Of a stretch of DNA of 64,000 nt, positions 1-64,000 are shown piece after piece. The notes below the pieces were generated by a model. That model was given only the letters and a program-made list of their open reading frames with translations. It had not been told where the DNA came from and ran no database searches. Position 1 is the stretch's first letter. Each line of letters opens with the position of its first letter. A program made the translations under genes and the position numbers. This DNA comes from a bacterium (GTDB lineage: Bacteria > Bacteroidota > Ignavibacteria > UBA10030), in contig JAZDJN010000054.1 of NCBI GenBank assembly GCA_043803945.1, forward strand, positions 64,001 through 128,000. The letters run 5' to 3'.

Positions 1-1
1 C

Positions 2-793
2 ATCGACATGTGCGGAACTGGCGGGGATGGTGCCGGTACATTTAACGTATCGACTATTGCATCACTTGTTGCTGCTGGAGCAGGTGTCACCATTGCAAAA
101 CATGGCAATAAGGCTGTGTCGAGCACATGTGGGAGCGCAGATATTCTCTCAGCGCTCGGAGTGCGAATTGACCTTTCTCCGTCCCAAGTCGAAGAGTGTG
201 TCAATACCATTGGTTATGGATTTATGCTGGCGCCGCTTTTTCATCCGGCGATGAAACATGTGGCGAAGCTCAGACGCGAATTGGGTGTGCGAACTGTGTT
301 CAACATGCTTGGCCCCATCACCAATCCCGCTGGAGTGCGAAAACAGGTGATCGGCACGTTTTCCAGTTCCGCAGCCAGGACTCTTGCCGGAACGCTGAAC
401 GCACTCGAAGCTCAGCATTCTTTCGTTGTGCATGGCCGTGCAGGTATCGATGAAGTCACCTTGACCGGAGAGACGGAGGTGCACGAAGTGAAGGCGAATT
501 TCCCAATTAGTATAAGGGAGGTCGATGCATCGGCATTTGCGCTGCCGGAATATCCTCTTAGCTCGCTTCGGGGAGATGGTGTCGAAGGGAATCTTCGAAT
601 TGCGATTGATGTATTGGATGGGAAAGAGGGAGCTGCGCGCGATGTGGTGATCGCAAATGCCGCGTTGGGCATTCAAGTCTCCGGTAAGGGTAGAAATCTC
701 ACTGAGGCTGTTTCCATGGCCCGGGAGTCTCTAGATTCGGGAAGTGCAAGAGAAGTTCTCAACCAACTCATTTCCTTTTCGAATGCGCGATGA
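2..793 (+). CDS. trpD: Anthranilate phosphoribosyltransferase (5'-truncated by window edge)
   Basis: Frame open from base 2 (IDMCGTGGDG); motifs CGTGGDG, FNVST, KHGNKAVSS, GSAD, RTVFN, DE; first gene of the trp run. Confidence 0.96.
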   Translation: MDMCGTGGDGAGTFNVSTIASLVAAGAGVTIAKHGNKAVSSTCGSADILSALGVRIDLSPSQVEECVNTIGYGFMLAPLFHPAMKHVAKLRRELGVRTVFNMLGPITNPAGVRKQVIGTFSSSAARTLAGTLNALEAQHSFVVHGRAGIDEVTLTGETEVHEVKANFPISIREVDASAFALPEYPLSSLRGDGVEGNLRIAIDVLDGKEGAARDVVIANAALGIQVSGKGRNLTEAVSMARESLDSGSAREVLNQLISFSNAR

Positions 794-1584
794 CCATCCT
801 TGAAGAAATCGTGAACAACAAGCGTTTGGAGGTTGCCGCGCGTAAACAGCAGGTGAGTCTTCACCAGTTGAGAGAGAGCCCTGCTTTCCATCGTCAACCA
901 TATTCACTTTACAATGCTCTGCGATCGAAAAATCCTGCCGTGATCGCTGAAATAAAAAAAGCTTCTCCTTCGCGCGGCGTACTGCGAGAGGTGATGAATG
1001 TACAGGAAATCGCAATTGGTTACGCTGAATATGGTGCTGCTGCAATTTCGGTTCTGACCGACCAGAAGTACTTTCAGGGGAGTTACGAAAATCTCCGTCT
1101 GGCGAGGAGCTGTGTGGAACTGCCAATCCTTGCAAAGGAATTTATCGTCGATCCGTTCCAATTGTTTGAAGCAAAGTCCTCGGGCGCTGATGCCATTCTC
1201 CTCATTGCTTCGATTCTCTCCAATACTCAGTTACAGGAGTTGCATCACGAAGCCATTTTTTTAGGCATGGAAGTGCTTGTCGAGATCCATACGCCGGAGG
1301 AATTGTCGCGTCTTGATTTACGGCAGGTGCGAATGGTAGGCATTAATAATCGCGATCTGAAAACATTTGCCGTAAGGCTCGACACAGTCATTGCCCTGGC
1401 GGCCGCCGTGCCTTCTGATGTGATTGTCGTGAGTGAAAGCGGAATTCTCAATGAGGCAGATGGGATCTCTTTAATGAAGAATGGGATTCACGCAATGCTG
1501 ATTGGTGAATATTTTATGCGCTCCGAACATCCAGGGCGCGCATTGGAGAATTTCCTGACCGCCCTGCAACGGGGTGGTGCATGA
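790..1584 (+). CDS. trpC: Indole-3-glycerol phosphate synthase
   Basis: IAEIKKASPSRG, ISVLTD.KYF.G, LVEIH, GINNRDL, VSESGI motifs; ATGA overlap with trpD. Confidence 0.96.
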   Translation: MTILEEIVNNKRLEVAARKQQVSLHQLRESPAFHRQPYSLYNALRSKNPAVIAEIKKASPSRGVLREVMNVQEIAIGYAEYGAAAISVLTDQKYFQGSYENLRLARSCVELPILAKEFIVDPFQLFEAKSSGADAILLIASILSNTQLQELHHEAIFLGMEVLVEIHTPEELSRLDLRQVRMVGINNRDLKTFAVRLDTVIALAAAVPSDVIVVSESGILNEADGISLMKNGIHAMLIGEYFMRSEHPGRALENFLTALQRGGA

Positions 1585-2273
1585 AAATAAAAGTCTGCGG
1601 AATCACCAGCCTCGATGATGCTCATCTGGCTATTCAGGAGGGGGCGTTTGCTCTTGGTTTTATTTTTGTCTCCGATAGCCCGCGATGCATCCGTGTGGAA
1701 GAAGCCAGAAAGATCATTGCCCGGCTTCCGCTCAATATCATGAAGGTGGGGGTCTTCGTAAACGAACGCACCAGTGTGGTAAATAAAATAATTCAACAAA
1801 CGGGCATCACGACCATCCAATTGCATGGAGACGAGTCACCAGCGGATATTCAGGACTACACAATCCCTGTGTGGAAAGCATTCCGTGTTTCGAAGGGATT
1901 TGATAGTACTCGTCTCAGTCAATTCCAAGTGTCAGCGTATTTACTTGACACATACCAGGAGGACCGCCATGGAGGGACAGGAGAGACATTTAATTGGAAG
2001 CATGCCGGTGCTGCAAAGCAGTACGGTCCGGTTGTCCTGAGCGGCGGCATAACACCAGAAAATGCCTTGAAGGCCATCGAGTCAGTTCATCCGTATGCAC
2101 TCGATGTGAATAGCGGAGTGGAATCATCTCCTGGGAAAAAAGATCCGGAGAAGTTGAAGAGATTATTTCGAGCGGTTAAGAGTACAATCACAGAAGGATG
2201 GGCGTGGGATGCTGATACTGATGAGTGCAGATGCGACAAAAAATCAGATTCACCTCGTGAAAGAGAAGATTAA
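1581..2273 (+). CDS. trpF: Phosphoribosylanthranilate isomerase
   Basis: [49 protein letters not shown]; the C-terminal tail overlaps the next gene by 65 bp. Confidence 0.95.
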
Positions 2274-3225
2274 AGCTATGGGATTTCAGGGACATGAAAT
2301 CCCCGGTGCAACACGGACGGCAATTGGTGTAACGGGTAATAATTCAGGTCTCGATCCTCAGGAATTTACTTATTTGGATGGGGTGGAGGATGCTCTGCAG
2401 GTCACAAAGCCGTATAAGCTGGTCGGAAGGCATGGCCGAAGAGAGGATACAGTCATTTCCATTGGCGATGAGACGATCGGAGGTCGCAAGCTAACCATCA
2501 TTGCGGGACCATGTTCCGTGGAGAGCAAGGAGCACCTTTTTACGGTTGCGAACGCAGTGAAAGCGTCGGGTTCACTCTTCCTTCGCGGAGGGGCGTTTAA
2601 ACCGCGTACCTCACCATATGCATTTCAAGGGATGAAAGAAGAAGGATTGGTACTGCTCCGGGAGGCAAAGAAGGAACTGGGTATGAAGATTGTAACAGAG
2701 GTCAAGGATATCCGTACTCTTTCGGCAGTGAATGATGTTGCCGATATCCTGCAGATTGGAGCGCGTAACATGGCGAACTTTTCTCTTCTTGAAGCTGTCG
2801 GAGAACTTCGTACACCGGTACTCCTGAAACGGGGTATCGCAGCAACAATCGAGGAGTTCCTGATGTCGGCCGAATATATCGCAGTGCGCGGGAATCATAA
2901 TATAATTCTGTGTGAGCGGGGAATACGAACGTTTGAGACGGCAACCCGTAATACTCTTGATCTTAATGCTGTCCCTGTACTGAAAAAATATTCACACCTC
3001 CCGGTTTTGGTGGATCCAAGTCATGGTGTGGGCCACGCTGAGTTCGTTCCGTCAATGGCGCTTGCTGCTATAGCGGCCGGTGCCGATGGATTGATGATAG
3101 AGGTGCATCCCGATCCGGCAACGGCTCAGTCGGATGGAGCTCAATCGTTGACTCCTGCTGTCTTTGACGCACTGATGAAAAAGCTGGAGAACATTGCACA
3201 AGCGGTTGGTCGTTCACTCAATTAA
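2209..3225 (+). CDS. aroF: 3-deoxy-7-phosphoheptulonate (DAHP) synthase, type I-beta with N-terminal ferredoxin-like regulatory domain
   Basis: [53 protein letters not shown]. Confidence 0.95.
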
Positions 3226-3235
3226 CAGTGAGAAA

Positions 3236-4441
3236 ATGAGACAAATAAAATCTTCAACATCGTTCGCGAACTTCCCCGATGCGAGTGGATATTTTGGAAA
3301 CTATGGCGGTCAATTCGTGCCGGAGACACTCGTTGAACCTTTGAGAGAACTGGAGCGAATATACAGGAAGGCTGCCCGTGACAGCGACTTTCAGGCACAG
3401 TATCTCCATCTTCTCCACGAATTTGCCGGAAGGCCTACCGCTCTTACCCTGGCGAGCCGCCTGACAAAGTATTATGGAAGAGGAAGAATCTACCTAAAGC
3501 GCGAAGATCTTTGTCATACCGGTGCTCATAAGATCAATAATGTGATCGGACAGATTCTTCTTGCTCAGCAGAGCGGTAAGAAACGAATTATCGCTGAAAC
3601 CGGAGCCGGCCAGCACGGCGTCGCGACTGCCACAGTCGCCGCCAAATTTGGGCTCCCCTGTATCGTTTATATGGGAGAGGAAGATGTTCACAGGCAAAGC
3701 CTGAATGTTGTCCGCATGAAAATGCTCGGTGCCGAGGTGAGGACTGTCTCGACAGGTAGCAAGACACTAAAAGACGCAACGAGCGAGGCGATTCGTGATT
3801 GGACAACAAACGTTCGGGATACCTTCTATGTGATCGGTTCCGTCGTTGGCCCTCATCCCTATCCACAACTTGTTCGGGATTTTCAATCTGTTATTGGACG
3901 TGAAGCGAAAACACAGATCAAGCAACGGGAGAGGAGATTACCGACGCTCTTGCTTGCGTGTGTAGGCGGAGGGAGTAATGCCATCGGGCTCTTCCATCCC
4001 TTTCTCAATGAGAACATCAAGATGATCGGCGTTGAGGCTGCTGGATTGGGAGTGAGAAGCGAATTTCATGCAGCAACACTTTCCAAAGGAAGACCTGGAG
4101 TGCTGCATGGGTCGTTCAGTTATCTTCTGCAGGATGCACAAGGACAGGTGCAGCTAGCTCATTCCATATCTGCAGGATTGGATTATCCCGGAGTGGGACC
4201 CGAGCATAGTGCTTTACGGGATCTCAAGCGAGTACAGTATGTTGCTGTGACGGATAGACAGGCGTTGCGGGCGGCTCAGCTCATGGCAGAGCTAGAAGGA
4301 ATCATTCCTGCTCTCGAATCAGCTCATGCACTTGCCTACCTCGAAGTGATCATGCCAGCGACCTCCCAATGCGATATTGTACTTGTCAATCTCTCTGGCA
4401 GGGGGGACAAAGACATGCAGACGTATGTCAAGGAATTTTAA
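3236..4441 (+). CDS. trpB: Tryptophan synthase beta chain
   Basis: [29 protein letters not shown] (PLP lysine), [16 protein letters not shown]; start moved to ATG 3236 after the aroF stop. Confidence 0.97.
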
Positions 4442-4478
4442 CGATGATTGAATCTAGCGCTAGCATGAAAGATCGACT

Positions 4479-5264
4479 ATGAATAGGATTTCCTCCACTT
4501 TGCACGTGCTCCTTGAGAAGAATGAAAAAGCACTGGTACTCTTTCTCACAATGGGTTTTCCTGAACTACGTTCTGCGCTTCGGTTAATACCGCTCTTTGA
4601 ACAGTGTGGTGCAGATATGATAGAATTGGGTATGCCGTTTTCAGATCCGCTTGCTGATGGGCCCGTTATCCAGAGAAGTTCACAACTGGCATTGAAGAAC
4701 GGAATCACCTTGAAAGAGATTCTCGGCCAACTCTCTGAAATCCGACGAAACACTTCAATCCCCCTTATTCTCATGGGGTACCTCAATCCGATCCTCTCCT
4801 ATTCGACGATTTCGTTTTTCAAGGATGCTGCAACATCTGGCGCCGACGGTATCATCCTTCCTGAACTGCCGCTCGAAGAAGTAAAAAAGATCTCTCATCA
4901 CTATCGAAAGAATGCATTGTCGCAGATACTGCTGGTCAGCCCGACAACTCCCGTCGAACGGATGAAAGAAATTGACCGTGCTTGTTCTGGTTTTCTGTAT
5001 TGTGTTTCTTCAACAGGAGTAACGGGAAACGCCACATCTGAGAGAGTTGAATCCTATCTCAACAGAGTAAAACAGAGTGTTCGGAAAAATCCGGTTCTTG
5101 CAGGTTTTGGAATTGGGACACCGCAGCAAGCCCGAAGATTTTCTCCCTTTGTTGATGGTGTCATTGTCGGTAGTGCACTGATCCGCAAATTGGAGGAGAG
5201 GAGATCGGAGAGGGAAATAGGAAAGTGGATTACAGCGGTGAAACATGCTCTGAACGCTGAATAA
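4479..5264 (+). CDS. trpA: Tryptophan synthase alpha chain
   Basis: IELGMPFSDPLADGPVIQ, LMGYLNP, GVTG, GFGI, DGVIVGSA. Confidence 0.97.
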   Translation: MNRISSTLHVLLEKNEKALVLFLTMGFPELRSALRLIPLFEQCGADMIELGMPFSDPLADGPVIQRSSQLALKNGITLKEILGQLSEIRRNTSIPLILMGYLNPILSYSTISFFKDAATSGADGIILPELPLEEVKKISHHYRKNALSQILLVSPTTPVERMKEIDRACSGFLYCVSSTGVTGNATSERVESYLNRVKQSVRKNPVLAGFGIGTPQQARRFSPFVDGVIVGSALIRKLEERRSEREIGKWITAVKHALNAE

Positions 5265-5287
5265 TTCTGTTCATCTGAGCATCAGGA

Positions 5288-6604
5288 TTACGCTGGAACC
5301 GACTTCAACTCTTTTTGTGTCAATGATCGGACATACTGTTCGAGCTCATCTCGGAAGTTTGGATGGGATATTGCAATGATCTGTTCTGCTCGCTGTCGTA
5401 AATTCTTTCCATGGAGCGAAGCGACTCCGAACTCTGTTACAATATAGTGTACATCAGCGCGGGATGTGACAACACCCGCTCCTGGCTTCAATTGCTTCAC
5501 GATTCGCGAAAGGGTGTCGTTCTTCGTGGTTGCCGGCAACGCGATAATCGGTTTACCGCCTTTGGAATACGAAGCACCGCGGATGAAATCCACCTGCCCG
5601 CCAAATCCACTATAGATCTTCGTGCCGATGGAGTCGGAACAGACCTGACCCGTAACATCCACTTCGATGCAGGAATTAAGCGCCACCATTTTGTCATTCT
5701 GCGATACAATGAACGGATTATTGGTGTAACTGCAAGGATGAATTTCAAAGAGGGGATTGTTATGGACATAGTCGTACAACTTCTGAGAGCCCATAACAAA
5801 CGTGGCGATGACCTTGCCGGGGTGAAGTGATTTCTTCGCGTTTGTAATGACACCTTTGTCAATCGCTTTCACAACGCCATCAGAAACCATTTCCGTATGG
5901 ATACCGATATCCCGTTTTCCTTCAAGCCGTGTGAGTACGGCATCCGGAATACCACCGATACCGAGCTGCATCGTTGCCCCATCTTCAATCAGTGGAGCAA
6001 TGTGGTCGGCGATCTGTTCTTCGATCGCGGTCGATGGACGCTCCTTAAGCTCCAATAAGGGAATAGAGCACTCGACGATTTTGTGAACACGGGAGATATG
6101 AACGAAGACATCACCAAGTGTTCTGGGCATCTTGTCGTTTACCAGGGCAATAACAACTTTCGCTCCTTCGATAGCCGCCTTTGAAGTTGCACATTCAACG
6201 CCGAGGCTCATAAATCCATGGTCATCCGGTGGTGAGACATGCACGATGGCTACATCCAGAGGTATGATCCGGTCGGTGAATAATGCCGGTACTTCCGATA
6301 AGTGAATCGGGACATAATCCGAATTGCCCTCGGCGATCGACTGCCGGTCACCAGGGCCGACAAAGAGAGAGTTGTGACGGAAATGGCCCTCCATCCCGGG
6401 TTTCGAAAGCGGATCATCACCCATCAACAGGAGATGATTCACTTCGACATTCGAGAGTTCATCTTTTCTCTGCGCAAGTGCATAGGTGAGGAGAAGAGGA
6501 GTTGCCGCGTTGCCGCTCAGGAAAATTTTATTCCCCGATTTAATGACGCTGACAGCATCCTCTTTTGTAACTATTTTTGACTTGTATTGTGTAATCCAGG
6601 ACAT
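5288..6604 (-). CDS. Acetyl-CoA hydrolase/transferase family protein (4-hydroxybutyrate CoA-transferase-like)
   Basis: QLGIGGIP, GIHTEM (catalytic Glu), SGFGGQVDFIRGA, VTEFGVA. Confidence 0.9.
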   Translation of the reverse strand: MSWITQYKSKIVTKEDAVSVIKSGNKIFLSGNAATPLLLTYALAQRKDELSNVEVNHLLLMGDDPLSKPGMEGHFRHNSLFVGPGDRQSIAEGNSDYVPIHLSEVPALFTDRIIPLDVAIVHVSPPDDHGFMSLGVECATSKAAIEGAKVVIALVNDKMPRTLGDVFVHISRVHKIVECSIPLLELKERPSTAIEEQIADHIAPLIEDGATMQLGIGGIPDAVLTRLEGKRDIGIHTEMVSDGVVKAIDKGVITNAKKSLHPGKVIATFVMGSQKLYDYVHNNPLFEIHPCSYTNNPFIVSQNDKMVALNSCIEVDVTGQVCSDSIGTKIYSGFGGQVDFIRGASYSKGGKPIIALPATTKNDTLSRIVKQLKPGAGVVTSRADVHYIVTEFGVASLHGKNLRQRAEQIIAISHPNFRDELEQYVRSLTQKELKSVPA

Positions 6605-6610
6605 GGTCGT

Positions 6611-7753
6611 CTATAGGTTTTTAAGTTGATCAGATGAATTGAGGAGCAACTCGAGCGCTCGAGCTTTCACATCGAAGACGCGGGCAACCACCAGATTTGT
6701 ACAATGGCCATTGTACGTGCAGACGCCGCGAGCGAGGCCCGGTATTGACCGTAATGCGCCATCAACATCAAATTCGGCCAACCCGGTCAGAAACGGCAGC
6801 AGAGAGTTTGTCCATGCCACAGTAGCTGTTCGTGCGACCGCAGCAGGCATGTTTGGAACGCAGTAATGCACAACATCGTGTTTGATATAGACAGGATCAT
6901 CGAATGTCGTTGGCCGGCTGGTTTCCACACATCCACCCTGATCGATGGAAACATCGACAATGATCGCACCCGCTTTCATTTGCTTCACCATCGCCTCGGT
7001 GACGATGTGAGGAGTTTTTTCTCCTTTTAACAGGATTGCACCGATCACAGCATCTGCTTCGCGTACAGCGGCTTCAACATTCATTGGATCAGCAAGGGCA
7101 GTTCCAACACGCCATTGGAACACTTCTTCGGCATTGCGTAAGCGAGTGACATCTTTATCGAGCAGCGTGACGCATGATCCCATGCCGAGGGCTACGCGGA
7201 TTGCCGTTTGACCGACAGTACCTGCACCAAGCACAACAACTTTTGCCGGGGGAACACCGGGTAATCCACCCAGGAGCAATCCGCGGCCTCCGAACTTGGC
7301 CTGCAGATAATTTGCCGCTGCAAGAATTGCCAATTGACCGGCAATCTCACTCATAGCCTGCACAATCGGAAGATGGCCATGCTCATTTTCGATGAGTTCA
7401 TGAGCGACGGCTGTAATCTTTTTCTTCAGGAGCGTCTCGAGAGTCTTCCGCTTGCCCAGTGCGAGATGCAAGGCAGAGAAAAATGTTTGTCCATGCTGGA
7501 GGTGATCCAGTTCGGCATCGGTTGGTTGAGAAATTTTCAAAACGACATCGGAGCGGTTAATCACTTCTTCCGGACTGTAGACAATCGTTCCGCCGGCTTT
7601 CCGGTACTCTTCATCTGAAAAATAGCTGAGTGTTCCTGCATCACGCTCTACATAGACTGTATGGCCAAGGGCGATTAAGCTATGGACGCCGGAAGGCGTA
7701 AGTGCGACGCGTCGTTCGAATGTAAAGTTCTCCTTAAGAATTCCAAAGATCAT
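6611..7753 (-). CDS. ald: Alanine dehydrogenase family protein (divergent KISQP motif)
   Basis: RVALTP, LHLA, MSEIAG, GAGTVG Rossmann motif, VDVSIDQGGCVETS, YCVPNMP. Confidence 0.85.
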   Translation of the reverse strand: MIFGILKENFTFERRVALTPSGVHSLIALGHTVYVERDAGTLSYFSDEEYRKAGGTIVYSPEEVINRSDVVLKISQPTDAELDHLQHGQTFFSALHLALGKRKTLETLLKKKITAVAHELIENEHGHLPIVQAMSEIAGQLAILAAANYLQAKFGGRGLLLGGLPGVPPAKVVVLGAGTVGQTAIRVALGMGSCVTLLDKDVTRLRNAEEVFQWRVGTALADPMNVEAAVREADAVIGAILLKGEKTPHIVTEAMVKQMKAGAIIVDVSIDQGGCVETSRPTTFDDPVYIKHDVVHYCVPNMPAAVARTATVAWTNSLLPFLTGLAEFDVDGALRSIPGLARGVCTYNGHCTNLVVARVFDVKARALELLLNSSDQLKNL

Positions 7754-7954
7754 ACTGCCTCCACTCTTCTTTCGAAGATGAATAAAATGTTATCTGCACA
7801 AAAGCCCGAACAAATATAAGAGATTTCTTTCACTCCTGCACACTCTCGTCACTCACTCCTCACGTAAAAAATACTTATTTCTTCCTTGTCTTCTGTTGGA
7901 AAATTCTCCCATATTCTTGCCAGAATGGAATTAGAAGATTTCATCGTCTAGTCA

Positions 7955-10255
7955 ATGCGATCACCGAACAGCAAAAAGGCTCGCCTGATGCGTACCTCGC
8001 CATGCATCATAAAATACCTGATTATTCCGCTTCTCCTTACCCTTTTCTCGAATTCAGCTCAAGCCCAGAATGAAATTCTCACCTTAGTCAAAAATGAGAA
8101 GAGTGCATACCGGATTTCCATTCCGAAAAATGCCATTCCAGTTGAACTGAAGGCGGCCGAGATATTACAGCGCTACCTCAAAGCGATCTCGGGTGTGGTA
8201 CTCGGCATCGGCGAGGTCAAGCAGGCGATGGAGCATCAGATAATCCTTTCGTCGAGGAATGATGCGCCTGAATTGCGGGAGGTTCTCGGGAAGCTGAATC
8301 TTGGGGAGGATGGTTTTCTCCTGAAGACATATGGAAATCGTCTTTACATCATCGGAGGAACTGAAAAAGGAATTCTGTATGGTGTCTATACGTTTCTTGA
8401 AAAGTATCTTGGTTGCCGTAAGTATAGCCCCACTGTAGAGATCGTACCAAAAAAGAAAACAGTACAGGTTGCAGCATTTACCGATATCCAGGTGCCATCG
8501 ATTATATTCCGGGATGTTCATTTTCACGACCCAGAATATATGGAGTGGCACAAGCTCGATTATCATAACGATGTGTTCGGGATGTATGTCCACACGTTCC
8601 AGCGTCTTGTCGCTGCCGAAAAATATTTTAAAGAGCATCCGGAGTATTTCTCAAAGGTTGCCGCCGGAAGAATACCCGATGGCCAGCTCTGCCTGACAAA
8701 CCCAGATGTATTCCAGATTGTGGTCGATGAACTCCGGGCACGCATGAAAGAGCAGCCGGAAAAACGGTACTGGTCGGTATCCCAGAACGATACGTTCAGT
8801 CCATGCGAGTGTGATTCGTGCAAAGCGATCAATGAACGTGAAGGTTCGCCATCGGGTTCGCTGCTTGCATTTGTGAATCGTGTGGCAGATCAGTTTCCGG
8901 ATAATATCATTTCCACACTTGCCTACCAGTACACACGATCAGCTCCCCGATCGATCAAACCGCGTCCGAATGTGAATATCATGTTCTGCAGTATTGAATG
9001 CAACCGAAGCAAAGCGCTGGAAGTGGATCCGGGCAGCGCATCCTTCTGTAAGGATATGGAAGGCTGGACCAGGCTGACCGACAACATCTATCTTTGGGAT
9101 TATGTGGTGCAATTTCGAAATCTCATCAGTCCATTTCCGAATCTGCGCGTGCTCCAACCGAACGTCCAATACTTTGTGAAGAATGGCATTCGCAGCATCT
9201 TTGAACAGGGCTCGGGGGAATTGCTGAGCGAGTTCAAGGAACTTCGCACCTACCTGCTGGCGAAGTTATTATGGAATCCATACTTGAATCTCGATTCACT
9301 CATGAATGATTTTCTCCATGGTTACTATGCCGCTGCCGCTCCATACGTTCGAAAGTATATCGATGCTATGCACGACGCACTGGAAGCCTCGGGTGAAGAT
9401 CTCGTCATCTATGGATATCCGCTTCCATCTAAGAATGGCTATCTCTCTGCTGCCAATATCGACCGGTATATTCAATTCTTTAATCAGGCAGAACGGGCAG
9501 TCAGGAATAATCCGGAACTCCTCAATCGTGTGCAGTGCGCACGCCTGCCGCTCCAATTTGCTCAACTTGAGCAAGCAAAGATTTATGGAACCGGAGCGAG
9601 GGGATTCTTTTTCAAGTCGCCTCAAGGCACTTGGAAGGCAAAACCGGAGATGGAAAAACTTCTCGAAACATTTGTGCAGCGATGTTTGAAAAATGGATAT
9701 ACCGCTGTTGAGGAAATGGGTACTCGTCCGGAAGCATACCTCGCTTCGACCAAGCGGCATCTCAAGTCAAGCATGCAGCATCATCTTGCAATCTTCAAGC
9801 CGGTGCAATTGAAAACTCCGGCCAGCATGAAGTACCACGCTGGAAATCAAACTGCACTGACGAATGGATTGACCGGATGGGAGGATTATCACATGAACTG
9901 GCTCGGGTTTGAAGGTAAAGATATGGAAGCCATCGTTGATCTTGGAAAAGAGGTTTCGCTAAAAAGTATCAACACAAACTTTCTTCAGGATATCAATTCG
10001 TGGATCTTCATGCCGACAGAGGTTGAATTCTCTATCGCAACAGAGGGAAAAGACTTTTCTGTAAAAGCTAGATTGAAGCCGAATACACAGGTAAAACAAT
10101 CAGGCGGAATCATTGAATCCTTTAGTGTGACATTTCAACCTGCGAAATCCCGATTTGTACGTATTAAAGCGACAAGCCTCAAGACCTGTCCGCAATGGCA
10201 TAAAGGTGCGGGAGGGCTTGCGTGGATCTTTGCCGATGAAGTTATTGTGAAGTAA
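7955..10255 (+). CDS. Secreted DUF4838-type putative glycoside hydrolase with C-terminal F5/8-type (galactose-binding-like) domain
   Basis: Signal peptide; GILYGVYTFLE N-domain; YFKEHPEYF, QLCLTNP, CECDSC, TLAYQYT, WDY motifs; C-terminal WIFADEVIV; start may be ATG 7988. Confidence 0.75.
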   Translation: MRSPNSKKARLMRTSPCIIKYLIIPLLLTLFSNSAQAQNEILTLVKNEKSAYRISIPKNAIPVELKAAEILQRYLKAISGVVLGIGEVKQAMEHQIILSSRNDAPELREVLGKLNLGEDGFLLKTYGNRLYIIGGTEKGILYGVYTFLEKYLGCRKYSPTVEIVPKKKTVQVAAFTDIQVPSIIFRDVHFHDPEYMEWHKLDYHNDVFGMYVHTFQRLVAAEKYFKEHPEYFSKVAAGRIPDGQLCLTNPDVFQIVVDELRARMKEQPEKRYWSVSQNDTFSPCECDSCKAINEREGSPSGSLLAFVNRVADQFPDNIISTLAYQYTRSAPRSIKPRPNVNIMFCSIECNRSKALEVDPGSASFCKDMEGWTRLTDNIYLWDYVVQFRNLISPFPNLRVLQPNVQYFVKNGIRSIFEQGSGELLSEFKELRTYLLAKLLWNPYLNLDSLMNDFLHGYYAAAAPYVRKYIDAMHDALEASGEDLVIYGYPLPSKNGYLSAANIDRYIQFFNQAERAVRNNPELLNRVQCARLPLQFAQLEQAKIYGTGARGFFFKSPQGTWKAKPEMEKLLETFVQRCLKNGYTAVEEMGTRPEAYLASTKRHLKSSMQHHLAIFKPVQLKTPASMKYHAGNQTALTNGLTGWEDYHMNWLGFEGKDMEAIVDLGKEVSLKSINTNFLQDINSWIFMPTEVEFSIATEGKDFSVKARLKPNTQVKQSGGIIESFSVTFQPAKSRFVRIKATSLKTCPQWHKGAGGLAWIFADEVIVK

Positions 10256-10264
10256 TAAAAATAA

Positions 10265-12250
10265 ATGGAGGAAGCTATGTCTGCGACAATGAAACGATGC
10301 CTCAAAATATTTTCAATCCATATTATCCTGTCCAGTATTCTCTTTACGCAATCGTGGAAATATCATGTCGAGTCTCCTGATAAGAAAACAACGATGGTGA
10401 TCGAAGTGAAGGATCAGATCCTCATTTCAATAAATCATCTCGGCCAACCAATCGTGTATCCCAGTCCCATCTCGATGGAGTTGGAGGGTAATGTCATACT
10501 CGGGAAGAATCCAACCGTTGTAAACGTCGAAGCTGATCAAATTGCCAGCGAAATCGAACCGGCGGTTGCAGAGAAACGTAAAGTCATCCACGATATCTAT
10601 AACACAATGAAGCTTGATTTCGCAGGGAAGTATGGTCTGACAATTCGTGCGTATGACGATGGTGTTGCGTATCGATTCTTTACGAAATTACCCGGCGATA
10701 TCGTCGTGAGGTATGAAGAGCTCGTGGTGAACCTTGCCGAGGAAGACTCTCTCTGGTTTCCGCAGGAACAGAGTTTTATGTCCCACTCAGAGCGGTTGTA
10801 TCCTTTCTATGCTGTGAAGTCCATTCAGGATACGCAGATGTGCTGCCTGCCTGCACTAGTGGCGAAAGCAAACGGATGGAAGGTTGCTATTACAGAATCG
10901 GATTTACTCGATTATGCCGGATTATATTTACAGGGAGTTGGCGGAGGAAAAGCTTCGTTGAAATCGAAGTTCCCGCCCTATCCACTCGAAGAGAAAATGA
11001 ATCGTGATAGGAATCTTCGGGTAACAAAAGCCGCAGATTACATTGCGAAAACAAATGGCACACGAGAATTTCCCTGGCGTGTTTTTGGTATTGCAGAGAA
11101 GGACGGTGGACTAATCGAAAATGATATCGTCTATCGGCTTGGAACTCCAAGCAAAATTTTGGATCGATCGTGGATCAAACCGGGGAGAGTTGCATGGGAT
11201 TGGTGGAATGCGAATAATGTCTACGGAGTGAATTTTAAATCTGGAGTGAATACGGACACTTACAAATATTACATCGACTTTGCATCCAAATATGGAATCG
11301 AATACATCATTCTCGATGAGGGATGGTCGATGCCGGCAGATGTCTTCAAAATCGATCCGAAGATGAATCTGGAGGAGTTGTTTGCGTACGCAAAGCAGAA
11401 GAATGTCGGTATCATTTTGTGGGTGCTCTGGAATGCCATAGAATCGGAGACGGAGAAGAAATTGGATACCTTCGTTGAGTGGGGGGCAAAGGGTATCAAG
11501 GTCGATTTCATGCAACGCGATGATCAGAAGATGGTGAACTATTATGAACGGATCGCCAAAGAAGCCGCGAAGCGGCATCTGCTTGTCGATTTCCATGGGT
11601 CGTATAAGCCCACCGGATTAAGCCGGACATACCCCAATGTTCTTACCCGCGAAGGAGTATGCGGACTTGAACATAACAAGTGGTCGGAAGACATCACACC
11701 GAAACATGATGTAACGCTTCCTTTCACACGAATGTTTGCAGGGGCGATGGATTTTACACCGGGTGCAATGGTGAATGCGGCCAAAGGAAATTTTAAGATT
11801 ATCTTCAACCAACCGATGAGTCAGGGAACACGCTGTCACCAGTTGGCAATGTATGTTGTGTACGAAAGTCCTCTGCAAATGTTAAGCGACGTCCCCTCAA
11901 ATTATCTGAAGGAACCGGAGGTGATGGAGTTTCTCGCAAAGGTGCCGACCACGTGGGATGAGACAAAAGCCCTCAATGCCAGGGTGGGAGAGTATGTAAC
12001 AGTGGCTCGGAAGAAAGGGAATGACTGGTACATCGGCTCGATGACCGACTGGACGCCGCGCGACTTCGAGTTGAATTTATCCTTCCTTGATACTGGAATG
12101 TACGAAGCCTTAATTTACGCTGATGGCATGAATGCAGATCGCTATGGCAGCGATTATGCAAAGGAAAAGAAGAGCGTAACAAAGTCTGACCTGCTCAAGA
12201 TCCATTTAGCTCCGGGTGGAGGATGGGTGGGAGTGATTAGGAAAAGATGA
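10265..12250 (+). CDS. Glycoside hydrolase family 97 (alpha-glucosidase/alpha-galactosidase)
   Basis: RAYDDGVAYRF, WIKPGRVAWDWW, YIDFA, LDEGW, GIKVDF, DFHG, MDFTPG, LQML.D, HLAPGGG. Confidence 0.93.
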   Translation: MEEAMSATMKRCLKIFSIHIILSSILFTQSWKYHVESPDKKTTMVIEVKDQILISINHLGQPIVYPSPISMELEGNVILGKNPTVVNVEADQIASEIEPAVAEKRKVIHDIYNTMKLDFAGKYGLTIRAYDDGVAYRFFTKLPGDIVVRYEELVVNLAEEDSLWFPQEQSFMSHSERLYPFYAVKSIQDTQMCCLPALVAKANGWKVAITESDLLDYAGLYLQGVGGGKASLKSKFPPYPLEEKMNRDRNLRVTKAADYIAKTNGTREFPWRVFGIAEKDGGLIENDIVYRLGTPSKILDRSWIKPGRVAWDWWNANNVYGVNFKSGVNTDTYKYYIDFASKYGIEYIILDEGWSMPADVFKIDPKMNLEELFAYAKQKNVGIILWVLWNAIESETEKKLDTFVEWGAKGIKVDFMQRDDQKMVNYYERIAKEAAKRHLLVDFHGSYKPTGLSRTYPNVLTREGVCGLEHNKWSEDITPKHDVTLPFTRMFAGAMDFTPGAMVNAAKGNFKIIFNQPMSQGTRCHQLAMYVVYESPLQMLSDVPSNYLKEPEVMEFLAKVPTTWDETKALNARVGEYVTVARKKGNDWYIGSMTDWTPRDFELNLSFLDTGMYEALIYADGMNADRYGSDYAKEKKSVTKSDLLKIHLAPGGGWVGVIRKR

Positions 12251-12606
12251 GAGTGAAAGAGAGTAAGAGGGTGAGGGGGTGAGAGGAAGATAGGGAGAAA
12301 GTGGGAATGAGAGAATATGTGAATGAGAAAGTGCGGGAGTGGTGGGCGAGCAGAAGTTATCGAGAAAAAAGATTGTGAGAAAAGCGTAGAGACAAGTACG
12401 ATTTTTTTTACATTGGCTTGCGGCTGGGAGGGAGCTTTGCTCCCGACCACAGAGGAAATAAATTCGTTGACAAGCTCGGAGATAAGGCAGACATTTCACA
12501 ATTGCTCACAACTGAAAGAGGTCGGACTTTTGCGAAGATATTCTATCTTTTCCAGAAAAAACCTGATACATTCACACCGTCAAAAATATATGTAGATGAA
12601 TTCAAA

Positions 12607-13902
12607 TTGAAAAAGCTCATTTTACTTCTATTAATCTTTATTACTGCTAATGCCCAGGAATCTCCCGAAGCTAAACTGAAACGCATGCAATGGTTCGCCG
12701 ATGCGAAGCTCGGGATATTCATCCATTGGGGCATCTATGCCGTGAACGGCATCGACGAGTCGTGGTCATTCTACAACGGCTATATTTCGTATGATGATTA
12801 CATGAAGCAGCTTAACCGTTTCACTGCCTCACATTATAATCCGGCATATTGGGCTAAGTTGATAAAGGAGAGCGGCGCACGCTATGCAGTCCTCACGAGC
12901 AAACACCACGACGGCGTCGCATTGTGGGAGACTACCTTCAATGATCTCAATGTCGTAACAAAGACTCCGGCGAAAAAGGATCTGATTCGTCCTTTCGTCA
13001 ATGCTCTTCACAAGGAGGGGTTGAAGACCGGGCTCTATTTCTCTCATCTCGATTGGTCGCATCCCGACTATCCGCATTTTACCAATAAAGAAATCCGCTA
13101 CGTAAACGATTCAATCCGCTGGAATCGATTTCTAGCATTTCAGCAAGGACAGATCAAAGAGCTCTGCACGCTCTACAAACCGGACCTGCTCTGGTTCGAT
13201 GGCGATTGGGATTACTCTGCTGAGCAGTGGAGAGCCAAGGAGACACGAGCGATGATTTCCCAACTCCTACCTAATGCAATCGTGAACTCCCGGATTAATG
13301 GTTATGGGGATTACGATACTCCTGAGAATGGTGTTCCTATTGTTAAACCAAAGAGCCAATGGTGGGAGCTCTGTATGACCATGAATGACTCGTGGGGCTA
13401 TCAGGGGAATGACAAGAATTATAAAACGCCCAATCAGGTCATTCGTATCTTTGTCGATTGCGTCAGCATGGGTGGAAATCTTTTGCTGGACATAGGGCCG
13501 AAAGCGGATGGGACAATATCCGTTGAGCAGGAGAATATTCTCAAAGAGCTCGGCCGCTGGACGAAGAAACACCGGGAGGCTATCTATGGAACACTCGCCG
13601 GCATCCTGAAAGATTACTACTATGGGCCTACAGCCTTATCAAAAGATAGTACACTGCTCTATCTCTTCCTTGATTCAGAACCGAAAGGTCCGATTACCAT
13701 AAAGGGATTGAAGAATAAAGTGAATCGGGTCTGGGTTGTTGGCAATGGTACGAAGATTGAAGCAACAGTCATGATGAAACCATACTGGAGTTCTATGCCA
13801 GGATTGCTTTACATCGACGTACCGAAAAAAGTATTGGATACATACGTGACGGTCCTCGCAGTGCTGTTGGATGGTAAAATTCAACTGCTGAAACCAGAAT
13901 AA
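12607..13902 (+). CDS. Alpha-L-fucosidase (GH29)
   Basis: KLGIFIHWG, TSKHHDG, LWFDGDW, WELCMTMNDSWGY, GGNLLLDIGP; TTG 12607 gives a signal peptide (MKKLILLLLIFITANA) and is preferred to the ORF-track start at 12418. Confidence 0.92.
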   Translation: MKKLILLLLIFITANAQESPEAKLKRMQWFADAKLGIFIHWGIYAVNGIDESWSFYNGYISYDDYMKQLNRFTASHYNPAYWAKLIKESGARYAVLTSKHHDGVALWETTFNDLNVVTKTPAKKDLIRPFVNALHKEGLKTGLYFSHLDWSHPDYPHFTNKEIRYVNDSIRWNRFLAFQQGQIKELCTLYKPDLLWFDGDWDYSAEQWRAKETRAMISQLLPNAIVNSRINGYGDYDTPENGVPIVKPKSQWWELCMTMNDSWGYQGNDKNYKTPNQVIRIFVDCVSMGGNLLLDIGPKADGTISVEQENILKELGRWTKKHREAIYGTLAGILKDYYYGPTALSKDSTLLYLFLDSEPKGPITIKGLKNKVNRVWVVGNGTKIEATVMMKPYWSSMPGLLYIDVPKKVLDTYVTVLAVLLDGKIQLLKPE

Positions 13903-13909
13903 AATACTT

Positions 13910-14263
13910 GCCGCCAAGACGCCAAGAACTAAACAGAATTTTACTCTACGAGGGTGACTGAAAAGTAAACAAACAGGACTGTCATCCCCGAATGATTCAA
14001 CCTGCCTGTCGGCAGGCAGGTCGGGGATTTGTAAACATTATTCTTTAGGGTAAGACACCCGATAAAAGTCCCGGTATATGGTTTCGCTTCTCAGGAATCC
14101 CGCATTTGCGGAATCCCAAAGAACGGGAAATGCCTTAAAGCGGCACATTCGGGTGAGATATTTTTTTTTGACGGCCTCATGAAATCACTCTTTTATTTCG
14201 ACATCGGAGCGTCGAAATGAGCGGAACAAATAAAACCTTTACTTCCTTGGCGCCTTTGGCGGC
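13910..14263. repeat. Composite intergenic repeat element: outer gccgccaag inverted arms, inner REP-like hairpins with insertions
   Basis: gccgccaagacgccaag (13910) / cttggcgcctttggcggc (14246-14263); inner gtcatccccgaatg..tcggggat and gacacccgataaaag..cattcgggtgaga. Confidence 0.8.
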
Positions 14264-14289
14264 CATCTTTCAAAAAGGAGACATTTCTC

Positions 14290-15192
14290 ATGCAGCACAA
14301 TATCCCGGTTCTCCATGTCTGTGAGCAGACACTCGCTCAAGGCTATGAAAAAGCATTGCTCACGCTTTACATCAACGGTGTTCGACTGAAAACGCAATAC
14401 GACAAACCGGATGACCCGCCCAGCATCGATGCCACAATGGATATAACGATTCTCGAACCGCTCACCGATCCCATGATCCATAAAGCATTTCCCGGAGGCA
14501 TCGACGATCTCAAAGAATATTCGATGGAGCTAATGGGAGCGAAGGATCACTGGGTGAAGAATATCAATGATTCGGCAGATACACGCTGGGAGTACACCTA
14601 TCATGGCCGTCTTGCCAACTATGGCGCGTGGCAGGAGCTTCACAACGGCCGATCAAGTAAAGCGGGTTTTTTCGACATCGATCAGATTGAAGTGGTTATT
14701 AACAAGCTGGTAAAGCAGCCATTCACACGTCAGGCGCAGATGATCACCTGGATGCCGAACCTCGATGTCGATTGCTATGATCCGCCCTGTTTACAGTCAA
14801 TCTGGTATCGTGTAATGGAAGGGCAGGATGGGACCTGGTGGTTGAATTGCAATATCCGTTTCAGAAGCAACGATGCGTGGGGCGCGAACTTCATGAACAT
14901 GTTCGGCTTCACTCTCTTCAGCCGCGATATCATTGCAGCCGGACTCACCGCGAAAACAGGTAAGACAGTGAATCTTGGCCGTTTGAATTGGCATGCTGAT
15001 AGCTATCACATTTATGGCAAGGATATCGAGGCAGCGAAACAAATGCTATTTGACCGAATCGATCTGATTAGTTTTGAGGAGCGAACCTATAACTTCCACG
15101 ATGAATTTATTCAGGAGATGTTCAACGGAGCCGAGGTGACGATTCGGGAAAAAATAAAAATGTACGATCAAACTCATGCAAAGCGTTCGTAA
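14290..15192 (+). CDS. Thymidylate synthase-like protein, archaeal ThyA-type
   Basis: Strong SD (AAGGAG); YTYHGRL, TRQA, DPPCLQ (catalytic Cys), FRSNDAWGANFMN, DSYHIY. Confidence 0.8.
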   Translation: MQHNIPVLHVCEQTLAQGYEKALLTLYINGVRLKTQYDKPDDPPSIDATMDITILEPLTDPMIHKAFPGGIDDLKEYSMELMGAKDHWVKNINDSADTRWEYTYHGRLANYGAWQELHNGRSSKAGFFDIDQIEVVINKLVKQPFTRQAQMITWMPNLDVDCYDPPCLQSIWYRVMEGQDGTWWLNCNIRFRSNDAWGANFMNMFGFTLFSRDIIAAGLTAKTGKTVNLGRLNWHADSYHIYGKDIEAAKQMLFDRIDLISFEERTYNFHDEFIQEMFNGAEVTIREKIKMYDQTHAKRS

Positions 15193-15234
15193 GCTGTAAT
15201 AAGAATCCGTAGTTACGCAGCATATCAGAAAATA

Positions 15235-15345
15235 GCCACTGAGTCACCGAGAACACAGAGATATATCTTTAAGTCTTAAATACTTTCAATTTTTTTGTAC
15301 TTCCACTTGTTCTCTTCTTCTCTGGGTGCTCTGAGCCTCCGTGGC
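15235..15345. repeat. Inverted pair of 27-bp arms with 9-bp period
   Basis: gccactgagtcaccgagaacacagaga / tctctgggtgctctgagcctccgtggc. Confidence 0.8.
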
Positions 15346-15379
15346 TTAGTATTTGCCTGTTTACGTCAAACGTGTTTCA

Positions 15380-17920
15380 ATGAGTATGAACCTTCATTCT
15401 ATTATGAGGCAGATAGTGAAAAGATCATCGATCGTTCAAGCGATTCTTCTACTCGCTGCTATTGTTCCATCTTCATTACTCTTCTCACAAACATTGAAAG
15501 AGGCAATGGCGATTCGAATTCCCCGGCAGTTCCAGCGGTCGGTGCTTGCCATCGATCCCATCGAAGGAAAACTTATTACCGGAACATGGAAAGCTCCCCG
15601 AGAGGGAGATATTCAGATCTTTGGCAGTACAGATACTTCAAAATGGGAAAAGGTCGCTGCGGATTCGAACGGCTGGTTTGCAGGAAGAATGCTCAGTGAT
15701 GGGTATCTCTATACAACAGTCAATTCCGAGAAGAAGCGAATCGTAATTTTTGAAGGGATGGGCAACTCGTACGCGTTTATCAATGGTATTCCTCGGATGG
15801 GAGGGAAATATGCTTCAAAGGATACCTACGAATCCTGGGAACCTCGTTTTGATTACAGCCAGATACCAGTCCTTCTTGAACGGGGAGAGAATGAATTCCT
15901 CATCCGCAGCACACGCGGACGCGTGAAGTTAATACTGAAAGATCCCTCGGCACCTGTTGCATTCAATCCCAAAGATGTGACATTGCCCGATGGACTTCTC
16001 GCTGAGGAGATCGATACCTGGGGAGCGATCGTCATACTTAATGCAACTGAGAACATCCACAAAGGATTAACCGTCGTTGTGACCGGTGAAGGTCTTGAAA
16101 AAACAGTTACGGCAGTGCAGACATTGCAGCCGCTTGCTGCAAGAAAAATTCCTTTCCGCATTAAGGGTGCTGCCCCGCGTGTTGAAGGGAAAGTTGTTCT
16201 AACACTTCAACTTTTTCTGAAGGATGGCCAGAAGGAGCAGTTGCTCGATACGAGGACTCTGGATCTGGTTATCAAGCATCCGCTCAAGAATCACAAACGA
16301 ACATTCATCAGTAAGATTGATGGCAGCGTACAGTACTATGCCGTGAATCCGGCACAGAATATCGATCCGAAATTCAAACCGGCACTTCTGCTCACGGTCC
16401 ATGGTGCTTCGGTGGAGGCTGTGAACCAGGCAGGATCGTATGCGAGCAAGACGTGGGTGCATATTGTAGCGGCGACAAACCGGCGCCCGTATGGATTCGA
16501 TTGGGAGGATTGGGGAAGGATCGATGCTCTCGAAGTACTGGATGATTTCAAGAACCGTTATCCGGTCGATGAGGAGCGTGTGTATCTCACCGGTCACTCA
16601 ATGGGGGGCCATGGTGCCTGGATACTTGGAGCAACTTACCCGGATAAATTTGCAGCTATCGGTCCGAGTGCTGGATGGATCAGTTTCCAAACGTATGCAT
16701 CACGACAAAAGGACTCGGGGTCGACTGAGATGGAGAAACTGATCGCTCGCTCTATGCTTCCAGGAAATACACTGGCTCTGGCACAGAACTATAAAAATCA
16801 TGGCGTCTACATCTTGCATGGTGATAAAGATGAAAGCGTCCCTGTTGAGCAGGCGCGGCGTATGGTGAAAGTGCTCGGCGAGTTCCATAAGGATTTTGTG
16901 TATCACGAACAGAAAGATGCGGGCCATTGGTGGGATGTGTCGGATGAATCGGGCACAGATTGTGTCGACTGGCAGCCGATGTTCGATTTCTTTGCACATC
17001 ATGCACTTCCTCAAAAGAATCGCATTCGCAAAGTCGAATTTGTCACAGCATCGCCTGGTGTCTCTGCTCAGTGCAACTGGTTACGCATCGAAGCCCAGAT
17101 ACAACAATACGAACTTAGTTTGGCGAGTGTGCTGCTTGATCCAGGAGTGCACCGCTTCACTGGCACAACACAAAATGTTGCACGACTTGCCTTCGATGTC
17201 TCATCCTTCGCAGCGCTGGATTCATTGACGGTGAATTTGGATGGCAATGTCTTGAAAACGACAGTCGCAAGTTCAGTGCAGGGCGAATTGTGGTTAGCGA
17301 GAATCGAAGGCGCATGGTCGGTCAGTACTAAACCAGCTTCAACATCAAAGAATCCCCAGCGGTACGGTGCATTCAAATCTGTAGTTAACAATCGAGTGCT
17401 CTTTGTGTATGGTACGAAAGGATCGGCTGAAGAGAATGCCTGGGCATATGGAAAAGCACGATTCGATGCGGAATGCTTCCAGTACCAAGGCAACGGTGCT
17501 ATCGAAATTATCGCGGACACAGATTTTAATCCAACTGAAGAGGTAAACCGAAATGTGATTATTTATGGCAATGCAAACACCAATAGTGCATGGAAACACT
17601 TGCTTGGAGATTGTCCGGTTCAGGTGAAAAAGGGATCGGTGCAAATTGGAGATAAAATCTTTAACGGTGATAACCTAGCCTCCATCTTTCTCAGACCGCG
17701 GAAGGGAAGTGATATTGCGAGTGTTGGGGTTGTTACCGGTTCGGGTATTGCAGGGATGCGTCTGACCAACACACGACCATATTTGTATGCAGGGTATGCT
17801 CTGCCCGACCTCGTTATTTATGACACAGAGGTCTTGAAGCAAAGCAGCGAAGGATTAAGAGTTGCTGGATTTTTTGGACTCGATTGGAACGTTGAGTCTG
17901 GAGAAATTGTTTATAAATAA
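15380..17920 (+). CDS. Secreted alpha/beta-hydrolase (S9 peptidase / esterase-like) with large accessory domains
   Basis: Signal peptide; GHSMGG nucleophile elbow, LHGDKDESVP (Asp), AGHWW (His); start uncertain (15380/15386/15404). Confidence 0.8.
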   Translation: MSMNLHSIMRQIVKRSSIVQAILLLAAIVPSSLLFSQTLKEAMAIRIPRQFQRSVLAIDPIEGKLITGTWKAPREGDIQIFGSTDTSKWEKVAADSNGWFAGRMLSDGYLYTTVNSEKKRIVIFEGMGNSYAFINGIPRMGGKYASKDTYESWEPRFDYSQIPVLLERGENEFLIRSTRGRVKLILKDPSAPVAFNPKDVTLPDGLLAEEIDTWGAIVILNATENIHKGLTVVVTGEGLEKTVTAVQTLQPLAARKIPFRIKGAAPRVEGKVVLTLQLFLKDGQKEQLLDTRTLDLVIKHPLKNHKRTFISKIDGSVQYYAVNPAQNIDPKFKPALLLTVHGASVEAVNQAGSYASKTWVHIVAATNRRPYGFDWEDWGRIDALEVLDDFKNRYPVDEERVYLTGHSMGGHGAWILGATYPDKFAAIGPSAGWISFQTYASRQKDSGSTEMEKLIARSMLPGNTLALAQNYKNHGVYILHGDKDESVPVEQARRMVKVLGEFHKDFVYHEQKDAGHWWDVSDESGTDCVDWQPMFDFFAHHALPQKNRIRKVEFVTASPGVSAQCNWLRIEAQIQQYELSLASVLLDPGVHRFTGTTQNVARLAFDVSSFAALDSLTVNLDGNVLKTTVASSVQGELWLARIEGAWSVSTKPASTSKNPQRYGAFKSVVNNRVLFVYGTKGSAEENAWAYGKARFDAECFQYQGNGAIEIIADTDFNPTEEVNRNVIIYGNANTNSAWKHLLGDCPVQVKKGSVQIGDKIFNGDNLASIFLRPRKGSDIASVGVVTGSGIAGMRLTNTRPYLYAGYALPDLVIYDTEVLKQSSEGLRVAGFFGLDWNVESGEIVYK

Positions 17921-18000
17921 ACGAGAATAAATAAGCCGCCAAGTCGCCAAGAGCAAAAAGTAGCTTGAGAAAGAGATTAAAAATTTATCTAAGGAGGAAT

Positions 18001-18243
18001 ATGCAAAAGGTCATTCATGTCCACGATGTTTTGGATTTACTTAGATCAACTTCAAAAGACTTTTCATCCGATGGATTACTCTCACACTTGAATGACAAAT
18101 ATGGCCAGAATGTTCGATTTACAAATTGTACCGATCGGCTGCTGACCATCGATCAATTGCTCGGTTTCCTCACCGAAAGGGGTAAGGTCGAGATCAGAGA
18201 TGGGAACGTGATCCTCCTGGCTAAGGAAGCTTGTTCTTCATGA
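18001..18243 (+). CDS. YecH family (DUF2492) putative metal-binding protein
   Basis: SD AAGGAGG; pattern IHVHDVL...YG.NVRFTNC...FL.ERGK...C matches the YecH family as I recall it. Confidence 0.75.
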   Translation: MQKVIHVHDVLDLLRSTSKDFSSDGLLSHLNDKYGQNVRFTNCTDRLLTIDQLLGFLTERGKVEIRDGNVILLAKEACSS

Positions 18244-18759
18244 TGTTCCGGGAACTATCAGATTCTCTTTAATGTTCATAGCAGAGCATTGATACAAATA
18301 TGTAGCTGACTGAAAAAGAAGAAACCCGCCTATTGATGATAGGTTATGAGGTCTTGAGGAAGGCTGCATTAAACATACAATCCCGCTGCATGCGGGATTT
18401 GGTGTTTATAGCGGCTACAGAAACGAACGAGGGGCCGTCCTAAAAGTACCAAACTGTTGCACCCGATCGCTTGCCATTGTACACCCAAAGAGAATCTTTT
18501 TCGCAGGCGGGGAAGAACCGGAATCCAGTTCTTTGACTGTGATCTGGATCCCGTGTCAAGCATGGGATGACATTCTCTTTTCTTGAAGAAGCCATCGCTT
18601 TTGGCGGCGGTCATTCACTCAATCACTTGCTGTTTCACCGCCAGCATCTCTTTAAAATTCTTCCTGATTGAACCCTTAATTTGTTATAATCTTTCCGAAG
18701 AGGTCAGACGATAAGGATGAACAAAAGAGGCCTGGAAAACGACTATCATGTGAAAGCCA

Positions 18760-19308
18760 ATGGAAACGATTGAGAAACTTAGAGAGGAACTGTTAGTAAT
18801 TCGATGTCGCTTGGGTGAACTCTCCGCATATCGAGAGTTAGTCGAGATGTTTGAATCCAGGCTATTGTATTACATCAGAAGAATAGTCAATGATGAAGAG
18901 AGTGCCTACGATATCTTACAAGAAGTGTGGCTTGTCGTGTTACATAGAATTAAGATCCTGAGAGATACGAAAGCATTTCGTTCCTGGCTGTATAAGATCG
19001 CTCATGATAAAGCAGTATCGAAGATTCGTTCTGAGATAGTACTTGAAAAAACTAGAGTGGAATTCCAAATCCACAATTCAGATTTCGTGGAGTGGGAGTG
19101 GAATGTGGATCTGATTACCATAATTCATCGATTGCTTGATCAACTCCCGATTCAACAGCGCGAAGTTTTTATTTTATTCTTCTTAGAAGAACTAAACTAC
19201 GAAGAGATTGCCAAGATTACCGGTACGAATATCGGGACCGTAAAATCCAGACTCTTCTATGCTAAGAAAGCGATACGTGCACACTTAAAGGAGTACAAAA
19301 ATGTCTGA
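18760..19308 (+). CDS. ECF (sigma70 group 4) RNA polymerase sigma factor
   Basis: DILQEVW, FRSWLYKIA (region 2); YEEIAKI, GTVKSRLFYA (region 4). Confidence 0.93.
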   Translation: METIEKLREELLVIRCRLGELSAYRELVEMFESRLLYYIRRIVNDEESAYDILQEVWLVVLHRIKILRDTKAFRSWLYKIAHDKAVSKIRSEIVLEKTRVEFQIHNSDFVEWEWNVDLITIIHRLLDQLPIQQREVFILFFLEELNYEEIAKITGTNIGTVKSRLFYAKKAIRAHLKEYKNV

Positions 19309-19684
19309 AAATATGCCTTCCAGAGAAATGAAACAACTATTCTACACAGAAGGGACTGAACGACGAGAATCCTTTTCGGACTATCGAGGGGAGGTTGAAA
19401 AAGTAATAGATCTCCACGTTCGAATTCAACGATTGCAGAAGTGGATTACGATACCAATATTTTTGATGCTTATTCTGCTTGGAGTTCTTCTTCTTGTGAG
19501 CTTAGGATGGGTCAGTAATGCTGAATCGAAAATCCAAAACCTCGTCATTGGATTTGGAATTATCACTGTTGCTCTTGGAATGATTCTGCAAACCCAAATG
19601 TTGAGAAATACACTAGATCAAAAAAGAGAACTCTTGGAGATTCAGATACGACTTTCTGAAATTGCTGAAATGATGAAGTCATAG
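19301..19684 (+). CDS. Two-TM membrane protein, candidate anti-sigma factor
   Basis: Overlaps the ECF stop; soluble N-terminus followed by two hydrophobic segments. Confidence 0.6.
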   Translation: MSENMPSREMKQLFYTEGTERRESFSDYRGEVEKVIDLHVRIQRLQKWITIPIFLMLILLGVLLLVSLGWVSNAESKIQNLVIGFGIITVALGMILQTQMLRNTLDQKRELLEIQIRLSEIAEMMKS

Positions 19685-19803
19685 GTTTCTTGTGATAACG
19701 ACGATCGTCTGGTTTATTCTCCTTCGATCTTGTGTTTCTTCTCTCACTTCTCATTATATTCCCAAAGCGATCAGATTACTTCCATTACTATCAGCACAGG
19801 TTT

Positions 19804-20328
19804 ATGGAACTCATCCTTTTCATCCTCGGCACAATATTCCTTGTCGTCTTCTCGTGGAAATTTTCTGTAAAGGCCGGCCGCTATCATGGCATCTACCGGT
19901 TCTTTGGTTTTGAAAGTATTCTCGCGTTGCTCCTTCTCAATTACAAGTCTTGGCTCAGCGATCCCGCTTCGATTCACCAGATACTCTCAGTCATTCTTCT
20001 CACCATCTCTCTCTTTGCGGCAATTGCCGCGTTCTATTTCTTTTTGAGGTTGGGGAAATCGGAAGGCCAATTAGAAAATACTACCAAGCTCGTGAAGATT
20101 GGAATCTATAAATTTATCCGGCATCCGATGTATGCCTCACTGATGCTGCTTGGGACAGGGATCTTTCTCAAGTCGATTGATCTTACAACAACGCTTATCG
20201 CCGGTGTCAATATCTTTGCACTCTTTCTTACCGCAAAGAAGGAGGAGAAGGAAATGGTGGCAAAATTTGGCTTTGAATATGAGTCTTATATGAAACGAAC
20301 AAAAATGTTTCTTCCTTATCTCTTTTAA
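19804..20328 (+). CDS. Isoprenylcysteine carboxyl methyltransferase / PEMT family membrane protein
   Basis: LVKIGIYKFIRHPMY, KKEEKEM..KFG.EY..YMKRTKMFLP. Confidence 0.85.
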   Translation: MELILFILGTIFLVVFSWKFSVKAGRYHGIYRFFGFESILALLLLNYKSWLSDPASIHQILSVILLTISLFAAIAAFYFFLRLGKSEGQLENTTKLVKIGIYKFIRHPMYASLMLLGTGIFLKSIDLTTTLIAGVNIFALFLTAKKEEKEMVAKFGFEYESYMKRTKMFLPYLF

Positions 20329-20349
20329 TTGATTCGAGATCGTTCAAGC

Positions 20350-20799
20350 ATGCATAATATTATCATTGATATTATTGCGGTTGTGAGTGGTAACATATTC
20401 AATCTGGCTCTTACGGCTCTCTTCACTGCCCGGATCCGTTCGCGTGAGAATGGGGAATATGCCTTCGGCATCATTTCGATGCTCACAGCGATACCGCTCC
20501 TGCTTGTCTCTATCGCAAACCTTGCAGGCATGAGAGAGTGGTGGACCTATGTTTTACCAATCCCTCTGATTATTTTCAGTGTACTTGAATTGATATTAGA
20601 CTACATTCTCAGGTTAAATTTTCGCGAAACCAAATTACTCATTCCCTATCTGTTCTGTCTGTACCTTGGACAGTGGTGGTTGGTAGGATATTCATTTCTC
20701 GTCGATCGCTCGCTGGGGTTCTTCACTCTTGGGACGTATGCAGTGGCTCTCGCTGCCACCTGGCTGGCCCATCGAAAGCCAAAGGTACTACAAGCTTGA
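20350..20799 (+). CDS. Hypothetical integral membrane protein
   Basis: About five hydrophobic segments; co-oriented with its neighbours. Confidence 0.65.
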   Translation: MHNIIIDIIAVVSGNIFNLALTALFTARIRSRENGEYAFGIISMLTAIPLLLVSIANLAGMREWWTYVLPIPLIIFSVLELILDYILRLNFRETKLLIPYLFCLYLGQWWLVGYSFLVDRSLGFFTLGTYAVALAATWLAHRKPKVLQA

Positions 20800-20868
20800 T
20801 TGCTCAGGAGATAGTTTTGAGCACTAAGAATTATGGTAGGACGAACTCATACTGATGAGGAGGCATCC

Positions 20869-22926
20869 ATGAAAATCTCACTCCGATGTTCAGCCCTTCT
20901 GACTCTTTTTCTCATCGGCTTCATTTCTCTTTCACAAGCGCAAACGGAAACGAAATCACAGCGTGATGCGAGGATGAAATGGTGGCGTGAGGCACGGTTT
21001 GGGCTCTTCATTCATTGGGGATTATATTCCATCCCTGCAGGAGAGTGGAAGGGAGACAAGAGTACGAATCATGGTGAATGGATTCGAACGACTGCTCAGA
21101 TTCCACTCCAGGAATACGACAAGCTGGTTCCTCAATTTAATCCTGTGAAGTTCAATGCCGAAGAGTGGGTGAAAGTCGCTAAAGATGCCGGCATGAAATA
21201 TATTGTCATCACCTCGAAGCACCACGATGGATTCTGCCTCTTCGATTCGAAGTACACGGACTTCGATGTCATGTCGACTCCGTTCCAGCGGGATATCCTG
21301 AAAGAACTTGCCGAGGCATGCCGGAAGTACGGACTTAAAATGTGCTGGTATCATTCTATCATGGATTGGCATCATCCCGACTATCTTCCAAGACGCGAAT
21401 GGGAAAAGAATCGGACAACGAATGGGGCAACTTTCGATCGCTATGTCCAACACATGAAAAACCAGCTCAAAGAGTTGATCACGAACTATGGCGATATCGG
21501 TGTGCTCTGGTTCGATGGGGAGTGGGAATCGACATGGAATTCAAAGTATGGCCAGGACTTATACCAATATGTCCGATCGCTGCAGCCAAGTATTCTTGTG
21601 AACAATCGTGTCGGAGCGGGGCGATCGGGAATGGAGGGATTAACAAAAGAGGGTGAGTTCGGCGGCGATTTCGGTACACCCGAACAGCAAATTCCTTCAA
21701 CCGGTTTGCCGGGTGTGGATTGGGAAACATGCATGACCTTGAACGATCACTGGGGATATAACAAGTATGATCAGAAATGGAAGTCGAAAAAAGAACTTCT
21801 CCAGATGATCGCCGACATTGCCTCAAAAGGAGGCAATTATTTATTGAACGTCGGACCAACTTCCGAGGGACTTTTTCCTCAAGCAAGCATCGAACGCTTG
21901 CGTGAGATTGGATCGTGGATGAAGATCAATGGCGAGTCAATATACGGGACGAAGGCAAGCCCGTTTAAAAACCTTGAGTGGGGCCGTTGTACGCAGAAGG
22001 ATATCCCCGAAGGCACTCGTCTGTTCCTCCATGTCTTCGATTGGCCTCAGGGTGGGAAATTAATTGTGCCGGGAATATTCAATCAGCCGAAGAAAGCGTA
22101 CCTCCTGGCCGATCAGAGAAAATCGGGATTGAAGGTGCAGCGCCAGGAAGATGCACTTGTTCTCACAGTTCCTGATAATGCACCGGACGAGGACAACTCG
22201 GTTATTGTGCTGGATATTTTCAAGAAAGTCGATATCAGTGATCCACCAAAGATTGAAAGCGAATTTTCCTCATTTATCCAACCACTTGAGGTGCGTTTAT
22301 GCACCGATCGCGAAAATGTAGAGGTGCGCTATACACTTGATGGTTCTCTGCCGACTATCAAATCACCGCTGGCAAAACAGCCAATCACCATTACCTCTAC
22401 TGCTACGGTCTCAGCGCGATGTTTCCGGGGTGGAAAAGCTGTGAGTGGAACTGCTGTTCAGACCTTCACACGGGTGAATCCATTACCTCCATCCGTGAGT
22501 ATTCGCACGGAGCAGGGAATCAGATACAAATACTTCGAAGGTGTTTGGGACGATCTGCCGAACTTTAAGGAACTTAAGCCACTCAAGGATGATTATCTAC
22601 AGAATATCGATTTCTCCCCGCGCCGTGAAGTGGAACACTTCGGTTTCGAGTACTCGGGCTTTATTCGGATCCCGGAAGATGATGTCTATGCATTCTTTAC
22701 CGATTCGGATGATGGAAGCCGGCTCTATATCGGCGATTCACTGGTAGTGGATAACGATGGTTTGCATGGAATGAAGGAAGTTAAGGGGATGATTGCGCTT
22801 GCAGCAGGATTTCACCCGATCCGTGTCGTTTATTTTGAGAAAACGGGAGGAGATGGATTATCGGTTTCAGTTACGAGCAAGAAGATAAAGAAGCAAGTAA
22901 TACCGAGCTCGATGCTCTTCAGATAA
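20869..22926 (+). CDS. Alpha-L-fucosidase (GH29) with Fn3-associated and PA14 C-terminal domains
   Basis: SD GAGGAGG; RFGLFIHWG, TSKHHDGF, LWFDGEW, WETCMT; VRYTLDGSLP; FTDSDDGSRLYI..VVDNDGLH (PA14). Confidence 0.93.
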   Translation: MKISLRCSALLTLFLIGFISLSQAQTETKSQRDARMKWWREARFGLFIHWGLYSIPAGEWKGDKSTNHGEWIRTTAQIPLQEYDKLVPQFNPVKFNAEEWVKVAKDAGMKYIVITSKHHDGFCLFDSKYTDFDVMSTPFQRDILKELAEACRKYGLKMCWYHSIMDWHHPDYLPRREWEKNRTTNGATFDRYVQHMKNQLKELITNYGDIGVLWFDGEWESTWNSKYGQDLYQYVRSLQPSILVNNRVGAGRSGMEGLTKEGEFGGDFGTPEQQIPSTGLPGVDWETCMTLNDHWGYNKYDQKWKSKKELLQMIADIASKGGNYLLNVGPTSEGLFPQASIERLREIGSWMKINGESIYGTKASPFKNLEWGRCTQKDIPEGTRLFLHVFDWPQGGKLIVPGIFNQPKKAYLLADQRKSGLKVQRQEDALVLTVPDNAPDEDNSVIVLDIFKKVDISDPPKIESEFSSFIQPLEVRLCTDRENVEVRYTLDGSLPTIKSPLAKQPITITSTATVSARCFRGGKAVSGTAVQTFTRVNPLPPSVSIRTEQGIRYKYFEGVWDDLPNFKELKPLKDDYLQNIDFSPRREVEHFGFEYSGFIRIPEDDVYAFFTDSDDGSRLYIGDSLVVDNDGLHGMKEVKGMIALAAGFHPIRVVYFEKTGGDGLSVSVTSKKIKKQVIPSSMLFR

Positions 22927-23206
22927 ATTTATTGCTCAGGGGAATCTAATGTCCCATTCAGACTGTTGACAGTATTGGGTCATAATTCAGTTATTAAATT
23001 GTAGTTACTCAGCGTGATATTTACTGCTTCAAGGCAATTTACATTTCTATCAGAATGCTGTAGAACTTGATCAATGAATTGTAGTTTGTATGTGGAGAAA
23101 ATTCCCTCTTTCGTAAAGGGGGTACGGGGGATTTGATTTTCACACTGCCGGTATGTAGAGAGTTATGATCGAGAATTATTCGCAAATTCTCGAGAAATCC
23201 CCCCAA

Positions 23207-23345
23207 GAGGCCGTCTAAAAAGAAAAAATTTGTCTCACCCGAATGCTTTTATCGGGTGTCCAGTGCCTTTATCTTTCAAATATCTGGATTCCCGCTTAAA
23301 GCATGCGGGAATGACAGCGTCCTTTTTTAGTTTTTAGACAACCCC
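23207..23345. mobile_element. MITE-like element containing paired REP-like hairpins
   Basis: Terminal inverted repeats gaggccgtctaaaaa / tttttagacaacccc (12/15 match); internal cacccgaatgcttttatcgggtg and attcccgc..gcgggaatgac. Confidence 0.6.
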
Positions 23346-23574
23346 AGATAGAAAAGAAGGCACTCAATGGACTTTATGCGAAATACATTCAGATTTTATG
23401 TGTCACGGTGTGGACCGTGACACCCTTGGTGTACTTTTTAGTCAGCCTCAATCGTGCACAAAGCTCATCGATTGTAGCTAGTTCTCACGTTGGTATTTTG
23501 TACAAGTGTGAAAGAACATTTAACAATCAGAAGTTCTGGTTAAGTCAAAACATAATGAATTGTAGAAAGATCCT

Positions 23575-25578
23575 ATGCGAATAGTATTCAGTCTCGGAAT
23601 CGTAGTTCTTCTTGCAGCATTGAATGTCGTAGCTCAGGAATCGAACGAGTTCATCGAGAAAAACTTCCAGCAGCAGGAAGCTCAACGCTACCTAAACCTG
23701 ATGCGGCTTCAGAAATCTACAAGCCTAGGCCAGGAAACATTTGATGTTACGTACTACAAGCTTGACATCAAGATTACGACCATTCCCAATTATCTTAACG
23801 GTTCAGTAACGATGACTGCGCGATCACTAGTAAATGGGCTCTCGTCAATCACTCTGGATCTGATGGATACCTTGAAGGTTGATAATGTCAAAATTGGAAA
23901 CACAACCAAGGCAGTAATCCAGGCACGGAGTAATTTCACATTCTCTCTCGACAGGTCATACAATCAGGGAGAACTGTTTACAGTGACAGTGAATTATCAG
24001 GGTCTGCCGGGAAGCTCTGGATTTGGCAGTTTCAGCTTCGATAAGAGTCGAAATGGGGTGTACCTTGTCTCAACCTTAAGCGAACCCTATGGTACGAAAG
24101 ACTGGTGGCCTAGCAAGGATCATCCGGGTGACAAAGCTGATTCGGCCGATATCTGGGTGACGTGCGATGCGTCGTTTAAAGTGGGGTCGCAGGGAAAACT
24201 TGTGTCAGTAGTGGACAATGGAAATGGAACGAAGACTCATAAATGGTCGCATCGCTATCCCATTGCGACCTATTTGATTTCGATGGCAATGACGAACTAT
24301 GCAGAATTCACCCACTGGTTTAAGTATTCTGCCAATGACTCGATGCCCGTACTGAATTATGTCTTCCCGGAGCAACTCCAGAGTAATCCTGCCATGATCA
24401 CTCAGGGAGCGCTCACAGTGGGAATGCTGCAAATTTATTCGGACCTCTACGGTCTCTATCCCTTCATCAAAGAAAAATATGGGCATGCTCAATTTCTCTG
24501 GGGTGGTGGCATGGAGCATCAGACAATGACGTCGCTTAGCAATTTATCTGAGAGCCTTGTAGCCCATGAGCTCGCCCATCAATGGTTCGGTGATATGATT
24601 ACCATGAGCACCTGGCCGGATATCTGGCTCAACGAGGGATTCGCAACCTATTCAGTCGCACTCTATTATGAGAAAAAAAATGGATTTGCAAACTATACTA
24701 GCTATATGAATAGCCAAATGAGTTCTGCCCGAAGTGCGACAGGTTCCATTTATGTTCAGGATACGTCGAGTGTGAACAGATTGTTCAGCAGCAGCTTGGT
24801 CTATGCGAAGGGGGCTACTGTTTTGCATATGCTTCGCCATATTGTCGGTGATGCAGCATTTTTCACAGCAATCAAACGATATGCAACGGATCCACGATTT
24901 ATGTACAAAGTTGCTCAAACGAGCGATTTCCGTTCGGTCTTTGAATCGGTCTCAGCAAAAAATCTTAAGTATTTTTTCGATGAATGGATCTATGGTACAA
25001 GTTTTCCAAGCTATAAGTACGAATGGGGATCGAGCGTCAATCCCGGTGGAGGATATAAAGTGAGAGTTCAACTTTCACAGACACGTACTCCATTCTTTAC
25101 GATGCCGGTCGATCTGCGATTTACCGGAACAGGTCTTGATACGACAGTAACAGTCATGAATGATGTTCAGAATCAAACAGCAATCTTCTACTTGTCGAAG
25201 CAGCCGACAGCGACACAATTTGATCCCGGCAATTGGATCCTGAAAGATGTACAAACCTTCGTGGTGAACACTGAGCGGATCGGCTCGGTACCGAAAGAAT
25301 TCGCATTGCATCAAAATTATCCTAATCCATTTAATGCTGGAACAATGATTTCCTTTTCACTGCCGCACACAGCCCATGTGAGTCTCGAGATCTTTGATGC
25401 ACTCGGAAGAAAAGCAAAGACTCTCCTTAAGCAAGAAGAGCGCGCTGCTGGTACGCATACACTTCACTATGCCGCAGACGATAACGAAGGTCGCGGCATT
25501 TCGTCGGGAGTGTATTATTGCCGGATGACCACCGACGCCGGATTTAGTGCAAATCAAAAATTGATCATTCTCCGATGA
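23575..25578 (+). CDS. M1 family aminopeptidase with T9SS C-terminal sorting domain
   Basis: GGMEH, HELAHQWFG..WLNEGFA zinc motif, VYAKG; C-terminal FALHQNYPNPFN...SSGVYY. Confidence 0.92.
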   Translation: MRIVFSLGIVVLLAALNVVAQESNEFIEKNFQQQEAQRYLNLMRLQKSTSLGQETFDVTYYKLDIKITTIPNYLNGSVTMTARSLVNGLSSITLDLMDTLKVDNVKIGNTTKAVIQARSNFTFSLDRSYNQGELFTVTVNYQGLPGSSGFGSFSFDKSRNGVYLVSTLSEPYGTKDWWPSKDHPGDKADSADIWVTCDASFKVGSQGKLVSVVDNGNGTKTHKWSHRYPIATYLISMAMTNYAEFTHWFKYSANDSMPVLNYVFPEQLQSNPAMITQGALTVGMLQIYSDLYGLYPFIKEKYGHAQFLWGGGMEHQTMTSLSNLSESLVAHELAHQWFGDMITMSTWPDIWLNEGFATYSVALYYEKKNGFANYTSYMNSQMSSARSATGSIYVQDTSSVNRLFSSSLVYAKGATVLHMLRHIVGDAAFFTAIKRYATDPRFMYKVAQTSDFRSVFESVSAKNLKYFFDEWIYGTSFPSYKYEWGSSVNPGGGYKVRVQLSQTRTPFFTMPVDLRFTGTGLDTTVTVMNDVQNQTAIFYLSKQPTATQFDPGNWILKDVQTFVVNTERIGSVPKEFALHQNYPNPFNAGTMISFSLPHTAHVSLEIFDALGRKAKTLLKQEERAAGTHTLHYAADDNEGRGISSGVYYCRMTTDAGFSANQKLIILR

Positions 25579-25590
25579 TGGAATAGCCCA

Positions 25591-25619
25591 TTGATTACTA
25601 CGCGCTTTAGTGATATATT
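25591..25619 (+). promoter_or_regulatory. Putative sigma70 promoter of the carB locus
   Basis: TTGATT-N17-TATATT with TG extended -10, about 50 bp upstream of the TTG start. Confidence 0.5.
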
Positions 25620-25670
25620 CGATCCCCAGAACATCATTTCTTCCAACAAGGAGTGTAAAAGAAGTTAGCG

Positions 25671-27143
25671 TTGCCCAAACGAACAGACATTCAATCCATT
25701 CTCATTATCGGTTCCGGACCGATTGTCATCGGTCAGGCATGTGAATTCGATTATTCCGGTACGCAGGCATGTAAAGTGCTGAAAGAAGAGGGATACCGGA
25801 TTATCCTCATCAACAGCAATCCTGCCACAATCATGACCGATCCGGATCTTGCCGATGCCACCTACATCGAGCCCATCACCCCGTATTTTGTCGAAAAGAT
25901 TATCGAGAAGGAACGCCCGGATGTTATCCTCCCGACAATGGGCGGCCAGACAGCCCTAAACATTGCGGTGGAACTTGCGGAAAGTGGTGTACTGGAGAAA
26001 TATGGTGTCGAGCTCATCGGAGCAAAACTTCCGGCAATTAAGAAGGCAGAGGATCGTGAGCTCTTTGAAGAGACGATGAAAAGTATCGGGCTGGAGACAT
26101 CCCGAGGCGCATTCGTCAAATCGCTCCCTCAGGCCCTGGAGGTAGCAGAGGAGATCGGCTTTCCGATCATTATACGGCCTTCGTTCACATTGGGTGGAAC
26201 AGGCGGGGGTACGGCGTACAATCTCCAGGAGTTCAAGGAAAAGGTTGAGCACGGCATTACCAGCAGTCCAATTCATCGCGTCTTGATAGAAGAATCTGTC
26301 ATCGGATGGAAGGAGTATGAACTAGAGGTGATGCGTGACATGAGGGATAATGTCGTTATCATCTGCTCGATTGAAAACTTCGATCCAATGGGCGTCCATA
26401 CCGGAGATTCCATTACGGTTGCACCGGCGCAGACCCTGACGGATAAAGAGTACCAGACCCTGCGCGACGCCGCCATCAAGATCATTCGTGCCATCGGCGT
26501 TGATACCGGAGGTTCTAATATCCAATTTGCTATTCATCCCGAGACGGGCAAAATGCTGGTCATTGAAATGAATCCCCGTGTCTCCCGATCATCGGCGCTT
26601 GCATCGAAGGCAACTGGATTTCCCATTGCAAAAATTGCTGCAAAGCTTGCCATTGGATACACGTTGGACGAAATCCCGAATGACATCACTCGAGAAACCC
26701 CGGCTTCGTTCGAACCCACCATCGACTATTGTGTTGTAAAAATACCACGGTGGGATTTTGAAAAGTTCAAGGGTGTCGATGATACACTTGGCGTCCAGAT
26801 GAAATCTGTCGGCGAGGCAATGGCCATCGGCAGAACATTTAAGGAGTCACTGCAAAAAGCTCTCCGCTCCCTCGAGCAGGGAAGGGATGGACTTGGCTCC
26901 GATGGGAAGGATGTTTTGGATGTCCGCTCGCTGACAGACCAGAAACGGATTGAATGGAAGAAGAAGGTCTTCGACAGATTGAAGAAACCAAAGCCGGAGA
27001 ACATCTTTTTCCTCCGCTATGCATTTCAATTGGGTGCAACGATTGATGAATTATATGAGATTACCAAAATCGATCGCTGGTTTCTTCATAACATTAAACA
27101 AATTGTTGATTTTGAGGAGGAGCTTTATGCTTTTCGCACATAA
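25671..27143 (+). CDS. carB: Carbamoyl-phosphate synthase large subunit, N-terminal half
   Basis: [30 protein letters not shown]; IRPSFTLGG; HTGDS; [10 protein letters not shown]; ends just after IDRWFL. Confidence 0.95.
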
Positions 27144-27600
27144 GATCGTATGGGGAGTGCTGTTTATTAGTGTGGTGGGCACGGCCTGTGCACAAGTTGT
27201 CATTCCACCTGATCGGAATGAACTGGCGGAAGGGAAGAGTACCTGGACTCTCATCTATGCGGAAGCGAATGGATTGCCTGGACCGAGGGAAGTGCTCCGG
27301 CTTCAAGATAAACTTGCATTAACTCGTGACCAGATAAAGAAGGCCGAAGCGCTGGAAAAAGTGACATCGAGTTCTGCCAGGGCGAAAGGCGAGGAAATCA
27401 TCCTGGAAGAAGAATCACTCTTTAACATGTTTGAAGCAGGAAGCGTTTCTGAAAAGAATCTCCGGTCCAAACTAGAACGATGTGCAAAATTACGCGCCGA
27501 TATGCAATTCGTTCATCTTCAATCGCATTTGCGCATGAAGCAGGTACTCACACCGGAACAGCTCCAGAAATACAAGACATTGAAGGCTGATGAAAAGTAA
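27127..27600 (+). CDS. Exported Spy/CpxP-like helical protein lying between the carB halves
   Basis: SD GAGGAGG before ATG 27127; signal peptide; [19 protein letters not shown] and terminal VLTPEQ (LTxxQ) motifs. Confidence 0.7.
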
Positions 27601-29407
27601 TCCCAAAACTAAGGGTGTCCCGGAAAGGATCACCAAAGAAATTCTTCTCAAGGCCAAGCAGTACGGTTTTTCCGATCGTCAGCTCGCGCATATCTGGGGA
27701 TCATCCGAGATGGCTGTCAGGGCAGTACGGCAGCATCACGGCATTCTTCCTGTCTACAAAACAGTGGACACCTGCGCAGCAGAATTTGAAGCTCACACAC
27801 CGTACCATTACTCGACGTACGAACAGGAAAATGAATCGATTTGCAGCGATCGAAAGAAAGTGGTGATCCTTGGCGGCGGGCCGAATCGGATCGGGCAGGG
27901 TATTGAGTTTGACTATTGCTGTGTCCATGGCGTCTTTGCACTCGAAGAGGAGGGTATTGAGACGATCATGATCAACTGTAATCCGGAGACCGTCTCGACC
28001 GATTACGATACGACGGACAAACTATATTTCGAACCGCTGACGCTCGAGGATGTGCTCAACATCTGTGATCATGAAAAACCGTTCGGCGTGATTGTCAGTT
28101 TCGGTGGACAGACTCCACTCAAGATTGCTAAAGCGTTGGAGCAAAATGGCGTAACTATTCTTGGCACTTCGCCTGAAGGGATCGATATTGCCGAGGACCG
28201 GGAGCGGTTTGGAGCACTCCTGAGAAAACTGAAAATTCCGCATCCGATGTATGGCACAGCCTACTCGGTGAATAATGCTGTGTTGGTCGCTGAACAGATC
28301 GGATTTCCTGTCCTTGTTCGTCCTTCGTATGTTCTGGGTGGAAGAGCAATGGAGATTTGTTACAACAGTGATTCTGTGCGAGAGTATATGAAAAAAGCCG
28401 TGGATGTTTCGCCGGAATATCCCGTGCTTATCGACCGGTTTCTTGAAGATGCTTTTGAGTTCGATGTTGATGCTGTTTCCGATGGAAAGGATGTACTAAT
28501 CGGCGGTGTGATGGAACATATCGAGGAAGCCGGTATCCACTCTGGTGATAGTTCTTGTGTGATTCCACCCTACATGATCTCGCAGAAGAATCTGGAGGAA
28601 CTTAAAAATTATACCGTGCGGCTTGCCAAAGCGCTTAAAGTGGTTGGATTGATTAACATTCAATATGCGATGAAAGATGGAGTGGTCTATGTTCTGGAAG
28701 TGAATCCCAGAGCTTCCCGCACCGTTCCTTTTGTGAGCAAGGCAACAGGAATTCCTCTGGCTAAAATTGCTGCCAAAGTGATGGTGGGCCGAACGCTTGA
28801 AGAGTTGGGGGTGAAAGATTTTGATTTTAGAACCTTGAAACACATCTCTGTCAAGGAATCGGTCTTCCCATTTTCCAAATTCCCTCGTGTTCCGGTCTTC
28901 CTTGGCCCAGAGATGAGATCAACCGGCGAGGTCATGGGAATTTCACACGAGTTTGGCGCTGCGATTGGAAAAGCTCAAATGGCTGCCGGTAATGCTCTCC
29001 CGACTGATGGTACAATCTTCATCAGCGTTAATGATAGCGATAAAAATGACACGACTTTGAATATTATCCGGGAATACGTCACACTCGGATTCAAACTCGT
29101 AGCGACCCAAGGAACCGCACAATTCCTTCGCAAAAATGGAATTGAGGCGGGCAGCATATTTAAAGTTAATGAAGGCCGGCCAAATATTGTCGATTTGATA
29201 AAGAATGGCAAGGTCCAGCTCGTCATCAACACTCCACTGGGTGAAGAATCCCGATACGACGAGTTTTCAATCGGTTGGGCTGCAATCGAACAAAAAATCT
29301 CTCTCATTACCACACTCTCTGCCGCGGCCTCTGCTGTGAAAGGGATAGAAACTCAAAAGCGCAGGGAATATCAGGTTAAAAGTATCCAGGAATATCACTC
29401 TCTTTAA
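27590..29407 (+). CDS. carB: Carbamoyl-phosphate synthase large subunit, C-terminal half
   Basis: [57 protein letters not shown]; C-terminal MGS domain. Confidence 0.95.
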
Positions 29408-29515
29408 AAATCCTGATTTCGTTTCCTCTTTCTATCCCAAATCCCCCCTTCAATCGTCTAATAACAATATCTGATGGAAAGTGTTTAAGACTCCTGGGAT
29501 TTTCCCCCAGAATCC

Positions 29516-29544
29516 TTGACTTCGTTAGGGTAATAGCTTAAATT
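29516..29544 (+). promoter_or_regulatory. Putative sigma70 promoter of the TPR-barrel-SPOR-exbBD-tonB operon
   Basis: TTGACT-N17-TAAATT. Confidence 0.5.
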
Positions 29545-29594
29545 TGAGCGTTAACAGAATCATCTCAAACAATACTTTAAGCCTATCCACATAG

Positions 29595-32500
29595 GTGTTT
29601 GGAATGACAACATTGAAGAATACGGGTGTTTGGAAGGCGATATTTGTGGTAGGGATTATTGCCCTTATACTTTTCTGTACTCTTTTCTCGTTTACAGCAC
29701 TTAAGGCCCAGGAATCCACTGTCGCGAATTCAAAAATCGTCGAAGAACAAGACTATGCATTCGCTTACGGACTCTACAAAGATGCCTTGTATCAATTAGC
29801 CATCGATCAGTTCGATAAATTCCTTCAAAAATACCCCAGCAGTCTTAAATTCCAGGATGCAAAATTTCTCCGAACCGAGTGTGTATTTCAGCTTGAACTG
29901 CTTGACGCTGCGGCAAATGGATTTTCAGAATTTGTTCAGTCATATCCTGGTTCGAATCTTGCCGATGATGCCCATTTTCGACTTGGCGAGACTTTTTTTA
30001 AGCAAAAAAAGTTCAATGAATCGATTTCGGCATTCAAAGCCGTCTTGGATAACTTTGGAGAAGGTGAGCTTGCCGGGGAAGCTGCGTATTGGATCGGTGA
30101 GATTTATATTAAGATAGAAGATTTTGATAACGCTTTGAAATACTACACCCTTGCATATGACAACTATCCCAGGAACCGGCTCCGTGATTATTGCGTATAC
30201 TCGATCGCCTGGACTCATCAGCGAAAAGCTCAATATAACATTGCAGCCGAGTGGTATCAGAAACTTCTCAAGGAATATCCTCAAAGCACACTTGCAACGT
30301 CATCGACAGTACGAGTCGGTGAATGTTCTTTTTATTTGAAAGAATATCGGAAGGCAATTGAGCAGCTCGAATCGGCAAAAGCATCTCTTACCGAGTCCGA
30401 GCAAAAAGGTGAAGCCGACTACCTTATTGGAGAAGCGTATTACAATCTTGGTGAATTCGATCAGGCCAGGAAACAATATGAGGCATTTCTCGCTTCTTAT
30501 CCCAATCACAAATTGACCCGAGAGGTGCTGTACGCTCTCGCATGGACACTGCTCAAACAAAATCTTGCCCCTCAGGCAGCTGAGGCCTTTGCCCGGGTGG
30601 AAGAAAAGAATGACGGTTTAAGCCATGCTTCATTATTCTGGAAAGCAATGGCTGAGAAACTCGCGGGATCAACAGTTGCAGCACTAGGTTCATTGAGACA
30701 GGTTTCTGAGAAAAACTCGGCCGGCGAATATGCCGATAATGCATTGTACGAATATGGATTAATTCTCGTCGAAGAGAAAAAGCTTGGAGAGGCAAAACCA
30801 TATTTTGAAAAAGTTGTCGCGCAGTATCAATCGAGCGATGTGCGGGCGGAGTCATTTCGGATGTTGGGAGAATGCCTGCTCTTCGAATCGAAATTTGATG
30901 AAGCCCGTGATGCATTCGAACGTGCCTATGCAAGTGAGTCTGCTCCATTCGAAGTGAAGGTTTCTTCTATGTACCAGATAGGGTGGTGCTACTATAAAAG
31001 CAAAAAGTACAAGGAAGCATCCCCACAATTCATAAAATTTCTCAATAGCTATCCCAACCATCCTCAATCACATGATGCAAGGTATTGGCTTGCTGAAAGC
31101 GAATATCAGTTAGGGGATTTTGACGGTGCCTTGAAGCAGTATCAGTTAGTGGCTTCTGCTTCCAACACAGAACATCGTGAGAATGCTTTGTACGGCGCAG
31201 GATGGTCGAACTTGAAACTGAATGAATACAACAAGGCCATCGATGCCTTCGAGAAACTCGTTGTGCAATTTCCGAATGGCACTTTCTCGTTCGACAGCCG
31301 TTTACGGCTTGGTGATTGTTACTACTATCTGAAGGATTATAAGAAGGCTTCTGGTGTCTATCGCACTGTGATAAGGCTTTTTCCGAAACAGGATGGAATC
31401 GATTATGCTCATTATCAGCTCGGTCAGACTTTTTTTCGTGCCGGCGATAACGATCAGGCTTCTGAACAATTCTCGCTTCTCATAAAAACATACCCGAAGT
31501 CATCGCTTGCTGATGATACGCAGTATGCACTGGGATGGATGCTCTTTCAGAAGAAGGAATATCTGGATGCTGTAAGAGAGTTCCAGAAATTGGTTGCCAA
31601 TTATCCCGAAAGCGAATTGACAGCCCGGGCATACTATAGCGTTGGTGATTCCTACTACAATCGGCAAAAATATGATGCAGCAGAGCGAGCATACAAGGAA
31701 TTGGTTCGCCGGTTTCCCAGGAGTAATTACATCTTTGATGCGATGACAGGAATTCAATACTGTCTCGTCGCTCAGGGCAAGCAGGAGGAAGCACTGGCTG
31801 TCCTGGATGCCTTCGTCCGGGAGAACCCGAATTCTCCGGTTGCCGAGCAGCTCTTCCTGAAGAAATGCGATCTTTTGTACGGACAGAAAAAATACGAGAC
31901 AGCCGCTGCAGAATATCAGGCATTCATTAAACGATTCCCGAAATCCTCCCAGCGGGCCTCCGCTCAATACTGGCTGGGAATGAGCCTTGCCGGTGCAAAC
32001 AGATCTATCGAAGCTGCTGCGGCGTTTGATCAGGCTGCCGCGCTGCCGCAGGCACCACAAAAAGTTGTCGCCAACTCTCTCTTTGAGGCAGCGGCGATTT
32101 ATCAGCGGCTGAAGAATTTCGATCAGGCTTTGAATCTCCTCGGACGGGCAGAGAAGGGATTAAAAGGGACGGAGTATCTTTCAGAGATTGCCTACCTCAA
32201 AGGTGCGATCTTCTACGAAAATAATGCCGCAGATGAAGCGAAGAGGCAATTCGAGTTTGTGGTATTAAAACATCCCAAAACGATTTCGGCTGATAAGTCT
32301 CGTGTGGGACTTGCCAGGATTGCGATTGCCAATAAGGATTATGCGGGTGCCTTGACGCTCGCACAGGCCGTTGCGACTTCGCGTACAGATGAATTCGGCG
32401 CGGAGGCACAATTTCTAAGCGGAACAGCCTATGCCGGTATGAACGATTGGCAGAATGCTGCCACAGCTTTTCTGAGGATGCGGTATGTATTTCCCAAATA

Positions 32501-32666
32501 CGAAGAGTGGCTCGTTAAAGCCTATCTTGAATTGGGTGGTGCCTATGAAGAATTGAAAAACGTTCCACGTGCAAAAGAGGCATATCAAAATGTGCAAAAG
32601 CTGCAGAAGGAGGGGGAACTCTTCAATGAAGCGGCACGACGCTTGAAAAATCTGGAACGATTATAG
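29595..32666 (+). CDS. Large exported tetratricopeptide-repeat protein (YbgF/BamD-like TPR pairs)
   Basis: N-terminal hydrophobic segment; more than 20 TPR units with repeated 'YP.S.LA..A.Y.LG'; alternative ATG 29604. Confidence 0.9.
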   Translation: MFGMTTLKNTGVWKAIFVVGIIALILFCTLFSFTALKAQESTVANSKIVEEQDYAFAYGLYKDALYQLAIDQFDKFLQKYPSSLKFQDAKFLRTECVFQLELLDAAANGFSEFVQSYPGSNLADDAHFRLGETFFKQKKFNESISAFKAVLDNFGEGELAGEAAYWIGEIYIKIEDFDNALKYYTLAYDNYPRNRLRDYCVYSIAWTHQRKAQYNIAAEWYQKLLKEYPQSTLATSSTVRVGECSFYLKEYRKAIEQLESAKASLTESEQKGEADYLIGEAYYNLGEFDQARKQYEAFLASYPNHKLTREVLYALAWTLLKQNLAPQAAEAFARVEEKNDGLSHASLFWKAMAEKLAGSTVAALGSLRQVSEKNSAGEYADNALYEYGLILVEEKKLGEAKPYFEKVVAQYQSSDVRAESFRMLGECLLFESKFDEARDAFERAYASESAPFEVKVSSMYQIGWCYYKSKKYKEASPQFIKFLNSYPNHPQSHDARYWLAESEYQLGDFDGALKQYQLVASASNTEHRENALYGAGWSNLKLNEYNKAIDAFEKLVVQFPNGTFSFDSRLRLGDCYYYLKDYKKASGVYRTVIRLFPKQDGIDYAHYQLGQTFFRAGDNDQASEQFSLLIKTYPKSSLADDTQYALGWMLFQKKEYLDAVREFQKLVANYPESELTARAYYSVGDSYYNRQKYDAAERAYKELVRRFPRSNYIFDAMTGIQYCLVAQGKQEEALAVLDAFVRENPNSPVAEQLFLKKCDLLYGQKKYETAAAEYQAFIKRFPKSSQRASAQYWLGMSLAGANRSIEAAAAFDQAAALPQAPQKVVANSLFEAAAIYQRLKNFDQALNLLGRAEKGLKGTEYLSEIAYLKGAIFYENNAADEAKRQFEFVVLKHPKTISADKSRVGLARIAIANKDYAGALTLAQAVATSRTDEFGAEAQFLSGTAYAGMNDWQNAATAFLRMRYVFPKYEEWLVKAYLELGGAYEELKNVPRAKEAYQNVQKLQKEGELFNEAARRLKNLERL

Positions 32667-32670
32667 AATC

Positions 32671-34389
32671 ATGAGTGCTGTGAAGCATATCGCCTGCGCT
32701 TTACTGCTACTTCCGCTGATTCTGATGAGTCAGCAGAAGGACACAACGAAAATTGGTAAACCCATTCCTGATGTCCGGCGTTTCGAGGTTACTCCGCCCA
32801 ATCCCGATCTGCAATTCCTGAATGCTCAGCGGGAAAAACAAAGCACCGATCTTCCAAAGATTGACCTGCCGGAGTTTGTCATCACCGGTACGGCGATGAT
32901 GGAACTGCCGGAGGTGCAGAAACTCGATGTCGATGAGCTTGGTGCGTTTCAATTGACTGTGGCCCCAGCGAAAATCGGACTCCGGGATAGGACAACACTC
33001 GAATTTGTCCGTGAACAGAAGTTGGGATATTCTCCGCCCATCCACTCTCCATTCTTTGGAAGAGTGCTGGTATCCGGTGCCACACACTTTACTCCAGAGA
33101 TCGATTTTTCGTTTGGTCAGAGTTCTCCGGAAGGATATTTTTTATCTCACGCCAATTATTATTCCACCAAAGGATATGTTCCATCCTCGAATCGATCGAA
33201 GGGGGCCGTTGACTTGAGCGGCGGCACGACACTGGAATCACCATCAAGCTGGCTCAATCAGAACATGCTCCATGCCACGTTTGGTCTCTCCTCAGAGACA
33301 TATCAGTTTTTTGGTTCGACATCACCTTCTTTGGCCCGTTCGGTGACGGCAATCTCACTCGGAACGTCACTGACGTCGTCGCCTGCTGAGGCGTGGTCCT
33401 ATCAGTATGCGATGGACTATTCGAATCTTACCATGAAGGATAGTTCTCAGAAAACCACTGAGAATAGAGTTGACCTCCTCCTGGTATCGAGCGTTCCGGG
33501 ATCCTTTATTCCGCTTACGGGAAAGGTCAGATTCAACGGTGTGACATATTCAGGTGGCAATTCAGGTTCACTACCCTATCTTGATATCGAACTGAGTACA
33601 AAGCGACTTTGGTGGAAAAATTTGTTCATGCAGGCTTCCGGCCACCTCTATCTTGCCAAAGGAATGATGGATCAAAAGGTATCAAGAGTCTACCCTCACC
33701 TTTATCTGGGAGCTCGGATTATCGAGGGATTTACTTTATCGACATCGTATAGGGGAATTATCTCATTCTCTTCATTCCATGACTATTTGCAGGTACAACC
33801 CTATCTGGGATCAAGTTCGCTGCTATTATTTTCCGATATCTCAACCGAAATTTCTGGTGGAATTGAAGGACATTTAGGCTCGTGGCTTGATGTCAAATTT
33901 GATACCCGCTATCAATCCATTCGAAATCAACCGATTCTCAGCAATCCTGGGAACCAGGGAGTATGGAGTTTCTCCTATGGCGGTAAGACGACGTGGATCA
34001 CATACTCCACTGATATCATTGCAAAGCTCTCGCCAAATGTGTATTTTGCTCTTGCAATCGATGCGAATGAAACAAAGAATTCTATTCTCGATCATCCCTT
34101 GCCCTATGTCGCAAATGTTCTAGCATCAACTCGGCTAGTGTATGGTTTTGAAAATGGATTATCGATATCTCCACAATTCGATTATATCGGTAAGAGAAGT
34201 ATCGACACGTTTACAGATCGATCATTGCCTGGTTATCTGCTTACCGGAATAGCAGTTCAGTACGCGTTTCATCGCTCGTGGAATGCGATGATAGATTTTC
34301 AAAATTTGTTCGATAATAAATTTGATGAATGGCAAGGGTATCGGGGCACGCCGTTCATGATGAGAATCGGTGTAGAATTTAAATGGTAG
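32671..34389 (+). CDS. Outer-membrane beta-barrel protein, TonB-dependent-receptor-like C-terminus
   Basis: Signal peptide; alternating hydrophobic beta pattern; FQNLFD..F and terminal GVEFKW. Confidence 0.7.
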   Translation: MSAVKHIACALLLLPLILMSQQKDTTKIGKPIPDVRRFEVTPPNPDLQFLNAQREKQSTDLPKIDLPEFVITGTAMMELPEVQKLDVDELGAFQLTVAPAKIGLRDRTTLEFVREQKLGYSPPIHSPFFGRVLVSGATHFTPEIDFSFGQSSPEGYFLSHANYYSTKGYVPSSNRSKGAVDLSGGTTLESPSSWLNQNMLHATFGLSSETYQFFGSTSPSLARSVTAISLGTSLTSSPAEAWSYQYAMDYSNLTMKDSSQKTTENRVDLLLVSSVPGSFIPLTGKVRFNGVTYSGGNSGSLPYLDIELSTKRLWWKNLFMQASGHLYLAKGMMDQKVSRVYPHLYLGARIIEGFTLSTSYRGIISFSSFHDYLQVQPYLGSSSLLLFSDISTEISGGIEGHLGSWLDVKFDTRYQSIRNQPILSNPGNQGVWSFSYGGKTTWITYSTDIIAKLSPNVYFALAIDANETKNSILDHPLPYVANVLASTRLVYGFENGLSISPQFDYIGKRSIDTFTDRSLPGYLLTGIAVQYAFHRSWNAMIDFQNLFDNKFDEWQGYRGTPFMMRIGVEFKW

Positions 34390-34418
34390 TATCTATCAAT
34401 ACATAAGGAGGGACTTCA

Positions 34419-35207
34419 ATGCCTGACCTCAATCTTGCAGATGAAGATAGTTCATTAGAAACCACGGATGAAACCGAATCGACAGAGGAGTCGGAAGCTC
34501 TAGAAGGGCCGGAAAGGGGAAAAGGAGGAGGTCTTCTTAAAATTCTCATGATTGTTCTCATTGTAATCATTGGCCTTGGAGCAAGTGCGTATTTATTAAA
34601 CAGCCTTGGCATCGTCAAGTTATGGGGAAAGAAGGCGAAGCTGAGCTATACGCAGGAATTGACTGCTGAAGAAGGACAGATGCAAACTGAACAACAGGCT
34701 ACCTCGACCGATCAACAGGTGACTCCTCCAACAGAGCAGCAACAGATGATCGAAACACCTCCTCTGGAAGAAACAAAGAAGGAAACGACACAAGAGAGTA
34801 AGCCAACTCCGGTTGAGAAAAAAGAGCCGTTGAAAAAACCGGTTGAGAAAAAAGAACCAGCAAAAAAGCCGGTCGAGAAAAAAGAATCCGCGAAACCGAA
34901 AGAGGAAAAACCGGTGAAACCGATGCCGAACGCACCTGCCACGGCGAGCAAGTTGACCGATATGAGTGGAACGTTTACCATTCAGGTCTCGGCATTTCAG
35001 GACAAGGCCAAAGCCGATAAAATGGCGAAGCGCTTAACCGATGCAGGGTATCCCGCCTATGTTGCTGAAAAGCAAACCAGCAAGGGCTTACTCCATGTGG
35101 TGCGAATCGGGAAGTATGCATCACTCAAGGAAGCACAGACGGCTGTGCAGGGATTTGCCCAGGAGATTAAAGCGTCTCATTATATCGACAGAGTGAAAAC
35201 GAAGTAA
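34419..35207 (+). CDS. SPOR domain membrane protein
   Basis: Acidic N-terminus, one TM segment, K/E/P-rich linker, FTIQVSAF...VRIGKY SPOR domain. Confidence 0.9.
   Translation: MPDLNLADEDSSLETTDETESTEESEALEGPERGKGGGLLKILMIVLIVIIGLGASAYLLNSLGIVKLWGKKAKLSYTQELTAEEGQMQTEQQATSTDQQVTPPTEQQQMIETPPLEETKKETTQESKPTPVEKKEPLKKPVEKKEPAKKPVEKKESAKPKEEKPVKPMPNAPATASKLTDMSGTFTIQVSAFQDKAKADKMAKRLTDAGYPAYVAEKQTSKGLLHVVRIGKYASLKEAQTAVQGFAQEIKASHYIDRVKTK
34809..34898 (+). repeat. 30-bp coding tandem repeat x3 (PVEKKE unit) in the SPOR linker
   Basis: ccggtYgagaaaaaaga starting at 34809, 34839 and 34869. Confidence 0.85.
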
Positions 35208-35236
35208 GGTTCTTCTACACAAATCAAAGGAGCAGT

Positions 35237-35932
35237 ATGAATTTGTATGAACTCTATATGCAGGGGGGAATTGTTATGCATCCGATTCTCCTCTGTTCCA
35301 TCCTGATGGTGATGGTGATTATCGAGAGAGCGATTGTTCTCAAGCGCGCAAAGATTGACACCGGTCAATTTATGTTGAAGCTTCGAAGTGTGGTTCAGCG
35401 GGGTGGTGTCGAAGCCGGACTCACCTTTTGTTCGAAAAGCAGTGCGCCGATTGCCAATCTCATGAAAAAAGGGCTGAGCAAATACAACGAAGGTACCGAA
35501 CGCGTGCGCGAAGCTATTGAGAATGCAGGAAAGGAAGAAGTCTATCATCTCGAGACTCGATTAGGCATGCTGGCATCGATCGCTGGTATTGCACCATTAC
35601 TGGGCTTCCTCGGAACAGTCACCGGTATGATCCAGGCCTTCATGATGGTTCAGAAGTTGGGCGGGAATGCAAGTCCGGCAGATCTCGCGGGCGGTATCTG
35701 GGAAGCTCTGCTCACGACTGCATTCGGATTGTTCGTTGGTATTCCGGCTCTGGGATTCTACAATTACTTTATCACGAAAGTGGGGCGCTTTGTCTTTGAA
35801 CTGGAAAGTGCTTCTGAAGAATTCCTTGATCTGGCAAGAGCAGGTGCACTTGAGAATTCCATAACACCGCATGAAAAAACGAAAGCAGTTGCAACCGAAG
35901 AGGCAGACGAGTTCTTCAAGAAAAAAGGATAA
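35237..35932 (+). CDS. exbB: MotA/TolQ/ExbB proton channel protein
   Basis: APLLGFLGTVTGMI, GIWEALLTTAFGL. Confidence 0.92.
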   Translation: MNLYELYMQGGIVMHPILLCSILMVMVIIERAIVLKRAKIDTGQFMLKLRSVVQRGGVEAGLTFCSKSSAPIANLMKKGLSKYNEGTERVREAIENAGKEEVYHLETRLGMLASIAGIAPLLGFLGTVTGMIQAFMMVQKLGGNASPADLAGGIWEALLTTAFGLFVGIPALGFYNYFITKVGRFVFELESASEEFLDLARAGALENSITPHEKTKAVATEEADEFFKKKG

Positions 35933-35934
35933 GT

Positions 35935-36336
35935 ATGAATTTCCGAAGCCAGCATAAGCATATGGCGGCATTTTCCTATGCCTCCTTAACCGATGTCATC
36001 CTTCAGTTGATGATATTCTTCCTGCTCTCGTCGTCGTTTGTCATTCAACCCGGCATCAAAGTCCAGCTCCCGAAAGCCGAAGCAGGAGAAGCAGACAGCA
36101 AGCGGGAAATCATCGTTACACTCACCGAGGGGGGAGTGATCTTCGTCAACAATGAGCAGGTGACGACAGAGACACTCGGGGCGAAGCTTTCTACCGTACT
36201 TCAGGGGAAGAGTGATTTTATCGTGGTTATCAATGCCGACCGTAACGTCAATCTGCAAAGTGCAATTCAGGTGATGGACATTGCTAAGGCAGTTGGCGCC
36301 AGCCGGTTTCTGATCGCAACGAAACCCTCGAATTAG
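35935..36336 (+). CDS. exbD: ExbD/TolR family protein
   Basis: SLTDVILQLMIFFLL (TM Asp), VQLPKA, INADRNV. Confidence 0.92.
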   Translation: MNFRSQHKHMAAFSYASLTDVILQLMIFFLLSSSFVIQPGIKVQLPKAEAGEADSKREIIVTLTEGGVIFVNNEQVTTETLGAKLSTVLQGKSDFIVVINADRNVNLQSAIQVMDIAKAVGASRFLIATKPSN

Positions 36337-36339
36337 CTT

Positions 36340-37143
36340 ATGGCTAAGCATCGAACAGAAAATATTGTTGGGTGGATCGGTTCCTTCATTTTCCATCTGC
36401 TCCTCTTGATTTTATTTCTCCTCACCAGACTCCCGGAGTTTGCAGAACGGGTCGATTTTGTAGAGGTCAATTGGGGCGGCGTCTCTTCCATTGCTGCAGC
36501 CCAACTATCCTCGTCGCAGGCTTCGCTGGGCGAAGCTGGTGATCTTGCCGTGCCAGCTACAACAAAAACCGTTGCGCAAAAGAACGAACCTACACAAAGA
36601 GTTGACACACCTGAACGACGACTGCCAGATCCGTCTAATGAAATCATTCGGGTGCCGCGCTCGGATAAAATAACCTCATCCGAGGCAAATCTTAATGCCA
36701 AACAATCCAAAATTACCCGAAGCGGCGAGAGGGAATTTGCCGGTACGAGTACGACCAGCCGAAAAGAGATTGGTATTCCTGGCAGAACCGGTACTGCAGG
36801 AGGTGCGGCAAAGCCGTCAATCGGGATGGGAAGTGCCGATGGAAGCATCGGGAGCGGTACGTCGTACAGTATCCAGTGGTTGAATGGCGGAACTCGGCAG
36901 AAAATCGCCGGAGATCTGCCGAAATATCCTCAGGGAGTGAATGTTGAAGCACAGATAAAAGTCCGGACAACCATAACACCGGATGGCAGTGTAAAGATCG
37001 TCACTCCCGCCCAAAAAGCAAACCAGCGTATGGAGGATGCAGCCATGAAGGAAGTACGTCTCTGGCGCTTTGAACCGCTCCGCTCATCTCAGCGACAGGA
37101 TGATCAGGAATGCATCATTACATTTTTATTCAAATTGAAGTAG
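36340..37143 (+). CDS. tonB: TonB/TolA-like energy transducer
   Basis: SFIFH TM motif, flexible linker, PKYP...WRFEP...ITFLFKLK C-terminal domain. Confidence 0.85.
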   Translation: MAKHRTENIVGWIGSFIFHLLLLILFLLTRLPEFAERVDFVEVNWGGVSSIAAAQLSSSQASLGEAGDLAVPATTKTVAQKNEPTQRVDTPERRLPDPSNEIIRVPRSDKITSSEANLNAKQSKITRSGEREFAGTSTTSRKEIGIPGRTGTAGGAAKPSIGMGSADGSIGSGTSYSIQWLNGGTRQKIAGDLPKYPQGVNVEAQIKVRTTITPDGSVKIVTPAQKANQRMEDAAMKEVRLWRFEPLRSSQRQDDQECIITFLFKLK

Positions 37144-37227
37144 GGTAATTGTTAGGTCTGGGAGTCGGTAGACGGAAGAAGGGGAATGGGGGAGATAGAA
37201 AGAGGGACGATAGAAGTTGGAAGAGAG

Positions 37228-37521
37228 ATGAATACCAAGCTTCAAGAAATACAAAACATTCTTACATTTCAAAAGGATCGACTTCATCAGCAATTCGGTG
37301 TGAGACGGTTGGGAATATTTGGATCCTATGCAAGAAACGATGAGCGGTCTGACAGCGATGTAGACATTTTGGTTGAATTTGACAGGCCAATAGGACTTGC
37401 ATTTGTTGACCTTGCCGAAGAGCTGGAACGAATACTCGGAATGAAAGTAGACTTAGTTTCACGAAACGCTATCAGCAAAAAAATGCTTCCCTCTATTGAA
37501 AATGAACTCTTCTATGTCTAA
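37228..37521 (+). CDS. Minimal nucleotidyltransferase (MNT/MntA-type antitoxin)
   Basis: IFGSYAR...SDVDILVEF, LGMKVDLV. Confidence 0.9.
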   Translation: MNTKLQEIQNILTFQKDRLHQQFGVRRLGIFGSYARNDERSDSDVDILVEFDRPIGLAFVDLAEELERILGMKVDLVSRNAISKKMLPSIENELFYV

Positions 37522-37651
37522 CAGAGATTGGAAGATACTGATCTCGGATATTCAAGAAAGCGCTGATAAAATTGTTCGTAGAAGTCTGTCTTCTAAGCTC
37601 AGCTTAATCTGTGTAAGAAGACAGACTTCTTTAAAGTTCATTTCTCTCTAA
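37514..37651 (+). pseudogene. Truncated HepT/DUF86 (HEPN) toxin remnant
   Basis: ATG overlaps the MNT stop; MSNRDWKILISDIQESADKIVR resembles DUF86 N-termini; the frame then runs into an inverted repeat at 37580 and stops at 37651. Confidence 0.7.
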
Positions 37652-37731
37652 GTTGAAGTGATAGGCTGAAAAGCAGAACATAAAAGTCCGTCTTCTAATC
37701 ATAGATGGCACTGTAAGAAGACGGACTTTTA
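37580..37731. repeat. Two related hairpin (REP-like) elements
   Basis: agaagtctgtcttct (37580-37594) / agaagacagacttct (37616-37630); taaaagtccgtcttct (37681-37696) / agaagacggactttta (37716-37731); a further half-site aagacagacttct near 38458-38470. Confidence 0.9.
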
Positions 37732-37746
37732 GCAAACGGCAAATTA

Positions 37747-37911
37747 CCATTTGATCTATTAGTATCAAATTGTTGTGACTAATTGATACTACACGATCAA
37801 ATTGTTAATTTCTGATATGAGCAGCAGATTGACACAGAGTGAAGTTTTAAGTACTATGCTTGTAAAAATATTCACAACATTCGTTAAGATATCTTATTGC
37901 AAATTCTATTT
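37747..37911 (+). repeat. About 165-bp direct repeat, copy 1 (TA promoter block)
   Basis: Aligns with 38522-38685. Confidence 0.9.
37829..37857 (+). promoter_or_regulatory. Near-consensus sigma70 promoter
   Basis: TTGACA-N17-TACTAT upstream of TA module 2. Confidence 0.75.
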
Positions 37912-37944
37912 TAAAAGTAATTTCTTTGCTTTGTTAGGGGTAAG

Positions 37945-38154
37945 GTGAATAAAATGAATAAAGCGATCGTGATAAAACCTCAAAATGAAGAAGAGGGGGA
38001 ATTTCTTTCAAGGTTGTTGAAGAAGCTGGGGATTGAATCATCCAGCATCGATTCTGAGTTGATGGAAGAATATGGGATTTCTCTGAAAATGAAGGAAGTA
38101 GATCGGACAAAAAAAGTAAGTCGCGCTGTGATTATGCGAAAGCTTAGATCCTGA
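37945..38154 (+). CDS. Small putative antitoxin
   Basis: 69 aa; TGATG coupling to the downstream RelE-like frame. Confidence 0.7.
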   Translation: MNKMNKAIVIKPQNEEEGEFLSRLLKKLGIESSSIDSELMEEYGISLKMKEVDRTKKVSRAVIMRKLRS

Positions 38155-38420
38155 TGCAGGTAGAATTCCTTGAGGCATTTTCAAAAGATTTAAATCTCAT
38201 CAGTCAGCGATCTATAAAATCGTCCCTGGAGAGACTTATCCTTCAGATAGAAGCAGCGTGATCTCTCTCAGAGATCCAAAATGTGAAAAAACTGAGTGGT
38301 TTCAAATCGGCCTTCAGAATTAAAATTGGTAATTATCGCGTCGGCATTTTCGTCGAAGGAAATCTTGTCCAATTTGCACGAATGCTCCACCGAAAAGAAA
38401 TCTACAGGTCATTCCCTTAA
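38154..38420 (+). pseudogene. RelE/ParE-family toxin interrupted by an in-frame TGA
   Basis: MQVEFLEAFSKDL...IEAA*SLSEIQNVKKLSGFKSAFRIKIGNYRVG...LHRKEIYRSFP; TGA at 38259-38261. Confidence 0.85.
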
Positions 38421-38521
38421 AAGAAGCATGTCTTTTAAGCGCGATTAATCTAAGAAAAAGACAGACTTCTTCTTTTTTAACAAACATCGTCCTGCTTCAT
38501 TTTGAGTTGTCACTTATCTCC

Positions 38522-38685
38522 CCATTTGATAGAGAAGCATCTAATTGTCGTGACTAATCGACACTTCACGATCAAATTGTCTATTTCTGATGCGGGTGCT
38601 GATTGACACAGAGTGAAGTTTTGAGTACTATGCTTGTAATAAGATTCACAACATTCTTTGAGATTTCTTATGGCAAATTCTATTT
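38522..38685 (+). repeat. About 165-bp direct repeat, copy 2 (TA promoter block plus first antitoxin codons)
   Basis: Aligns with 37747-37911. Confidence 0.9.
38603..38631 (+). promoter_or_regulatory. Near-consensus sigma70 promoter
   Basis: TTGACA-N17-TACTAT upstream of TA module 3. Confidence 0.75.
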
Positions 38686-38879
38686 CAATTGAAGTGAATT
38701 TATCCCCTGAACAAATTATCGAGGCTGTTCGACGGATGAAGAAATCCGAAAGAGCTTCTTTTGTAGAAGACTTGATTTCTGCTGCGAGTCCAGAATATCT
38801 CGAAAGCATTCGCGAGGCACGAGAGGATTATAGAAAAGGTCGTACATCGACTCATGCTGATGTTTTTCCTCGAAAATGA
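38670..38879 (+). CDS. Putative antitoxin
   Basis: SPEYLESIREAREDYRKGR tail typical of RelE-partner antitoxins; ATGA overlap with the toxin. Confidence 0.8.
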   Translation: MANSISIEVNLSPEQIIEAVRRMKKSERASFVEDLISAASPEYLESIREAREDYRKGRTSTHADVFPRK

Positions 38880-39133
38880 CTTACGAGTTGGTCTATACCA
38901 AGCGTGCAGTTCGTGATATCATTCGACTTGATGAGCGAACGAAAGCACGTCTTAAATCAGCACTTGAATCTTTCAGCGCTGAACCATTTAAGCATGCCGA
39001 AAAGTTGGTAAACCCCGAACTTGGTACATATCGTTTTCGTGTTGGCAGCTATCGGATAATCTTTGATGTCGATGGATCCTTCATTATAATTTTACGTGTC
39101 GGTCATCGACGCGATATCTATCGAGGCATCTAA
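38876..39133 (+). CDS. RelE/ParE-family toxin (intact)
   Basis: YELVYTKRA.RD, YRFRVGSYRIIF, RVGHRRDIYR. Confidence 0.9.
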   Translation: MTYELVYTKRAVRDIIRLDERTKARLKSALESFSAEPFKHAEKLVNPELGTYRFRVGSYRIIFDVDGSFIIILRVGHRRDIYRGI

Positions 39134-39164
39134 GAAGAAGTCACGCGATACAGTTTGAACCTAC

Positions 39165-39533
39165 CTAGCTCCGGGTTTCTCCATCGGCACCCTTTTCGCG
39201 GTTTCCTGCTGTTTTATCCTCTTTCAAAATAAAGTAATAAAAGAAAACCTCTCCGAATGTCAACAGGAGTAAGGACACCGTATCAAAATTTATCTCTCTC
39301 TTGAACACGCGGATAAAAGTAGTGGGAGAGGGGGCATCGTACCATTGCTGGATAAAAAAACTTTGATGGAAGATCAGCTTTGTGAGAAGGGTTGAGATCG
39401 TCCAGCCGATGGCAAAGACAAGAACCACTAATCCCACGGCGAGCAATCCCTCAGAGAGACCTTCTTTCCTTCTACTGAAGAAGGCATAGAGAAGGCCGAT
39501 GATATGAATGGAGAAAATGAAGAAAGCAACCAT
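39165..39533 (-). CDS. Hypothetical membrane protein
   Basis: Three hydrophobic segments; co-oriented with the upstream minus-strand genes. Confidence 0.65.
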   Translation of the reverse strand: MVAFFIFSIHIIGLLYAFFSRRKEGLSEGLLAVGLVVLVFAIGWTISTLLTKLIFHQSFFIQQWYDAPSPTTFIRVFKREINFDTVSLLLLTFGEVFFYYFILKEDKTAGNREKGADGETRS

Positions 39534-39660
39534 GTCGAGGAACAGTCAATAGTTAATAGGGAATGGTGAATAGTGAATCGTTGTTATACATATTCTTTAG
39601 TGAAGTACAAAGGGTGACGAGTAAAGAGTAAAATATTCCCCATAGCAATCCTACGAAAAT

Positions 39661-39850
39661 AATCCTGTGTATCCTGTAAATCCATGTTATTACAATTCAC
39701 ATCGATGCACATGATCAACAGGATATGATATCAAATAATCCTATCCATCCTGACTATCCATGTAAAAATTATTTCACATCGATGTACAGGATTAGCAGGA
39801 TAATTATTTTGGAGTCTCTTTAAAATCTTTTCAATCCTGTAAATGCTGGT
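39661..39850. repeat. Five alternating inverted ~27-bp units with 9-bp internal period
   Basis: atcctg-type units at 39661, 39737 and 39823; acatcgatg...caggat units at 39699 and 39776. Confidence 0.8.
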
Positions 39851-41266
39851 CTAATAAGCATCCTCCCCAAACAGAACTGTCCGAATGGTTTTAAGGATAA
39901 TCTTTATATCGAACACGAGCGACCAGTTTTCGATGTAGTAGATATCGAATTTAGTCCGCTCCTCGATTGGAGCATTCCCTCTTAGGCCATTCACCTGAGC
40001 CCATCCTGTCATACCGGTTTTCATGCGATGACGGTCGAGGTATTTTGGAATTTGCTTTTTAAACTGTTCGACAAAGAATGTCCGTTCCGGCCGCGGGCCC
40101 ACGATACTCATCTCACCCTGGAGAACATTAAATAGCTGGGGAAGTTCATCGAGACTGAATCGGCGGAGAAATTTTCCGATGCCTGTCGTTCGTGGATCAT
40201 TCTTCGATGCCCACACTGGTCCCGTCGTCTGTTCAGCATCTATCCGCATTGTCCGGAATTTTATTAACTGGAATGGATCGCCATCCAATCCGACACGCTC
40301 CTGACGATAAAATACCGGACCCTTTGAACTCAACTTAATGAGCAATGCAATGAGGAGAATGATCGGGCTCACGAGGATGATGACAATGGCCGAGAAGAGC
40401 AGATCGAACACGCTCTTGATGATACGATTCCAGGTGGTAAGCGGAATGGTCTTGATTTTGATGAAGGGAATTCCCTCTAATTCTTTGATCCGCACCTGGC
40501 TGGTCATGAGTTCAAGTAAGTCCGGTACCATCATGATCTCCGTATTGAGGCCCTCACATTCCTCAACCAATTCATAGAGCACGGGGTACTCTTTGTAATT
40601 CAATGCGATGAGCACAACGTCGATTTGATGATCGCGGATATAGGCTGGGACAGATTTTACCGATCCAAGGAAAACTGCATGCTGTGAACTCAATCGCTCC
40701 TGGTCATCTGTAGCAAAGTACCCGTCGATCCTGTATCCCAGGAATGGATTTGATCTGATTTTTAAAAAGATGCGATCTGCCGTGGCATTGGTACCGACAA
40801 TGATGGCATTCTTTATATCCCTGCCGCGAGCATACCATGACTGCTCGAACTTCAATACAAGAAACCTGCCGAGGGCAAGAAAGGTAATGGCAGAGAATCC
40901 AAGAATGGCAAAGACAATCCGCGAAAAAGAGAATGCCCGGTAAAAGAAAGCGGCCGCCATCACAATGAGCATTCCGATTGTCACAACCCGGATGATAGCG
41001 AAGAACTCATCGGAGAAATAAAGAATCCTTCTTGAATCGTACATCGATCGTGCATTAAAAAGAAAAAGCCACATGGGGATAACAAAGAGAGAACCGATAA
41101 TATATGCTTCAATGGGCGGGAAGCCTAAGGTGACCGGTATATAGCTGATGAGGGGGGAGTAAAATCGTACCCAGTACGAAAATATAAATGCAGCCTCAAT
41201 GGCAATGATATCCGAAAGAACTGTCAGAAGGGGGATGAGAAAATCTTTGCGTGATGATGAGGGCAT
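39851..41266 (-). CDS. wcaJ: Undecaprenyl-phosphate glucose phosphotransferase (WcaJ-like priming glycosyltransferase)
   Basis: N-terminal TM segments, KFRTM, DPRTT..GKFLR..SLDELPQLFNV, VGPRPE, GMTGWAQVNG, DIYYIENWS. Confidence 0.88.
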   Translation of the reverse strand: MPSSSRKDFLIPLLTVLSDIIAIEAAFIFSYWVRFYSPLISYIPVTLGFPPIEAYIIGSLFVIPMWLFLFNARSMYDSRRILYFSDEFFAIIRVVTIGMLIVMAAAFFYRAFSFSRIVFAILGFSAITFLALGRFLVLKFEQSWYARGRDIKNAIIVGTNATADRIFLKIRSNPFLGYRIDGYFATDDQERLSSQHAVFLGSVKSVPAYIRDHQIDVVLIALNYKEYPVLYELVEECEGLNTEIMMVPDLLELMTSQVRIKELEGIPFIKIKTIPLTTWNRIIKSVFDLLFSAIVIILVSPIILLIALLIKLSSKGPVFYRQERVGLDGDPFQLIKFRTMRIDAEQTTGPVWASKNDPRTTGIGKFLRRFSLDELPQLFNVLQGEMSIVGPRPERTFFVEQFKKQIPKYLDRHRMKTGMTGWAQVNGLRGNAPIEERTKFDIYYIENWSLVFDIKIILKTIRTVLFGEDAY

Positions 41267-41397
41267 TGAATTTGTGATTGTCGATTAACGATTTAGGGTT
41301 GACGATTTACGATTTGCGTCTAGAGATTGAAAAGAATTCTCAGGATAGTACACCAAAACCTAAACATTTTTAATTTTTCATTTTGAATTTTTAATTG

Positions 41398-42003
41398 TCA
41401 TCCAAACATCTCCTGTTCCACTTCCTGGAAAATTATATGGCCAACGGTGATATGCCCCTCCTGAATTCGTTGTGTATCCAGAGAGGGGATAATGATGGCA
41501 AGATCAACAAGATTTTTGGAAATCCCACCATCGTTTCCCAGAAGCCCAATTGTCACCATCTTTTTTTCTTTCGCCATTGTGAATGCCCGGTTCACGCTTT
41601 CCGAATTGCCGCTTGTGCTGATCCCGATCAACACATCCCCTTCATTCCCCAAGGCTTCAACTGAACGTGCAAATACAGCGTCATATCCAAGATCATTTGC
41701 ACCCGCCGTAAGATTCGATGTATCGGTTGTTAGCGCTATGGCGGGCAGCCCCGGACGTTTGATCTTAGGATTCAAACGGATGACAAACTCAGTGGCCAAA
41801 TGCTGAGCATCGGCAGCGCTGCCGCCGTTTCCACACAGCAGGATTTTTTTCTTTTTGTTCAGTGCATCGATAATCAAATCGATGGCTTTAACAATGTGGG
41901 GGGTGCATTCCTCGGCAATCTTTTTCTTGACGGCAGAACTTTCATTGAGAGAATCAAGTATGAATTTTTGCCGGTATACGAGTGTCAGCGGTAAATGAGC
42001 CAT
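41398..42003 (-). CDS. gmhA: Phosphoheptose isomerase
   Basis: CGNGGSAADAQH, ISTSGNS, RIQEGH. Confidence 0.93.
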   Translation of the reverse strand: MAHLPLTLVYRQKFILDSLNESSAVKKKIAEECTPHIVKAIDLIIDALNKKKKILLCGNGGSAADAQHLATEFVIRLNPKIKRPGLPAIALTTDTSNLTAGANDLGYDAVFARSVEALGNEGDVLIGISTSGNSESVNRAFTMAKEKKMVTIGLLGNDGGISKNLVDLAIIIPSLDTQRIQEGHITVGHIIFQEVEQEMFG

Positions 42004-42132
42004 AGGAAATGAGCAAATGGTGAATTCTGAATCTTATAAAAATGTTGAACGATGATTGAAACTACATCTTACCTTGAGGCGCTGGAACTCGCCTGTTGAA
42101 AATGCATTGCATCCTACTCCTGGCTTCCATGC

Positions 42133-42876
42133 TCAGCGTTGGTGAACAGCTTCGGCAAAATCACGGATCATGGAGTGGTTATTCTTCCCCTCCATCACCG
42201 TTCCGGTCACGACGAATGAAGCTCCTGCTGCGACTTTGGATCTCGCCTCCTCGGGCTTCTTGATGCCGCCTCCGACAATCAGCGGCAGAGTGCAGTGCTT
42301 CGCTATTGCGGCGATCATGGATTCAGGGACGGATTCTTCAGCGCCGCTGCCGGCCTCAAGATACAACAGTTTTAATCCTAGTAATTCACCGGCAAGTGCG
42401 TGAGCCAGTGCAATATCCGGCTTATTCCTTGGAATCGGACGCGTACCGCTCATAAATTCAGCCGAGGTTGTCCTGCCCGATTCAATGAGCATATAACCAG
42501 TTGGGATGGCCTCGAGGTTTGCTCGTTTGATCATAGGAGCTGCCAGGACATGGTTTCCGATCAGATACTCAGCATTTCTTCCGCTGATGAGGGAAAGGAA
42601 TAAAATTGCATCAGCCGCCCGAGAGACCTGCTGAACACCTCCGGGGAAGATAATTACGGGAACGTTTGTGTTTTTCTTAACGAGCGCAATCTGCCGTTCA
42701 AATCCATCGGTGAGTATCAAACTGCCTCCGATGAGAAATGCATCCACTCCGGATTCGGTTGCATTCTGAATAAAATCTGGTAATTGAGCTTCATCGTTCT
42801 TATCCGGGTCAAGAAGAATGAAATACCCCGCACCTCGGCGTTCTTTAATGGAAAGTAATGTTTCAAAGGTCTTCAC
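42133..42876 (-). CDS. Geranylgeranylglyceryl phosphate synthase (PcrB/GGGPS family, group II)
   Basis: LLDPDK, IGGS, IFPG, ADAILFLSLISGRN, PTGYMLIESG, YLEAGSGA, VGGGI. Confidence 0.9.
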   Translation of the reverse strand: MKTFETLLSIKERRGAGYFILLDPDKNDEAQLPDFIQNATESGVDAFLIGGSLILTDGFERQIALVKKNTNVPVIIFPGGVQQVSRAADAILFLSLISGRNAEYLIGNHVLAAPMIKRANLEAIPTGYMLIESGRTTSAEFMSGTRPIPRNKPDIALAHALAGELLGLKLLYLEAGSGAEESVPESMIAAIAKHCTLPLIVGGGIKKPEEARSKVAAGASFVVTGTVMEGKNNHSMIRDFAEAVHQR

Positions 42877-42885
42877 GTGTTACCC

Positions 42886-45705
42886 TCAATGCTGTAAATA
42901 CGATTGAATGATGGTTTCAACAGATTTGAGAGCATCATCGAGCTTGACGATATCTTTTCCGCCTGCTGTTGCCAGATGAGCTCTGCCGCCTCCACCGCCG
43001 CCGATGAGCTTTGCGACACTTCCAACAATTTTCCCGGCTTCGAGTTTGTTCTTTTTAATAATATCATCGGTCACGACACAAACGAGGGATACCTTACCAT
43101 CGATGATGGAGGCAAGAAGTCCGACACCGGAACCCAGTTTTGTCCTCAAGTTATCGCCAAGCGATTTCATTTCATCTGCCGAACCGGCTTCAACGAGTGC
43201 GCTGATGACCTTGATCCCTGCGACGAAGCCTGCCGACTGGATGAGCGCATCGATGTTTCCGGAGAGCGATTTTAAACGATGGTGAGCGAGTTCTTTATCG
43301 AGAGACCTTTTCTTCTCGCTCAGGTCAATAATGAGGCTTTCAATCTGTACCGCCCGACTCTCAATCGATTGGAAGAGTAAACCAAGTGTCTGGTCGATGC
43401 CGCCAATTGAAGTGGTTTGCTTGAGCTGATGGAGATTCTTTCCTATGAGATCTACTGAATCGGCAATTCGTTTTGCTGCATTGGAATCGCTCTGTGCCAG
43501 CTCATTGGAGAGATGAAGGATCTCCTCCAATTGAGTGAAGGCGTATTCAATGCGCTCGGATGCATTCTGAGATTGCAGCTTCAGGAGCTCCGTGGCATAA
43601 TCTCCTGTCACCGCTTCAACACGACGAACGCCGCTGGCAATGCTTCCTTCCGATTTGAATTTGAAGTACCCGATGTCACCCGTTGAACGGACATGCGTAC
43701 CGCCGCAGAACTCAAGCGTGTAATTTCCAAATTGGACAACATTGACAAAATCGCCGTATTTATCGCCGAAGAACATCAGCGCACCCATTTTCTTTGCTTC
43801 CTCAAACGACACATTGCGATGATGGCTCAGCTTGAGGTCTTCGCGAATCTTCTCGTTCACCATTTCTTCAATGGCTTTCAGTTCCTCCTCGGTGACTTTG
43901 GCGAAGTGAGTATAATCGAAGCGTAGATAATCGGGGGCAACCAAGGATCCTGATTGATGGACGTGAGTGCCGAGTAATTTTCGTAATGCCGCATGAAGAA
44001 GGTGAGTGGCCGAGTGATTTCGCATAATGGCAGAACGGCGCTGCTGATTGACGGCTGCAGTAACCTTATCACCAGCGTGAACGGGGGCCGCTTCCGCAAG
44101 GATGTGGACGTGGAGAGGCCCAATCTTTTGAGTGTCATGAACATTGAACTCCTGCTGGCCGAAGAGTATCATTCCCTGATCGCCCACCTGGCCGCCCGAT
44201 TCACCGTAGAAGGGAGTCGAATCGAGAACCAGAAGATGGCGCTCTCCTTTCAGTACCGTCGCCTGCGTCGTCAGCGATTCATATCCGATAAAGTGAGTCT
44301 GGTCGTCAGGAATGGTTCTGATAAATTCCTGAAGAGTCTCCCTTCCCGGTACATAGATCGTCAGCGATGATTCATCGGCAGAATCGGCTTTTCCCTCTGC
44401 TGAACGAGAACGCTCCCGCTGCTGCTTCATAAGCCTCTCAAAGCCGGATTCATCAACCTCTAGTCCTCGTTCCCGGGCGAGTAATGCGGTGAGATCGGCT
44501 GGAAATCCAAACGTATCATACAACCTGAACAGATCTTCACCCGGTACTTTGTTCAATCCGTTTGTTGTTACGTTCTTGACGACATCCTCAAAAATATCCA
44601 ATCCTCTATCCAGGGTTGCATTAAAACTTTCCTCTTCACCCTTTACAACTTTTTGAATATGATTCTGTTTCTCAACGATTTCCGGGAAAACGCTTCCCAT
44701 GGTTTGGACGAGTGTTGGTACAAGTTTGTAGATGAAGGGTTCACGGAGTTCAAGTGTCCGGCCAAAGCGTGCAGCACGCCTCAAGAGCCTTCGTAATACA
44801 TAACCGCGGCCATCGTTTGAAGGAATCGCTCCATCTCCAATAGCGAATGTCAGTGTACGTATGTGGTCGGCGATGACCCGCATAGCGATATCAACGTCGA
44901 GGTCGAGTTTGCCGGTGTATTCCTTTCCGCTTAACCTCGAAATTTCATTGATGAGCGGCGAGAAGACATCGGTATCATAATTTGAACTGTGCTCTTGCAG
45001 TACGGAACAGATACGCTCGAATCCCATCCCGGTGTCGACATGCTTCGCAGGGAGAGGAGTTAGTGTTCCATTTGCATCCCGATTGTACTGGATAAAGACA
45101 AGATTCCAGATTTCCATGACCTCAGCGACGCCGGCATTCACCATAGACGCCGTTGCAGTACCACTTGGTGTTCTGTCGATGTGTATTTCCGAACATGGGC
45201 CGCACGGACCGGTCTCGCCCATTTCCCAGAAATTATCCTTCTCAGCAAAGCGCAGAATATGGCTGTGGTTGATATCGGTGACAGTTTTCCAATATTCTTC
45301 AGCTTCCTCATCGTTGTTATAGACAGTTGCCCAGAGCCGGTTTTTGGGCAGCTTCCACACATTCGTCAAGAGGTCCCATGCCCACTCAATAGCTTCTTTC
45401 TTGTAGTAATCGCCAAAGGACCAGTTACCGAGCATCTCAAAAAATGTATGATGATAGGTATCCCGTCCAACCTCTTCAAGATCGTTGTGTTTACCGCTGA
45501 CGCGAATACACTTTTGTGTGTTTGCTGCACGCGTGTAATTGCGTTTGCCGGCTCCGAGGAAAACGTCCTTGAATTGATTCATCCCTGCGTTCGTGAAAAG
45601 GAGCGTCGGATCGTCATAAGGAACCACGGGAGAGCTTGGAACAATCGCATGGCTATGGTTTTCAAAAAATTTTAGAAAGCTATTCCGAATTTCTGCTGAA
45701 GTCAT
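42886..45705 (-). CDS. alaS: Alanine--tRNA ligase
   Basis: LLFTNAGMNQFK, HHTFFEMLGNWSFGDY, EIWNLVF.QY, HSATHLLH / EFCGGTH editing motifs, GGGGG C-terminal domain. Confidence 0.98.
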   Translation of the reverse strand: MTSAEIRNSFLKFFENHSHAIVPSSPVVPYDDPTLLFTNAGMNQFKDVFLGAGKRNYTRAANTQKCIRVSGKHNDLEEVGRDTYHHTFFEMLGNWSFGDYYKKEAIEWAWDLLTNVWKLPKNRLWATVYNNDEEAEEYWKTVTDINHSHILRFAEKDNFWEMGETGPCGPCSEIHIDRTPSGTATASMVNAGVAEVMEIWNLVFIQYNRDANGTLTPLPAKHVDTGMGFERICSVLQEHSSNYDTDVFSPLINEISRLSGKEYTGKLDLDVDIAMRVIADHIRTLTFAIGDGAIPSNDGRGYVLRRLLRRAARFGRTLELREPFIYKLVPTLVQTMGSVFPEIVEKQNHIQKVVKGEEESFNATLDRGLDIFEDVVKNVTTNGLNKVPGEDLFRLYDTFGFPADLTALLARERGLEVDESGFERLMKQQRERSRSAEGKADSADESSLTIYVPGRETLQEFIRTIPDDQTHFIGYESLTTQATVLKGERHLLVLDSTPFYGESGGQVGDQGMILFGQQEFNVHDTQKIGPLHVHILAEAAPVHAGDKVTAAVNQQRRSAIMRNHSATHLLHAALRKLLGTHVHQSGSLVAPDYLRFDYTHFAKVTEEELKAIEEMVNEKIREDLKLSHHRNVSFEEAKKMGALMFFGDKYGDFVNVVQFGNYTLEFCGGTHVRSTGDIGYFKFKSEGSIASGVRRVEAVTGDYATELLKLQSQNASERIEYAFTQLEEILHLSNELAQSDSNAAKRIADSVDLIGKNLHQLKQTTSIGGIDQTLGLLFQSIESRAVQIESLIIDLSEKKRSLDKELAHHRLKSLSGNIDALIQSAGFVAGIKVISALVEAGSADEMKSLGDNLRTKLGSGVGLLASIIDGKVSLVCVVTDDIIKKNKLEAGKIVGSVAKLIGGGGGGRAHLATAGGKDIVKLDDALKSVETIIQSYLQH

Positions 45706-45789
45706 AGAAACAGTGTGGTTTCAGAGTGGTTTGTATTAGTATCTCAAGTTACGCAAAACAAAAAATGAGACTCTTTGAAAGAAAACCTG

Positions 45790-45934
45790 GCCGCCAAGTG
45801 CGCCAAGAGCTTTATTGTTTCAATGTTTTTATAAGGATCTGAATCTATCACATTTTAATCTTGGCGTTTTGCCTGCCTGCTGCAGGCAGGGCGTTCTTGC
45901 CCGCCTGTGCGCCGCTTGCGGCGGGCAGGGCGGC
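45790..45934. repeat. gccgccaag-type inverted element with two palindromic micro-insertions
   Basis: Removing 45872-45890 and 45900-45929 restores tcttggcgttttggcgttcttggcggc. Confidence 0.85.
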
Positions 45935-45982
45935 AAATCTTTCTCGTTTCCTGGTCTTACTCAGTTCCATGCGTAACATAAG

Positions 45983-46261
45983 TTAGTATTCAATTTGTGT
46001 ATGAAGAGCAATCTCTTCAAGAACCGATGAAACTTTCAGGCATTCATCCATTGGCCCGTCAAAGATGACTGCTTTTCCATTCCTGTGTACTTCCCATGTT
46101 AAGGCTTCTGCGGTCGGTGAATCGCAGCGGATGGCTTTCATGATCTGATGAATCACCTCTTCAAAGGTGTGTATTTCGTCATTATAGAGCAGGACCTTAG
46201 CCGGTTCCTGAGTGAGAACATTACTCTCTTTTTCCTGCTCAAATTGTGTTTGTTGATCCAT
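45983..46261 (-). CDS. clpS: ATP-dependent Clp protease adaptor ClpS
   Basis: VLLYNDEIHTFEEV, EVHRNGKA. Confidence 0.88.
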   Translation of the reverse strand: MDQQTQFEQEKESNVLTQEPAKVLLYNDEIHTFEEVIHQIMKAIRCDSPTAEALTWEVHRNGKAVIFDGPMDECLKVSSVLEEIALHTQIEY

Positions 46262-46292
46262 AAGTCGAGGTAATCCGAATTATAGTTACTAA

Positions 46293-46451
46293 GCCACGAA
46301 GGCACAAAGACACGAAGAGAAAACAAAATGGAGTTTACAAATATCTCGATGTGTCGATCGGGAAATAATGGAAAAACAATCTCCAAAATAATTCGTGCCT
46401 TTCCTGCCCGCATAAAGTGGTCCCAGATGGCAGGCGGGGAGACTCGGTGGC
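46293..46451. repeat. gccac-type inverted element with one micro-insertion
   Basis: gccacgaaggcacaaagacacgaa / ttcgtgccttt[46403-46438]gagactcggtggc. Confidence 0.8.
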
Positions 46452-46608
46452 AAAATCATTTTGCTAAAACTTTTTCCTTTTCCATATTAAAAATACTAAA
46501 AAAACGACTGCCTTTCAACAAACGAGTTAAGAGAACTGGCCCAGAAGGGGAGAGAGTGCATCGTAAAGGAAGGGCCGCAATGAATACAGGAGTTTCGAAT
46601 ATAAAAGA

Positions 46609-46636
46609 AAAGGCATCTCTTCGTCGAGATGCCTTT
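46609..46636 (-). terminator. Rho-independent terminator of icd
   Basis: aaaggcatctc / gagatgccttt stem followed by a U-rich run on the minus strand. Confidence 0.75.
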
Positions 46637-46657
46637 AAAATTGTGAATAGAATACGA

Positions 46658-47905
46658 TCACATTTGCGCGATGATAGCGTCGCCGAACTCAGAACACTTT
46701 ACCTCTTTTGCACCCTCCATTAATCGTGCGAGGTCGTAGGTGACAGTCTTTGCCTGGATTGCTTTTTCCAATCCCTTGAGGATAAGGTCAGCCGATTCTG
46801 TCCAACCCATATAGCGCAGCATCATCTCTCCCGAGAGAATAACGGAACCGGGATTCACTTTATCCAGGTTCGCATATTTAGGAGCAGTTCCGTGAGTGGC
46901 TTCAAAGACAGCATAGCCGTTTTCGTAGTTGATATTGCCGCCGGGGGCAATGCCAATTCCCCCAACCTGTGCGGCAAGGGCATCGGAGATATAGTCGCCG
47001 TTCAAATTGAGTGTGGCGATCACATCATATTCGGCAGGGCGGGTCAGGATCTGCTGCAGGAACGCATCTGCAATTACATCTTTTATGACCATTCCATTCG
47101 GTAATCTTACCCAGGGGCCGTCATCGATGAGCGTTCCGCCGAATTCTTTCTGAGCAAGTTCATATCCCCAATCCCGAAATCCTCCTTCTGTGAACTTCAT
47201 GATATTTCCCTTGTGCACGAGCGTCACAGACTTCCGATTGTTGTCGAGTGCGTACTGGATTGCAGCGCGGACAAGTCGTTTTGTTCCTTCGATCGAAACC
47301 GGTTTAATCCCGATGCTGGATGATTCCGGAAATCGTATCTTCTTTACATTCATCTCGCTTTGAAGCCATGCAATCACTTTTTGTGCTTCCGGTGTTCCTG
47401 CTTTCCATTCTATGCCGGCATAAATGTCTTCTGTGTTTTCACGGAAGATAACCATATTAACCAGCTCTGGTTTCTTCACGGGAGAGGGGACCCCGGGGAA
47501 ATATTGAACGGGTCGCAAACAGACGTAAAGATCAAGCATTTGCCGGAGTGTGACGTTAATGGAGCGGATTCCCCCGCCAACTGGCGTCGTCAACGGTCCT
47601 TTAATCGCGACGACATGATCTTTGATTGCATGTAGAGTATCATCATGCAGCCAGGTATTGGGTCCATAAACCACATTTGCTTTTTCTCCTGCATACACTT
47701 CGAACCAGACGATCTTTCTTTTTCCATCATAGGTCTTGGCCACAGCAGCATCCATAACACGCTGAGATGCCCGCCAAATGTCGGGACCAGTCCCATCACC
47801 TTCAATAAATGGTATGATCGGGTTGTCCGGTACCAGAAGCTTTCCGTTTTGAGAGGTGATTCTCGTTCCTTCAGATGGAGGAGTTATTTTGATATATGTG
47901 CTCAT
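46658..47905 (-). CDS. icd: Isocitrate dehydrogenase (NADP+)
   Basis: [48 protein letters not shown]. Confidence 0.97.
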
Positions 47906-48354
47906 GGAGTTTCTTCCTCAATAAATGTTATGGAACCTCGCTTAAGTTGCTCACGAATCAGATTGCCGTAATAGGTAAGTTCTTCATCTGAATATTGCTT
48001 CAGCGTTGTCGTCAGAGTGATATTATCTCCCGGGTAACGAGGAGTAATATGGATATGAAAATGAAATACAGATTGTCCTGCGATATGTCCATTATTTGAA
48101 AAGAAATTGAATCCTTCCAGCTTCAGGCCTATCATCAGAGCTTTGCTGATCTGTTGCGTTGCCTGCAGCACACTGTTCACCGTCTCGATTGGGAGATCCA
48201 GAAATGTTGAATAATGCACTTTAGGAATGACGAGAGTATGCCCGAGGTGGATTGGATTGATATCGAGGATGGCAATCACCAGCGCATCTTCATAAATCAG
48301 TTCGGCTGAGTTTTTACCTGCGATGATTTGACAAAAAACGCAATCACTCCACAT
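47902..48354 (-). CDS. HIT family protein
   Basis: [24 protein letters not shown]. Confidence 0.93.
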
Positions 48355-48491
48355 ATTTTCAATAGTTCTCTCTTCTGAGAAATCCCTTCATTAACTGGCT
48401 GAATCTTACCGAAAAATGGTTCGAAAGTCAAAAGTACGAGGATGGTTTTTCAAAGGAATTTTATCTAATTGGTTCTCGCTGAAAAAAGATA

Positions 48492-48630
48492 GCCACCAAG
48501 GCACGAAGTCACTAGGAAAATCATATAATTCAAAAAAAACTTATCTTTCTTTGTGCCTTAGAGACTTTTCAACCAGAGGCTGATGCGCCCGCCTGAACGA
48601 CGTAGTCGGGCAGGCCTATGGTGCAGTGGC
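48492..48630. repeat. gccac-type inverted element with a doubly nested insertion
   Basis: gccaccaaggcacgaag / ctttgtgccttagagacttt[48569-48625, containing 48588-48614]gtggc. Confidence 0.75.
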
Positions 48631-48677
48631 AATTATTTCATCGAGAACTAATTAAGGAAAAAGGAAGAATGAGGCTC

Positions 48678-48706
48678 TTGAATCTCTCGGAGTGATTTGG
48701 TATATT
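48678..48706 (+). promoter_or_regulatory. Putative sigma70 promoter
   Basis: TTGAAT-N17-TATATT with TG extended -10, upstream of 48762. Confidence 0.5.
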
Positions 48707-48761
48707 TTTCCGCATTCTGGAGGTAGTCAGACATATACAATTACGTTAAAAAGGATTTGAT

Positions 48762-50333
48762 ATGAAGAACTATTCATTCGGTTTTATCATCATAAGTATC
48801 CTTGCCGTTGTACTATTCCAAGGATTTCAATGTGGTTCACCGGAATTCACCGGTGCAAAAGTCTATATGCAGCAAAAGAATTTTATTGAAGCAAAACGGT
48901 TACTCGAGATTGAGGTGAAGAAGAACCCTCAGAATACCGAGGCTTGGTACTTTCTCGGTGGTATTTACGCTGAAGAGGGCAACTATGATGGAATGAATGA
49001 AGCATTCAATGAAGTCCTCAAAGCAGGTTCAGTTCATGCGGCAGATATCCGGACTATCCGATATGCAAAATGGGGCCAGCATCTTAATGCGGGTGTGGCA
49101 TTTCTGGAGCGTGCCACGGCTGATTCGGCAGCCTATTTTGAGAAGTCCATCAAAGAGTTTATTAATGCCAGCCGCGCATGGCCGGATACCGGTTTAACCT
49201 ACAAGTACATTGCGTATGGTTATAATAACAAGGGCGATTTTGATAATGCCATTGTCAATTTCCGAAAAGCCTGGGAAATGGGGAAGGACGTAGAATCGAT
49301 TAAAAGGATCGGACGCATTTACGCAACCCGCGGCCAGCAGCACAGGGAGAAATTCGATATTGAAAATGAACCAAAACTGAAATCTATCCGGGATTACGCG
49401 GAAGCGAAGAGATCCACCAGCAAGAGTGAAATTGTAAAATGGCTGGGCAATCCCCGAATCGAAAAGGAAAAACCGGTAAAGGGGAAGAAGCCGCCTACGA
49501 AAGAAGAATGGTTTTTTGATACCTACAAATATAAAATCGTCGTTGATGGAGATAAAATACTCGAGAAGCAGGAGCTCGGTACATTTGCCCCAACGATTGA
49601 TTCAATAGAAATAAAACTTGCCGTAGTGGAATTTGAGAAAGCAGTGTCCGCTCTTGACTTGGCTCTGAAGGCAGATCCTAAAGACAATGAAAGTATAACG
49701 CTTTTAATGTCGTCCTATGTTGGAACAGGGAGAATCAAAGATGCGGTTAAAACATTTGAACTCGCCGTTGCCAATGACCAAAAGAATAAGATGAACCATT
49801 ACCTTCTTGGAGTTCTCTATCGGGAGGATGGACAGATTGAAAAGGCGATTGAACAGTTAAAGGAGATGTTAAAGATTGATGAGAATGATGTTGAGGGATT
49901 GTACGAACTTGGTGCCACCTACTACAACTGGGGATATGACATCTATAAAACCGAACAGGCAAAGGGCGGTGAACTAAGCGGTGTTCATAAGGAAAAATTC
50001 AAGCTGGCATTGCCGTACCTGAAAAAAGTGAGTGAACATGAAAGCCGAAAAAATGATCCGACAATTTTCGAAACCCTCGGCCAAATTTATGCGCAACTGA
50101 GTGAACAGGAAAAGGCAATGAAGATGTTTGAGTACGCTGATTGGCTCAAGAAAAATCCATTGAAAATAGGTCTCTCAGAGGCTGATATTAAGAACCTCTG
50201 GGGAGAGCCAGATCAAAAGAATGAGACGGTTTACGAGAATTTAAAATCTGTTCAGTGGACATATGGGAAGCAAGGGGCACTTCTTTATTTTACCGATGGT
50301 AAATTAAAAAGTTGGACTCGAGTCACAAAGTAA
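48762..50333 (+). CDS. Exported TPR protein, possible lipoprotein, with BamE/SmpA-like segments
   Basis: Signal peptide ending ..GFQC; TPR helices; KSEIVKWLGNP and GLSEADIKNLWGEPD..WTY. Confidence 0.75.
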   Translation: MKNYSFGFIIISILAVVLFQGFQCGSPEFTGAKVYMQQKNFIEAKRLLEIEVKKNPQNTEAWYFLGGIYAEEGNYDGMNEAFNEVLKAGSVHAADIRTIRYAKWGQHLNAGVAFLERATADSAAYFEKSIKEFINASRAWPDTGLTYKYIAYGYNNKGDFDNAIVNFRKAWEMGKDVESIKRIGRIYATRGQQHREKFDIENEPKLKSIRDYAEAKRSTSKSEIVKWLGNPRIEKEKPVKGKKPPTKEEWFFDTYKYKIVVDGDKILEKQELGTFAPTIDSIEIKLAVVEFEKAVSALDLALKADPKDNESITLLMSSYVGTGRIKDAVKTFELAVANDQKNKMNHYLLGVLYREDGQIEKAIEQLKEMLKIDENDVEGLYELGATYYNWGYDIYKTEQAKGGELSGVHKEKFKLALPYLKKVSEHESRKNDPTIFETLGQIYAQLSEQEKAMKMFEYADWLKKNPLKIGLSEADIKNLWGEPDQKNETVYENLKSVQWTYGKQGALLYFTDGKLKSWTRVTK

Positions 50334-50366
50334 GTTTATAATTATTATTCCAAGTGCTAGTCGAAT

Positions 50367-50399
50367 AAACGCCCATCAAATAACTATCGATGGGCGTTT
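50367..50399. other. 11-bp stem hairpin between the TPR gene and the DUF3467 gene
   Basis: aaacgcccatc / gatgggcgttt. Confidence 0.6.
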
Positions 50400-50424
50400 G
50401 CATCAGAACAGAGGAGATCAGAAG

Positions 50425-50751
50425 ATGAGTGAACCAGTGCAGCAACAACAGATCAATATTGAGTTGGGAGAAAAAGAGGCGGAAGGAATTTATTCCAATC
50501 TTGCCATCATTACCCATTCTCCTGCAGAGTTTGTCATAGATTTTACACGTGTCTTACCAGGAGTGCCAAAGGCTAAAGTCCATGCCCGCATTGTCATGAC
50601 TCCGCAGCATACAAAGATGTTCCTCAATGCGATAGCTGATAATATCGAGAAGTATGAATCGAAGTTTGGTGAAATAAAGATTCTCGGCGAAGCACCGGGT
50701 GGAGGTATTTTTGGATTCCAGCCTCCGGGGAAAGAGGAAAAATTTCATTAA
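50425..50751 (+). CDS. DUF3467 family protein
   Basis: SD GAGGAG; QINIEL...[20 protein letters not shown]...ARIVMTPQH. Confidence 0.85.
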
Positions 50752-52133
50752 AGAATATACCTGCTTAAATCCCGATCACGGACAATCGAACTCAATCTCT
50801 CCTGAACAAGATCCTTTGTTATACAGATTTGGCTCGACTTGATGGAATCGGGAGCATCAAACAGCAACTCCTCGAGTAGTGTTGTAATGATCGTGTGTAA
50901 TCTTCTCGCACCAATATTTTCTACTTGTTCATTCACCTGATACGCAGTCCTGGCAATTTCGCGAACGGCTTCCGGCTCAAACTCCAGACTGATCCCTTCA
51001 GTCTCAAGCAGCGCAGCATATTGCTTCAGCAGGGCATTGTGAGGGAGTGTAAGTATTTTTACAAAATCTTCTTCGGTGAGGCTTTGAAGCTCAACACGAA
51101 TGGGAAATCGCCCTTGCAGCTCAGGTATGAGATCGGAAGGCTTCGCGACATGAAATGCTCCTGAAGCGATGAACAGAATGTGGTCGGTCTTGACCATCCC
51201 ATATTTTGTGGTAACACTTGATCCTTCTACGATGGGAAGGAGGTCGCGCTGAACTCCCTCGCGAGAGACATCGGGCCCTATGGATTGTCCCCGTGAACCT
51301 GTAATTTTGTCAATTTCGTCAATGAAGACGATACCGGAGTTCTCCACACGTGAGAGAGCCTCCTTCACCGCCTTTTCCATATCGATAAGCTTTTGGGCCT
51401 CCTCTTGTGCAAAGATCAGCCGGGCTTCAGCGACAGAAATTTTTCGATGCTTATTCTTTTTAGGTAGGATATTCCCAAACATCTCCTGGATGTTGATTCC
51501 CATATCGTCCAGTGTCATCGGTCCCATTACCTGCATCAACGGAAGCTGCGAGGTAGCAATCTCAACCTCAATAACGCGTCCATCGAGTGATCCTGAACGG
51601 AGCTTTTCTTTGAACCGTTGACGGGTTCGATCTTGCTCTTCCTCTGGTGTCAATCCTTCTCCTGCCGGTTCGGCCGTACGGTTTTTTCGTTGAGAGGGAA
51701 CCAGAATATCAAGAATGCGTTCTTCAGCGAGCACTTCAGCCTTCTGCTGCACCTCTGCTGTTTTTTCAGCTTTCACCATACTGACCGCGATTTCGGTAAG
51801 GTCTCTGATCATCGATTCCACATCACGGCCAACGTATCCTACTTCCGTAAATTTCGAAGCTTCTACTTTTAGAAACGGTGCGTGGGCAAGCCGTGCCAGC
51901 CGGCGAGCGATCTCTGTTTTGCCAACACCGGTCGGTCCGATCAGAATGATGTTGTTCGGCATGATCTCTTCACGAAGCTGCTCGGAGACCTGCAGCCGCC
52001 GCCATCGATTCCGGAGAGCGATTGCCACGGATTTCTTGGCATTGTTCTGGCCTATGATATATTTGTCCAGTTCCGAGACGATCTCGCGGGGAGTTAATTC
52101 ATTGTGCTGAGGTTGTTTGGATTTTGTTGTCAA
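50748..52133 (-). CDS. hslU: ATP-dependent protease ATPase subunit HslU
   Basis: [38 protein letters not shown]; start reset to TTG 52133 just after the reconstructed hslV stop. Confidence 0.96.
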
Positions 52134-52137
52134 GGAT

Positions 52138-52693
52138 TCACAGTTCTTCAATGGTGATTGACGTGTTTGTATAGATACAGATTTTTGCTGCAGTTTCCAA
52201 TCCTTCCTGTACAATCTCGCGGGCATCCAATGGGGTATGCTTGACCAACATGCGTGCAGCCGCCAGAGCGTAGCTTCCTCCTGAACCTACCGCGACGATA
52301 CCATCGTCAGGTTCAATGACGTCGCCGGTCCCCCGAGATGATCAATGCATGGTCTTTGTCAAGGACGGCCAGGAGAGCTTCAAGCTGGCGAAGATACTTG
52401 TCGGTGCGCCAGAGCTTGGCCAGTTCTACAGCCGCTCGAACAATCTGTCCCTGATGTTGTTCTAATTTCTCTTCAAACCTGTCGAGCAAACTGAACGCAT
52501 CCGCAGTTGCTCCTGCAAAGCCGACGAGTACGGAGTTATTATAAATTTTCCGAATCTTGTTGGCTTTCTGCTTCATGATAGTGTTGCCCAATGTTACCTG
52601 ACCATCGCCGCCGAGGGCTACGTTACCGTTATGCCGAACACCGAGAATGGTTGTTGCATGGATGGTGTGTGTTAAACAGGGTTCGTTGTTCAT
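52138..52693 (-). pseudogene. hslV: ATP-dependent protease subunit HslV with a +1 frameshift (real or sequencing error)
   Basis: TTILGVR...GDGQVT; one extra base in the C5 run at 52330-52334; the shifted frame continues [18 protein letters not shown]...[14 protein letters not shown]. Confidence 0.9.
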
Positions 52694-52694
52694 A

Positions 52695-54146
52695 TCAAAT
52701 TTTTTTCCTCATTCGGGCGATTGGAATTCCAAGTTGTTCGCGGTATTTTGCTGCCGTCCGGCGAGCGATTTTAACACCCTCGGTACCGATCATGGCAGCA
52801 ATTTTATCGTCGTTCAATGGTTTTTTAGGATCCTCTGTCGAGATAATTTCTTTAATTCGCTGTTTAATGGTGAAGTTGGATACATCCTCGCCGGAATCGG
52901 ATTCGAGCCCCGAGCTGAAGAAATATTTTAGCGAGTGGACACCGAATTCAGTCTGAACATATTTACTATTCACCACCCGGCTGATGGTGGAAATGTCGAC
53001 TCCAACGGTCTCCGCAATATCTTTATAAATCATCGGCTTCAAAGTTTCACCCTCTTCGAACCAAAGCCGCTGCCGCTGAACAATTGAGCGCATAACTTTG
53101 AGCAATGTTTCTCTCCGCTGATGGATGGAGGCGATGAACCATTTGGCCGATTCGAATTTTTGTTTTACAAATTCTTTCGCCTCTTTTGAAGTTTTCTTGC
53201 TCTTCGGGGCTACTAAATCGCGGTACGCTTTATTAATCCGCAACGTCGGCATGAAGCGATCGTTGAGGGTAATGATGAATGAGCCCTCATCATTTTCTAC
53301 AAGGAAATCCGGAGTGACATAATTCTCCTGAGCGGAGAATTCGCCTTCACCCGGTTTTGGATTGAGGTGTTGAATGATTTCGATGACTTTCTTCAGGGTT
53401 TCGCGACCAATCCGCAGATTATGTGCAAGAGCGTCATAGCGCTTCAGTTTCAAATCATGGAAGTACACTCCCAGAATTTTCAATGACAATTCCTTGATGG
53501 AAGCCTCGAGGGTCATCGATTTGATTTGTGCGATGAGACACTCCTGGAGCGAGCGGGCGGCAATACCTGAGGGTTCGAGTAACTGAATTTTATGAAGGAC
53601 ATGTTCGGCCTTTTCTTCCTGAATCTCAAGACCAAAGCTGAGGTTAAGGTCCTGGACAATCAAACCCAAGTCGCGACGAAGATAGCCATCCTCATCGACA
53701 TTTCCGAGAATTTCCTCTGCGAGGAGAATATCAACGTCGTCGATATTCTGCAGCCGAAATTGTGCGAGCAGACGTTCCGAGAGCGGTGTCGATGATTGCA
53801 ATGGGCGTTCGTACTCTTCATCCTCGTTCTGATTGAGATACGATTCGGGACTCTTATATCCTGCAAGGTCATCGTTCAGATAGTCTTCAATAGTGTACGG
53901 CTCTTCCTTCTCTGCCTTTTCTGCGGCGGCCCGTTCATCTTCTGCGGTCTGAGATTCCTTCTCTGGTTCCTCCTGGTCCAAGGTCAATTCCATTTCTTCG
54001 GCGACTTCGAGTAACGGATTTATTTCGAGTTCGGTTTTAATCCGTTGCTCAAGGGAGAGATTCGGCAACTGGAGTAATTTAAGATATTGGACCTGCTGCG
54101 GTGTGAGCCTAAGGCCCAATTTCATTTGTTGCGATAGGTTAATCAT
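52695..54146 (-). CDS. rpoN: RNA polymerase sigma-54 factor
   Basis: [33 protein letters not shown] (RpoN box). Confidence 0.96.
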
Positions 54147-54157
54147 AGACGGCAGCG

Positions 54158-54760
54158 CTATTCACGATCTGTCTGTGTTAGTGATTTTTCTGTTTCACAA
54201 AATTTGAGGATTTGATTGTAGCGTTCTTCTCCGAATGCCCTGATCAGCGATAGTTTCAGAAACTGGATGAGTTCTATCTGCCCCTCATGACCCCGCTTGA
54301 GTGCAGGCTCACATTCTGCAATTGCCTCATACCGAAGGTGTTGCTCATAGCCGCCATCAATCCGAATGGGGAAGAGGTGGCACGAAAGCGGTTTGATCCA
54401 ATCTGATTCCTTCTTCAGATAAGCTTTTTCGAATGAGCATTTCGCAATCCCATCTTCATAGTAGACAAAGACACAGGCCGTATTTCGAAAGACCTGGGTT
54501 GTAAAATCGCCCGGAACACCTTGAAAGATCCCATGACTCTGAATATAGTCGCGATGGTCAGGGGCAATATATCGTTGTGCGATCGGGGCATATCGTTGAA
54601 TGAGGGGGATCTCTTTCTCTGACAGCGGCGCACCCCTCGGCCCTGGCATTGTGCAGCATCCCCCTTTGCACACCTTTAGATCACAGGCAAATTTGATAAA
54701 AGGAATATCCCCGCCGATGTGAGATTCAAAATCGTTCACGAGCAACAATTCCCGTACCAA
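54158..54760 (-). CDS. DUF3109 family Cys-rich protein
   Basis: FACDLKVCKGGCC, GAPL, CVF, KPLSCHLFPIR. Confidence 0.85.
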   Translation of the reverse strand: MVRELLLVNDFESHIGGDIPFIKFACDLKVCKGGCCTMPGPRGAPLSEKEIPLIQRYAPIAQRYIAPDHRDYIQSHGIFQGVPGDFTTQVFRNTACVFVYYEDGIAKCSFEKAYLKKESDWIKPLSCHLFPIRIDGGYEQHLRYEAIAECEPALKRGHEGQIELIQFLKLSLIRAFGEERYNQILKFCETEKSLTQTDRE

Positions 54761-54885
54761 AACACTATAAGTTCAGAGAATTCAATAGTAGTATAGTTAA
54801 AAATCTCCAAAAAACAATAGGTTTCAAGTGGCACATATCCTTTGTGGCTTGGATGTTGACGCGTTTTTTTCACAAGTTGCTGCCA

Positions 54886-54912
54886 CAACCATTTTCCTGA
54901 TAGAAGGTCTAA
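54886..54912 (+). promoter_or_regulatory. Putative ECF-dependent promoter
   Basis: CAACC-N16-GTCTAA upstream of an ECF gene; the same motif occurs at 57887. Confidence 0.6.
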
Positions 54913-54952
54913 TGATATGTTGACAAGAGAACATGAACACGGGAGTGAGAGT

Positions 54953-55567
54953 ATGCAGGACATCGCTCTGATTCAAAAGGCGAAGGCTGGAGACCTCATT
55001 GCGTTTGAGCAATTGATCTATCGCTATGACAAGCAGGTACTCTCCCTGACCGCCCGTTATGTTCAGAGCGCAGAGGATGCTAAGGATATTTATCAGGAGG
55101 TTTTTCTGAGGGTCTTTCGCTCACTGCCAAAATTTCAATTCCGGAGTGAATTCTCAACGTGGCTCTTTCGCATAACAACCAATGTTTGTCTGACCCATCG
55201 TTCGCGAAAGAAACGGCATCCCCACACGTCGCTGAGTGACGAGTCCGATGAAGAGCATGGTGCTCTCAGTCTCAATACTCTTAGGAGCGATGAGCACACC
55301 GATGAGTCGCTGGAGAGGACAGAAATCTCCTTGCGAGTGAGAGAAGCGGTTGATCGATTATCAGCGAAACAGCGACTGGTCTTTATGATGAAGTACTTCG
55401 AAGGATATAAAATTCGTGAAATAGCGGTAATGATGAACTGTCAGGAAGGTACAGTTAAGAAGTACTTGTTTACGGCAATTCGAAAATTACGAAATGAGCT
55501 TCATGATCTCTATGAGCACAAGAGCGGTTCCGAATTGAAGGAAGTGAAGATGGAAGGATTGGTATAA
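54953..55567 (+). CDS. ECF sigma factor
   Basis: DIYQEVF, FSTWLFRI, IREIA, EGTVKKYL; ORF-track start is 54917. Confidence 0.93.
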   Translation: MQDIALIQKAKAGDLIAFEQLIYRYDKQVLSLTARYVQSAEDAKDIYQEVFLRVFRSLPKFQFRSEFSTWLFRITTNVCLTHRSRKKRHPHTSLSDESDEEHGALSLNTLRSDEHTDESLERTEISLRVREAVDRLSAKQRLVFMMKYFEGYKIREIAVMMNCQEGTVKKYLFTAIRKLRNELHDLYEHKSGSELKEVKMEGLV

Positions 55568-56532
55568 TGAAACATGATGACTACAAAAACCTTCTTTATC
55601 TGCATTGCTGGGATGAGGCAGATGATGATCAAAAAGGCATTCTGAAAAAGCATCTCCTCACCTGCAAGGAATGCCGCATTGAGTTGTCTGAAATCGATGG
55701 GATGAAGCATATCCTGCAGGATCAAAGCTCGATCGAAGTGACCGATGATATGCTCGCAGAGGCACGCCGTGAGCTTCGCGTTGCACTTCGACTGGAGAAG
55801 AATAAACGTCGATCATTCCAGGAACTACTGGAATACCTCTCCATATTTTTCGAGCGCCCGATTCCCATTGCCATCGGCGGAGTAAGCTTGGTGCTGACCG
55901 GCCTGCTCGTTGGGTACTTTGCATTTCAACCTTCTGAACCAGGAAGTGATTTCCGATTGACAGGAATAACACAAGCGAATACTCCTGAGAGTGAGGAGCC
56001 GCAAATCACAAATTTCCGCCTCACAACTCAGGATCAGTTCTCCGGCCAGGTTGAAATAGAGTTTGATCTTATAACACCCGTCAAAATGCGCGGCACAGCG
56101 GATGATCCCGCAATTCAGAAAGTGCTGGCTCAGACACTTCTTGATGAACAAAATCCGGGCGCTCGGTTACGCACAGTCACAGCATTAGCCTCTCAGATGG
56201 AAAAAACCAAGCGGCTCGATACAGAGACAAAGTCAGCTTTGATTTTCAGCCTGAAGGCCGATCCCAATGATGGGGTTCGTAAGGAAGCGCTGCGAACACT
56301 GCTGCAATTTCCGATGGACAAAGAGATTAAACAGGCACTTACCTATGTTTTGCAGAAAGATATCAATCCCGCTATGCGCATTGAGGCTATTAACAGTCTC
56401 GGGAAGTTGATGACGGAGTCGAATTCACAGGATACCGATATCCTGAATGTCTTAAAAGAAAAAATGGAACGTGATAATAATAATTACATTCGCATTCGTG
56501 CGAGCAACCTCTTAAAGGAGATACAACAATGA
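55567..56532 (+). CDS. Anti-sigma factor: HxxxCxxC zinc domain, TM segment and extracytoplasmic HEAT repeats
   Basis: HLLTCKEC; hydrophobic segment; NPGARLRTV / NDGVRKEAL / NPAMRIEAI repeats. Confidence 0.85.
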   Translation: MKHDDYKNLLYLHCWDEADDDQKGILKKHLLTCKECRIELSEIDGMKHILQDQSSIEVTDDMLAEARRELRVALRLEKNKRRSFQELLEYLSIFFERPIPIAIGGVSLVLTGLLVGYFAFQPSEPGSDFRLTGITQANTPESEEPQITNFRLTTQDQFSGQVEIEFDLITPVKMRGTADDPAIQKVLAQTLLDEQNPGARLRTVTALASQMEKTKRLDTETKSALIFSLKADPNDGVRKEALRTLLQFPMDKEIKQALTYVLQKDINPAMRIEAINSLGKLMTESNSQDTDILNVLKEKMERDNNNYIRIRASNLLKEIQQ

Positions 56533-57734
56533 AACGGTACCTATTGGTTACATTCGTGATCCTTGGCTTGATGGCCGCGTCTCTCTCTGCAGCAACGCGT
56601 GATGGAGAGAGTGAACGATCAAAATCTTTCGCCGTCACCAAAGGCGGAAAGCTCATTGTAAAAGTCTATGGTGGTGAGTTGAAAATTACGAGCTGGGAAA
56701 AGAATGAAGTGTTCGCAAAGGTGACCAAGCTCGATGAGAAGGATAGCGAACAGCTTGTTATGGAACAGGATGGCAATACGGTACGAATCGAATTGAAGAA
56801 TAAATCTTCACGTTCGAGGCGGCAATCACCGGAATTTGCAATCAGTATTCCGTCTCAATTCGATGCCCAGTTGTCTACGGGTGGCGGCGGCATTAGTGTG
56901 CAAGGGAAAATTAAAGGTTCGGTAACCGGCACCACAGGTGGAGGAAGTATCACCCTAGAAGATGCCGTGGAAGGAGAATTGAATCTTACGACTGGGGGTG
57001 GTGAGATTAGGGCAAAAAATGTTGCTGGCAATACAACACTGACAACCGGAGGCGGAGAAATTTCTATCGGAAGTATTGAGGGGAAGGTTACAGTAACAAC
57101 TGGCGGCGGCTCGGTAACCCTCGATAAGGTATTGGGTGAATTGACAGTAACAACCGGTGGCGGAAATATCGTCGTTGAGAGTGTTACAAAATCCCTGAAA
57201 GCGACCACCGGTGGCGGCGAGATTTACATTAAGAATGCCGGGGGAGACATCAAAGCCTCATCGGGTGGCGGCGAAATGAAAATCGGCAAAGTCACAGGAA
57301 ATGCAACGATGAGCACTGGGGGTGGGGCTATAAGCCTGGATGGTGCCACCGGTAAGGTTTCCTTAACAACGGGTGGGGGCGAATTGGATATCCGCAATGT
57401 AACCGGTTCAGTCAAAGCGACCACCGGTGGAGGCGATATCGTAGCAGAATTGAGGCCCACGGGGCAGGGGGGTAGTAAACTAACCTCTGGTGGCGGAGAT
57501 ATTACACTCTATGTTCCGGAAGACGCCAGGGTTACGATCATTGCCGTCATTAAGGTTGAGGACAAGGATGATTTCAAAAAGTATAAAATAATGTCAGAAT
57601 TTAAGCATGATAAGTATGAATCTAACGATCGCGATGAGGAAATACGGGCTGTTTATACGCTGAATGGCGGGGGAGAAGAAATTACACTTACCACTTCAGA
57701 ATCCGACATCACGATAAAAAAGCTTAAGAAATAG
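56529..57734 (+). CDS. Exported DUF4097-type beta-strand repeat protein
   Basis: Signal peptide; about 11 [TS][TS]GGG repeats at 19-20 aa spacing. Confidence 0.85.
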   Translation: MKRYLLVTFVILGLMAASLSAATRDGESERSKSFAVTKGGKLIVKVYGGELKITSWEKNEVFAKVTKLDEKDSEQLVMEQDGNTVRIELKNKSSRSRRQSPEFAISIPSQFDAQLSTGGGGISVQGKIKGSVTGTTGGGSITLEDAVEGELNLTTGGGEIRAKNVAGNTTLTTGGGEISIGSIEGKVTVTTGGGSVTLDKVLGELTVTTGGGNIVVESVTKSLKATTGGGEIYIKNAGGDIKASSGGGEMKIGKVTGNATMSTGGGAISLDGATGKVSLTTGGGELDIRNVTGSVKATTGGGDIVAELRPTGQGGSKLTSGGGDITLYVPEDARVTIIAVIKVEDKDDFKKYKIMSEFKHDKYESNDRDEEIRAVYTLNGGGEEITLTTSESDITIKKLKK

Positions 57735-57755
57735 CTCATATTAAAGTTTGCTCAC

Positions 57756-57790
57756 AAGCCCCTTGACCTAGATTGGTGAGGGGCTTTTTC
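57756..57790 (+). terminator. Rho-independent terminator
   Basis: aagcccct...aggggctt stem plus T run. Confidence 0.7.
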
Positions 57791-57886
57791 TATATCCTCC
57801 CAAGAAACCTATCTTTGGAAAACCAACCCAGGTTTATTGAATTTCCTCCGTTATGTTCATAACCTTAGAATAATTCCTTGCCTTGT

Positions 57887-57914
57887 CAACCGATGGTCTG
57901 ACGATGGCGTCTAA
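57887..57914 (+). promoter_or_regulatory. Putative ECF-dependent promoter
   Basis: CAACC-N17-GTCTAA upstream of the second ECF gene. Confidence 0.6.
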
Positions 57915-57945
57915 ACAATGTAAGCTCAAGCAGAAGGAACTCTTG

Positions 57946-58497
57946 ATGGCTGAATCCCTGGAGCGCCAACTTGTCTGCCAGGTTAAAGAGGGAAGTCAGG
58001 AAGCATTTCGTGAACTTGTTCAAATGAAGATGAAGCAAGCATACGATTTGGCGTACAGCTTTGTGAACGATCATGACGATGCGGAAGATATCACACAGGA
58101 ATCATTTGTCAAAGCATATCAATCCATGGCGAATTTTCGCGAGGACGCTGAATTCGGAACCTGGCTCTATCGGATTGTTACAAATACCGCTCTCGATCGA
58201 TTGAAACAGAAAAAACGCAAGAAGAATCGAACTCTTTCACTGGACGATTCGGAGGTGAAGACGATGGCAATATCACATGTCAACCAGGATGAGATGGACC
58301 TCAGTATTCATATTGAACGGGCACTCCATGAACTTCCCACACTACAGCGTGCTGTGGTGATTCTGCGCCACTATGATGGCCTTTCAACACGGGATGTGAG
58401 CAAAATTCTTCAATGCTCGGAAGGGACTGTGAAAACCCATCTTCATCGTGGTTTGAAGAAGATGAGAAGCACTTTGAATTTTCTGGTGGAGGCTTAG
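57946..58497 (+). CDS. ECF sigma factor
   Basis: DAEDITQESF, FGTWLYRI, EGTVKTHLHRG; SD before ATG 57946. Confidence 0.93.
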   Translation: MAESLERQLVCQVKEGSQEAFRELVQMKMKQAYDLAYSFVNDHDDAEDITQESFVKAYQSMANFREDAEFGTWLYRIVTNTALDRLKQKKRKKNRTLSLDDSEVKTMAISHVNQDEMDLSIHIERALHELPTLQRAVVILRHYDGLSTRDVSKILQCSEGTVKTHLHRGLKKMRSTLNFLVEA

Positions 58498-58499
58498 CA

Positions 58500-59297
58500 A
58501 TGAGACATCGAACGGTACAAAATTTACTCTACGACTATCTTAACGACGAATTATCTGCACCCGAAGCAGCTCAGGTTCGCGATCATTTAGCACGATGCAA
58601 TAAATGCTTTGGTGAACAACAAATCATCAAGGAAAGCATACGCCTGTTGCAGCCGAAGCAGGTGAAGCCGAGTGAGAGTTTGTCTGAAACATACTGGCAC
58701 AACTTTGCTGTCGAAATTCTGCATCAGGTTCAGTCTGGCGCAAAAAAAGAGAACGCGCTAAAGTTATGGTGGGAATCGAACCGATACTGGTTTCTCTCTC
58801 GCAAATCATATTCGCTTTCAATCGCCGGTGGACTTGCGTTGGTAATCCTGGCAGTGTTTCTCTGGCCGCTCACCCGATCTGTTGATCCCGAAGTTGGAAA
58901 TTCAATCAGACTAGTGTCAGAATCTCCAGATGAGCAGGTGAATCAGGAATTATCGGACTACTTCCATAAATCGAAAATACTCCTGGTAGGCATCTCGAAC
59001 ATCCGATCGGAGGATGTAGGGAACATTGATCTTTCCGTTGAACGCGATGCTGCAAGAAACCTGGTGAGGCAGGCTCGTACCTTCGATCATAAAGAGGTCG
59101 ATGCCCGCTCTCGAATGCTCATTAAGGCTATGGAGAAGATCCTCATTGAATTGGCAAATATGGAAGAGCGGGACGGGCTTTCTGACGTCGAGCTCATTCG
59201 TACAGGAATTCGGGAAGAGAACATGCTCTTCAAGATCAGAATGGCAGAAACAGCGGCCGGCGCACGGCAAGAGAATTCAGATAAGAATAATAATTAA
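58500..59297 (+). CDS. Zinc-binding anti-sigma factor (HxxxCxxC) with TM segment
   Basis: LYDYLNDELS, HLARCNKC, one TM segment, helical C-terminal domain. Confidence 0.85.
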   Translation: MRHRTVQNLLYDYLNDELSAPEAAQVRDHLARCNKCFGEQQIIKESIRLLQPKQVKPSESLSETYWHNFAVEILHQVQSGAKKENALKLWWESNRYWFLSRKSYSLSIAGGLALVILAVFLWPLTRSVDPEVGNSIRLVSESPDEQVNQELSDYFHKSKILLVGISNIRSEDVGNIDLSVERDAARNLVRQARTFDHKEVDARSRMLIKAMEKILIELANMEERDGLSDVELIRTGIREENMLFKIRMAETAAGARQENSDKNNN

Positions 59298-59310
59298 TTG
59301 GAGAAACGTC

Positions 59311-61326
59311 ATGAATCAATTACGAACTTCTATCCTCACCTCTGTGGTAATGATGTGCTGCTCAATTGCAGTATCACAGGAGCAACATGCATCTGCAACT
59401 GTGCAGGAGCACAACATTTCTGCGGCGACTGCACAGACAGCGTCAGGGCTTTTGTACCAGAGCGAGGCAGCCAGTGAGATCAACCTGCGTGAGCGTGAGG
59501 AACAGGATGACCCATCGTATACACAGTATAAGGCTGGCTACAAGTGTATTCTCGATGAACAATTCGAGAAAGCACGACAACTATTTTCCGAGATGATAAA
59601 AAAATATCCGAAGAGCAAGCATCTCGATAAAGCAGAGTATTGGTCAGCGTATTCCTGGAAAAACAGTGACAGAAAGAAAGCATCGAGTGCCTTCAAAGCG
59701 TTTATCAAAAAATATCCCTCGAGCAGCTATTTTGATGATGCCATTGCAGAACTCACCAATCTCCAGGGCGGTGAAAAAAATCTTGGTGGATCAATGGGGA
59801 TAGCCTATCCCACTGGAAGTTATTCCCTGAGTGCGGAGCGATACTATCTTGAGGCACAGGAAGCAAAAGCTCGATCGCTCTTCCAATCCCAATATCAAGT
59901 GGTTCAAAAGTATAACATGGATCAGAATGCCAAGGAGTTAGTTCAACGCTACAAGTCGCAGGTGAGTGCAGCAGCCGGATTATCGTATAGCACCAGTGCA
60001 GAAGTAAAAAAGGAAGATCCGAAACTCAGAATGAAACGGGAAGCTCTCCAGGCTCTTGTTCGTTCCAATAAAGATGAGAAGACATTCGAAGTCGTCAAAG
60101 CGATGGTGTTCGATAGCACTCAGCCTGAAAGCATACGCGAAACAGCACTCCAGGCTCTCACGCAATTCAATAAGAAGGAGCTGACAGAAATCTATTTGCA
60201 ATTCATGAAGAGCGATGCCCCAAACAAATTGAAACAACGCGCACTATATGCAATGGCTTCGTCGGGAAAGGATAATGAAAAAGTATTCCAGATGATCAAG
60301 CAGGTGGCCCTTGATACCAAGGAGGATGAAGAGATGCGGCAGGCAGCGCTCCATGCTCTTCAATTTGTGAGTGATTCTGCAGCGGTGGGTCTCTATACCC
60401 AGATAGCCAATCAAGATGCTGATAAGAAAATTCGCTCATCAGCGGTCTATAAACTCGGCTCCATGCATCGCTCAGATGATCCACGGATCTTTGAAGCGAT
60501 CAAAGAGTTTGCATTGAATCAACAAGCCGAACCAGAGGTGCGTGAAGCGGCACTCTACTCCCTCAGACAATTTGAAAAGAAGAAGGTCCTCGATACCTTC
60601 CTCAAGATAGCGAAAACTGATCCGGATATAAAAATCAGAGTCATTGCAATCAGGAATTTGATGGGGAGTTCAGAGGATCCTCAAGCGGCAAGCTTCCTCA
60701 AAGAAGTTATCCTCAATAAAGAGAGCGATTACCAGGAAAAAGAAGCTGCACTCTATTCCATTGAAACAACGAAAGAGGGCGGACATGAACAGCTCTATGC
60801 CGAAATCTTAAAGAGTTCATCGGACGAACGATTCCGAGAAATGGCCTTACATTTACTGGTCAGAGCGAATAAAGATAATCCCTCTAAAAATCTCCAGATT
60901 CTGCGCGAAATAATTTTGGATCTATCGAAACCTAATCGTCTCCGCGAGGGTGCACTTGCAAGTCTCGCCTCATTGCGCAATGATGCCGCTCTCAGCTTAT
61001 TGCTCGAAGTCGCAAAATCGGAAAAGGATGAGCGAATTAAGACGGCTGCAATTTACCAGATCGCCAATAGCAGCAAGAACAAAGCTAAATCGTTGGAGAC
61101 ATTAATTTCTCTCTTCGATTCTCTCGACAAGAAATCGTCTCAAGTTGCCCCCAGCCTCCTCTATGCGATCGCATCAATTGGAACGGAGCAAGCCGTTGAC
61201 TTCCTCGCAAAGGTTGCAAAAACCCATGAGAACATGGATCTGCGTCAACAGGCTGTTGCGTTCCTAGGAAACATTGGTGGTGAGAAAGCCAGAAATGTTC
61301 TCCTCGATATTCTGAAGGAGAAGTGA
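59311..61326 (+). CDS. Exported TPR + HEAT-repeat protein
   Basis: Signal peptide; KKYP.S TPR pair; about 10 HEAT units (RE.AL.AL). Confidence 0.85.
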   Translation: MNQLRTSILTSVVMMCCSIAVSQEQHASATVQEHNISAATAQTASGLLYQSEAASEINLREREEQDDPSYTQYKAGYKCILDEQFEKARQLFSEMIKKYPKSKHLDKAEYWSAYSWKNSDRKKASSAFKAFIKKYPSSSYFDDAIAELTNLQGGEKNLGGSMGIAYPTGSYSLSAERYYLEAQEAKARSLFQSQYQVVQKYNMDQNAKELVQRYKSQVSAAAGLSYSTSAEVKKEDPKLRMKREALQALVRSNKDEKTFEVVKAMVFDSTQPESIRETALQALTQFNKKELTEIYLQFMKSDAPNKLKQRALYAMASSGKDNEKVFQMIKQVALDTKEDEEMRQAALHALQFVSDSAAVGLYTQIANQDADKKIRSSAVYKLGSMHRSDDPRIFEAIKEFALNQQAEPEVREAALYSLRQFEKKKVLDTFLKIAKTDPDIKIRVIAIRNLMGSSEDPQAASFLKEVILNKESDYQEKEAALYSIETTKEGGHEQLYAEILKSSSDERFREMALHLLVRANKDNPSKNLQILREIILDLSKPNRLREGALASLASLRNDAALSLLLEVAKSEKDERIKTAAIYQIANSSKNKAKSLETLISLFDSLDKKSSQVAPSLLYAIASIGTEQAVDFLAKVAKTHENMDLRQQAVAFLGNIGGEKARNVLLDILKEK

Positions 61327-61358
61327 TTCTCACACAAGAGTTGTGATCACTGATCCAC

Positions 61359-61388
61359 AAAGCCCCGGGAAGTTCTTCCGGGGCTTTT
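61359..61388. terminator. Bidirectional rho-independent terminator
   Basis: aaagccccgggaag-tt-cttccggggctttt between convergent genes. Confidence 0.75.
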
Positions 61389-61424
61389 ATTCTTTATTGG
61401 GTCTAATACCCCGACGCTTGCGTC

Positions 61425-61570
61425 GTCATTCCGGCCCGCCTGCCGGCGAGGCAGGCGAAAGCTGGAATCTAGAAACTGGATGCCAGCCTGCCTGCCAACC
61501 TGTCCGCCGGAGCTTTGCGTAGGCGGAAGTGCCTGGCACGCAGGCAGGTAAAGACATTCGGGTGTGACAG
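61425..61570. repeat. Paired REP-like hairpins with nested palindromic insertions
   Basis: gtcattccgg[61435-61455]cgaaagctggaatc and ctggatgccag[61487-61548]taaagacattcgggtgtgacag. Confidence 0.8.
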
Positions 61571-61603
61571 TTATTTTCTTTTTGGATAACCGCATGTTTA
61601 GTT

Positions 61604-62716
61604 TTAAAGATGCGGGCTTCTGACAAAATATTTGCCGGGCAGTTGTGTAACGACTCCTTTAAATTCCAGGGAGAGCAGTTGCACCAATGCATCGGATGTC
61701 GAGGTTTCGGCTTGTTCTGCGAGAGTATCGATATGTATTGGCTCGGCCGAGAGGCACTCAAAGATCGCCCGTTCGAAAAGAGTGAGTGTGATTGTCGGAA
61801 GAGCCTCATGCACGCGTTCCTTTTTAAGCAAAGGGCGGAATTGCAGCTCAAGCTCGCTCAGAACATCCTCGGCAGAGAGAACAAGTTTTGCCCGTCCTTC
61901 CCGGATTAGTGTATTTGGTCCCGCACTACGTTTCTCATTGATGTTCCCCGGTACGGCAAAGACCTCCCGATTTTGATCCAACGCTGTTGATGCAGTAATC
62001 ATGGCACCTCCGTCAATTGCCGATTCAATCACGATGGTGCCGAACGTCATTCCACTTATAATTCTGTTCCGTCGCGGAAAATTTGTTGCATCGGGCTTGG
62101 CTCCCATGGGAAATTCAGAAATGATCGCGCCATGTTCAGCAATCCGCTCCATCAGTTTTTGATTCTCCGGGGGATAAGGGATGTCAATCCCCGAGCCAAT
62201 GACGGCAATCGTCCTGCAATGGGTGCTCACACAGTTCGAATGAGCAATGGTATCGATCCCTCTTGCAAGACCGCTTACAATGGTAACGCCGAGAGTGGAG
62301 AGTTCTTTCGTAAACATTTCGGCGATCATCCGGCCGTAGTGCGAAGGTGCGCGTGTTCCGACGATCGCGATGGCAAACCGATCCTCCACCTTCAATTTTC
62401 CCAATACAAAGATGAAGGCAGGAGGGTCATAGATCTTTTTTAAGAGATCGGGGTACTCCTTTTCCCATATCGTAATTATTCTGCCACCGGTGTTGTTCAA
62501 TCGTTTCAACTGTTGGGTCGCGAATTGGTTGCCGGTCTTGTGATGGGCAATGCTGGAGGCAAGTTTTTTTTCGATTCCCTGAACCTGAATCAATTCCCGC
62601 GGCGATGCTTGCAGCACTTCTGCAGGCCCGCCGAAGTGTGCTACAAGCGCGCGAATTTTATGAGGTCCTATACGCGGAACGGAGGAGAGAGCAAGCAGCT
62701 CTTTGACATTGATCAT
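61604..62716 (-). CDS. dprA: DNA-processing protein DprA
   Basis: AIVGTR, VSGLARGID, FPRRNRIISG, VFAVPG, winged-helix tail. Confidence 0.95.
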   Translation of the reverse strand: MINVKELLALSSVPRIGPHKIRALVAHFGGPAEVLQASPRELIQVQGIEKKLASSIAHHKTGNQFATQQLKRLNNTGGRIITIWEKEYPDLLKKIYDPPAFIFVLGKLKVEDRFAIAIVGTRAPSHYGRMIAEMFTKELSTLGVTIVSGLARGIDTIAHSNCVSTHCRTIAVIGSGIDIPYPPENQKLMERIAEHGAIISEFPMGAKPDATNFPRRNRIISGMTFGTIVIESAIDGGAMITASTALDQNREVFAVPGNINEKRSAGPNTLIREGRAKLVLSAEDVLSELELQFRPLLKKERVHEALPTITLTLFERAIFECLSAEPIHIDTLAEQAETSTSDALVQLLSLEFKGVVTQLPGKYFVRSPHL

Positions 62717-62830
62717 AACAATAACCCTGTGAACGGTGCGATAAAGGAAGACGAACGAAACAGCAATAAAAACTATCTGAACAGTTTTACCCCTCCACGT
62801 CTATTGATGTATTACCAATGTAAAAAGCCA

Positions 62831-64000
62831 TTACAGTGAAAATACTTTTTCCTTCAATTGCTTTACAAGCTGATCCGCCTGATCCTTCTGCGGAGCCTCG
62901 GCAATTAGGCGAATAATCGGTTCGGTGTTCGATTTACGCAGATGAATCCAATAGTCAGGAAAATCTATTTTCAAGCCATCCTCTGTATTGATCGCTGCGG
63001 AGCTGGAATACTGGTCCTGGATTATTTTTAACACTTCATCAGGATTCAATGAGGCTATGTTCACTTTCCCCTTTGAGATAAAATACTGGGGAAGGCTTTT
63101 CTTCAACTCGGACATCGTTCCTCCGAACTCGACAAGGTGTTGCAGGGCGAGTCCAATACCCACAGGAGCATCTCTTCCAATGTGCGAGGCCGGCAGAATG
63201 ACACCGCCGCTTCCTTCTCCACCAACAAGTGCCCCAATCTCCTTCATCTTTTTTGCCACATTGATTTCGCCAACCGGAGTTCGATGCACACGCGCTCCAT
63301 AGAGTGCTGCAATATCATCGACGGCTCTTGTGGTGGAAAGGTTGACGACCACCTCTGCATTCCGAATTTTCTGAGCTTCTTTTCCAAGAACGAATTTGAT
63401 GATACTGGCAATGGTGTACTCTTCACCGATAGGCTCACCATGCTCGTCTATCAGCACGAGGCGATCAACATCAGGATCCACTGCGATGCCAAGGTCTGCC
63501 CCCGCAATTTTCACTTGCTCACATAAGGATGTCAAATTCTCTGGAATGGGTTCCGGAGTATGTGAGAATATTCCGGAGAGATTTGTATTCATCTCAACGA
63601 GTTCGCATCCAAACTCCCGGAGCAGTTGTGGAATAATCCGACCTCCGGCGGCGTTGACGCAATCCACAACAACTTTTAGTTTCCTTTTCTGAATTGCCTC
63701 CTGGTCGATATAGGGGAGAGCGAGAACATTGAGGATATGCTGGTCGATAAAACAATCATCGTGAATATACGAGCCTTGAGCGTTCCAAGGTGTGTACTTC
63801 CATCGTCTGGAATTTGCTATATCCCAAAAATCTTTATTCTCACCCGGATCGAGAAAGAGTCCTGTATAAGACATGAATTTGAGTCCATTCCATTCGATGG
63901 GATTATGGCTGGCAGTAATGGAGATTCCTCCTGCGGCGCGTTTTTTCTCGACACCAAGCTGAACAGTTGGAGTTGGACAGACACCAATATCGAGGACATC
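62831..64000 (-). CDS. Phosphohexomutase (phosphoglucosamine/phosphomannomutase), 5'-truncated by window edge
   Basis: Frame open to the window end: CPTPTV, ITASHNP (phospho-Ser), DPDVDR, GGEGSGG, RKSNTEP. Confidence 0.93.
   Translation of the reverse strand, partial: DVLDIGVCPTPTVQLGVEKKRAAGGISITASHNPIEWNGLKFMSYTGLFLDPGENKDFWDIANSRRWKYTPWNAQGSYIHDDCFIDQHILNVLALPYIDQEAIQKRKLKVVVDCVNAAGGRIIPQLLREFGCELVEMNTNLSGIFSHTPEPIPENLTSLCEQVKIAGADLGIAVDPDVDRLVLIDEHGEPIGEEYTIASIIKFVLGKEAQKIRNAEVVVNLSTTRAVDDIAALYGARVHRTPVGEINVAKKMKEIGALVGGEGSGGVILPASHIGRDAPVGIGLALQHLVEFGGTMSELKKSLPQYFISKGKVNIASLNPDEVLKIIQDQYSSSAAINTEDGLKIDFPDYWIHLRKSNTEPIIRLIAEAPQKDQADQLVKQLKEKVFSL

Follow-up and report, generated by a model that had tools for sequence, protein, structure and literature searches.

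Short GC-rich palindromic elements inserted within the intergenic repeats of an Ignavibacteria genome and spread through its order

Seven short elements in the window, by which we mean the whole 64,000-nt stretch of DNA analysed here, are REP/BIME- or SDR-like mobile DNA. The GC-rich hairpin family of which the window carries these copies was confirmed, and its boundaries, presence/absence states, insertion polarity, nesting and order-wide spread were all demonstrated. We consider that the elements are probably small non-coding GC-rich palindromic mobile elements moved in trans, for which a Y1 HUH enzyme is the leading candidate.

A search of the whole genome (5.54 Mb) for CCYGCCYG...CRGGCRGG with a core of 0-70 nt returned 153 matches, 141 of them non-nested, whereas the chance controls in the same genome gave 12 matches with the octamer order swapped, 15 as direct repeats, 1 reversed and none reversed and swapped. 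A further control, the alaS loci of 160 other bacteria totalling roughly 1.38 Mb, contained a single match. An earlier, sequence-only reading of this DNA had proposed that short elements share the ends CCYGCCYG / RGGCRGG around different cores, and this is borne out, the pattern being far commoner than chance would give (153 matches, where its reversed forms gave 0-1). Unpaired octamers fell in crude coding sequence in 573 of 701 cases (82%), close to the genome average of 87.6%, and thus look like chance. The elements themselves lie mostly outside genes, with 128 of the 141 outside ORFs of at least 200 aa, although such ORFs make up 77.5% of the genome. A string search of the literature for four of the 19/20-mers found no occurrence.

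Genome-wide, the elements are GC-rich and 19-80 bp long, with main classes of 19-21 and 27-39 nt, and the short-core forms fold into stems when folded as DNA. The minimal unit is a hairpin of 19-20 bp with two CCYG on the left and two CRGG on the right. This perfect form has no tail. In the other form, which is asymmetric (CCTGCCCG...CAGGCGGG), the arms pair in a slipped register and 4 nt are left over as an unpaired tail, CCCG at the 5' side or CGGG at the 3' side. Identical copies recur in different surroundings: at least eight distinct flank contexts hold the 20-mer, and at least three in this genome hold the 27-mer. Conversely, different elements of 19-82 nt occupy one and the same host site, GCCGC/CAAG. 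The copies in the window and their hosts are as follows, read from the sequence unless other evidence is given and with no strand assigned to any of them.

13910..13929: host repeat arm of the GCCGCCAAG type, unoccupied.
13984..14028: host hairpin with an 8-bp stem of ATCCCCGA with TCGGGGAT, the 20-mer lying at the loop edge.
14001..14020: 20-nt element, a perfect palindrome CCTGCCTG...CAGGCAGG (folded as DNA, stem of 8 bp at -8.9 kcal/mol, z -4.2).
23215..23335: paralogue, empty at both sites, of a two-hairpin unit of about 110 nt (clean gaps of 20 and 19 nt when the three copies are aligned).
45790..45934: host unit of about 145 nt with inverted GCCGCCAAG.../...CTTGGCGGC arms and two elements in the right arm.
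45872..45890: 19-nt element of the perfect form, absent from the paralogues C21, C46 and C1.
45900..45929: 30-nt element, asymmetric CCCGCCTG...CGGGCAGG, with an inner hairpin (sequence and fold).
46403..46438: 36-nt element, asymmetric CCTGCCCG...CAGGCGGG, whose 16-nt core is A+T-rich.
48569..48625: host, a 30-nt hairpin module of the TCAGCCAGAGGCTGA... class (precise indel in other repeats).
48588..48614: 27-nt element of the asymmetric form.
61425..61469: host hairpin GTCATTCCGG...CTGGAATC of the 61435 element (sequence and empty copies).
61435..61455: 21-nt element with left end CCCGCCTG and degenerate right end GAGGCAGG.
61487..61548: 62-nt element with a 9-bp outer stem around two inner hairpins (-18.3 kcal/mol, z -2.9).

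All seven copies sit in spacers between ORFs. Six of them fit CCYGCCYG...CRGGCRGG exactly and only the right end of the copy at 61435-61455 departs from it. The expectation that excision restores a host motif was upheld for five of the seven. The hairpin family that hosts the 14001 element has nine empty members elsewhere in the genome. The empty counterpart of the 45872 element (C21:36111-36170) is 98% identical over 60 nt, and C1:401-440 is a paralogue without the 45900 element, which C21, C46 and C5 do carry. For the 48588 element, 19 matches span the emptied junction; 27-mers of its class are also found in the relative G126 and, within this genome, in three or more further contexts, and its TCAGCCAGAGGCTGA-class host module is in turn a precise 30-nt indel for which up to 11 partners are empty. 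The 61435 element corresponds to a clean 21-nt gap in C99:8387-8328 (96.7% over 60 nt). The other two fared less well: the 46403 element, which alone folds poorly (z 0.43), has only two weak empty-site matches (85-87%), and no empty paralogue of the 61487 element was found in the genome, its right flank being half of a CACCCGA-type host hairpin. Nor does each element lie in a different repeat, as had been supposed, since those at 45872 and 45900 share one arm of one unit of about 170 nt. The left arm of that unit lacks a 25-nt module present in four paralogues, and elsewhere elements split copies of the GCCGCCAAG-type motif between GCCGC and CAAG.

The same picture holds across the genome. After in-silico excision, the joined flanks of 90 of the 141 elements (64%) match ungapped natural sequence elsewhere in the genome, some at 100% over 50 nt, as compared with 62 of 600 random intergenic 50-mers; these empty sites are paralogous copies rather than orthologues. 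The proposal that the elements lie mostly inside other repeats is thereby supported. Two series display all three states (empty, singly filled and doubly filled): one runs from C1 through C21 and C46 to the window and C5, and the other from the window unit at 23215-23335 through C104, which has the 20-mer only, to C98, which has the 20-mer and a 19-mer. The inserted copies have exact boundaries (CC...GG). Among 132 contexts, direct repeats in the flanks numbered one of 3 nt (expected 2.1), one of 4 nt (0.9) and none of 5 nt or more, so that the suggested absence of target duplication stands; the target-site duplication typical of DDE-type MITEs was not seen beyond chance in these contexts, nor in the tRNA case described below.

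Precise indels of 12-120 nt between paralogous spacers carried the strict ends in 58 of 185 cases, and many of the remainder are degenerate versions or other hairpin modules. The family is thus one among several mutually nesting hairpin modules; a 38-mer at C3:18083, for instance, is the 19-mer with a 19-nt insert. Such nesting of small hairpins in the loop of the minimal hairpin accounts for the finding of the same ends around different cores.

The polarity of insertion is seen directly in a tRNA-Arg gene of a relative. In G103, one tRNA-Arg(CCG) copy holds exactly the 20-mer, between TTGGATA and GAGCG, while the element is missing from the second tRNA-Arg copy of that genome and from the orthologous tRNA of five congeners, which identifies the event as an insertion and not a deletion. 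Coding DNA of the G103 congeners is 65-73% identical, the nearest AlaRS loci that metagenome and genome collections offer reach about 60-63% identity, and one public run covering a small share of the stretch yielded only short contigs of distant relatives. Because identities are so low, the spacers of relatives cannot be aligned and only the tRNA can. When all 141 elements were excised in silico, the number of tRNAs in this genome stayed at 47 and none was gained. A search for GGCRGG-N15-60-GGTTCRANTCC matched normal tRNAs starting with GGCGGG or GGCAGG, and its single unusual match, at G126:C28, is a nested element beside a tRNA-like 3' fragment and not a clean insertion. Protein genes are also reached, as two RND pump genes contain in-frame composite inserts of 62 and 68 aa that include the element. 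The earlier statement that coding regions are free of the element is therefore true of the window only; the genome does have intragenic copies, but they are rare (about 2-5 of 141).

These observations bear on whether a few old insertions were instead amplified together with their host repeats and by gene conversion, some of the 'empty' copies being precise deletions of an unstable hairpin. The 64% of elements lying in repeats would agree with this, as would common flanks, such as the five to six copies of a 67-mer within a 140-185-nt unit at contig ends, and 36-mers in the GTCACGGT hairpin that vary in loop letters only. It would leave unexplained, however, why unrelated flanks surround the same 20-mer or 27-mer, why a conserved tRNA gene has an insertion that its five orthologues lack, and why one GCCGC/CAAG site holds different elements (19-82 nt); slippage, moreover, needs flanking direct repeats, and none were seen. 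As the main account we think this rather unlikely, and host-repeat amplification is best viewed as a partial contributor compatible with transposition. Copy number does derive in part from amplification of element-bearing host repeats, several copies having common flanks. The 67-mer at contig ends was also considered as an IS end and rejected, since it sits in the 140-185-nt repeat instead.

The family reaches across the order and has undergone bursts in particular lineages. At least one match occurred in 108 of 120 relatives, with up to 146 copies per genome, and 19 of the 120 had at least 40 copies, where reversed-pattern controls gave 0-13. Within single genera, 146 copies contrast with 2-11, and 79-101 with 12. 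Several subfamilies recur across families of the order, namely the 20-mer, the 21-mer, the 27-mer and 36-mers with a semi-conserved centre. This recurrence of whole subfamilies, together with the extragenic location, could also be expected of selected functional cis-elements such as protein-binding sites, RNA-stabilising hairpins or terminators that are not selfish mobile DNA. A variation of 10- to 70-fold in copy number within genera speaks against such a role, as do the copies inside a tRNA gene and pump genes, the lack of a T-run after the stems of the window copies and the lack of any Rfam match in the window. There is also no significant excess in convergent or tandem spacers, that is, at gene 3' ends: the counts were 84 tandem, 18 convergent and 12 divergent, against spacer-length shares of 0.69/0.13/0.17 (p 0.13). 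We regard selected cis-elements as quite improbable in place of mobile DNA, while a function in cis could be compatible with mobility.

The notion that the elements prefer pre-existing hairpins received little encouragement, since a perfect stem of at least 7 bp surrounds the junction in 11% of cases versus 5% at nearby control positions, a weak and non-significant difference, and some striking cases of insertion at a loop-stem edge are accompanied by no peak at the junction in 129 contexts. Flank tables of 51 oriented and 60 palindromic contexts contain no fixed target word, only a weak CC at -4/-3 and GG at +3/+4. The asymmetric form shows no strand bias relative to GC skew (7/15 against 9/8, p 0.21).

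No enzyme moving the elements could be named from these analyses, and the HUH/RAYT link is weak. The window was correctly described as free of transposases, no transposase or integrase family matching any of its 50 scanned ORFs of at least 90 aa. The genome has 12 Y1_Tnp matches, none with elements on both sides, and the same applies to 11 loci in the relatives G054, G122, G103, G060 and G104; all 23 loci have their own, different flanking repeats. A single one-sided copy lies within about 200 nt of Y1_Tnp at C65 and C72 in this genome and at L178 in G103. The HUH (RAYT/TnpA-like) mechanism put forward earlier is accordingly unproven. Across the order, element number correlates weakly with Y1_Tnp (rho 0.27, not corrected for relatedness), and Y1_Tnp is present in 19 of 19 relatives with at least 40 elements versus 74 of 101 others (Fisher p 0.0066, likewise uncorrected for relatedness). 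G054 has 79 elements and its single Y1_Tnp gene has other flanks, several Y1_Tnp-rich genomes have no elements (e.g., G094 with 11 matches), and in genus g26 Y1_Tnp matches number only 2 in the burst genome but 5 in a congener that has 10 elements.

The elements could alternatively be mobile through an enzyme other than a RAYT/IS200-type Y1 protein, for example a hairpin- or cruciform-specific recombinase or nuclease conserved in the order, the Y1 genes serving only the other repeat families that flank them. The 0 of 23 loci flanked on both sides, each with its own repeats, the lack of a target word, the weak correlation and the g26 burst that does not track Y1_Tnp number all point this way. 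On the other hand, no candidate gene was found (IS110, TnpB and GIY-YIG lay outside the profiling), the ORFs between neighbouring elements, listed and judged by position and not annotation, look ordinary and include no recurrent candidate, the window is without a transposase family, and Y1_Tnp is present in every one of the 19 high-copy relatives. Another enzyme is thus possible, if somewhat doubtful.

Mosaic intergenic repeats made of short modules are familiar from the BIMEs of E. coli and the NIMEs of Neisseria. The spacers here likewise consist of short modules present or absent in varying combinations among paralogues, but the modules are nested hairpin-in-hairpin and one family has strictly conserved 8-nt ends. 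The SDRs of Nostoc, attributed to Elhai and colleagues in 2008, are reportedly repeats of 21-27 nt with clean insertions inside other repeats and no identified enzyme. Clean insertion inside repeats without target duplication is common to both, a likeness in behaviour, whereas the present host, judged by its best AlaRS matches, is of an FCB-group-like lineage and not a cyanobacterium, and the end motif differs; variable nested cores, order-wide spread and a polarity-giving tRNA-gene insertion are new here. REPs are described as imperfect palindromes of 20-40 bp in high copy, extragenic, with several families per genome, and at times found inside other palindromes or, in frame, inside genes (PMC3733652, PMC3116915). 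The 141 non-nested copies are similarly short, extragenic stem-loops in high copy, and the 4-nt unpaired tail of one form is much like the REP 'tag'. However, REP superfamilies carry an unpaired GTAG or CGTC at one end (PMC3733652), while the tail here is CCCG/CGGG and the cores between the fixed ends range from 3 to about 65 nt. REPs lie predominantly downstream of genes, and the corresponding spacer counts here show no significant excess (p 0.13). In a REPtron a RAYT gene is bordered by its own REPs, whereas none of the 23 Y1 loci here has elements on both sides, and no regular inverted doublet organisation of the REPIN kind was noticed, crude octamer pairs within 70 nt amounting to 12 in swapped order and 15 direct. 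The RPEs of Rickettsia are palindromic repeats in frame inside genes that probably still work (PMC3733652); the 62- and 68-aa pump inserts resemble them, but our elements are much shorter and rarely intragenic, and the pump inserts are composite. With IS200/IS605 the elements share hairpin ends and lack of target duplication (PMC6006769), and a single-strand 'peel and paste' route would fit the precise insertion. IS200/IS605 nevertheless insert 3' of a fixed 4-5-nt word, of which the flanks here have none, and possess two different subterminal hairpins as against a single hairpin here.

In the mobile-element reading that we prefer, copies insert with exact CC...GG ends and without target duplication, mostly into other intergenic repeats and occasionally into a tRNA gene or, in frame, a protein gene. 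The longer members (27-80 nt) are largely the minimal hairpin with other hairpin modules in its loop, and the nesting of modules makes the spacers a REP/BIME-like mosaic. A trans-acting protein would recognise the conserved ends on folded single-stranded DNA, and one of the 12 HUH Y1 (RAYT/IS200-like) transposases may be that protein, a weak link that leaves room for another kind of enzyme. We propose only tentatively that the 19-20 bp hairpin alone is a complete mobile unit, order-wide, bursting and nesting, served by an enzyme other than a classical RAYT that recognises (CCYG)2 ends.

The family provides unusually clean material for studying how REPs without a RAYT, or cyanobacterial SDRs, move, given its fixed searchable ends, exact boundaries and a polarity established from the tRNA-gene insertion. 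With more than 100 genomes carrying from 0 to about 150 copies, and bursts inside single genera, the spread in copy number makes a phylogenetic-profile hunt for the enzyme feasible, together with simple oligonucleotide biochemistry. For this genome, the family accounts for the mosaic spacers and for the assembly breaks at spacers. If the minimal hairpin does move by itself, it would be among the smallest mobile units known, and the system would now and then add peptide segments to proteins or disrupt tRNA genes.

All seven short elements that the sequence-only reading had picked out in the window (here CCYG elements) were found in place with the sequences described, and their shared ends, CCYGCCYG and CRGGCRGG, are exact in six of them; the element at 61435-61455 deviates, starting with CCCGCCTG and finishing with GAGGCAGG. 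All seven are located in spacers. They are listed together with the empty copies found for them. In a genome-wide join test, 25 nt from each side of an element were fused and searched against the genome, and a join was counted if at least one ungapped match spanned it by at least 10 nt per side. Host denotes the repeat or hairpin carrying an element, an empty copy is a paralogue without the element, and C numbers are contigs of the source genome (G000) unless stated otherwise.

Window elements by start, with spacer and empty-copy result
14001, spacer flanked by fucosidase and thymidylate-synthase-like genes; host hairpin family with nine empty copies
45872, spacer between clpS and alaS; empty copy at C21:36111-36170, 98% over 60 nt
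45900, spacer between clpS and alaS; empty copy at C1:401-440
46403, spacer between icd and clpS; two weak matches, no more
48588, spacer flanked by HIT-family and TPR genes; 19 matches spanning the join
61435, spacer flanked by a HEAT-repeat gene and dprA; aligns to C99 with a clean gap of 21 nt
61487, spacer between a HEAT-repeat gene and dprA; no empty paralogue in the genome search

The window forms part of contig C54 of a 5.54 Mb genome (118 contigs, 46.5% G+C), in which the pattern, with cores of 0-70 nt allowed, has 153 matches, or 141 elements after merging nested ones. Control patterns gave 12 (swapped-order octamers), 15 (direct repeats), 1 (reversed) and 0 (reversed-swapped) matches, and the alaS loci of 160 other bacteria, ~1.38 Mb in all, contained a single match. 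The unpaired octamers look like chance occurrences, given that 573 of 701 are within crude coding sequence, close to the genome average. The original observation is confirmed and is broader than described. The reported absence of a transposase from the window also held, none of the 50 scanned window ORFs of at least 90 aa matching a transposase or integrase family; an Rfam search of the window gave no matches. As separate observations on the window, the large subunit of carbamoyl-phosphate synthase (25671-29407) is represented by three overlapping ORFs instead of one (25671-27143, 27019-27600 and 27590-29407), which could reflect frameshifts, assembly error or a real split, and an HslV-like ORF of the proteasome subunit family (52313-52690), adjoining an HslU-like AAA gene, has just 125 aa, perhaps through truncation or a wrongly placed start codon.

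ORFs of at least 200 aa span 77.5% of the genome but contain just 13 of the 141 elements, and most of these 13 are at the extreme ORF start, where the start codon has probably been called too far upstream. The view that coding regions are free of elements describes the window correctly, but elsewhere in the genome element-containing inserts, in frame and defined relative to solved homologues, are present in two genes for RND pumps.

Pump genes with element-containing inserts
C64:42870-46220, CusA-like gene; 62-aa insert at 45219-45404
C76:8282-11782, minus strand, MdtB-like gene; 68-aa insert at 11078-11281

The E. coli CusA alignment covers residues 1-783 and 846-1094 of the CusA-like protein, so that residues 784-845 are extra, and a 21-nt element in phase 0 encodes residues 823-829. 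In the MdtB-like protein, the extra residues 168-235 contain a 68-nt element together with its host hairpin, which has an intergenic paralogue at C12.

Excision had been said to restore a host sequence, and in the window this was seen for 14001, 45872, 45900, 48588 and 61435, weakly for 46403 and not for 61487. Genome-wide, the join was matched for 90 of the 141 elements, some with 100% identity over 50 nt, vs 62 of 600 random intergenic 50-mers, and the elements are therefore in repeats approximately six times more often than general spacer sequence. Two paralogue series exhibit three states apiece.

Paralogue series
~170-nt unit with GCCGCCAAG-type inverted arms: neither element at C1; 30-mer at C21 and C46; 19-mer and 30-mer in the window and at C5
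~110-nt two-hairpin unit: empty at both sites in the window (23215-23335); 20-mer at C104; 20-mer and 19-mer at C98

Many contigs (C13, C17, C32, C93, C99, C100 and C5) have their start or end no more than a few hundred bases from these repeats, so the mosaic spacers probably act as assembly breakpoints.

Filled and empty copies could also arise by deletion of elements. Searches for a close strain of the source genome gave none, and the direction of change is seen in G103, a relative from another family of the same order, where the 20-mer interrupts one of two tRNA-Arg(CCG) copies at the D-loop edge, with TTGGATA immediately before it and GAGCG immediately after.

L189 (locus at G103:C18:47686-50705), tandem tRNA-Arg(CCG) copies at positions 1291-1365 and 1479-1574

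The second copy, 190 nt upstream, is empty, as are the aligned orthologous tRNA-Arg genes of five congeners; the boundaries of the insertion are unambiguous, without duplicated bases, and the filled copy has an acceptor-stem change, as expected of a disabled gene. The syntenic copy is the downstream one that is split by the 20-mer, and the intact upstream copy may be a replacement. In the source genome, copies of the identical 20-mer have at least eight mutually unrelated sets of flanks, and copies of an identical 27-mer at least three, for which deletion alone is insufficient. Reading the elements as mobile insertions is well supported.

The noted lack of target duplication was borne out over 132 distinct contexts, in which direct repeats of the flanks are at chance level (3 nt, 1 vs 2.1 expected; 4 nt, 1 vs 0.9; at least 5 nt, 0). 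The suggested preference for pre-existing hairpins or repeats stood as far as repeats serve as hosts, but a hairpin-loop rule did not: a perfect stem of at least 7 bp encloses the junction in 11% of cases vs 5% at nearby control positions, and stems abut the junction in 14 of 129 contexts vs 6-16 at shifted positions, with no peak at the junction. No fixed target word is present in the flanks, where the sole signals, both weak, are CC at -4/-3 and GG at +3/+4; neither spacer type nor GC-skew strand showed a bias.

Element lengths cluster at 19-21, 27-39 (peak 36/37) and 60-84 nt. Ends of the perfect palindrome form (CCTGCCTG...CAGGCAGG) were counted in 61 copies, those of the asymmetric form (CCTGCCCG...CAGGCGGG) in 32 and 27 copies, respectively, of its two orientations, and mixed ends in 19. 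As single-stranded DNA, the asymmetric form is predicted to adopt a slipped-register fold leaving four bases unpaired, CCCG at the 5' end or, on the other strand, CGGG at the 3' end. The 36/37-mers share a common length and a semi-conserved centre, the rest of their A+T-rich core being variable. When 3544 spacer pieces (1.36 Mb) were compared all against all, pairs matching co-linearly except for a gap in just one of the two yielded 185 precise indels of 12-120 nt. Strict CCYG ends are present in 58 of these and degenerate versions in many others; the remaining indels correspond to different small hairpin modules, with sizes of 24, 30, 33 and 47 nt. Some indels fall within CCYG elements themselves; the 38-mer at C3:18083 is a 19-mer with a 19-nt insert, and 62-84-mers enclose inner hairpins known also as standalone modules. 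The cores, described as different, are by this comparison largely nested modules, and the CCYG family is one part of a wider hairpin-in-hairpin system. The 24-, 30-, 33- and 47-nt modules, such as a 30-mer with TCAGCCAGAGGCTGA... and a 47-mer with GGAATCCCGCA...GCGGAATCCC, nest mutually and behave as precise indels genome-wide, with window sites including 48569-48625 and 14040-14130.

Of 30 relatives, 10 contain the 19-mer (reversed control, 0 matches), and the general pattern is present in 108 of 120 sampled genomes of the same order. At least 40 copies are present in 19 of the 120 (maximum 146; reversed controls 0-13), and the count is at least 10 above the genome's own control in 47. Copy number varies widely within genera: 146 in G103 vs 2-11 in seven congeners, 79-101 in G054, G104 and G122 vs 12 in G126 of the same genus, and 134, 105, 51 and 24 vs 1 in another genus. 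Several subfamilies (20-mer, 21-mers, 27-mer, 30-mers and 34-37-mers) are shared with other families of this order. The distribution is that of an old element family that has undergone bursts in particular lineages.

An HUH (RAYT/TnpA-like) or recombinase mechanism had been favored over a DDE transposase, and the enzyme data, profiled across relatives with PF01797 alone, did not bear out the HUH part. CCYG elements are on both sides of none of the 12 Y1_Tnp (PF01797) loci in the genome and none of the 11 in five relatives, including the single locus of G054 despite its 79 elements. Every Y1_Tnp locus of the genome has its own flanking repeats, one family of which hosts CCYG elements. Those at C72:16100-17430 and C65:26800-27650 are amid arrays of their own repeats and are classical REPtron-like loci; elsewhere in the genome, the C72 repeat is a host of the 27-mer. 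With relatedness ignored, Y1_Tnp was present in 19 of 19 high-copy relatives vs 74 of 101 others, and element number correlated with it at a Spearman rho of 0.27 across 120 relatives. Element counts in the 27 relatives lacking Y1_Tnp are 0-34 (median 8), and several Y1-rich genomes have none. These flank and correlation results leave the HUH route as a candidate, the most plausible among known chemistries for a hairpin element without target duplication.

The closest described systems are the REPs and the small dispersed repeats (SDRs) of Nostoc. REPs are described as tagged palindromes of 20-40 bp, at times inserted inside other palindromes or in frame in genes, with one superfamily lacking a known transposase (PMC3733652). 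The CCYG family differs from REPs in having neither a GTAG/CGTC tag nor a RAYT gene flanked by the repeat, from IS200/IS605 elements in having no fixed target word, and from DDE-type MITEs in having no target duplication. Four 19/20-mer strings had no match in the literature text searched, and the supplements of PMC3733652 may include further families. We contend that the CCYG family is a form of REP/SDR-like miniature mobile DNA, and its main value is that it makes the mode of movement of these very small elements easy to test.
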